From Paramicrosporidium saccamoebae KSL3 (Eukaryota > Fungi > Cryptomycota), in NCBI GenBank assembly GCA_002794465.1, contig MTSL01000167.1:6073-38072 (forward strand): a stretch of 32,000 nt of DNA, in the 5' to 3' direction. Positions 1-32,000 of this stretch are shown here, piece by piece. The position numbers were made by a program, and so were the translations under genes. Under the pieces are notes generated by a model that saw nothing but the letters and a program-made list of their open reading frames with translations, had not been told where the DNA came from and made no database searches. Position 1 is the stretch's first letter, and each line of letters begins with the position of its first letter.

Positions 1-231
1 CTGGATAAACAGCCTGACGAAGTGTATGCTATGGAGCTACTCAATGCCACGGGAATTGTAAATATATTCGAGGTATTGATTTTGTAGTGTGTGGTCCCAG
101 GCAGCGGATTCCGCCAGGCTCCAGGGACTTTTCACATCAGAACGACCTTTCTGCCCAACGAATCCGACTTTGACGCATTCATTGCCCTATGGAATACATT
201 CCACGAAAAGTTCATGTCCAAATGGAAATAA
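1..231 (+). CDS. ALT1: Alanine aminotransferase, C-terminal part (gene truncated by window start); intron 58-87
   Basis: Frame from base 1 reads LDKQPDEVYAMELLNATGI. A 30-nt GT-AG intron follows, then CVVPGSGFRQAPGTFHIRTTFLP...KWK* (TAA 229-231). This matches the conserved ALT C-terminal motif (L.ATGICVVPGSGFGQ..GT.H.RTT.LP). It is not in the ORF track. Confidence 0.9.
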
Positions 232-367
232 ACTTGCAAATGCTAACAATGCAAAGTGGCTGATTCAGAGAGAGGAGTTATTCATATCTACAGACTAGGA
301 ATAAAGTACCAACTAGAAGAGATGATATATACAGACCAAAGTAATGATGGTGAAATGGTACAGCACT

Positions 368-414
368 ATCATTGTCATTGTCATTATTATTATTATTATT
401 ATCATCTTCATCAT
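368..414. repeat. (ATT)n/(CAT)n microsatellite-like tract in the ALT-PRE1 spacer
   Basis: tcattgtcattgtcattattattattattattatcatcttcatcat read directly. Confidence 0.85.
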
Positions 415-488
415 AAGTGGATACCGCTTAACAGGCTCGGCTACAGACCTCACAATAGTGCGAAACGAATAATATATTTATCGGTAGC

Positions 489-1100
489 ATGGAGGCACTC
501 ATTGGCATTACCGGTGCAGACTATGTCATTCTTGCAGCTGACCGTAACGCGGCACGCTCCATCGTGGTTATGAAGAGCACTGAGGACAAATTCCGTTCCT
601 TGGGGCCGTCGGTCGAGTTGGCCTACTGCGGGGAGCCAGGTGACGCGACCAATTTCGCCGAGTATGTGCAGGGCAACGTAAGGCTCTATGCACTGAAAAA
701 TGGGCTGCAGTTGAGCACTTCGGCTACCGCGCATTACACGCGACGTCTCCTGGCTGATTCGTTGCGTAGCAAAGTAAATTTGGAATTAATATTGACAGCA
801 TAGACTCCATACTCGACGAATGTGCTGTTGGGAGGATGCACCGATGGGCCGCAACTCTTCTGGATTGATCATCTGGCGACCCTCACAGAACTACCATTTG
901 CGGCACATGGATATGCGGCATATTTTGTATTGTCACTGATGGATCGTCACTACCGGAAGGGAATGAACTTGGAGGAGGGAATTGCATTGCTAAAGATGTG
1001 CTTGCAAGAACTAAATACGCGTTTCATTGTCAATTTGCGGGAATTTTCGGTCAAGATTGTGAAGGCGACCGGCATTGAGAATCTTGTAATTTCTCTGTAA
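489..1100 (+). CDS. PRE1: 20S proteasome subunit beta type-2 (beta4); exons 489-773, 804-1100
   Basis: MEALIGITGADYVILAAD...SIVVMK...GEPGD...FAEYVQGNVRLY, then after a 30-nt intron (774-803) TPYSTNVLLGG...IDHLATLTELPFAAHGYAAYF...DRHYRKGM. These are PSMB2/Pre1 family motifs. Confidence 0.95.
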
Positions 1101-1340
1101 CTTCAATAAACACTGCGTGGGATCCAATCATTATTGCTCCGTGTTCATGCTGTAATGCAGGACGAAATTAGTGTTCAGGTCCATCCTCTAGTTACCACAC
1201 CCACAATTCCCGGCCAATGGAAAACGGATCGCTGTTACCACTCATCGAAATTTTATTTCAACTTGTACAAAATTTGTAAACATTCAATCCTCTCCTACCC
1301 ATCGGTACTAAAATCCAAGATATCCAATCAACCTGCCTAT

Positions 1341-2439
1341 TCAAGCCCGCTTAGCGCGTTTAGTCGATTTCTTACCGACAGCAGACTTTTTCGGAGACGC
1401 CTTTTTGGCCGGTGCCTTTTTGGCAGTCTTCTTGACGGGCGATTTCTTTGCGGGAGACTTCTTTGCGGGAGATTTCTTTGTGGGAGATTTCGTTGCGGGA
1501 GATTTCTTTGTGGGAGATTTCTTTGCGGGAGATTTCTTCACCGTCTTCTTTGCTACCTTCTTGGCGGGAGACTTCTTAACAGTCTTCTTGGCAGTCTTCT
1601 TGGTAGTCTTCTTGGCGGGAGACTTCTTGGCAGCCGTGGGGGCAGCAGATGCAGCTTCCGGAGCAGCAGCAGCAGCCTTTGTGGCGACAGTCTTCTTTGC
1701 GGCCTTCTTAGCTCCAGCACGCTTTGTGACGGGCTTCTTAGCTCCGACACGCTTTGTGGCGGTCTTTTTGGCTCCAGAACGCTTTGTGGCAGTCTTCTTG
1801 GCTCCAGCACGCTTTGCGGCCGACTTTTTGGCAGCGGGCCGCTTAGTACCAGCAACCTTGGCGGGTTCAGCTGCTACTGCCGGAGTAGCGGATGCAGCGG
1901 GAGAGGCCTCCTTGACGGCAGTCCTCTTCTGAGGCGCCGCCTTTTTCTTGGGCGAAGCCTTTCGCTTAGGTGAAGCAGCCTTCCGCTTTGGGGACGCGGC
2001 CTTCTTGGGCGACGCAGCCTTTGTGGGGGAAGCGGCCTTCTTGGGCGATTTCTTTGGAGATTTCTTGGGGGATTTCTTGGGAGATTTCTTTGGGGATTTC
2101 TTGGGAGATTTCTTGGGGGACTTCTTGGGAGAAGCGGCCTTCTTGGGTGAGACAGCCTTCTTGGTGGGTGTCATGGGAACACCAGCAGCACCAAGAGAAA
2201 AGCGACTCTTGTTGTTGAGCAACTCGCCGTCCTTTACGGCGGCCTTGATCTCCTGATGGACAACGGCGACATTGACCTTTCCGTAATTGTCCTGCAGATA
2301 GCGGGCAATGGAAGTGGCAGTGGAGCCGCCCTTTTCGCGCAGCTCCTCCACGGCCTTGGTGACCATTTCACGGTAGGGCGAGCCCATCGATTTGCGCGGT
2401 GACGTCTACAATGTCAGCGATGGATGCGGTGCTTACCAT
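1341..2439 (-). CDS. Linker histone H1-like protein: H15 globular domain plus a very long Lys/Ala/Pro/Ser tail; ATG-only first exon 2437-2439, intron 2406-2436
   Basis: PYREMVTKAVEELREKGGSTATSIARYLQDNY...IKAAVKDGELLNNKSRFSL is a winged-helix H15 signature. Upstream on the minus strand: ATG|gtaagcaccgcatccatcgctgacattgtag|ACG TCA CCG CGC AAA TCG ATG, which adds MTSPRKS. Confidence 0.85.
2037..2132 (-). repeat. 8 x 12-nt tandem repeat encoding (SPKK)8 in H1
   Basis: Eight consecutive 12-mers of type tttcttgg(g/t)(a/g)ga on the plus strand, with synonymous variation between units. Confidence 0.95.
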
Positions 2440-2485
2440 TGGTGTGTGTGTTGTGCAACCCGCCAATGCCCCTTTTTATCCTTTG

Positions 2486-2503
2486 TGATTGGATGGGGCG
2501 GGG
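2486..2503 (-). promoter_or_regulatory. CCAAT box (CCAATCA) with adjacent GC box upstream of H1
   Basis: tgattgg at 2486-2492 followed by atggggcgggg, about 50 nt upstream of the H1 ATG. Confidence 0.4.
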
Positions 2504-2532
2504 TAAACAAATTTTGCCCGCCAAATTTGGGT

Positions 2533-3274
2533 TTATTGAGGTTGTCGTGTTTTGCTAAGTAGTCGGGTGTGCAATTGGGCATAGATGGTGGCTGAATCAA
2601 GACCAGCAGCGACAAATAGAATGCCCTTGCGCTCATAATGCCGCTGCAGAGCGTCCCGATGCATAGCGTAGTTGTTATATCGTTTGTCAAAACAATCCTA
2701 CAGGAATTAGTATAGCAGAAAAAGCACCATGTCATCATCGTGACGACGAACCAAAGGCTCACCGGTAAGGTCGTCAAGACCAGAGTGACGGGGCGGATTA
2801 AAGGAGCGACTGTAAATGCGTCCGCTGGGGACATGCACCCAACGGTCCATGATGCGGGACTGGAGGACGGGACGTGGCACGTCGAGCAGACAGACGAGAT
2901 GAGGCTGAATTTCGTGTGCATCCAGCAGTTGGGCTTGTCGCAGAGTGCGAGGAAAACCGTCAATTATCCAGCCCGATTCGGCCGGGTCTGACAGGGCATT
3001 AAAGAGAATGTCAGTAATGCGTTCATCCTCCATAAGCTCTACACTTATTATTCGTGGAGAGTGGGTACCGCCCGAAGCCAGGAAACGACGCATCTCCTCT
3101 CCCAGACTATCCTCTCGTTGGGCAAGTCGTTGGAGAATGGCGCCGGTGGAGACGAGTTGTAGTGGACCAAAGTCGCGTTGTATCCATTTAGCTATGGTGC
3201 CCTTTCCGCATGCCTAACCATGAGTAAGGACTCAATGGTACGGGTGGTCCGATTAATACAAGTCGTAATGGCAT
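2533..3274 (-). CDS. ADK2: Adenylate kinase, GTP:AMP phosphotransferase (AK3/Adk2-like, long LID); introns 3214-3241, 3039-3068, 2698-2727
   Basis: Spliced product: MPLRLVLIGPP|ACGKGT...SG|ELMEDERI...WIIDGFPRTLRQA...RWVHVPSGRIYSRSFNPP..GLDDLTGEPLVRRHDDDM|DCFDKRY...*. It has a P-loop, GFPR and an AK3-type LID (W.H.PSGR.Y...FNPP...DD.TGEPL..R.DD). Confidence 0.9.
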
Positions 3275-3470
3275 GCCATCATCCCTGGGAATGTCCATCA
3301 TAGATTCGTACGACTGCAACATCAGGAAGCAATCCAAAGACAGGGAGTGATCCGAGGAGCAATCTAATTGTCAGATTTCGACGAAATCTCGTTATATTAT
3401 ATTGTTGGAACCAATGTAGACTGGCATTCCGTATTTGGAAGATTTACCCCATATGAGGCCGGGTCCGTGA

Positions 3471-3479
3471 TGATTGGCT
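3471..3479. promoter_or_regulatory. CCAAT box (TGATTGGCT) in the ADK2/PRP45 divergent spacer
   Basis: The exact 9-mer recurs in other start-proximal spacers (15691, 19573). Confidence 0.45.
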
Positions 3480-3486
3480 GTTGGGA

Positions 3487-4948
3487 ATGTCTGGACTGGC
3501 AAGGTAAATGCTCGTTGGTCGACTAACCTTATTGTAGTTTGCTACCCAAACCCAAGAATGCTACTATGAGTAGTGTTGAATCTAAAGTTGATGCAGCAAG
3601 TATAGAGACGAGCGGTGAAAAACTGACAGTGACGAGTGGTGAAAAACTGACAGAGACGAGTGGTGAGAAACTGGCAGAGACGACGCTTTGTGGAAATGTC
3701 ACAGTCCAACCGACCAAATACGATCAAATAGCGCACATAGGACATGGACCGGACCGTTTAGTGCAGACACAACTTTCCGACCTTAAGCCAAAATATCTTT
3801 CAGAGGAGGCGTTGCTACGACCAACACCAGAACAGATAGCCGAAGAGACAGAATCAGCTCGTCAGGCGCTCCAGCTGCTTGTCCGCGAAAAGACGGCCCG
3901 TACACAGCCCAAAAGCTTTTCGGCAGGACGGGACACGGAAATGCTGCGGTATACGGGAAAGACGGGAACAGAGCGGATGGTGAAAATGGTCGAAATGCCT
4001 GTGGACCCACTGCAACCGCCAAAGTTCCACCATAAAAGGATTCCACGAGCACCGCCCTCCCCACCAGCACCACGACTGCATAGTCCGCCACGAAAGGTGA
4101 CGACAGAGGAGCAACGCGCATGGCATGTGCCGCCCTGTATTTCCAGTTGGAAGAATCCAAAGGGTTACACTGTGCCCCTCGATAAACGACTGGCGGCTGA
4201 TGGACGCGGGTTGGAGGAAAAAACTATCAACAGCAGAGTCAGTGACCTGGCAGAGGCGCTCTTTTTAGCAGAAAAACACAATAGAGAAGAGGTGGAGATG
4301 CGATCCGTGGTGGAACGCAAAGTACAGCAACAGGAAGCCCGGAAACGGGATGACCAATTGCGATTACTTGCAGAAAAGGCGCGGGAGGAAGCCCGTAGTC
4401 TGGCCGAGGACATTGAACGTGCTGCCCGTCATGAGGAAACGCTGTTGGGTGGAGAGGTCAACACGGGACTCGGTCTTACTGTCCGTGAACGCGAACAAAT
4501 CCGAAAAGATCGTCTCTATGACCGCGAACGGGAAATGCGTCTTTCCCGTCTCCCCCCTGAACAACGAGCCCGATTGGCCGATCGTGACATTTCCGAACGA
4601 ATTGCTCTGGGTACCGTTCAACCCGAAAAGGAGACGCTCTTTGATCAACGTCTCTTTGATCAGTCGTCCGGTGTGGGAGCGGGGATGGGCGGCGGAGAGG
4701 ACGAATTGTATAATCTGTACGACCGTCCCTTATTTGCGGGCAGCGCAATGCACATGATCTATAAACCGCACTCCCAACCAACTCGAGCAGAAAAGGCATT
4801 CAGTGGTACTGAAGGTGTGGCGGTACGCGAGGGACCTGTTCAGTTTGAAAAGGCTCCAGAAAAGGTCCCTGAACAGACGGCTGATCCGTTTGGAGTTGAA
4901 CAGTTCTTGTCAGAGGCCAAGCGTGGAAAGCGTGCCAAGAATGAATAG
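3487..4948 (+). CDS. PRP45: Pre-mRNA splicing factor Prp45/SNW1 (SKIP); exon 1 3487-3503, intron 3504-3537
   Basis: MSGLAS|LLPKPK N-terminus; DPLQPPKF, PPSPPAPRLHSPPRKVT, W.VPPCISSWKNPKGYTVPLDKRLAADGRGL, DRDISERIALG, LFDQRLFDQ, REGPVQFEK. The intron has branch site GACTAAC and ends TTGTAG. Confidence 0.96.
3605..3683 (+). repeat. 3.3 x 24-nt coding tandem repeat (ETSGEKLT-like) in the Prp45 N-terminus
   Basis: gagacgagcggtgaaaaactgaca / gtgacgagtggtgaaaaactgaca / gagacgagtggtgagaaactggca / gagacga. Confidence 0.9.
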
Positions 4949-5000
4949 TCATTGGGAATGGTGTAGTTGTGATCTACTAGAGTCATATTCTATTTGTGAG

Positions 5001-5090
5001 GTTATTAAAATGTTATTAAGATGTTGTTATAAGTCATTACACACCGTTGCATACCGTTATACACCGTTACATACCGCTACATACTGTTTA
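5001..5090. repeat. Short degenerate tandem repeats (11-mer and 10-mer) between the convergent PRP45 and GLC3 3' ends
   Basis: gttattaaaat gttattaagat gttgttataag, then acaccgttgc ataccgttat acaccgttac ataccgctac atactgttta. Confidence 0.8.
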
Positions 5091-5164
5091 TTCAAGTCAT
5101 TACATGGCAATCAGACTCGGTATATTGCTACTCAATTCACCATTACAATCCATTGTTACATGGC

Positions 5165-7507
5165 TCACTTGGCTGAGGTGAGACCAGGATGTAGTAAGAC
5201 TCCTTGTGGCGCCAGCACTAACACAGTACGACATGGAATGTACACTTGCAAATGATGGCTACGATGACACCATTCCCCCTGACGGGTATGGAACACCGAG
5301 ACACTCTCCATAACCCGTCCATGGCCTCCAAAGTATTCAGCATCACTGTTCAACACAATCCGGTACTCCCCAGGGCAATTCACTCCGACAGTGTAATCAA
5401 CAAAGCTCTTGTCGGGATGCAGATTGATCACAAATAACAATGTACCCCGTTCAAAGACAACTACCTTGTCCGTCTCGTGTTTAAGACTCACATAGGCTGC
5501 CGGTGTGGCTAGCAGATGATGTTGAATGTCCAACTGCATTAGACAGCGATCAAAGCGTTCGAGATGACGATATCGCAGCAACGGATCATCCGCCAGATGG
5601 TACTGTCGACGTGCGTAATGGTAGCTAAAGTTGTTTCCATGGCGAGGAAAGTCTAGCCATTCCGGATGGCCAAACTCATTGCCCATAAAGGTCAGATACG
5701 CCTCGCCGCCCAATGCAAACGACAACAAACGGATCAACTTGTGCAAGGCAATTCCGCGGTCAATGGTGGGAGTTAGGACCGTCATATCAGACATGTGTGT
5801 GTACATTTCCTGATCCATCAGCCAAAAGGCCAACGTCTTGTCGCCTACCAAGGCCTGATCGTGACTCTCGGCGTAGGAGATGGTCCGTTCCTTCCAACGA
5901 CGGTTTGTAAGGGTGTGTACTATCCGGCCCAAATCCCAATCTTCATCGCGTGTCTCCTTTAGCAGCTTAATCCACATGTCAGGGATTGCCATTCCCAGCC
6001 GATAATCAAAGCCCACGCCACCCTCCTCCACAGGACGACACAGCAACGGCATCCCCGACACATCCTCTGCTACTGTCACCATCTTTCCTGGATACAACAA
6101 ATGCAGCATGTAATTGGCCTACACATCAATACAAATCCTCTCCTACCAATTGCAGATAAACCAATGCCTCTCCATCCACTGTCGCTCCAAAGTATTCGTG
6201 GTAATCGCCACTGAATCCATATGCAATGCCGTGATGACGATATAACATGGAGGTGACGCCATCAAAGCGGAAGCCGTCGAAACGATACTCTTCGATCCAA
6301 AAACGCAAATTGCTCAGTAGGAAGCGCAACACTTCGCGATTTCCATAATTGAACAGTCGACTGTCCCACAAATCATGACGGCCCCTCCCGCCCTCGTGGA
6401 AATAGCAATGGTCCGTCCCATCAAACTCATTCAGTCCGTCCAATGTGTTCTTGCAGGCGTGAGAATGAACAATGTCCAGTAGCACAGAGATGCCCAACCC
6501 ATGCGCCGTGTCCACGAGATGCTTCAGATCCTCTGGGGTTCCATAGCGACTGGAGGCGGAGAAGAAGCTGGTTACTTGGTATCCAAAGCTACCATAATAG
6601 GCATGCTCCATAATGGCCATCAGTTGGATGCTGTTGTAACCCAGTGCATGGACTCTGGGCAGAATGGTGTCGGCATATTCGCGATAAGTGGCGACTTTGG
6701 CCTCGTTGGTACAAATGCCCACATGCGATTCATAGATGCGGAGGGTGTTAGGGGCAGTCAGACGATCGTGTTTCCAGACAAATGGGTTGGGGGGATCCCA
6801 GAACACCCCCTCATACAAATCCTGCGATCTCTTTTGTTCCGCTCGTGTAATCCACGCTGGAATCCGATCGATCCGACGTCCGTTGCTGTCGACCATGGAA
6901 ATCTTGACTCGACTTCCATGCGCAATGGGCAAGGAGCCGTCCGTTCGGCGTGGTAGCACAATCTCCCATACTCCCCATTCATCGCGTTTCATGGGATGGC
7001 TGCGTCCATTCCATTCATCTAAGAATAAGCCAGGCTGCATGAATTCTACTGAAATCTCCAAAGAAATAGGCTTCGGTGGCACCGGGCGCCCATTCCCGAT
7101 ACACAATGCCCTCAGTAGTCACATTAATGCCCAATCGATTGTATCCACGAGAGAATGCATCCAAACTGCCTTCACTCTCTACGATACTGTTCAGCGTATC
7201 CAAGAAATACTCATATCAACATCATTTACAACACTGACCCCGTGTACCTTGCCTCAATGGCGGGTCGGAAATGCGTCAGATAATGGTCCAATGCCACCGA
7301 CTTGTCCACGGCCAACTTTGCCGTCAGCAAACCTGCTCGTGGGTCTGATACAGGTGAGTCTAAAACTGACGTCTTCCCCTCACCTGTATCTCTCATCTTC
7401 CCCTCGACTGTATCTCTCACTCCCCCCTCAGCCGCATCTCTCGTTTTCCCTGCTCCCGTATCAGCGCTTGGCCTGATACAGTCCTCCCATTCCACCTCAA
7501 TCGTCAT
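5165..7507 (-). CDS. GLC3: 1,4-alpha-glucan (glycogen) branching enzyme, GH13_8; introns about 7217-7247 (ambiguous), 7019-7049, 6119-6146
   Basis: D.YL..F...I..RY; [10 protein letters not shown]; YREWAPGA...GDFNEW; LRIYESHVG; [23 protein letters not shown]; [14 protein letters not shown] (nucleophile); AEDVSGMP (acid/base); [14 protein letters not shown]; [16 protein letters not shown]. Confidence 0.98.
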
Positions 7508-7581
7508 GCCCTATGCCCCGTCAATGGGACATATTTAATCTAATGATTCCCGATTAGGAAAGTGGCAAATCTTACAAAACA
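7508..7581. promoter_or_regulatory. 74-bp putative bidirectional promoter shared by GLC3 and GDB1
   Basis: The spacer lies between the GLC3 ATG (7507, minus) and the reconstructed GDB1 ATG (7582, plus). It is AT-rich and contains a CCAAT-like cgattagg. Function is inferred from position only. Confidence 0.65.
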
Positions 7582-10500
7582 ATGACCGGATTGGGCAACG
7601 GGATGCCGTCGTGTCGTAGGACGACTGAGGGACTGGTTGTGCGACTGGATGGACGGGGCGAGCCGTGGCCAGCATACAAGGTAACATTGAGAGGGAGATG
7701 ATGATAAAGATAGTTTATACGGACATCTGAACGTCAATTGGCGTTTTTTATCGATGCGGACTATGTGTCGATGGAGGGGGAGGATGTGTTTCTGGAGATA
7801 GGGGAACGTCGGGAAAAGTAAACCAATGATATCGATTAACACGATTTAGATTTGTGGAGGAGAATGGACAGAGCCTTGTGGCACGGATATGTAGTCCTGA
7901 CGGAACTTTTTGCTATCGGGTGCGTAATGGAAGTCAATGCAGTAATGGCGGAACCATCCAAACCCTCATCCAACTCCGATTGAAAGACAAGACGATATCA
8001 GCAGATCAGATTGTGTTGCAGACGTTGGTTTCCAAATGGATGGGTCCAATAGCGGAATGGCAGCCGCATCTGAAAGCAGCTAGTGAAGCTGGCTTTAATA
8101 TGATCCATTTTACTCCATTGCAGAAACGGGGAATGTCCAACTCGCCCTATTCCATCTACAACCATTTGGAATTAGACCCCAGCCTATTCAGAGATGGCAC
8201 CCACCAGAACATGGAGGAGCTACAGAGGACAGTAGAATGGATGGAAAAGGAACTGGGAGTATTGGCACTGATTGATGTGGTGTGGAACCACACGGCCTGC
8301 GACAGTCCGTGGCTGGCAGACCATCCTGAAGCGGGCTATACTGTGCAGAATTCCCCCCATCTGGGCATTGCCTTTGAACTGGACGAAGCCATCCTTAAAT
8401 ACTCTAATGAAATCGAGTCGATGCATAATCTCTCTGCCGAGGTGGGATGTGAGGAGGATGTGCAAAAGATTTTGGAAGTGTTTGGAAACCACGTGTTGCC
8501 AGATCTGGCATTGTGGGAATATTTTGTAGTGGATGTTTCGAGAGCGGTGATGGAATTGGAAGCCGTCTTTCGACGAGAAGCTGTACACTCTCCCAAAGTG
8601 GAAATACCATCGACAGTGACTTTTCTAGAAGAGGCGACTTTGGACGATGGCTGCTTCCGTCGAAATTCTCATCGAATGGATGTGGATATGGTAAAGACAC
8701 ATTATCGACAAGAATTGGAGGAATACCGTCGGACGCCCAATGAACGCGATCGCAGTCTTTTGCTTTCCCGAGTGCTGAATGAATATCGGCTGCAACTCGA
8801 TCAGATTAACTATCCGCGCTATCAGCGATACGATGAAAAGGTGCAACAAATCCTAACAAATTTGACTAACCGATTGGTCTATGAACGGGTCGCAGAGAAT
8901 GGTCCACGGATGGGACCCATTGATGCACAAAATCCTCTCGTTTCCACTTACTTTACTCGCATCCCCCGACAGGATGGTGGAGTGTGGGCTTTTGCCAATA
9001 ACGGATGGATTTGGGATGCCGATCCATTACTTAATTTTGCCGAAGCAACCAGCGATGCTTATTTTACACGCGAAGTGATAGTGTGGGGCGACTGTGTAAA
9101 GTTGCGCTTTGGAAAAGGACCGGAGGACAGCCCGTGGCTGTGGGATTATATGCAGCGCTATACGGCTCAGATGGCGTCCCTATTCCATGGATTCCGTATC
9201 GACAATTGTCATTCCACGCCCCTCCACGTGGCAGAGGGACTTTTAAGGGTGGCGCGACAACATCGTCCCAATTTGTATGTCTGTGCTGAGTTGTTTACGG
9301 GATCAGAAGAACGCGATTTGCTGTATGTGACACGATTGGGTCTCAACTCGCTGATCCGGGAAGCCATGGTGGCTTGGGATACCAGCGAATTGGGCCGTAC
9401 CACTGCCAAATACGGTGGTCAGCCATCCGGTCCCTTTGATCGTCCCGAGTATCAAAACCCCCAATCAATGGGGATCCGTCCCTACCAATTAACAGGAATT
9501 TGTCCCTCTCAACCACATGCTCTGTACATGGACTGCACCCACGACAATGAAACCCCCACACAACGGAGAACCACTGAAGACGCCCTATCCAATGCCGCTG
9601 TGGTGGCCATGTGTAGTGCCGCCATCGGAAGCACACGTGGCTATGACGAACTTGTAGCAACGCATCTTAATATTGTCACAGAACAGCGCCATTATCAAAA
9701 GCCCGATCTGACCATGGGAATGTGGAGGGTTCGGGGTGAGCTAAACCGCATCCATCAGCAAATTGTGGAGGAGGGACTGACAGACATTTCGGTGCAGCAG
9801 GATCACGATTTGCTTCTCATCCGACGTACTAATCCAGCCACAACAAAATCACTACTATTGCTCGCCCGTACTGCCTTTGGTCCTACCAACTCTTCGTCCA
9901 TCTGTATCAATCCAATTGATTCCATGACTAATCAATTAGACGAACCGATTGTCTCTGAACGGTACAAAATGGCTGCGATTCTATCGGCACGGATAATGGT
10001 CATCGGACCGTCCACTGAGGGAAGTGACGTGTTTCCTGTAATCCCCACGCGTGTAGAAATGTCCACTGGTCGGATTGTGGAGGGAATGGCGGATTTGGAC
10101 CCGACCTGTCATCGATTGGAGCTCACAAACTTTTCTCCTGGTTCGGTTCTCATTCTCTCCTGCGAACCCGAGTTTGTTGTTCCCCGCCCGCTCCTGCAAC
10201 GCGACGACTGGAAGGCGGTGGAGGAGACAATTCAAAAGTTGGATCTGGTAGAGTTGAACATTTTGTTGTATCGTTGTGCGGAAGAGGAGAATGACAGTCC
10301 CAGTACATTGTAGTAGGGTTTGACTCTGTAGTGCAAATTGGAACATATACACTCCCCGGATATGGGGCATTGGTGTATTCAGGACTGCAGGGTTTCTATG
10401 CCGTAATCAAAAAGTTGCAGAATGCCCCCAACGACCATTGTCCGTTGTGTGACAATGTCCAGAGCGGCGATTGGGCTCTTGACTATTTGTGCAATAGACT

Positions 10501-12178
10501 TGATCGAAAGAATTATCCGCGATTGAGAGAATTGCAACAGGTTCTAAAACCAATCATGGAGGATATTAAGGGATTGGAGTCGAATATGAAGCCACGCCGT
10601 TTTGTGGAATTGGTATCCCAACTTTGCCAGACGGCCAAAGAACACGCTGTTGCTTTAATGAATCTCTCTAATCAAAGCGAATTGGTTCAGTCATTGGCTC
10701 TCACTTCGGTGCAGCTAATGACGGCAGTGGGATCTACGGGGCTGCATCCGACCGAATCGACTCGGCCCAGTTTGTCAGCGGGATTACCGCATTTTACCAC
10801 CCATCATATGCGTTGTTGGGGTCGTGACATTTTCATCTCATTGCCGGGTCTGCTTCTTCGGACGGGTCGCTTTGAGGAAGCCAAGCACCATCTGCTGGCC
10901 TTTGCAGCTTGTTATTACCGCGGTCTAATCCCCAACCTGTTGGATAGTGGACGAAGACCCCGTTATAATGCCCGAGATGCCACCTGGTTCTTCTTACACT
11001 CCCTCCAACGTTATTGTCGATTACGGTCTAAGAACCAAGGCACCGAGGGTGTTCGGGATGTCCAGGAGTTGCTAAACACTATGGTGCCCATGCGATTCCC
11101 CAACGATATTTACGTCGACTATGACGATCCCACCATCTTTACCCGCACCCGTAGACTTGCAGACATTGTACAGGACATTCTACAAGCGCATGCCCGTGGC
11201 ATCCAATTTCGAGAGTGGAATGCCGGTCCAGCCCTTGATCCGGTAATGACGGATGGCGGCTTTGCCATTAATGTGCGCTTGGATCCACAAACCGGAATGA
11301 TCCATGGTGGCAACCAACACAATTGTGGCACGTGGATGGACAAGATGGGTGAATCAAGCTCAGCAGGAAACCGAGGAGTGCCTACCACCCCACGCGACGG
11401 TGCCAGTATTGAGATTACTGCCTTGTTGGCTTCATGTTTGGACTGGCTGATTGCTGACAATCCCACAGGCAAAAAGTGTGTGACATTGGACAGTGACGCC
11501 GGAAATAAGACGGGAAAGGGTGGAGTGAAAAAGGAAACTGCTAGCGGAACGAGCGAGTTGACATTTGTCGAGTGGAGACTCCGATTGCAAGAAAACTTTG
11601 AAAAGTGCTTTTATATTCCCATGGAAAAGGACGACGACAATGGATACAAGATGGATCCCGTCCGAGTGGGTCGGCGTGGCATTTACAAAGACACATTCGG
11701 CGCCTCTTCTCCATCAGCCGATTACCAATTCCGTCCCAATATGGTCGTTGCCATGGCCATTGCACCGACATTATTTGTCCAAAAACACGCCCAATACGCC
11801 CTAAAACTGGTGGAGGAGGTGCTGGTGGGTCCATTAGGCATGCGCACCCTTGATCCGCTTGATCCATCCTATCGACCGGACTATAACAACGGAGACGACT
11901 CGCAGGATCCTCACATTGCTCGAGGCGCCAACTACCATCAAGGTCCCGAGTGGCTTTGGCTACTTGGATTCCATCTTAATGCCCTCTTCCATTTCCGTCA
12001 AATCACCTCTCTTGAAATGCTACATCGGTTGCAAGCACATTGGAAGTGTCTGCAGGGCGATTGGGAGGGATTGCCTGAACTCACCAACCGCGACGGTGCA
12101 TTTTGTCGGGATTCTTGTGTCTCCCAGGCATGGTCATCTGCCACCATTCTCGATGCGTTGCTCTCTCTCAAGGAATAG
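7582..12178 (+). CDS. GDB1: Glycogen debranching enzyme (4-alpha-glucanotransferase/amylo-1,6-glucosidase); introns 7681-7713, 7818-7849, probable stopless 9904-9939, 10303-10331
   Basis: LVVRLDGRGEP N-terminus; QTLVSKWMG; FNMIHFTPLQKRGMSNSPYSI; DVVWNHTA; FRIDNCHSTP; DCTHDNETP; AGLPHF...RCWGRDIFISLPG; WMDKMG; YHQGPEW; LPELT; QAWS. The ORFs at 7854 and 10331 join in frame through the 29-nt intron. Confidence 0.97.
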
Positions 12179-12266
12179 AATCCCGACTCAATAAAGTAGA
12201 TGGACTTTTTGTACAAAAACAGCTACTATACTCTCTCTCTCATTTTTACATTATCAGTGCCTTTAC

Positions 12267-12834
12267 TTATACAAGTGTGGCTATTGCAATGCAGCCAGCT
12301 ATGATGGCGCTTGTGACAAGTGTCCAATCCACATTTACAATCCCTCCATCCCCGCCCCCATCCTTATTCCCATCCACCAGCTTTGCCATGGTGCGTCGGG
12401 CCATCGACTCGCCATCAATGGCACTGCGGATGGCAAAATACACTCGCAGCAAATCCTCCACCGGTTCTCCTTCTGTAATCAGCCGTTGCAATTGTTCCTC
12501 CTCCGTGCTGAAATCGAGGTGGGACGCGTCAAAGCGGTTGTGACACACCAGGAGACTACAGCTTAGACTATCTGGAAAAGTACTGTTGGAGCAGTATGGT
12601 CTTGCTGAATGGCAAAAGTCGGTAGTACGCCATGTATTCGAGCAGTGTTCCCTTCCGGGCCAATGCATGCAGAATCTCTATCATTTGCTTCTCCGACGAG
12701 TTGTGGGGGGTTTCCCGCGTATGTGTCGGAGTGGCAGTTTTAGCTTTCCGTGTATACTCTTCTCGGACATAAACATCTAGGGGATAGGTATCTGTTATGC
12801 ATTCATCCAGTGTATGTATTTCCCGAGTATGCAT
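12267..12834 (-). CDS. Hypothetical protein with a C-terminal transmembrane anchor; intron 12556-12583; start uncertain (ATG 12834 or 12684)
   Basis: Two track ORFs (12568-12864 and 12267-12668) join through a 28-nt gtacttttcc...ctaagctgtag intron. The product is ...MIEILHALARKGTLLEYMAYYRLLPFSKTILLQ|HLLVCHNRF...WTLVTSAIIAGCIAIATLV*. No family recognised. Confidence 0.55.
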
Positions 12835-12877
12835 ACTCTCACTAAGCGTGCATTCGCCCAACATAATCCAATTTCCC

Positions 12878-13789
12878 TTACATCAATCGTTTATTGGTAA
12901 AGACAAAGGTCCGTGCCGGTCGCTTGTTAAATGTAACATCATCTGCAACACTCCCAATGGTGCGTCGATGCTGATATCCCACATACCGGGTGGCATCAAA
13001 GGAAAAGGATTCGTGCAACACTAATCCCACCGAACGGGCAATCTTTTTAACATCCCAGGAATCATACGGATCGCCACACCAACATGTCAAATGTATCTCA
13101 GGCTGCATTATTGTCTGGCCCCCATCATTCCCATCTTCTTCTTCTTCTTCATCATCGTCCCCATCTTTGTGGTTTCGGGGCTTGGGATCTTTTGCCATGG
13201 CAGCTTTCATCACAGTATTCCTAGTCAAATAGTTCATTTTGCGCTTTTCCTGCTCTCGTAGCATCTTTTCAGCAGACTGCAAAAAGCCCAAGATGAGCTT
13301 TTGTTGGGCCCGGATGTTGTAGTCACGATCCTTGATCCCCTCGCCCGTGTGGGGAAAATTAAAGATGATCCGGACTATCCGTCCCACTCCCTCCATCCGT
13401 CCAAAGTATTTCTGGCTTAGCTTAGTGGCATCGAGTGAAAATAGCACTTGTGCTCCCGCATCCCGCAGGCGTCTCAGATGGGTGACAGAATCGGGATATT
13501 TCCGTTGTTGTTCAGATTCGCTGTCCCACACGGTTGCAAGTATCTGCGAACCAGGCAGTGTGTCTAGGAGGGCTGCCGAGAAGCCAAAGTCGCCATCACC
13601 AACCACTAGAACCGTCGAGTCGTCTTCCGGTCGGTACGGCTGTGGGGTCAGCTTGGCATCGCTCCACTGGTGCCACACAATGCGTGTATCCTTCTTTGCT
13701 ACCTTTTCAGCCGGAACAGGGGGCGTCTTGCGCTTGGCTTCGCTCTGTATTATTCGTGCCAGTGATTTTTGCAACCTTCCTCTCTTCAT
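12878..13789 (-). CDS. BMT5: 25S rRNA (uridine-N3)-methyltransferase Bmt5 (DUF2431)
   Basis: LVVGDGDFGFSAAL, ATVWDS, DATKL, IIFNFPHTG, GDPYDSWDV..IA, F...RYVGYQHRRT. Confidence 0.88.
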   Translation of the reverse strand: MKRGRLQKSLARIIQSEAKRKTPPVPAEKVAKKDTRIVWHQWSDAKLTPQPYRPEDDSTVLVVGDGDFGFSAALLDTLPGSQILATVWDSESEQQRKYPDSVTHLRRLRDAGAQVLFSLDATKLSQKYFGRMEGVGRIVRIIFNFPHTGEGIKDRDYNIRAQQKLILGFLQSAEKMLREQEKRKMNYLTRNTVMKAAMAKDPKPRNHKDGDDDEEEEEDGNDGGQTIMQPEIHLTCWCGDPYDSWDVKKIARSVGLVLHESFSFDATRYVGYQHRRTIGSVADDVTFNKRPARTFVFTNKRLM

Positions 13790-14161
13790 CCTTTCCGGGG
13801 TTGCGACAAGTTACGCCATATATGTATACGGATCATGAGGGATGCGCAAATAAATTCCCGCTTATGAGGTTAGGAACAGGACCCTCTATTAATGATTGAA
13901 CTTGCTTTAATGCCAGTAATACGCTATATCCTAGATCTGTTCTTCTGCCAGCGATATGTCGTGTTGCGAGTTTGATTGCCTGTCAGTAACAATGCACACA
14001 TCCAGCTTTACACCAATCATGCGCCTCGAGTTTTACACTAGCCATGTACGTTAGATCTTACACTAAGAATACATTGACAATCCCTTGGACGTTAGCAGCT
14101 CTTCAAGATTGCAGCATAATGATCGTCCATAACATGTCTCTCAGTGCACGTAGCCCCGGAA

Positions 14162-14507
14162 ATGTTCTCATCTCGTGTTCTAATGAGACACCGCGCAAGT
14201 GACGGCTGGCGGTCGTACTTTTTCAGCACCCACTTTTGGGGTCCCGGTAGCATTGGCTATCAATTAATGCATAGTGGTGAACTGGATGCTGCCGCTAGCC
14301 GCCATGGCTGACATGCGCAAGGACGCCTCCATAATCTCTGGGAAAATGACCCTCGCCCTATCCATGTATTCTCTGGTGTTTATGCGCTTCGCATGGATGG
14401 TGCAACCGCGGAATTATCTACTATTGGCGTGCCATGCGACGAACGAGGTGTGTCAGCTGTACCAAGGATATCGGTTCGTGACCCACCATCAGCTCACTCC
14501 CATCTAA
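14162..14507 (+). CDS. MPC1: Mitochondrial pyruvate carrier subunit 1; intron 14247-14274; start 14162 or 14183
   Basis: [11 protein letters not shown]|[13 protein letters not shown]...[40 protein letters not shown], the MPC1-type signature. Confidence 0.93.
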
Positions 14508-14619
14508 TCTGTAAATAAATGGCCATGACAATGTGATTGTATCATTCAGACACATTGATCATTTTGCAGGCAAATAGCCATTATCACATCGGCAGTTGTA
14601 AATTTATTATTTAACTTTG

Positions 14620-15508
14620 ATGACTGAGCATTCCCCGCCGTCCCTCTCCACTTGTCTCATTGTATCATCCAATCCATGGATAGTCTCACCTGTAGGCAGG
14701 CGGTGTGGCCGGAACCTCGGTGGACATTATCCTATTCCCCCTCGACACTTTAAAGACGCGTCTCCAATCTGCCGGCGGATTGGCCGCCTCGGGAGGACTC
14801 CGCAGTCTCTACTCGGGTCTTTCCTCCGCCGTCCTTGGCTCTGCACCTGGCGCCGCCCTCTTCTTCCTCACCTATGAGAGCATGAAGCAGGCCTTTTCCA
14901 TTCTGGTGCCGACTCAACGCGATTCGCCCTGTGTCCATTTGGTGTCCTCCAGTTTGGCCGAAATCGTAGCATTGCGCATGAATGTTCATTTATAGAGTGC
15001 ATGTACGGTGAGGGTGCCTATTGAGGTATTGAAGCAGAGAATGCAAGTTTTTCAATACGAAGCCGGCCTAATGGCTGCCATGAGGCACGTCTACAGGCAT
15101 GACGGGCTGTTGGGTTTCTATCGTGGCTTCCAGGCCACCCTCCAGCGCGAGATTCCCTTTGCCTGTCTCCAATTCCCGCTTTACGAGTATTTAAAGCGTC
15201 ATTGGCAAGTCGATAAGGCATGGCAGGCTGCCTTGTGTGGTTCAGTCGCCGGCGGAGTCACAGCCGCTCTGACCACTCCCTTGGACGTCATCAAGACGCG
15301 CACCATGCTCTCCACCAGAGGCGAACTCCATCAATATCGATCACCCTTGGACAGTATTCGCATGTTATGGAAGGAGGGAGGGCTGCGTCGTATATTTGCA
15401 GGTGTCGGCCCAAGAACCTTGTGGATTTCAGTAGGCGGATTTATTTTCTTTGGTGCCTATGAAAAGTCGAAGCAGATCCTGATGCATAGTCGCACCACTA
15501 GAGCCTGA
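14620..15508 (+). CDS. SAM5: Mitochondrial S-adenosylmethionine carrier (SLC25A26/Sam5/Pet8); introns 14662-14695, 14966-14995
   Basis: LI|AGGVAGTSVDIILFPLDTLKTRLQS..G...SGG...LYSGL.SAVLGSAPGAALFFLTYE; SSLAEI|SACTVRVPIEVLKQRMQ; REIPF...QFPLYE; TTPLDVIKTR; GVGPR.LWISVGGFIFFGAYE. Confidence 0.93.
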
Positions 15509-15690
15509 TTACATAATAGAACAGTTGTAGAGTATGCTGAATAGTAGAGTATTAACAATTGTAAAGTACCAACACCTATGAAATACTGATAACTGTAATA
15601 TTCATCGCAGCGTGCCTATAGACAACTGCAAACACGTCATGCTAGTAACATGTAGCCCGATTGGCAGTTGCTAATTACCCCTTTGGGAAG

Positions 15691-15699
15691 TGATTGGCT
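15691..15699. promoter_or_regulatory. CCAAT box (TGATTGGCT) upstream of the CRAL-TRIO gene
   Basis: Exact 9-mer 48 nt upstream of ATG 15739. Confidence 0.4.
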
Positions 15700-15738
15700 C
15701 TGAAACAACTGTCCCTGTTTATAAACACTTTGGTGCGC

Positions 15739-17190
15739 ATGAAACCCAGCAACACAACAGAGACAATGCCTATTGAAGAATTACCAACACTGGGACATAA
15801 GGTCGCCATGGAAAAGGACCAACTCCGCGATAGCTGTACCTCGATAGAAACGCTCACCAGTGAGAACAGTTTGGTCAAGTTGAAGACTGCTCCCTCGGCA
15901 CGCAGCACTGAGGCATTGGCCACCCCACCCAACACGGGCCATCTCCACAACTTGACGACGGAACAACGGGAAAAACTGTTCCAGCTGTGGGAAATGCTGT
16001 TTGATTACTTCTCGGCGCCGTTTGACCGCACACCCTCAAAACGACAGAAAGAGGTCAGTCTGGAACGACTGGACGGATGTCTTCAAGATGCCTATGAGCG
16101 GAAAGAAACAACTGTCACAGAGGGCGAGAGTACGGCATTTGAGAGCAATCCGCTGACAGGAGAAATGTTCTCGCAATGCTCCACGGACGACTCTGATCGG
16201 ACTGTGCTGAGGTATTTGCGGGCCAGGAAATGGGTAGTCCCTGATGCCTTTAACATGCTCACCGATGCTCTCAAATGGCGCCATTCGAGCGGACTACGTG
16301 AGCTAATGTGCGAAGGAGAGCGAAAGATAAAGATGTCCTTAATGGAGGGTGGGAAGAATTTCTTTTGGAAGACGGACAAGGATGGACGTCTCGTGTGCTA
16401 TATTAGGTCGCGACTGCATGATAAGAATGCCCAAACATTGGCAGAGTCTATTGACTTTACTATTTTGACTGTGGAAGTGGGTCGTCGATTGCGAGACCAT
16501 GAGGATCAGCTAGTCACGGTGATCTTTGATCTGAGAGACGCCCCTCTTTCCTCCCTGGATGTTGGGATGATGCAGTTCATGGTCCAAGCTCTGCAATCCT
16601 TCTATCCCGAAATCTTGGGCAAATGTCTGGTGATGGAGGCGCCGTGGATTTTCAATGGATTTTGGAAGATGGTGCGTCCTTTACTGGACCCTGCAGTGGC
16701 TGCCAAAATCGAGTTTATAAAACAGGCCGACTTGACCACCTATGTCGACGCGGACAAGATTCCTCTGGAATACGGCGGAACTGACGTTTTTTCCTACCAG
16801 TACACCCTCCCCCAGATCACCGACTATCCCCGTCCGGCCTCGGAGAGCGAATCGCAGCTATTGTTGACCCGGTTGGAGGTCCTTAAGACGCGCTTTGTGG
16901 AATGCACCCGGGAAATGCATTCCTTCATGGCGCGAGTTGATTCGCCTCTGGAGTTAGAATCGCTCCTTCTTCCCCATCGTGAGCGACGTGATGAGATTAA
17001 AAAACAACTTCAGAATTGCTATCGACAATTTGACACGTTGGTCCTGCCCAAGACGCACTATCATCGGATTGGCGTCCTGGATGAGGATTGGCGTGTGGAT
17101 TGGAGCCGATACAAGAGTCCACCTTCGCCACCTGAATGTCGCATGTCAGCCCCTCCCATTTTGGAAGAAAAGCTGTATTGTAAAAAATAA
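15739..17190 (+). CDS. CRAL-TRIO/Sec14-family lipid transfer protein (Csr1/Sfh2-like)
   Basis: DRTVLRYLRARKWVVPDAFNML..ALKWR; DKDGRLVCYIRSRLH; IFDL; YPEILGKCLVMEAPWIFNGFWKMVRPLLDPAVAAKIEF; IPLEYGG. First ATG is at 15739. Confidence 0.92.
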   Translation: MKPSNTTETMPIEELPTLGHKVAMEKDQLRDSCTSIETLTSENSLVKLKTAPSARSTEALATPPNTGHLHNLTTEQREKLFQLWEMLFDYFSAPFDRTPSKRQKEVSLERLDGCLQDAYERKETTVTEGESTAFESNPLTGEMFSQCSTDDSDRTVLRYLRARKWVVPDAFNMLTDALKWRHSSGLRELMCEGERKIKMSLMEGGKNFFWKTDKDGRLVCYIRSRLHDKNAQTLAESIDFTILTVEVGRRLRDHEDQLVTVIFDLRDAPLSSLDVGMMQFMVQALQSFYPEILGKCLVMEAPWIFNGFWKMVRPLLDPAVAAKIEFIKQADLTTYVDADKIPLEYGGTDVFSYQYTLPQITDYPRPASESESQLLLTRLEVLKTRFVECTREMHSFMARVDSPLELESLLLPHRERRDEIKKQLQNCYRQFDTLVLPKTHYHRIGVLDEDWRVDWSRYKSPPSPPECRMSAPPILEEKLYCKK

Positions 17191-17289
17191 ATTTACTATT
17201 GTAAAGTGTGAAATGGTTATCTGAGGATTATATTGGTATTACGGCTATATTCCCACCGTAGAACGTTATCTCACAATTACCACCTCGGT

Positions 17290-19530
17290 CTAATATGAAC
17301 ATGCAATTACACATTTGGACACTAGCAATGGATCTCCGACAGTTTGTCTTTTGGGAAGGATAATTGCTGGGAACAAGTTTGACGGATGAATTAGTGTCGA
17401 CATTGTTCCATGCTGCACATGCAACACGTACCAAATCTGATCCGCGTCAATCTCTGCCAAGCATTTGATCATTCGAACTACATCCGTAGGGTTGATCCCA
17501 GAACCCGGAGCTAACAACATGTTGGCCGCCTCCCTAATGGTGAGAGGCGATATCCGTCCCAGTGACCGCAGTAGATCGACCACGACGAACACGCTGCTGA
17601 CGCGTCCTGTGGTGGCAGATTCTCTGGAAAATACAGCACCAATGTTGGGCAGCAATTCCTTCTGTACACGATCTGCCATAAAGCTGCCCGCAATCGCCGC
17701 TTGGCTACCGATAATCTGGAGGGCATATCTTGCAACTATTAGAGAAGGATCAGTAAGACGTGCCACCAAAGGTCGCCATGTGGAATGGACTACAGGCAAA
17801 AAGACAGACGACCGTTCCTTGGTAAACACTCGACAAGCCCCGTGTAGCACCTCCAGAGCTTCAAGTCGGATCCTTTCCTCATCAGAGGTGACAAAATGAA
17901 TGGCCACCTTGAGGGCAGCGTCTGTAAGCTCCTCCTCAATAGTCATTGGAAGATTCAATGGTTCCTCCTCCTCAATCTTGGGATCCTTTGGAACCGGCGT
18001 TTCACTATTTCTGAATACAGAAAGAGTCGTCTTCAACGCACTTAACAGCGACAGGGAATATCCACTATATCTTTGGTATTGCCACGCCCGATCCTCTAAT
18101 TCTCGAACAATGTCGAGTAGGACGGTGGCGTGGAGGGAATAGTCCACCGACCTGATCAGCTCTGCCAGTACCAGCGGAGTGTGAGGGAACAAGGTTGGGT
18201 ATCGGAGATCTGCCGAAATATTATTTAACAACACTTCTCCTCGATCTTGGAGCAGTTCATGAAAAGAATCAAACCCAAACAGCACGGCTAGCTTGGTGCC
18301 AGTAACATTCGCTGCTTCCTGTACGGGCACGTTGAGCGCCGTCTTCAGTCTTAATAAGGGACGGATCAAGGATTCACAAGATTTGTCTCCCCAGAGTATG
18401 CAGTTTGCCGCACTACACCATGCCAAATGCCACAGGTTCTCTTCCTTAAGGACATTATCAGCATTCGTGTCCGCCACTTCTCTGTCAGAATACTCATCAA
18501 ACCATCCAATTAGTTTATCAACAGCATCAATCGATTCTTTGTTCGCCTTGCCAAAAACTAATAGTTCATGGGCCTCTGGCCGGCCTTCGAATTCGAAATT
18601 GATCATATTGACATCCCGAAATAGCTCTACTAATTTCATAGATGTCCTGTCAATGTCCGACTCCCAACCCCATTGATCTAGACTATTGAGATAGGTTGGC
18701 AGCTTTGCCTGTTGCGCAAGATGCATAATCACGGGCTTACAGGTCGCAACAGTGGCAGTGGGCCATAAATGTGGGGGAACAAATTCACACAGGCCATGAA
18801 TCTCTTCCAAATGGCGAACCGTAATGACCTTTGGATTTGCCTCAGCAACAAATTCCATTGTAGTATCTAAAACCGTTACGGCCAGCGGCAACGTCTTTGG
18901 TTTCCACGACTTTGCTACCATCTTGGGCTGGCCCATCAGGGCAAGCCCTCTAATTACAGGTAATAATACTGTTTCATCCTTCAAATGTTCAGCTAGCAAA
19001 AGCATCTCTATCAACATTTCAGTATACTTTACAGCGAGTGGTGTGCTCCGAATCGAATAGCAAAGGCCAGCTAGCCTAGTTAACAATATCGAGAGCTTCC
19101 CATCTCTCTCTGCCCTCCTATGTGCTCTTCTTAGCATGCTACTCATGCAGTCAACGGCCATTTTGACAACCTCAATGGGCTCCTTCTCCCAACTACAAAG
19201 GAATTTTAACAGGGCCGTGCAAGTGCCTGGCATCACGAATTCCGGAAATTCGTCGTTTGGATGACGTCCTAGTAAGGAGCGGACACTTGCGGCAGCAATC
19301 TTGCGATACTCCAAAGCAAAGCTGCCATCGATCGTTTTCAGCAGCACATTCAAAACGTACCCGAGAGGTTGGTACATGTCAACATTTCCAAGCAGTTCAA
19401 GTGGCATGTTTTCTATGAGCATCTGCAGCTCCTTTAGTCGTGCCGTCTTTATGTTCATCGATACGGGCTCAGGAAGCTTGTCATCCAGCGAAGCCGCCAA
19501 GAGGCTCAATATTCGTCCAGCCGAGAGCAT
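17290..19530 (-). CDS. TTI1: HEAT-repeat protein, probable TELO2-interacting protein 1 (Tti1)
   Basis: 746-aa helical ORF with FEFVMPG...ALLKFL-like N-terminal segment, D.RYP.LFP..P.VL, A..V.IHF...D...IRL..L, and LPVVHSTWRPLVARLTD, the Tti1-like LP.VH..W..L..RL motif. Confidence 0.75.
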   Translation of the reverse strand: MLSAGRILSLLAASLDDKLPEPVSMNIKTARLKELQMLIENMPLELLGNVDMYQPLGYVLNVLLKTIDGSFALEYRKIAAASVRSLLGRHPNDEFPEFVMPGTCTALLKFLCSWEKEPIEVVKMAVDCMSSMLRRAHRRAERDGKLSILLTRLAGLCYSIRSTPLAVKYTEMLIEMLLLAEHLKDETVLLPVIRGLALMGQPKMVAKSWKPKTLPLAVTVLDTTMEFVAEANPKVITVRHLEEIHGLCEFVPPHLWPTATVATCKPVIMHLAQQAKLPTYLNSLDQWGWESDIDRTSMKLVELFRDVNMINFEFEGRPEAHELLVFGKANKESIDAVDKLIGWFDEYSDREVADTNADNVLKEENLWHLAWCSAANCILWGDKSCESLIRPLLRLKTALNVPVQEAANVTGTKLAVLFGFDSFHELLQDRGEVLLNNISADLRYPTLFPHTPLVLAELIRSVDYSLHATVLLDIVRELEDRAWQYQRYSGYSLSLLSALKTTLSVFRNSETPVPKDPKIEEEEPLNLPMTIEEELTDAALKVAIHFVTSDEERIRLEALEVLHGACRVFTKERSSVFLPVVHSTWRPLVARLTDPSLIVARYALQIIGSQAAIAGSFMADRVQKELLPNIGAVFSRESATTGRVSSVFVVVDLLRSLGRISPLTIREAANMLLAPGSGINPTDVVRMIKCLAEIDADQIWYVLHVQHGTMSTLIHPSNLFPAIILPKRQTVGDPLLVSKCVIACSY

Positions 19531-19572
19531 TTCGTTAATAAAATTATTTAATCTTTAACGTGTCGATTAGTG

Positions 19573-19581
19573 TGATTGGCT
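19573..19581. promoter_or_regulatory. CCAAT box (TGATTGGCT) in the 104-bp divergent spacer between TTI1 and the orphan gene
   Basis: Exact 9-mer between ATG 19530 (minus) and ATG 19635 (plus). Confidence 0.45.
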
Positions 19582-19634
19582 GTTTATTATGAAAATCAAT
19601 AAATAGGTGAGCTTTGGTCTTTTTGCCAACAAAA

Positions 19635-20159
19635 ATGCACGCGTGTCTCCTCGTTTTGGTAGTGCTCATTATTGCGGTAAATGGAGAATTGTTCATGCGC
19701 TCACTTTTGCTGTTCGAAGCGGAGGAACTCCCTGATCCAATGCAACTCCTCCCCCGTCAAGACTCTTTGGAGCTCCTCGGTCCTGGGGCTTCTTTGGCAA
19801 GCTTGGCAATTGTTCCTCAGAGCACCAACCTCACCATCTCCTGCACAGACGCATTTCTAGCAATTGTTCGAAACGATTACCCATCGCAGATCTGCACGCC
19901 GGGCGGAGAGATCCATCTTCGAAATGTAACCGTTACAGGCATCATGGAGGGGGATGTTCTCGTGGCGTCACTTATTGAAGATCTTGCCATCTCTGCAAGA
20001 CTCCTCTATGATCTTGCAAAACTACCCGATGAGATGCGTGCGTCCAGAGGCATTACACCGAGAAAGAAGCGTCTCTTGGATGCCACAGCCACAGGAAAGA
20101 TTTTACGCACGATAGTGGTACGGGTCGAAAGCGACACGAGCATGTATCAAGAACAGTAA
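19635..20159 (+). CDS. Hypothetical secreted protein (174 aa)
   Basis: MHACLLVLVVLIIAVNG resembles a signal peptide. Sequons NLT and NVT and an RKKR motif are present. The ORF fills an otherwise empty gap. No family recognised. Confidence 0.65.
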   Translation: MHACLLVLVVLIIAVNGELFMRSLLLFEAEELPDPMQLLPRQDSLELLGPGASLASLAIVPQSTNLTISCTDAFLAIVRNDYPSQICTPGGEIHLRNVTVTGIMEGDVLVASLIEDLAISARLLYDLAKLPDEMRASRGITPRKKRLLDATATGKILRTIVVRVESDTSMYQEQ

Positions 20160-20193
20160 CTGTGTAGTGGATGTAAGTAACCACTAAACTTAA

Positions 20194-20381
20194 TGACTGC
20201 GAATAATAATGGTGGTGACTGTAAATAATACTAATGATGATGACTGTAAATAATACTAATGATAATGACAACTACACATATTGGATAATACCTGGATACT
20301 ACGATCCATAACAACGGCACATCTTCGTTGCTTATAGTGGCTCATATCATAACGGTACATCTTTATTGCTTATAGTGGCTC
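20194..20381. repeat. 25-nt tandem repeat (20216-20265, plus a degenerate copy) and a 31-nt duplication with period 38 (20313-20343, 20351-20381) between convergent 3' ends
   Basis: tgactgtaaataatactaatgatga appears twice; aacgg(c/t)acatctt(cg/ta)ttgcttatagtggctc appears twice and abuts the RPS10 stop codon. Confidence 0.9.
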
Positions 20382-20768
20382 TTATGCGGTGGCCTCCTGC
20401 TTCCCACGCCATCCACCACGACGGTAGCCCTCCTCTCCGCGAGGACGACGCTCACCCTCCTCTTCACGGGGACGGCGTGCCGCCGCCTTGGCAATAGTGG
20501 CGGGTACGACGCTCTCCGGCATGTGCAAGTATCCACGGAGATACATGATACCCTCGTCGTTAAGGTAGTAGTAGTGGTGCTGCCACGAGAACTCCTCAGT
20601 GACAAAGCCGCGCGACTTGAGGGACTTTAGGACACTCATGGCATGGAGGTTGGCAACGGGAATATCGGCGTGCTTGGGGAGACGGACGTCCTTCTTGACC
20701 ACCATGACACCCTCGGTGAGGAGGTAAGTGTAGATGGTCTTAATGTCGCTCTTCGGTACGATCATCAT
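20382..20768 (-). CDS. RPS10: 40S ribosomal protein S10 (eS10)
   Basis: MMIVPK...IY.YL..EGVMVVKKD...PKH..I.VANLHAM....SLKSRGFVTEEFSWQHHYYYLNDEGI.YLR.YLHMP..VVPAT, and EGYRR. Confidence 0.97.
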   Translation of the reverse strand: MMIVPKSDIKTIYTYLLTEGVMVVKKDVRLPKHADIPVANLHAMSVLKSLKSRGFVTEEFSWQHHYYYLNDEGIMYLRGYLHMPESVVPATIAKAAARRPREEEGERRPRGEEGYRRGGWRGKQEATA

Positions 20769-21095
20769 TTTGCTGGACTGTTGGAAGGATGGATGGTTTA
20801 TCCACCGATGGTTCAAGTCCTAGACTTAGAGGCCGAGCAGGGGTAGGGATGACTGGGATGTCGAGGCGCCGGTGCGACGTTGTAGTGGTTTGTAATAATA
20901 CAGTGACGAAGTAGCTATCTAGTGGCTATCTAGTAGTTATATAATGATATAGTGATGCCGCACTGGTGCAATGATGGTGCAGTATTGGTATGATGCTGAT
21001 CCAATAATAATGTAATGCTGGCCCAATTGCCAATAGGGTAATGATCACAAATCGCAACCCACGGGTCAAATAACCATACATCATACACCAATGGT

Positions 21096-21453
21096 CTATT
21101 GTCTGTCCTCTAAACGGGAACATATTTTAGAAATTCTTTGCAGGAGATCATCAACCGTCAATCGCGCGGTGCTATAGGTTACGGTCTGGTTGTCCCCTAG
21201 AATTGAGTGCATAATGTGATATACTGAAAGTAACAGCCGCACTGGGCTCTGAACCGTAAGCACTAATAGTTGTAGAAATATGCACACTGGGATTATTGTC
21301 GGAGAACTTTGTGGTCTGGATTCGATTCAGAAGCATACTACAGTGTCACAAGTTGAGTGGAAAGATGTACCGGGCGGAGGAGCTGTCGGCAGAGACAGAC
21401 GGAAAGGCAAGCTTGATAGCCTTGATATTCCGCAAAACCAATTCGCGGCGCAT
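21096..21453 (-). CDS. Probable mitochondrial ribosomal protein mL53 (yeast Mrpl44 family, thioredoxin-like fold), 98 aa; introns 21338-21370, 21197-21224
   Basis: Three exons (83+113+101 nt) give MRRELVLRNIKAIKLAFPSVSADSSSARMLLNRIQTTKFSDNNPSVHISTTISAYGSEPSAAVTFRDNQTVTYSTARLTVDDLLQRISKICSRLEDRQ*. The pattern AR..L..I......NP.V.I......P...V.F.D....L...D+...I fits mL53 or the related L51/S25/CI-B8 fold. Confidence 0.7.
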
Positions 21454-21584
21454 CGGTTACGAGTAAATCAGTTTATTTGTCCAGTCAGAAGACCCCATTC
21501 TCGGAATCTGCCCTGCTATCGCTATCGTTATCGTTATTTACTAACTCTGACATGTAAAACTAAACTCTAAGGGCCTCTTTCCTA

Positions 21585-23212
21585 TCATAAAAGGCCCTTG
21601 AACACGACAATCTCGTCGTCGCTGACGTCAACAGGCGGACTTGTATGCTCTCCTGGATCTTGATGTTCTTTTCCTGGGCTTGCATGTTCTTTTCCTGAGC
21701 TTGCATGTTCTCCTACTGGACTTGCATGTCCTTCTACTGGGTTTGCATGCTCTCCTACTGGACTTGCATGCTCCCCTACTGGACTTGAATGCTTCTCTAC
21801 TGGACTTGCGTGCTCCGCTAAATGTTGCTGTTCCTCTGCTGAAATTACGCGTTCTACTGGATTTTGATGCTCCTCCACTGGACTTGCATGATCTATTAGG
21901 AGACTTGACTCGGCGAATTGACTAAATCCAAGTTCAGGGACCATGTTATCACGAGCGAGTAATTCAGAGAGAAATTCTGATCCTTCGGATGGCAAGGACT
22001 CTAGTATCGGCTCAAAAATGTCAAATCCCTGTAGTTGCTCCATCATTTCCATAGATTTGCTGCTTAGTATTAATTTTCTATGCTCCCCAAGCCACCGAAC
22101 AACTTGTTCGCACTGTGACGTATCTGTCAGCCTCCAAACAGCAACCATGGCTGCGATACAAAAGAGACGATCGTCGTTGGTCCCTTGATGAACGGATGCT
22201 TTCGAATCTGTTTGTACAAAGACGTTCAGAAACCTTCCCAGACACTGCCTGAAAGAGCCGCCAAAGTCACCAGTGATCCTGGCGGCGGCTCCCAAAATCA
22301 TCAAAATGGACGCAAACTCAAAAGAAGACATTTTCAGCACCCTCTTCCTCATCCATGTCTCAATCTCCAAAGTGTCAATTGTCAAAGTGTCTTTAGACAA
22401 GGCATCGTTGATAAACCGCATAAATGGCTTCCACACAGAGACCTCATTTACAGCCTCAGTATCTTTCAGAATCACCTTTTCCAAATAGGCCTTCAGGTTG
22501 GTCCTCGAAGCTGTAAACGGAAGCGCACAGCATTCGGCCCGCAAGTACCAAAGAACTGTCATCAACACATCCTGCAGCATACTGCAAATAACGGCAATTT
22601 GATTACAGGCGTGGCCATGATCGGGATTCATCTCCCGTGCCGCCACATAGATGCGCCAGGAGAGCTGATACGAATCTTCCTGAAAGTATTTGTTAAATTG
22701 GCTGCGATATCGGGCCAAATCCCCACAAAAGATAAGCAGCCGATAAATGACCGCATTGAGGCCAGGTGTAAAAGTGTCTGTTGGTCTGGCGGGTGGTAGA
22801 CCGAGCAACTTGAAAATCTCATCGAGGATGGCCACGTTTCCAAGAGAGACTAGCTCATGGAGAAGCGTGGCAATAAAGGCAATGCCCGAATCGATAATTC
22901 GATTGAGCTCACAAAATGCCCAGCGTCCCTGCGGAGACTTTGAGTCACGGACACGACGGCGGTAGTAGTCTACTGGCTGGTGGAAACAGTGCCTCCAGAG
23001 CATCGAATCGACATTTTCTGTATGCGAGTCACCTGGATATTCCAGAATGCACTCCCGATATCGCAGCTGAAGACTACAAGTTCAGAACGCATCCACAAGT
23101 ACTCATATCGTTGCCGCGTCACTTTGACATCCTCCATCCCATCGGTCCTAATGACATCCTCTAGCCTATCCTCCAATTCTTTTATTTGAGCCAACTTTAG
23201 CCCAAATTCCAT
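21585..23212 (-). CDS. EST1/SMG5-7/Ebs1-family protein (14-3-3-like TPR domain, no PIN domain seen); intron 23074-23102
   Basis: RY|DLQLRYRECILEYP...VDSMLWRHCFHQPV; LLIFCGDLARYR; Y.AA..M.PD.G.ACNQIAVI; WYLRA....PFTASRTNL; C-terminal DEIVVFKG. Confidence 0.85.
21633..21893 (-). repeat. About 11 copies of a 21-nt coding repeat (EHASPVG-like heptad) in the EST1/SMG-like C-terminal tail
   Basis: Plus-strand units such as tgcatgttctcctactggact. Nine units lie at 21633-21815 and two at 21852-21893. Confidence 0.9.
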
Positions 23213-23229
23213 TACGACACAGCCCCGGA

Positions 23230-25302
23230 TCAGGAGTCTTTATTCTTAAGCAGCGAATCAAGTGGGACCAGTGCCCCCAATGCCCTTCGTTCCAATTTCG
23301 TCAGGTATTGCTGGCCGACCAGATAACTTGCATTCATCCAGGCAAACCCCTCGCGCGGCACTTTTTTAAATTCAGTCCCAACATTCCCATACTCGGCATC
23401 CACTTTGTGTGACATCTGGACAACATTGAACTTTTCAGGAACCACGCCATTAAAGTCCACAAAGGCGCAGGTGATCATGTACAGCCAGCGATAAACAAGT
23501 CGACGGGCATCGTCAGAGTATCCGTAGTTTACGAGACCCTCCCAAGCAAGTATCTGATGTGGCACCCATCCGGTTGGGTAGTCCCACTGTCTGTTAGGCC
23601 GGTCTAGAGATACAGCACCCAAAGACTCCTTAGTCCCACTAACAATTCCGCCCGACACTTCAAACCTGCAAAGGGCCTTGGTTACTAGCAAGTTGGCCTG
23701 GTGCGTAGACGCCATCTGCGACCATAGCGCCCAGAACATGGTTGCGGATTCATAGGTTGTCTGGCTTTGACTAACAATATTATAGTCAAAGTACATTCCC
23801 TTTTCCTCGTTCCACAAATACTTATCAGCCAATTCCCTCCTGCAATCAGCCTTTGCAGCCCAATCGCAGCTTAGATGTTCCTTACCATCAACACGGAGAC
23901 ATCCTCCGCAAGACTGCTCAATGTAATTGGCAATGTCACGTTCATACTTGTACAGCAAGGAACATAGATCTATTGTCAGCAGGTTTGCGGCACAATTATC
24001 CAGGCGATAGGTTGTATCGTGGCCAGACTCTCGTACTGACCGATCATGGCAAAAATATTCGTCCAACTCGGGTTCGTCGATAGTTTGCTCATTGTACATT
24101 TTGATAAATGTGGAAATGTCACATCCATACTTCTCGGCAAAAGGCTTCAGGTGGCTATCAAAATGTGATGCTTCGGTTTCGGGGGGCACGCCTTGCCCTT
24201 TACTGTAATATCTGCTCAAGCCAATCTCCTCTACCAATCTTGGCGCCGACATCCAAACTTGTTCGTATTCTTTGATAGCGGCCGCCATTACTCCCCTCAG
24301 CCACTCATCAGCGTTGGCTGGCTCTTCTTTTTCGCCTTCCGCACATTTTGTACTCTTTAACTTTTGGTAGACCCTGAGACCCATATCTGTAAGAAATGGT
24401 GGCTGTGATCTAAGCAGGTAGTAGCTTCGATTGGCATTTAAAATTTTGCCATAATGGTTAATCTGATAAACAAAATTATCCACCATTGATTTTGCAATAT
24501 GCACAGCATTTGCGCTGGGGTCAACGAGTAAACCAAGTGCAGCAAAGTAAGAGTCCCATCCATACATTTCATTAAATCGTCCCCCAGGAACAATAAATGG
24601 TTTTCCGACAATATCAGAGTGGTCATTTCGCTCAAGGTCAAGGGATAGGATGCCGGGCCTATCGTTGATGCTGCATACGTATTCGGGGGTGATGAGGGCA
24701 GGCAATCTGATCACTTCCAAATCCAGATAAACTCTTGTTTTTGAAACCTGCTCAAAGTAGTCAAAAGCAAAGTCATCTCCGTTCGGCACGTAGACTCTCG
24801 GCCGTTTATTTGCGCTGCGATTCTTAGGATCCATGCAAATAACCGTCAGCCCGTCAGCATCCACCCTCCTAACCAGCGCCGGCCAAAAGTACTGGCTAAT
24901 CATACGATTTAGTCTGTCCACTGGATTTTCTTTTAGTTGACTTTCCGAAATGACCGCATGTGACCTCAACACCAGCGGCTCTGGACCTTCCGTTGGTAGA
25001 CCCTCCAACAGCGCCAGTTCCTGTAATAGCGATGAAATCATGTAATTTCCCTTGACACTACGACGAGCATAAGAGGACTGGGTAGTAGGTAGGGTCATAT
25101 GCTTGGGCCCAGTGTCGTGGATGGTGACGCGTTCATCGCCGTCAGTGTCCTCCTGACGCAGGAGACGAGCCTTGGTCCGATGCACATCTACAAGAAAGAT
25201 ATTGGGACGGGTATGGCCTTCGGAGATAGAGTTGCGGCGATGGGGAAGGGGACTAGAACTCCGACTGTCGTCGTCGTCCTCCAATATGTACCGCAATGAC
25301 AT
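23230..25302 (-). CDS. NTH1: Neutral trehalase (GH37) with N-terminal regulatory region
   Basis: RRNS PKA-type site; DTDGDERVTIHD Ca-binding-like motif; PGGRFNEMYGWDSY; NANRSYYLLRSQPP; RESGHDTTYR; RQWDYPTGW.PHQ; PEKFNV; YGNVG; EGFAWMNASY. Confidence 0.97.
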   Translation of the reverse strand: MSLRYILEDDDDSRSSSPLPHRRNSISEGHTRPNIFLVDVHRTKARLLRQEDTDGDERVTIHDTGPKHMTLPTTQSSYARRSVKGNYMISSLLQELALLEGLPTEGPEPLVLRSHAVISESQLKENPVDRLNRMISQYFWPALVRRVDADGLTVICMDPKNRSANKRPRVYVPNGDDFAFDYFEQVSKTRVYLDLEVIRLPALITPEYVCSINDRPGILSLDLERNDHSDIVGKPFIVPGGRFNEMYGWDSYFAALGLLVDPSANAVHIAKSMVDNFVYQINHYGKILNANRSYYLLRSQPPFLTDMGLRVYQKLKSTKCAEGEKEEPANADEWLRGVMAAAIKEYEQVWMSAPRLVEEIGLSRYYSKGQGVPPETEASHFDSHLKPFAEKYGCDISTFIKMYNEQTIDEPELDEYFCHDRSVRESGHDTTYRLDNCAANLLTIDLCSLLYKYERDIANYIEQSCGGCLRVDGKEHLSCDWAAKADCRRELADKYLWNEEKGMYFDYNIVSQSQTTYESATMFWALWSQMASTHQANLLVTKALCRFEVSGGIVSGTKESLGAVSLDRPNRQWDYPTGWVPHQILAWEGLVNYGYSDDARRLVYRWLYMITCAFVDFNGVVPEKFNVVQMSHKVDAEYGNVGTEFKKVPREGFAWMNASYLVGQQYLTKLERRALGALVPLDSLLKNKDS

Positions 25303-25415
25303 GTGTTAATAGCGGGATACAAATAATTACTTTATCCATGTGGGAAAATAATTTAGTATAAGCAAGTGTAACGGCTTGTTAGCCAGAATCCTGTGGGAAC
25401 AGATGTTGCCAGCCA

Positions 25416-26599
25416 TTAACGGGTGAAACCCGTGGCAGGCTTCGGGATCGGCAATCTACGTTCTGGGTCATAATTACGCTCATCCTCGCTGTCGTCGTTG
25501 ATGATAGTCTTTCGACTTGGTGTTCTACTAATCTTTTTTTGGAAAAACGACTCGACATCGTCTGTCCACTTGATTCGGTAGTTTGCAAAGTCGCTGGCTG
25601 TCTGTCCGTCAGTTTCAGTGCTATGTTGGGGTTCGTGGCTGTTGTTTTGCCAGCTGAACGGATTGTATCCCTACATGGTCAGATAAGACCTGCGCACAGT
25701 ACAGATCCATTGTAGAGACTCATAAAGGATGGGGGATTGGCAGATTGGCCCTACACATGAGGTACGCTTACAATGCCTTGCCTTTGGCTTGATAAATTCG
25801 TCGTGTAAATTCCACCACATTTGGACATACTCCAAATGCACCTTGGTTCCGTCTCCACGTGCAGCAACCTGGCCATCAGAGAACCTGCTGAAATGCCATG
25901 GCTTTGTGGATCCAATAAAATGCACCGCCCGCACTTCATTCTTGTTACGTTCAAAGGCCGGCAGGTAGCTGTAGCAGGCATTAAAAGTCAAATTGTATGT
26001 AAAGGGGATCCGACGGGATGACGATCCGGTGGCCCAGTCCGAAAAGTAGCTGTTAAGTAAGCCTTGGTCCCCACCTACAAAAATAAGGATATTGCACTGA
26101 TTTTACCATCAAAACTTCCCTGTGTCTGAGCGAGCTTCCATAGGCCATTGAAGGTATCCAAATTGGGCTTGCATACAAATAGACCGGAATTGAAGCAGTC
26201 CGGCCATCCCACATCCGCGCACGCCGAAAACTCTTCCCTTTCAAACAAATCATCGATATTCTTCAAAACCATCATGTCGGCATCCAGAAACACCGCCTTC
26301 TTCAAGTCTGTCAATGTCCACAACTGAATCTTTGTGAACGTCTGTCCGAGCTCCGGCCGACCCAGCAGACGCAAACTATGCTCGTCCCCAGAGTCTAACG
26401 GAGCAACAAACCGCACGTCGTAGAGCTCCCGAAGGCTGGCTACACAGTCGGCAGCTAGATGAGAGGTTGCCAGACAAACTAACGGACGAGTGGTGCCAGA
26501 GCGGCGGAGAGATTGTGCGAGGACGAGGGCACCGACGACGTACGCATCACTGGTCACCAGCGTGACATATGCCTCACCTTCGGTTGTGGTGTTTGTCAT
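25416..26599 (-). CDS. GLG1: Glycogenin (GT8); introns 26075-26106, candidate GC-AG 25751-25781, 25671-25702; last two exons less certain
   Basis: EAYVTL...D.Y..GALVL..SLR; RPELG.TFTKI.LWTLT..KKAVFLDAD; ..DVGWPDCFNSGLFV..P; SFDG|GDQGLLN.YF; IPFTYN; YSYLPAF (autoglucosylation Tyr context); HFIG..KPW. Confidence 0.95.
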
Positions 26600-27103
26600 G
26601 TGGGATGGGGAATAAGGTTCCGAGTCACTGTAACGGACTTGCAAACCAAAGATGGTCTAATTAAAGAGGAAATACTAATGCCCGCTCATAACAAGACCCT
26701 CTTCCAAATATGGAATATTGCACTTCAAAGTCATCAATCAATGGCAATGGGGGTGGTGATAACCGGCGAGTCTATGCTTATAGTAAAGACTCATTATCTC
26801 TTTTTCGTAGATATTATCCCTGCTCCATCGAGGTGTTATCGCTGTCCCATAGAGACATTATCTCACAATAGATCCTGTTAAATAGTATCCGCTTATGATT
26901 GGTAATCCCGATATTAATGCTATCCCACAATTCGCCGCATTAGTCTATATAGGCGCCTTTAATGAGAAATACTCGCTTATCAACGAGACCTTTATTTCGG
27001 TCCCGCATTCTATGGTTCAAAGGGCTGTATTTTCTCTCAGAAATCTCTTTATTCTGGGTCCGTTTATATGATATACTCTCCCCCGACAGTCAATTACTTC
27101 AAA

Positions 27104-28327
27104 CTATTGGCGTAGTTGGATCCTGAAATATTCTTGCAGTCTATTTGCACGCACACTGACTTTTTGGTCCCATTCTTTACGCCGCTCGCCGTCACGACGC
27201 TGATCTATGATGTATTTGCGTTCTGCTGCTGGCTGCATCATTCCAGCCGCGAGATAGTGATCTGACATTCTTGAGATGAGGGCCTGGTGTTCACTTCGTC
27301 GCGAGGGCCGCTCGTCCCGCTCTACGGGCAAGTTTTGCTTGTAATATTTTCTGTAAGCCCGGTTTCCAAGTCGTTTCCCGGAGGGTAGAATGAGTTCAGT
27401 CTCGTCAGGTGAAATCACCAGGGCACTCTCAAACTCTCCTTCGTCATCAACGTCGACAAACTCATCATCGCCGTCGTCGCTGAGAATCTCTTCATAATTG
27501 TAAAAATCTGCCAGTTCTTGCATTCCTTCGTCATCAAAGCGGATTTTCAAGTGCCCCTTGTCCAGCATATGCCTACGGACTGATTCGATGCTAGTGAAAG
27601 GCTGCACTGAGGCGTTGCAGTATAGACAGCAAAATGCAACAGAAACCTTGTCAGCCAAATATGAAATCATTCCAGGCAAGTCTTCCACAAACTCCAAATC
27701 TGGAACGTACAGACCATGGTCCTTTACCATATGTTCCATGTTGTCGTTGAATGACTCGAAACTGTGGTTACAAAAAATACACTCTTCTGGCTTCAGCCTA
27801 CGTGCCATACTAAGCTTAGACTCTAGAGCTTCGCGTATCTGTTCTTCAGTAGCATCTTGATCGAGGTAGCTGTCTTTGTTTAACTCTGGATTTGCTTTGG
27901 CCTTGGGCTTGATAACCAACTTGGGCTCGCCCAGACCAACAGTCTCATTTTCCAAATGTTTCTTGGACTTTAGATGATTTGCATAAGAATTTTCTGACGC
28001 AAAGGATTTTCGACAGGCCTGACACTCCATTTTCAAGCCTTCAGGCTTGGGAGCCTTTTCATCAGGGTTCAAAAACGCGTATAGTCGCTGGCCAAAAATA
28101 GCCTCTGTCACAGGTGGGAGCTCAGAAACTTTTCGACGCAGGTTGTAGCGATGCCAATCAGACTGGTAGTGTGTCCTCTGTGCATCTCCACTCTCAAAGA
28201 TGGCGTGGCAGCTCGCACAAGTGAAAGCCGGCCTTCCAGTAGTGAAACTTTGCTTTAGGTCTACTAAGGTCATCCAAGAAACTCCACACCCCGGCCCATA
28301 AGGAGTAAACAATGTAGTTGAAGGCAT
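27104..28327 (-). CDS. REI1: Pre-60S factor Rei1/Reh1/ZNF622 (C2H2 zinc fingers); start uncertain (28366, 28327 or 28273)
   Basis: FTCASC...QRTHYQSDWHRYNLRRKV; CQACRKSF.SEN.Y.NHLKSKKH; CIFC..HMVKDHGLYVPD.EF..DL.G...YL..KV; CLYC...HMLDKGH; ELILPSGKRLGNR.Y..YYKQ; YFRIQ. Confidence 0.95.
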   Translation of the reverse strand: MPSTTLFTPYGPGCGVSWMTLVDLKQSFTTGRPAFTCASCHAIFESGDAQRTHYQSDWHRYNLRRKVSELPPVTEAIFGQRLYAFLNPDEKAPKPEGLKMECQACRKSFASENSYANHLKSKKHLENETVGLGEPKLVIKPKAKANPELNKDSYLDQDATEEQIREALESKLSMARRLKPEECIFCNHSFESFNDNMEHMVKDHGLYVPDLEFVEDLPGMISYLADKVSVAFCCLYCNASVQPFTSIESVRRHMLDKGHLKIRFDDEGMQELADFYNYEEILSDDGDDEFVDVDDEGEFESALVISPDETELILPSGKRLGNRAYRKYYKQNLPVERDERPSRRSEHQALISRMSDHYLAAGMMQPAAERKYIIDQRRDGERRKEWDQKVSVRANRLQEYFRIQLRQ

Positions 28328-28649
28328 ACGTAGAAAATAGCCCGAGTGTAAGAGGCCAGAGACCATGCTACCTTTATATTCGCGTTTAACGAATGCTAAC
28401 CTCTTTGTAGAGCACGATCAGATGAAGGAATTCGCCCATCAATGCATGTTACCCCATAAAGACCGGCTCTCGCTCAGAGTATTCAATAGTGCGTCCCTGT
28501 GGGTAGATAGAAGAGTCCACACGTCACACCTTTACCCGGGTCCTTGATCCACATGATAACTCGTACATAATGCATCAACGCTTTTGACAGCTAATGGGGA
28601 TACTAGTTGACCTTGTACTTCCAAAAAGATTAAAGCAAATAACTTGTAA

Positions 28650-30035
28650 ATGGCATCGAAGACGTCTGCGGTTTGTCACCGGCTAAAGCGCTCATATTCT
28701 AGATAAAGGACATACGAAAGGATTGGGTCATTCCAAAGAATAGTGAATTGCGTTTCGAGGTTGATTTTACAGAGACTGTGGCCATTAAGGTAACGCTTTA
28801 CACGATAGGTTGACCATTCAGTTGCTTTCGGGAACAGCCGAGGTGTATGGTATGGAGCTTTCCACAAACAGAGAATACAAAGTTAGTGGGGCAAAACTTG
28901 CCATATTTACTTATGAAGGCGCCAAGGTGCAACTCTGCGGCAAATGCGACGTAGAATACGTGTCTTCAGAGACTGTCATGCATGCCTACCTCAACACCCA
29001 CCTCGCAATCGAAGCGATGCGCACTAACGCCATTTCGCAACAGGACGAAGTGCCGCGAATAATTGTGATGGGACAGAGTCGCTCTACGGTTACACAGATT
29101 TTATTAAACTATGCAGTGAGGGCTGGAAGGGTCCCCATGTATGTGGATTTGGATGTGGCAAGTGGAAATTTAATGCTGCCCGGTGTGGTCGGTGCGCATG
29201 TATTGGAACGGTTAGTGGATGTGGAAGAAGGATTGGGTGAGTGCCAGCCATGTATGTACTTTTTCGGGGCCACACAGACTTCGGATAATCCGAAACTGTA
29301 TCGTCGATTAATGTCCCGGCTAGCATTTTCGGTGAACGGAAGACTGGCAACAATGAATGATCCACTAAAATCGGGAGCGATCATCTGTGCAGGCGCGGAT
29401 TGCGAAGATTACATTTTGGAGATGCAAGAGCTGTTCAAGGCTAATCTCGTTCTTGTAGTTGGCAATGAAAGGTTACACAGTACAATCAGCAAGACTTTGC
29501 AGGACCGCAAAAACTGCATCGTGTTGAAACTGCCAAAATCAGGAGGAGTAGTCTCAAAAGACGCCACGTTTAGGAGAAATGTGATGCAGAGTCGCTTCCA
29601 AAAGTATTTTTATGGGCCGAAGAATGAATATTCGCCATTTTCGACATTGCTGTCGTTTGATGAAGTGCAGATTAGACGTTTGGGAGAAGGTATGTCTTTG
29701 TATAGTAGCTCATTGTAGATACTCTGGCGCCCAAATCGGCTTTACCCCTGGGAGCAGCACGCAAAGTAGACGAGTCCAAAGCAGCCAAGATTGATCCCAC
29801 AAATGCCAACATATTATACTCCGTTTTGGCCGTGTCATGGGCTGCGACCGAAGATCAGTTGAATGATGCAAATGTTGCCGGCTTTATTTATATGTATGCG
29901 TCTGCCGCATTCTGGTTAATATGTAGAACTAACGTAGACGAGGGCAAGAAACAGATTACCGCATTGTCAATGTGTCCAGGAAAGTTACCTTCCCCATTTC
30001 TACTCAAAGGAAGCCTTAAATGGATAGAGAAATAA
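28650..30035 (+). CDS. CLP1: mRNA cleavage/polyadenylation factor Clp1 (degenerate P-loop); introns 28671-28702, 28790-28821, 29690-29718, 29894-29926
   Basis: MASKTSA|IKDIRKDWVIPKNSELRFEV...K|LLSGTAEVYGMEL; AIFTYEG; LLNYAVR.GR.P.YVDLD; LVVGNERL; LPKSGGVV; YFYG; |DTLAPKSALPLG; NVAGFIY|I; PGKLPS..LL.GSLKWIE. Confidence 0.94.
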
Positions 30036-30223
30036 ATTGTTAAAATATCTCTGTTCCGTGTGTGTAATGTTTTTGGTCCGTCCAAAGTGTTTGATCCATC
30101 AACACGACACACTAACTATACGATCCCCACAGACTCGGCTGCAATTGTCAACCCATGTGCAGCTTGCTTAAAATTAAAAAATATTTACGCCTTACGTTTT
30201 AGCCTGCACGCCTGCCACAGTCA

Positions 30224-31871
30224 ATGCCTGTGCAGAACTTTATAGCCCGTTCCAAAGCTGGTTTAGAGATATACGCTCTCGAAGAGGGCAAACTTGGTGG
30301 CCCCAAGGTCCTTACCAATGAACCTACAAAACAGTGTCGCTTCAGTAGCGATGGATGCCGGATGGCCTATGCTCTGGCTACCGAGCTGGTCGTCTGCACT
30401 TGGAACGACGCTGGCGCCACTGACGAGCTTTGCAGAGTAGCCGTCAGCTGTGCGGATTTCGTACTTTCCCCTACTGGCCGCTACCTGGCGACTTTTGAAA
30501 AGCTCGTCAACGACGCTACCAAGCAACATTACAACATGGTGTTCTGGAAGGTGGAGCCTGGACGTGCGACACGGCTGGGAGCGTTTACGCACAAGATCCA
30601 GAGCACTTGGACCCCGCAGTGGACGACAGAAGAAAGCTATTTCGGACGAATGGTGTCAAATGAGGTGCAGTTTTTCAAGTCAGAGACATTGGACAAGCCC
30701 TCGTTCCGGATTCAAGCCGAGAACATTGGGGCCTTTTCCGTGTCTCCTGGATCCTATCCAAAAGCGGCCGTCTTTATCAAAGAGGCCAAGGTACCGACAT
30801 GCACCTACAACTGATCTTTAGGGAATGCCGGGCTCTGTCAAAATATTCTTGCTGCCCAACACTACGGCACCGGTCGCGCAAAAAAACTTTTACAAGGCCG
30901 ATTTATGCAACCTCAACTGGAGTCCATCGGGTAAGCATCTGTTGGTCATGTCGCAAACCGACGTGGACTCTACGGGTGTGTCGTATTATGGAGAGACCAA
31001 TTTGTACTTTTTGTCTGGAGATGGATCCTTTGATTGTCGAGTGGAGCTTGACAAGGAGGGCCCAATTCATGACTTTGCCTGGAGTCCCCGTTCAGATGAG
31101 TTTATTGTTCTCTACGGATACATGCCTGCAAAGGCAATGCTGTTTGATTTAAAGTGCAATGATATCTTTGAATTTCCGGTTGGGTCCAAAAACCATGTCC
31201 GATGGAATCAACGCGGATCTTTGATCTGCTTTGGAGGCTTTGGTAATCTTCCAGGCCACATTGAGGTGTGGAGTCGATCTGGAGCTATTCGTCGCGTGGG
31301 ACACTGTCAGACCCAAGGATCGGCCTTGTGTGAGTGGGCCCCCGATGGTGCCACCCTCTTGACTGGCGTTCTCACTCCCAGACTGCGAGTTGATAATAAT
31401 TTCAAAGTTTGGAATTGGGACGGAAGCATGCTGGGGACGACCCCATATGGCGAGTTGTATCATGTCTTGTGGCGTCCTGTAGATGCAAAAATGTTCCGCG
31501 AGGCCGATCTGAGCAAGGTTCCAACCGTAGCCTCCGGTTTATTGAACACTGACACTGTCCTCAAGAAGGAGGTGTATCGTCCACCGGGCCTGCGAAATCA
31601 GTCCCCCAAGTCTGCACCTCCCAATGCACCCCCGCCCGCCTCCAAACCTGCCCCTACTCTTTCTCAAGCTTCATCATTGACAAAGGAAGAGAGGACGGTG
31701 AAAAAGTTGCGAGAGAAGCTTGACCAAATTGCTGCCCTCAAAGACAAGCGTAATTCTGGGGAAACGATGGAGTTGAATCAGATTGAGAAAATTGAAAAGG
31801 AAGGCGAGATTCAAAAAGAGTACAAAAAGGCAATTGAAGCATTAAAGGCAACTGGCAAATCCAACCTGTGA
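30224..31871 (+). CDS. Eukaryotic translation initiation factor 2A (WD-repeat); intron 30791-30821
   Basis: SP.GRYLATFEK; W.PQWT.EE; FSVSPG; KEAK|GMPGSV; FYKAD.C.L.WSPSG; DVDSTG.SYYGETNLY; LDKEGPIHD..WSP; YGYMPAKA; FGGFGNLPG; W.PDG...LT....PRLRVDN; YRPPGLR; ELNQIEKI. Confidence 0.95.
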
Positions 31872-32000
31872 GGTTGGAACCAGTCCTCTTAAAAGTCTTG
31901 GTTTACTACATACCAAACTCACACAATTAGATAATCCAATGAACCTCATTATTTATGCGTCTGTGATTAGCTGGTGATACGGAGTGGACCAGACATGAAA

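What the first reader, a model, noticed from the sequence alone, without database searches (positions are those of the whole stretch)
5165..26599. Candidate storage-carbohydrate gene cluster: GLC3 + GDB1 and NTH1 + glycogenin within 21.5 kb
Seen: 4 of the 22 genes act on glycogen or trehalose. They form two directly adjacent pairs separated by ten apparently unrelated genes. Established: glycogenin primes glycogen, the branching enzyme builds it, the debranching enzyme removes branches, and neutral trehalase mobilises trehalose. In S. cerevisiae these genes are on different chromosomes, and trehalose breakdown has been proposed to drive spore germination in microsporidia. Inference: physical linkage may reflect selection for co-regulation of reserve build-up and mobilisation across the spore cycle, a primary-metabolism cluster I do not recognise as described. 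Glycogen synthase, phosphorylase and TPS are not in this window.
Basis: partly seen in the sequence, partly recalled or inferred. Interest (0 to 1): 0.72.

Follow-up and report, generated by a model that had tools for sequence, protein, structure and literature searches.

The report
Glycogen and trehalose genes linked in Paramicrosporidium
Four real glycogen and trehalose genes lie close together in the amoeba parasite Paramicrosporidium saccamoebae, but only the back-to-back branching/debranching enzyme pair, which shares a tiny conserved promoter region, looks like more than leftover gene order.

Summary
The window is Paramicrosporidium saccamoebae contig MTSL01000167.1. All four genes are real:
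- GLC3, 5165-7507 (-)
- GDB1, 7582-12178 (+)
- NTH1, 23230-25302 (-)
- glycogenin, 25416-26599/27008 (-)

They form two adjacent pairs separated by 8 unrelated genes, not 10.

Under random gene order (3750 genes, 8-20 pathway genes), P(4 within 12 genes) is 5e-6 to 4e-4. The category was chosen after seeing the data, so this is suggestive only.

Uncultured relatives (GDB1 44-58% identical, NTH1 60-62%) keep both pairs. They keep the unrelated neighbours just as well (GDB1-BMT5, REI1-glycogenin). Breakpoints fall between the pairs. One relative (L091) has no NTH1 or glycogenin next to the rearranged block.

Outgroups do not show the pairs. Sorochytrium and 80 metagenomic GDB1 loci have no GLC3 nearby, and Amoeboaphelidium NTH1 has no glycogenin nearby.

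The new result is that GLC3 and GDB1 sit head to head, 74 bp from ATG to ATG. This follows from an unannotated, conserved GDB1 exon 1. The spacer holds a ~50-bp element with core TTCC-N5-AGGAA, conserved in four lineages (z up to 16), with a core-only variant in two deeper ones. Two control divergent spacers are not conserved.

Verdict: one probable bidirectional-promoter pair. A selected four-gene cluster is not supported.

The parts
5165..7507 (-). GLC3, the 1,4-alpha-glucan branching enzyme (GH13 family; 724-aa annotated product with several short introns)
   Evidence: Pfam CBM_48, Alpha-amylase and Alpha-amylase_C. PDB 5clt (human GBE1) E=9e-120. Gene model. The start 'MTIE...' matches the L003 start 'MTVE...'.
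7508..7581 (.). 74-bp ATG-to-ATG spacer between GLC3 and GDB1. A conserved ~50-bp element covers roughly 7533-7581. Its core is TTCCCGATTAGGAAA at 7547-7561, preceded by TAAT/CAAT-like boxes.
   Evidence: Spacers are 74, 103, 131 and 148 bp in the window, L091, L003 and L004. Local-alignment z-scores are 16.1 (window-L091), 16.5 (L091-L003), 8.8 (L091-L004) and 10.1 (window-L003). The control divergent spacers ADK<>SNW and REI1<>CLP1 give z=2.1 and 0.8, and 3' spacers give z<=0 in 3 of 4 comparisons (the fourth, GDB1-BMT5 window-L004, z=3.5). A core variant, TTCCATATAAGGCAA, occurs in L010 and L093. The core is the only match in the 32-kb window.
7582..7680 (+). GDB1 exon 1 (33 aa, MTGLGNGMPSCRRTTEGLVVRLDGRGEPWPAYK), missing from the NCBI model. 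The intron that follows is 7681-7859.
   Evidence: The equivalent exon ends ...PLPAYK|GT in L004...PLAPFQ|GT in L003...PLAVCR|GT in L091 and ...LAEYQK|GT in L010 and ...LADYQK|GT in L093. Reading frame checked.
7860..12178 (+). GDB1 exons 2 and 3, the bifunctional glycogen debranching enzyme. They are separated by a 29-nt intron at 10303-10331.
   Evidence: Pfam hDGE_amylase, hGDE_central and GDE_C. Relatives read straight through '...EENDGSRQIGTYDLPGYG', which shows that the annotated 188-nt intron is wrong.
12267..23212 (.). Eight intervening genes unrelated to storage carbohydrate: BMT5-like rRNA methyltransferase (-), MPC (+, about 14334-14495), mitochondrial carrier (+), Sec14/CRAL-TRIO (+), TTI1 (-), unknown (+), RPS10 (-), EST1 (-)
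   Evidence: Pfam scans, annotated models, and tblastn with the L004 MPC protein.
23230..25302 (-). NTH1, a neutral trehalase (GH37). It is 690 aa with no intron. The N-terminus has RRNS (residues 22-25), RRS (80-82) and a Ca2+-binding motif (D52-D63).
   Evidence: Pfam Trehalase E=4e-145 and Trehalase_Ca-bi E=2e-9. Translation. Homologues are 52-58% identical to named fungal neutral trehalases in the list.
25416..27008 (-). Glycogenin (GT8), directly upstream of NTH1 on the same strand. The span given is the annotated one. The likely ATG is at 26599 and there are at least two introns.
   Evidence: PDB human glycogenin-1 E=3e-50, with 'LDADMMV' aligned to 'MDADTLV'. The exon with 'YSYLPAFERN...VHFIGSTKPW' is seen. 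The annotated product is 360 aa.

Best explanation
The window comes from the compact 7.3-Mb genome of Paramicrosporidium saccamoebae. It carries four intact storage-carbohydrate genes arranged as two independent neighbour pairs.

GLC3 and GDB1 (pair 1). The two genes are transcribed away from each other across a 74-bp spacer. The spacer carries a conserved ~50-bp element made of TAAAT/CAAT-like boxes and an inverted TTCC-N5-GGAA core. I infer that this is a shared, bidirectional core promoter. It would co-express the two enzymes that set and repair glycogen branch structure. Because any break inside it would damage a promoter, it would also lock the pair together.

Glycogenin and NTH1 (pair 2). 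These two genes lie in tandem. The sequence upstream of NTH1 is not consistently conserved, and the two genes act in opposite physiological directions. NTH1 keeps the fungal-type PKA-consensus sites and the Ca2+-binding module. I infer from these that it is controlled mainly after translation, so a shared transcriptional unit is not needed.

The four-gene neighbourhood. The closeness of the two pairs, 8 genes apart, is best read as inherited gene order in a slowly rearranging block. It arose within the Paramicrosporidium-like clade and is already being broken up in some members.

Shown here: gene identities, layout, conservation pattern, the spacer element and its absence from controls. Inferred: promoter function, co-expression and mode of regulation.
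For: - Organism and gene models.
- Gene identities.
- GLC3<>GDB1 is kept head to head in L003, L004, L091, L010 and L093, where GDB1 is 44-58% identical to the window protein.
- GDB1 exon 1 is conserved, which gives ATG-to-ATG spacers of 74-148 bp.
- The spacer element is conserved at z=8.8-16.5. Control spacers are not conserved, with one marginal exception (GDB1-BMT5, window-L004, z=3.5).
- Glycogenin followed by NTH1 is kept in L005, L006/L007 and L094/L095.
- The unrelated neighbours BMT5 and REI1 are kept equally well (and the calls above).
- Breakpoints between the pairs are seen in L003, L004, L091 and L094.
- Outgroups lack both adjacencies: Sorochytrium, Amoeboaphelidium, and 80 metagenomic GDB1 loci, 52 of them with at least 2.5 kb of upstream flank.
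- In fungi, conserved divergent pairs tend to be functionally related, and a short intergenic distance predicts conservation of gene order (PMC2871058).
Against: - The random-order probability of all four genes lying within 12 genes is very small, 5e-6 to 4e-4. Pure coincidence for the four-gene proximity is therefore uncomfortable.
- REI1-glycogenin-NTH1 and GLC3-GDB1-BMT5 both stay near the MCF-SEC14 genes in several lineages. The neighbourhood may therefore be ancestral to the clade and partly retained.
- Short divergent spacers of about 85-115 bp are normal in this genome (ADK<>SNW, TTI1<>unknown), so the 74-bp distance alone is not special.
- The conserved element lies only 20-55 bp from the GDB1 ATG. 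It could be the core promoter or 5' UTR of GDB1 alone.
- No expression data were available.
- Rozella and Mitosporidium could not be examined.
Confidence: 0.6

Rival explanations
1. All four genes form a storage-carbohydrate neighbourhood kept together by selection, so that reserve build-up and mobilisation are co-regulated across the spore cycle, for example through a shared chromatin domain.
For: The nominal permutation probabilities are small. Both pairs are conserved in relatives. In L094 the glycogenin-NTH1 pair sits directly beside MCF-SEC14, the same genes that flank GDB1-BMT5 elsewhere. That hints at an old shared neighbourhood.
Against: Eight housekeeping genes lie between the pairs. 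Unrelated neighbours are conserved equally well. Breakpoints concentrate between the pairs, and L091 has no NTH1 or glycogenin in the 10 kb beyond SEC14. No NTH1 relative lists a contig as long as the L091 contig. No common motif was found. The pairs are absent from outgroups. The category was chosen after seeing the data.
Confidence: 0.12
2. Nothing here is functional at the level of gene order. Both adjacencies arose by chance during genome compaction and persist only because this block rearranges slowly. The conserved spacer element is the private promoter of one gene.
For: GDB1-BMT5, REI1-glycogenin, RPS10-EST1 and unknown-RPS10 are as conserved as the related pairs. One adjacent pair within a 10-gene category is expected in about 2.4% of categories, which means several per genome. 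The element sits closer to the GDB1 ATG. Short spacers are the rule in this genome.
Against: The GLC3<>GDB1 spacer is the only one of three divergent spacers tested with strong conservation. The pair survives in the deepest relatives, L010 and L093, where a gene has been inserted between GDB1 and BMT5 and the carrier gene has been lost. Two related adjacent pairs in one category has P of 8e-5 to 4e-3.
Confidence: 0.25
3. The linkage is an assembly artefact, such as a chimeric contig.
For: None. The assembly is a draft of 221 scaffolds.
Against: Independent contigs from unrelated sequencing projects (Logan SRA runs, JGI and ENA metagenomes) reproduce each junction.
Confidence: 0.01

Closest known systems
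Conserved head-to-head (bidirectional-promoter) gene pairs in eukaryotes, such as H2A-H2B, HSP60-HSP10, GPAT-AIRC and yeast GAL1-GAL10
   Same: The genes are divergent, the spacer is far below 1 kb, the two products act in one pathway, and the adjacency is conserved across species with a conserved spacer element. This is the class described in PMC2871058.
   Different: The GLC3-GDB1 partnership itself does not appear in the literature I searched. It is restricted to the Paramicrosporidium-like clade. Shared promoter use and co-expression have not been shown.
Bacterial glg operons (glgB-glgX-glgC-glgA-glgP)
   Same: The branching and debranching enzyme genes are immediate neighbours and presumably co-regulated.
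   Different: The bacterial genes point the same way and are read as one transcript. Here the pair is divergent, and the enzymes are the eukaryotic types, including the bifunctional GDE. There is no synthase or phosphorylase in the neighbourhood, and nothing indicates horizontal transfer: the best hits are fungal.
Fungal primary-metabolism gene clusters (GAL7-GAL10-GAL1, the DAL cluster)
   Same: Genes of one physiological process are physically linked in a fungus-related genome.
   Different: Those clusters are contiguous or nearly so and are co-induced. Here two pairs are split by 8 unrelated genes. The members act in opposite directions (synthesis primer versus trehalose breakdown). The linkage between the pairs is broken in relatives.
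Loose, above-random pathway clustering and conserved microsynteny in eukaryotes
   Same: Pathway genes lie nearer to each other than random order predicts, and the block is inherited among relatives.
   Different: This is a statistical tendency, not a defined system. The present case fits it without needing a dedicated mechanism.

Membership tests
Eukaryotic metabolic gene cluster (GAL/DAL type) | Three or more genes of one pathway that are contiguous or have very few unrelated genes between them | tested here: not met
   Two pairs are separated by 8 unrelated genes spanning about 11 kb.
Eukaryotic metabolic gene cluster (GAL/DAL type) | The cluster is conserved beyond the background level of synteny | tested here: not met
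   The unrelated neighbours BMT5 and REI1 are conserved equally well. Breakpoints lie between the pairs. L091 lacks NTH1 and glycogenin near the block.
Eukaryotic metabolic gene cluster (GAL/DAL type) | The members are co-regulated | not testable with these tools
   No expression data were available. No shared upstream motif was found.
Bidirectional-promoter (head-to-head) gene pair | Divergent orientation with a spacer under 1 kb | tested here: met
   The GLC3 ATG is at 7507 (-) and the GDB1 ATG at 7582 (+), giving a 74-bp spacer.
Bidirectional-promoter (head-to-head) gene pair | The arrangement is conserved across species | tested here: met
   It is present in L003, L004, L091, L010 and L093. 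It is absent in Sorochytrium and in 80 metagenomic GDB1 loci.
Bidirectional-promoter (head-to-head) gene pair | Regulatory elements in the spacer serve both genes, and the genes are co-expressed | tested here: inconclusive
   A conserved ~50-bp element is present. Its use by both genes has not been shown and expression could not be tested.
Glycogenin (GT8) | DxD metal and UDP-glucose binding motif, and the self-glucosylated tyrosine in a YSYLPAF-type loop | tested here: met
   'LDADMMV' aligns to the human motif at E=3e-50. 'YSYLPAF' is present in the next exon. That this is the acceptor-tyrosine motif rests on my recall of the human sequence.
Fungal neutral trehalase (GH37, Nth1 type) | GH37 catalytic domain plus an N-terminal Ca2+-binding module and PKA-type phosphorylation sites | tested here: met
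   PF01204 and PF07492 both hit. RRNS and RRS motifs are in the translation. Phosphorylation itself was not tested.
Eukaryotic glycogen debranching enzyme (AGL/Gdb1) | A glucanotransferase domain, a central domain and a C-terminal glucosidase domain in one chain | tested here: met
   PF14701, PF14702 and PF06202 all hit. The N-terminal PF14699 domain is not detected in this clade.
Bacterial glg operon | Genes point the same way and are co-transcribed, with synthase and phosphorylase present | tested here: not met
   The pair is divergent, has introns, and no synthase or phosphorylase lies on the 38-kb contig.

The most novel reading that the evidence does not exclude
The common ancestor of the Paramicrosporidium-like Rozellomycota assembled a real storage-carbohydrate neighbourhood, with GLC3<>GDB1 and glycogenin>NTH1 both beside MCF-SEC14. 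Selection for co-expression during spore formation and germination favoured this arrangement. The conserved TTCC-N5-GGAA element would be the binding site of a regulator that also controls the other glycogen and trehalose genes in the genome.
Probability: 0.12. Interest if true: 0.5.

Novelty: new member of a known kind. Interest (0 to 1): 0.27.

Why it matters
If the GLC3<>GDB1 spacer is a true bidirectional promoter, it would be a compact, natural example of a eukaryote coupling glycogen branching to debranching through gene order. It would also supply a defined 50-bp cis-element for studying gene regulation in Rozellomycota, a group with no genetic tools. In addition, the work corrects the public GDB1 gene model.

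The broader claim, a storage-carbohydrate cluster tied to the spore cycle, would be of moderate interest to people working on the evolution of metabolic gene clusters and on microsporidian germination. The present evidence does not support it.

Tried and rejected
- **STRE motifs.** I looked for the yeast stress-response core (AGGGG/CCCCT), which controls glycogen and trehalose genes in yeast. There are 32 sites in 32 kb and none directly upstream of NTH1 or glycogenin. The local excess at 7372-7450 is a 24-bp coding repeat in the GLC3 N-terminus. Rejected as a common regulator.
- **The spacer core as a shared motif.** TTCYN5AGGAAR does not occur upstream of NTH1 or glycogenin in the window. 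A single hit upstream of glycogenin in L005 is not repeated in L006, L007 or the window.
- **A mis-registered pattern.** My first version of the pattern carried an extra W and missed the real site.
- **Contaminated controls.** In the first local-alignment control, several "intergenic" intervals contained unannotated exons (BMT5<>MCF, RPS10 upstream, REI1<>CLP1) and gave falsely high scores. I redid the controls with tighter limits.
- **Early reading of L004.** I first took it to show that NTH1 and glycogenin were absent. In fact the contig ends inside eIF2A, so it shows only a rearrangement.
- **Literature.** Searches for an earlier description of the pair or cluster found nothing relevant.
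- **RNA genes.** Rfam and the tRNA scan of the window found nothing.
- **Not reachable.** Rozella and Mitosporidium orthologues did not appear among the 120 hits listed per search. The other storage genes of P. saccamoebae (GSY, GPH1, TPS1/2, UGP1, PGM) could not be located with the tools available.
Full report
**Origin of the window.** The intact trehalase and histone H1 reading frames are found, residue for residue, on one record only. That record is NCBI GCA_002794465.1, contig MTSL01000167.1, 38,072 bp. The debranching enzyme is named there as a Paramicrosporidium saccamoebae protein. Window position equals record position minus 6072. The genome paper gives 7.3 Mb, 221 scaffolds and 3750 genes, and mentions neither glycogen nor trehalose.

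**Checking the observation.**
- GLC3 (5165-7507, minus strand) has the CBM48, GH13 catalytic and C-terminal domains. It matches human branching enzyme at E=9e-120.
- GDB1 (plus strand, ending at 12178) has the glucanotransferase, central and glucosidase domains.
- NTH1 (23230-25302, minus strand) has the GH37 domain and the neutral-trehalase Ca2+-binding module.
- The GT8 gene upstream of NTH1 matches human glycogenin-1 at E=3e-50, with the DxD motif aligned. It carries the YSYLPAF tyrosine loop in its next exon.

The two pairs are each directly adjacent. Between them lie eight unrelated genes, not ten: BMT5-like methyltransferase, MPC, a mitochondrial carrier, Sec14, TTI1, one unknown, RPS10 and EST1. 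The other 6 kb of the contig adds no carbohydrate gene.

**Chance.** I simulated 3750 genes in random order with 8-20 storage-carbohydrate genes.

| Event | Probability |
|---|---|
| At least one adjacent pair | 1.5-10% |
| At least two adjacent pairs | 8e-5 to 4e-3 |
| Four genes within 12 genes | 5e-6 to 4e-4 |

These values are small for a category named in advance. This category was picked after reading the window, during a scan of many windows, and many pathway-size categories could have been noticed. On an assumed figure of about 150 such categories per genome, the family-wise chance of two pairs is about 1% to well over 10%, depending on how many genes the category is taken to hold. That becomes unremarkable once many genomes are scanned. 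The numbers are suggestive but not decisive.

**Relatives.** Homology searches with GDB1, NTH1 and Sec14 found uncultured relatives in SRA and metagenome assemblies. Their GDB1 is 44-58% identical to the window protein and their NTH1 60-62%. I read their contigs and compared them with the window by tblastn.
- GLC3 and GDB1 are head to head in every lineage where the upstream flank is visible: L003, L004, L091, L010 and L093 (for L093).
- Glycogenin followed by NTH1 is kept in L005, L006/L007 and L094/L095.
- The unrelated neighbours are kept just as faithfully. BMT5 lies downstream of GDB1 in all five contigs. REI1 lies upstream of glycogenin in all three lineages. RPS10-EST1 and unknown-RPS10 are kept in three of three.
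- Rearrangements fall between the two pairs:
  - L003 breaks after the carrier gene.
  - L004 goes from Sec14 to succinyl-CoA ligase and an inverted eIF2A.
  - L091 has Sec14 followed by an inverted EST1-RPS10-unknown-TTI1 block and then two unrelated genes, with no NTH1 or glycogenin in the locus.
  - L094 has REI1-glycogenin-NTH1 placed directly beside the carrier and Sec14.
- L091 and L094 share no nucleotide similarity, so they are different organisms.

So each pair is stable, but no more stable than unrelated pairs, and the link between the pairs is not maintained.

**Outgroups.**
- In Sorochytrium, GDB1 has no GLC3 within 10 kb.
- In Amoeboaphelidium, NTH1 has no GT8 gene within 10 kb.
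- A scan of metagenome contigs returned 80 GDB1 loci, 63 of them distinct at 90% nucleotide identity. Fifty-two have at least 2.5 kb of upstream flank. None has GLC3, NTH1, glycogenin, BMT5 or SNW in its flanks.

In yeast and human the four genes are unlinked (established knowledge). The adjacencies therefore arose within the Paramicrosporidium-like clade.

**The GLC3-GDB1 spacer.**
- The NCBI GDB1 model starts at 7851 and is marked partial. Upstream, at 7582-7680, lies an open exon ending ...PAYK|GT. An equivalent exon with the same donor position is present in L003, L004, L091, L010 and L093. With an acceptor at 7859/7860 the reading frame is continuous.
- This places the GDB1 ATG only 74 bp from the GLC3 ATG. 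The spacers are 103, 131 and 148 bp in L091, L003 and L004.
- Within the spacer, a block of about 50 bp is conserved. It reads TAAAT-N-CAAT, then TTCC-N5-AGGAAGGTG, then ATCT-ACAAAACA.
- Local-alignment z-scores against shuffled sequence are 16.1 (window-L091), 16.5 (L091-L003), 10.1 (window-L003) and 8.8 (L091-L004).
- The deeper pair L010 and L093 keep only the core variant TTCCATATAAGGCAAG. That is not significant on its own (z=0.9).
- Controls: two other divergent spacers give z=2.1 and 0.8, and three of four comparisons of convergent 3' spacers give z<=0; the fourth gives z=3.5. NTH1 upstream regions give z near 0 in most comparisons (z=3.6 and 8.0 in two).
- The core occurs once in the 32-kb window, where 0.32 matches are expected by chance.
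- Short divergent spacers are normal in this genome: 113 bp between ADK and SNW, and about 85-105 bp between TTI1 and its neighbour. What stands out is the conservation, not the distance.

**Mechanism.** I propose that the spacer is a shared core promoter driving GLC3 and GDB1 together. The shared promoter also protects the pair from being split. This fits the general finding that conserved divergent pairs in fungi tend to be functionally related, and that short intergenic distance predicts gene-order conservation (PMC2871058). The element could still belong to GDB1 alone, since it lies 20-55 bp from that ATG.

For glycogenin and NTH1 I see no consistently conserved upstream sequence and no motif shared with the first pair. 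NTH1 keeps PKA-consensus sites (RRNS at 22-25, RRS at 80-82) and the Ca2+ module. From knowledge of yeast Nth1, this suggests control after translation.

The trehalose-germination idea is documented for aquatic microsporidia only (PMC10381864). Nothing here bears on it directly.

**Comparison with known systems and novelty.**
- The GLC3<>GDB1 pair belongs with the known class of conserved head-to-head pairs. It is functionally analogous to glgB-glgX adjacency in bacterial glg operons, though it differs in orientation, enzyme type and origin.
- The four genes together do not meet the definition of a metabolic gene cluster.
- I found no earlier report of this pair.
- I rate it a new member of a known kind, of modest interest. 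The cluster hypothesis as written is not supported but also not excluded, at about 12%.

**Limits.**
- No expression data were available.
- Rozella and Mitosporidium could not be examined.
- The other storage genes of this genome were not located.
- The relatives' contigs are short, so absence of linkage is firmly shown only for L091, within its locus.

Noticed in passing
window 7582-7680 and 10303-10331 (GDB1): The public GDB1 model (1379 aa, marked 'partial') lacks a conserved first exon. It also removes 188 nt as an intron, which deletes 56 conserved residues (MQIGTYTLPGYG...DYLCNR). The real intron is only 29 nt.
   Followed up: yes
window about 6119-6146 (GLC3) and 10303-10331 (GDB1): Both genes contain GT...AG introns of only 28-29 nt. 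Relatives read straight through at the GDB1 site. Very short introns may be a feature of this genome and could mislead gene callers.
   Followed up: partly
window about 14334-14495 (+): A mitochondrial pyruvate carrier (MPC) coding segment, 70% identical to the L004 MPC, lies inside the span of an annotated 192-aa 'Mito_carr' model. The annotation probably merges or misses a gene here.
   Followed up: partly
window 28703-31871 (+): The public annotation fuses CLP1 and eIF2A into one 898-aa product. In relative L006 the two are called as separate reading frames.
   Followed up: no
GDB1 proteins P0001-P0006, P0026 and P0043: The debranching enzymes of the Paramicrosporidium-like clade have no detectable hGDE_N domain (PF14699), which most fungal homologues in the list carry. 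Their N-terminal region is much shorter.
   Followed up: no
L003 12052-18111; L091 17562-21476: Lineage-specific genes with no recorded Pfam family lie at the rearrangement breakpoints next to the syntenic block: proline/serine-rich ones with hydrophobic N-termini in L003, and one with a hydrophobic N-terminus and one acidic repeat-rich one in L091.
   Followed up: no
L093 1-40: The ENA contig begins with what looks like an Illumina adapter remnant (...CTCTTTCCCTACACGACGCTCTTCCGATCT). The contig end is not clean biological sequence.
   Followed up: no
window 1416-2164, 3604-3683, 7372-7450, 21637-21820: There are in-frame coding tandem repeats. Histone H1 has SPKK-type repeats. SNW and the GLC3 N-terminus have 24-bp repeats. 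The EST1 C-terminus has 21/42-bp repeats (HASPVGE).
   Followed up: no
window 23230-25302, NTH1 residues 22-25, 52-63 and 80-82: The trehalase N-terminus keeps two RRxS-type PKA-consensus sites and the DTDGDERVTIHD Ca2+-binding motif. This suggests fungal-type post-translational activation in this parasite.
   Followed up: partly
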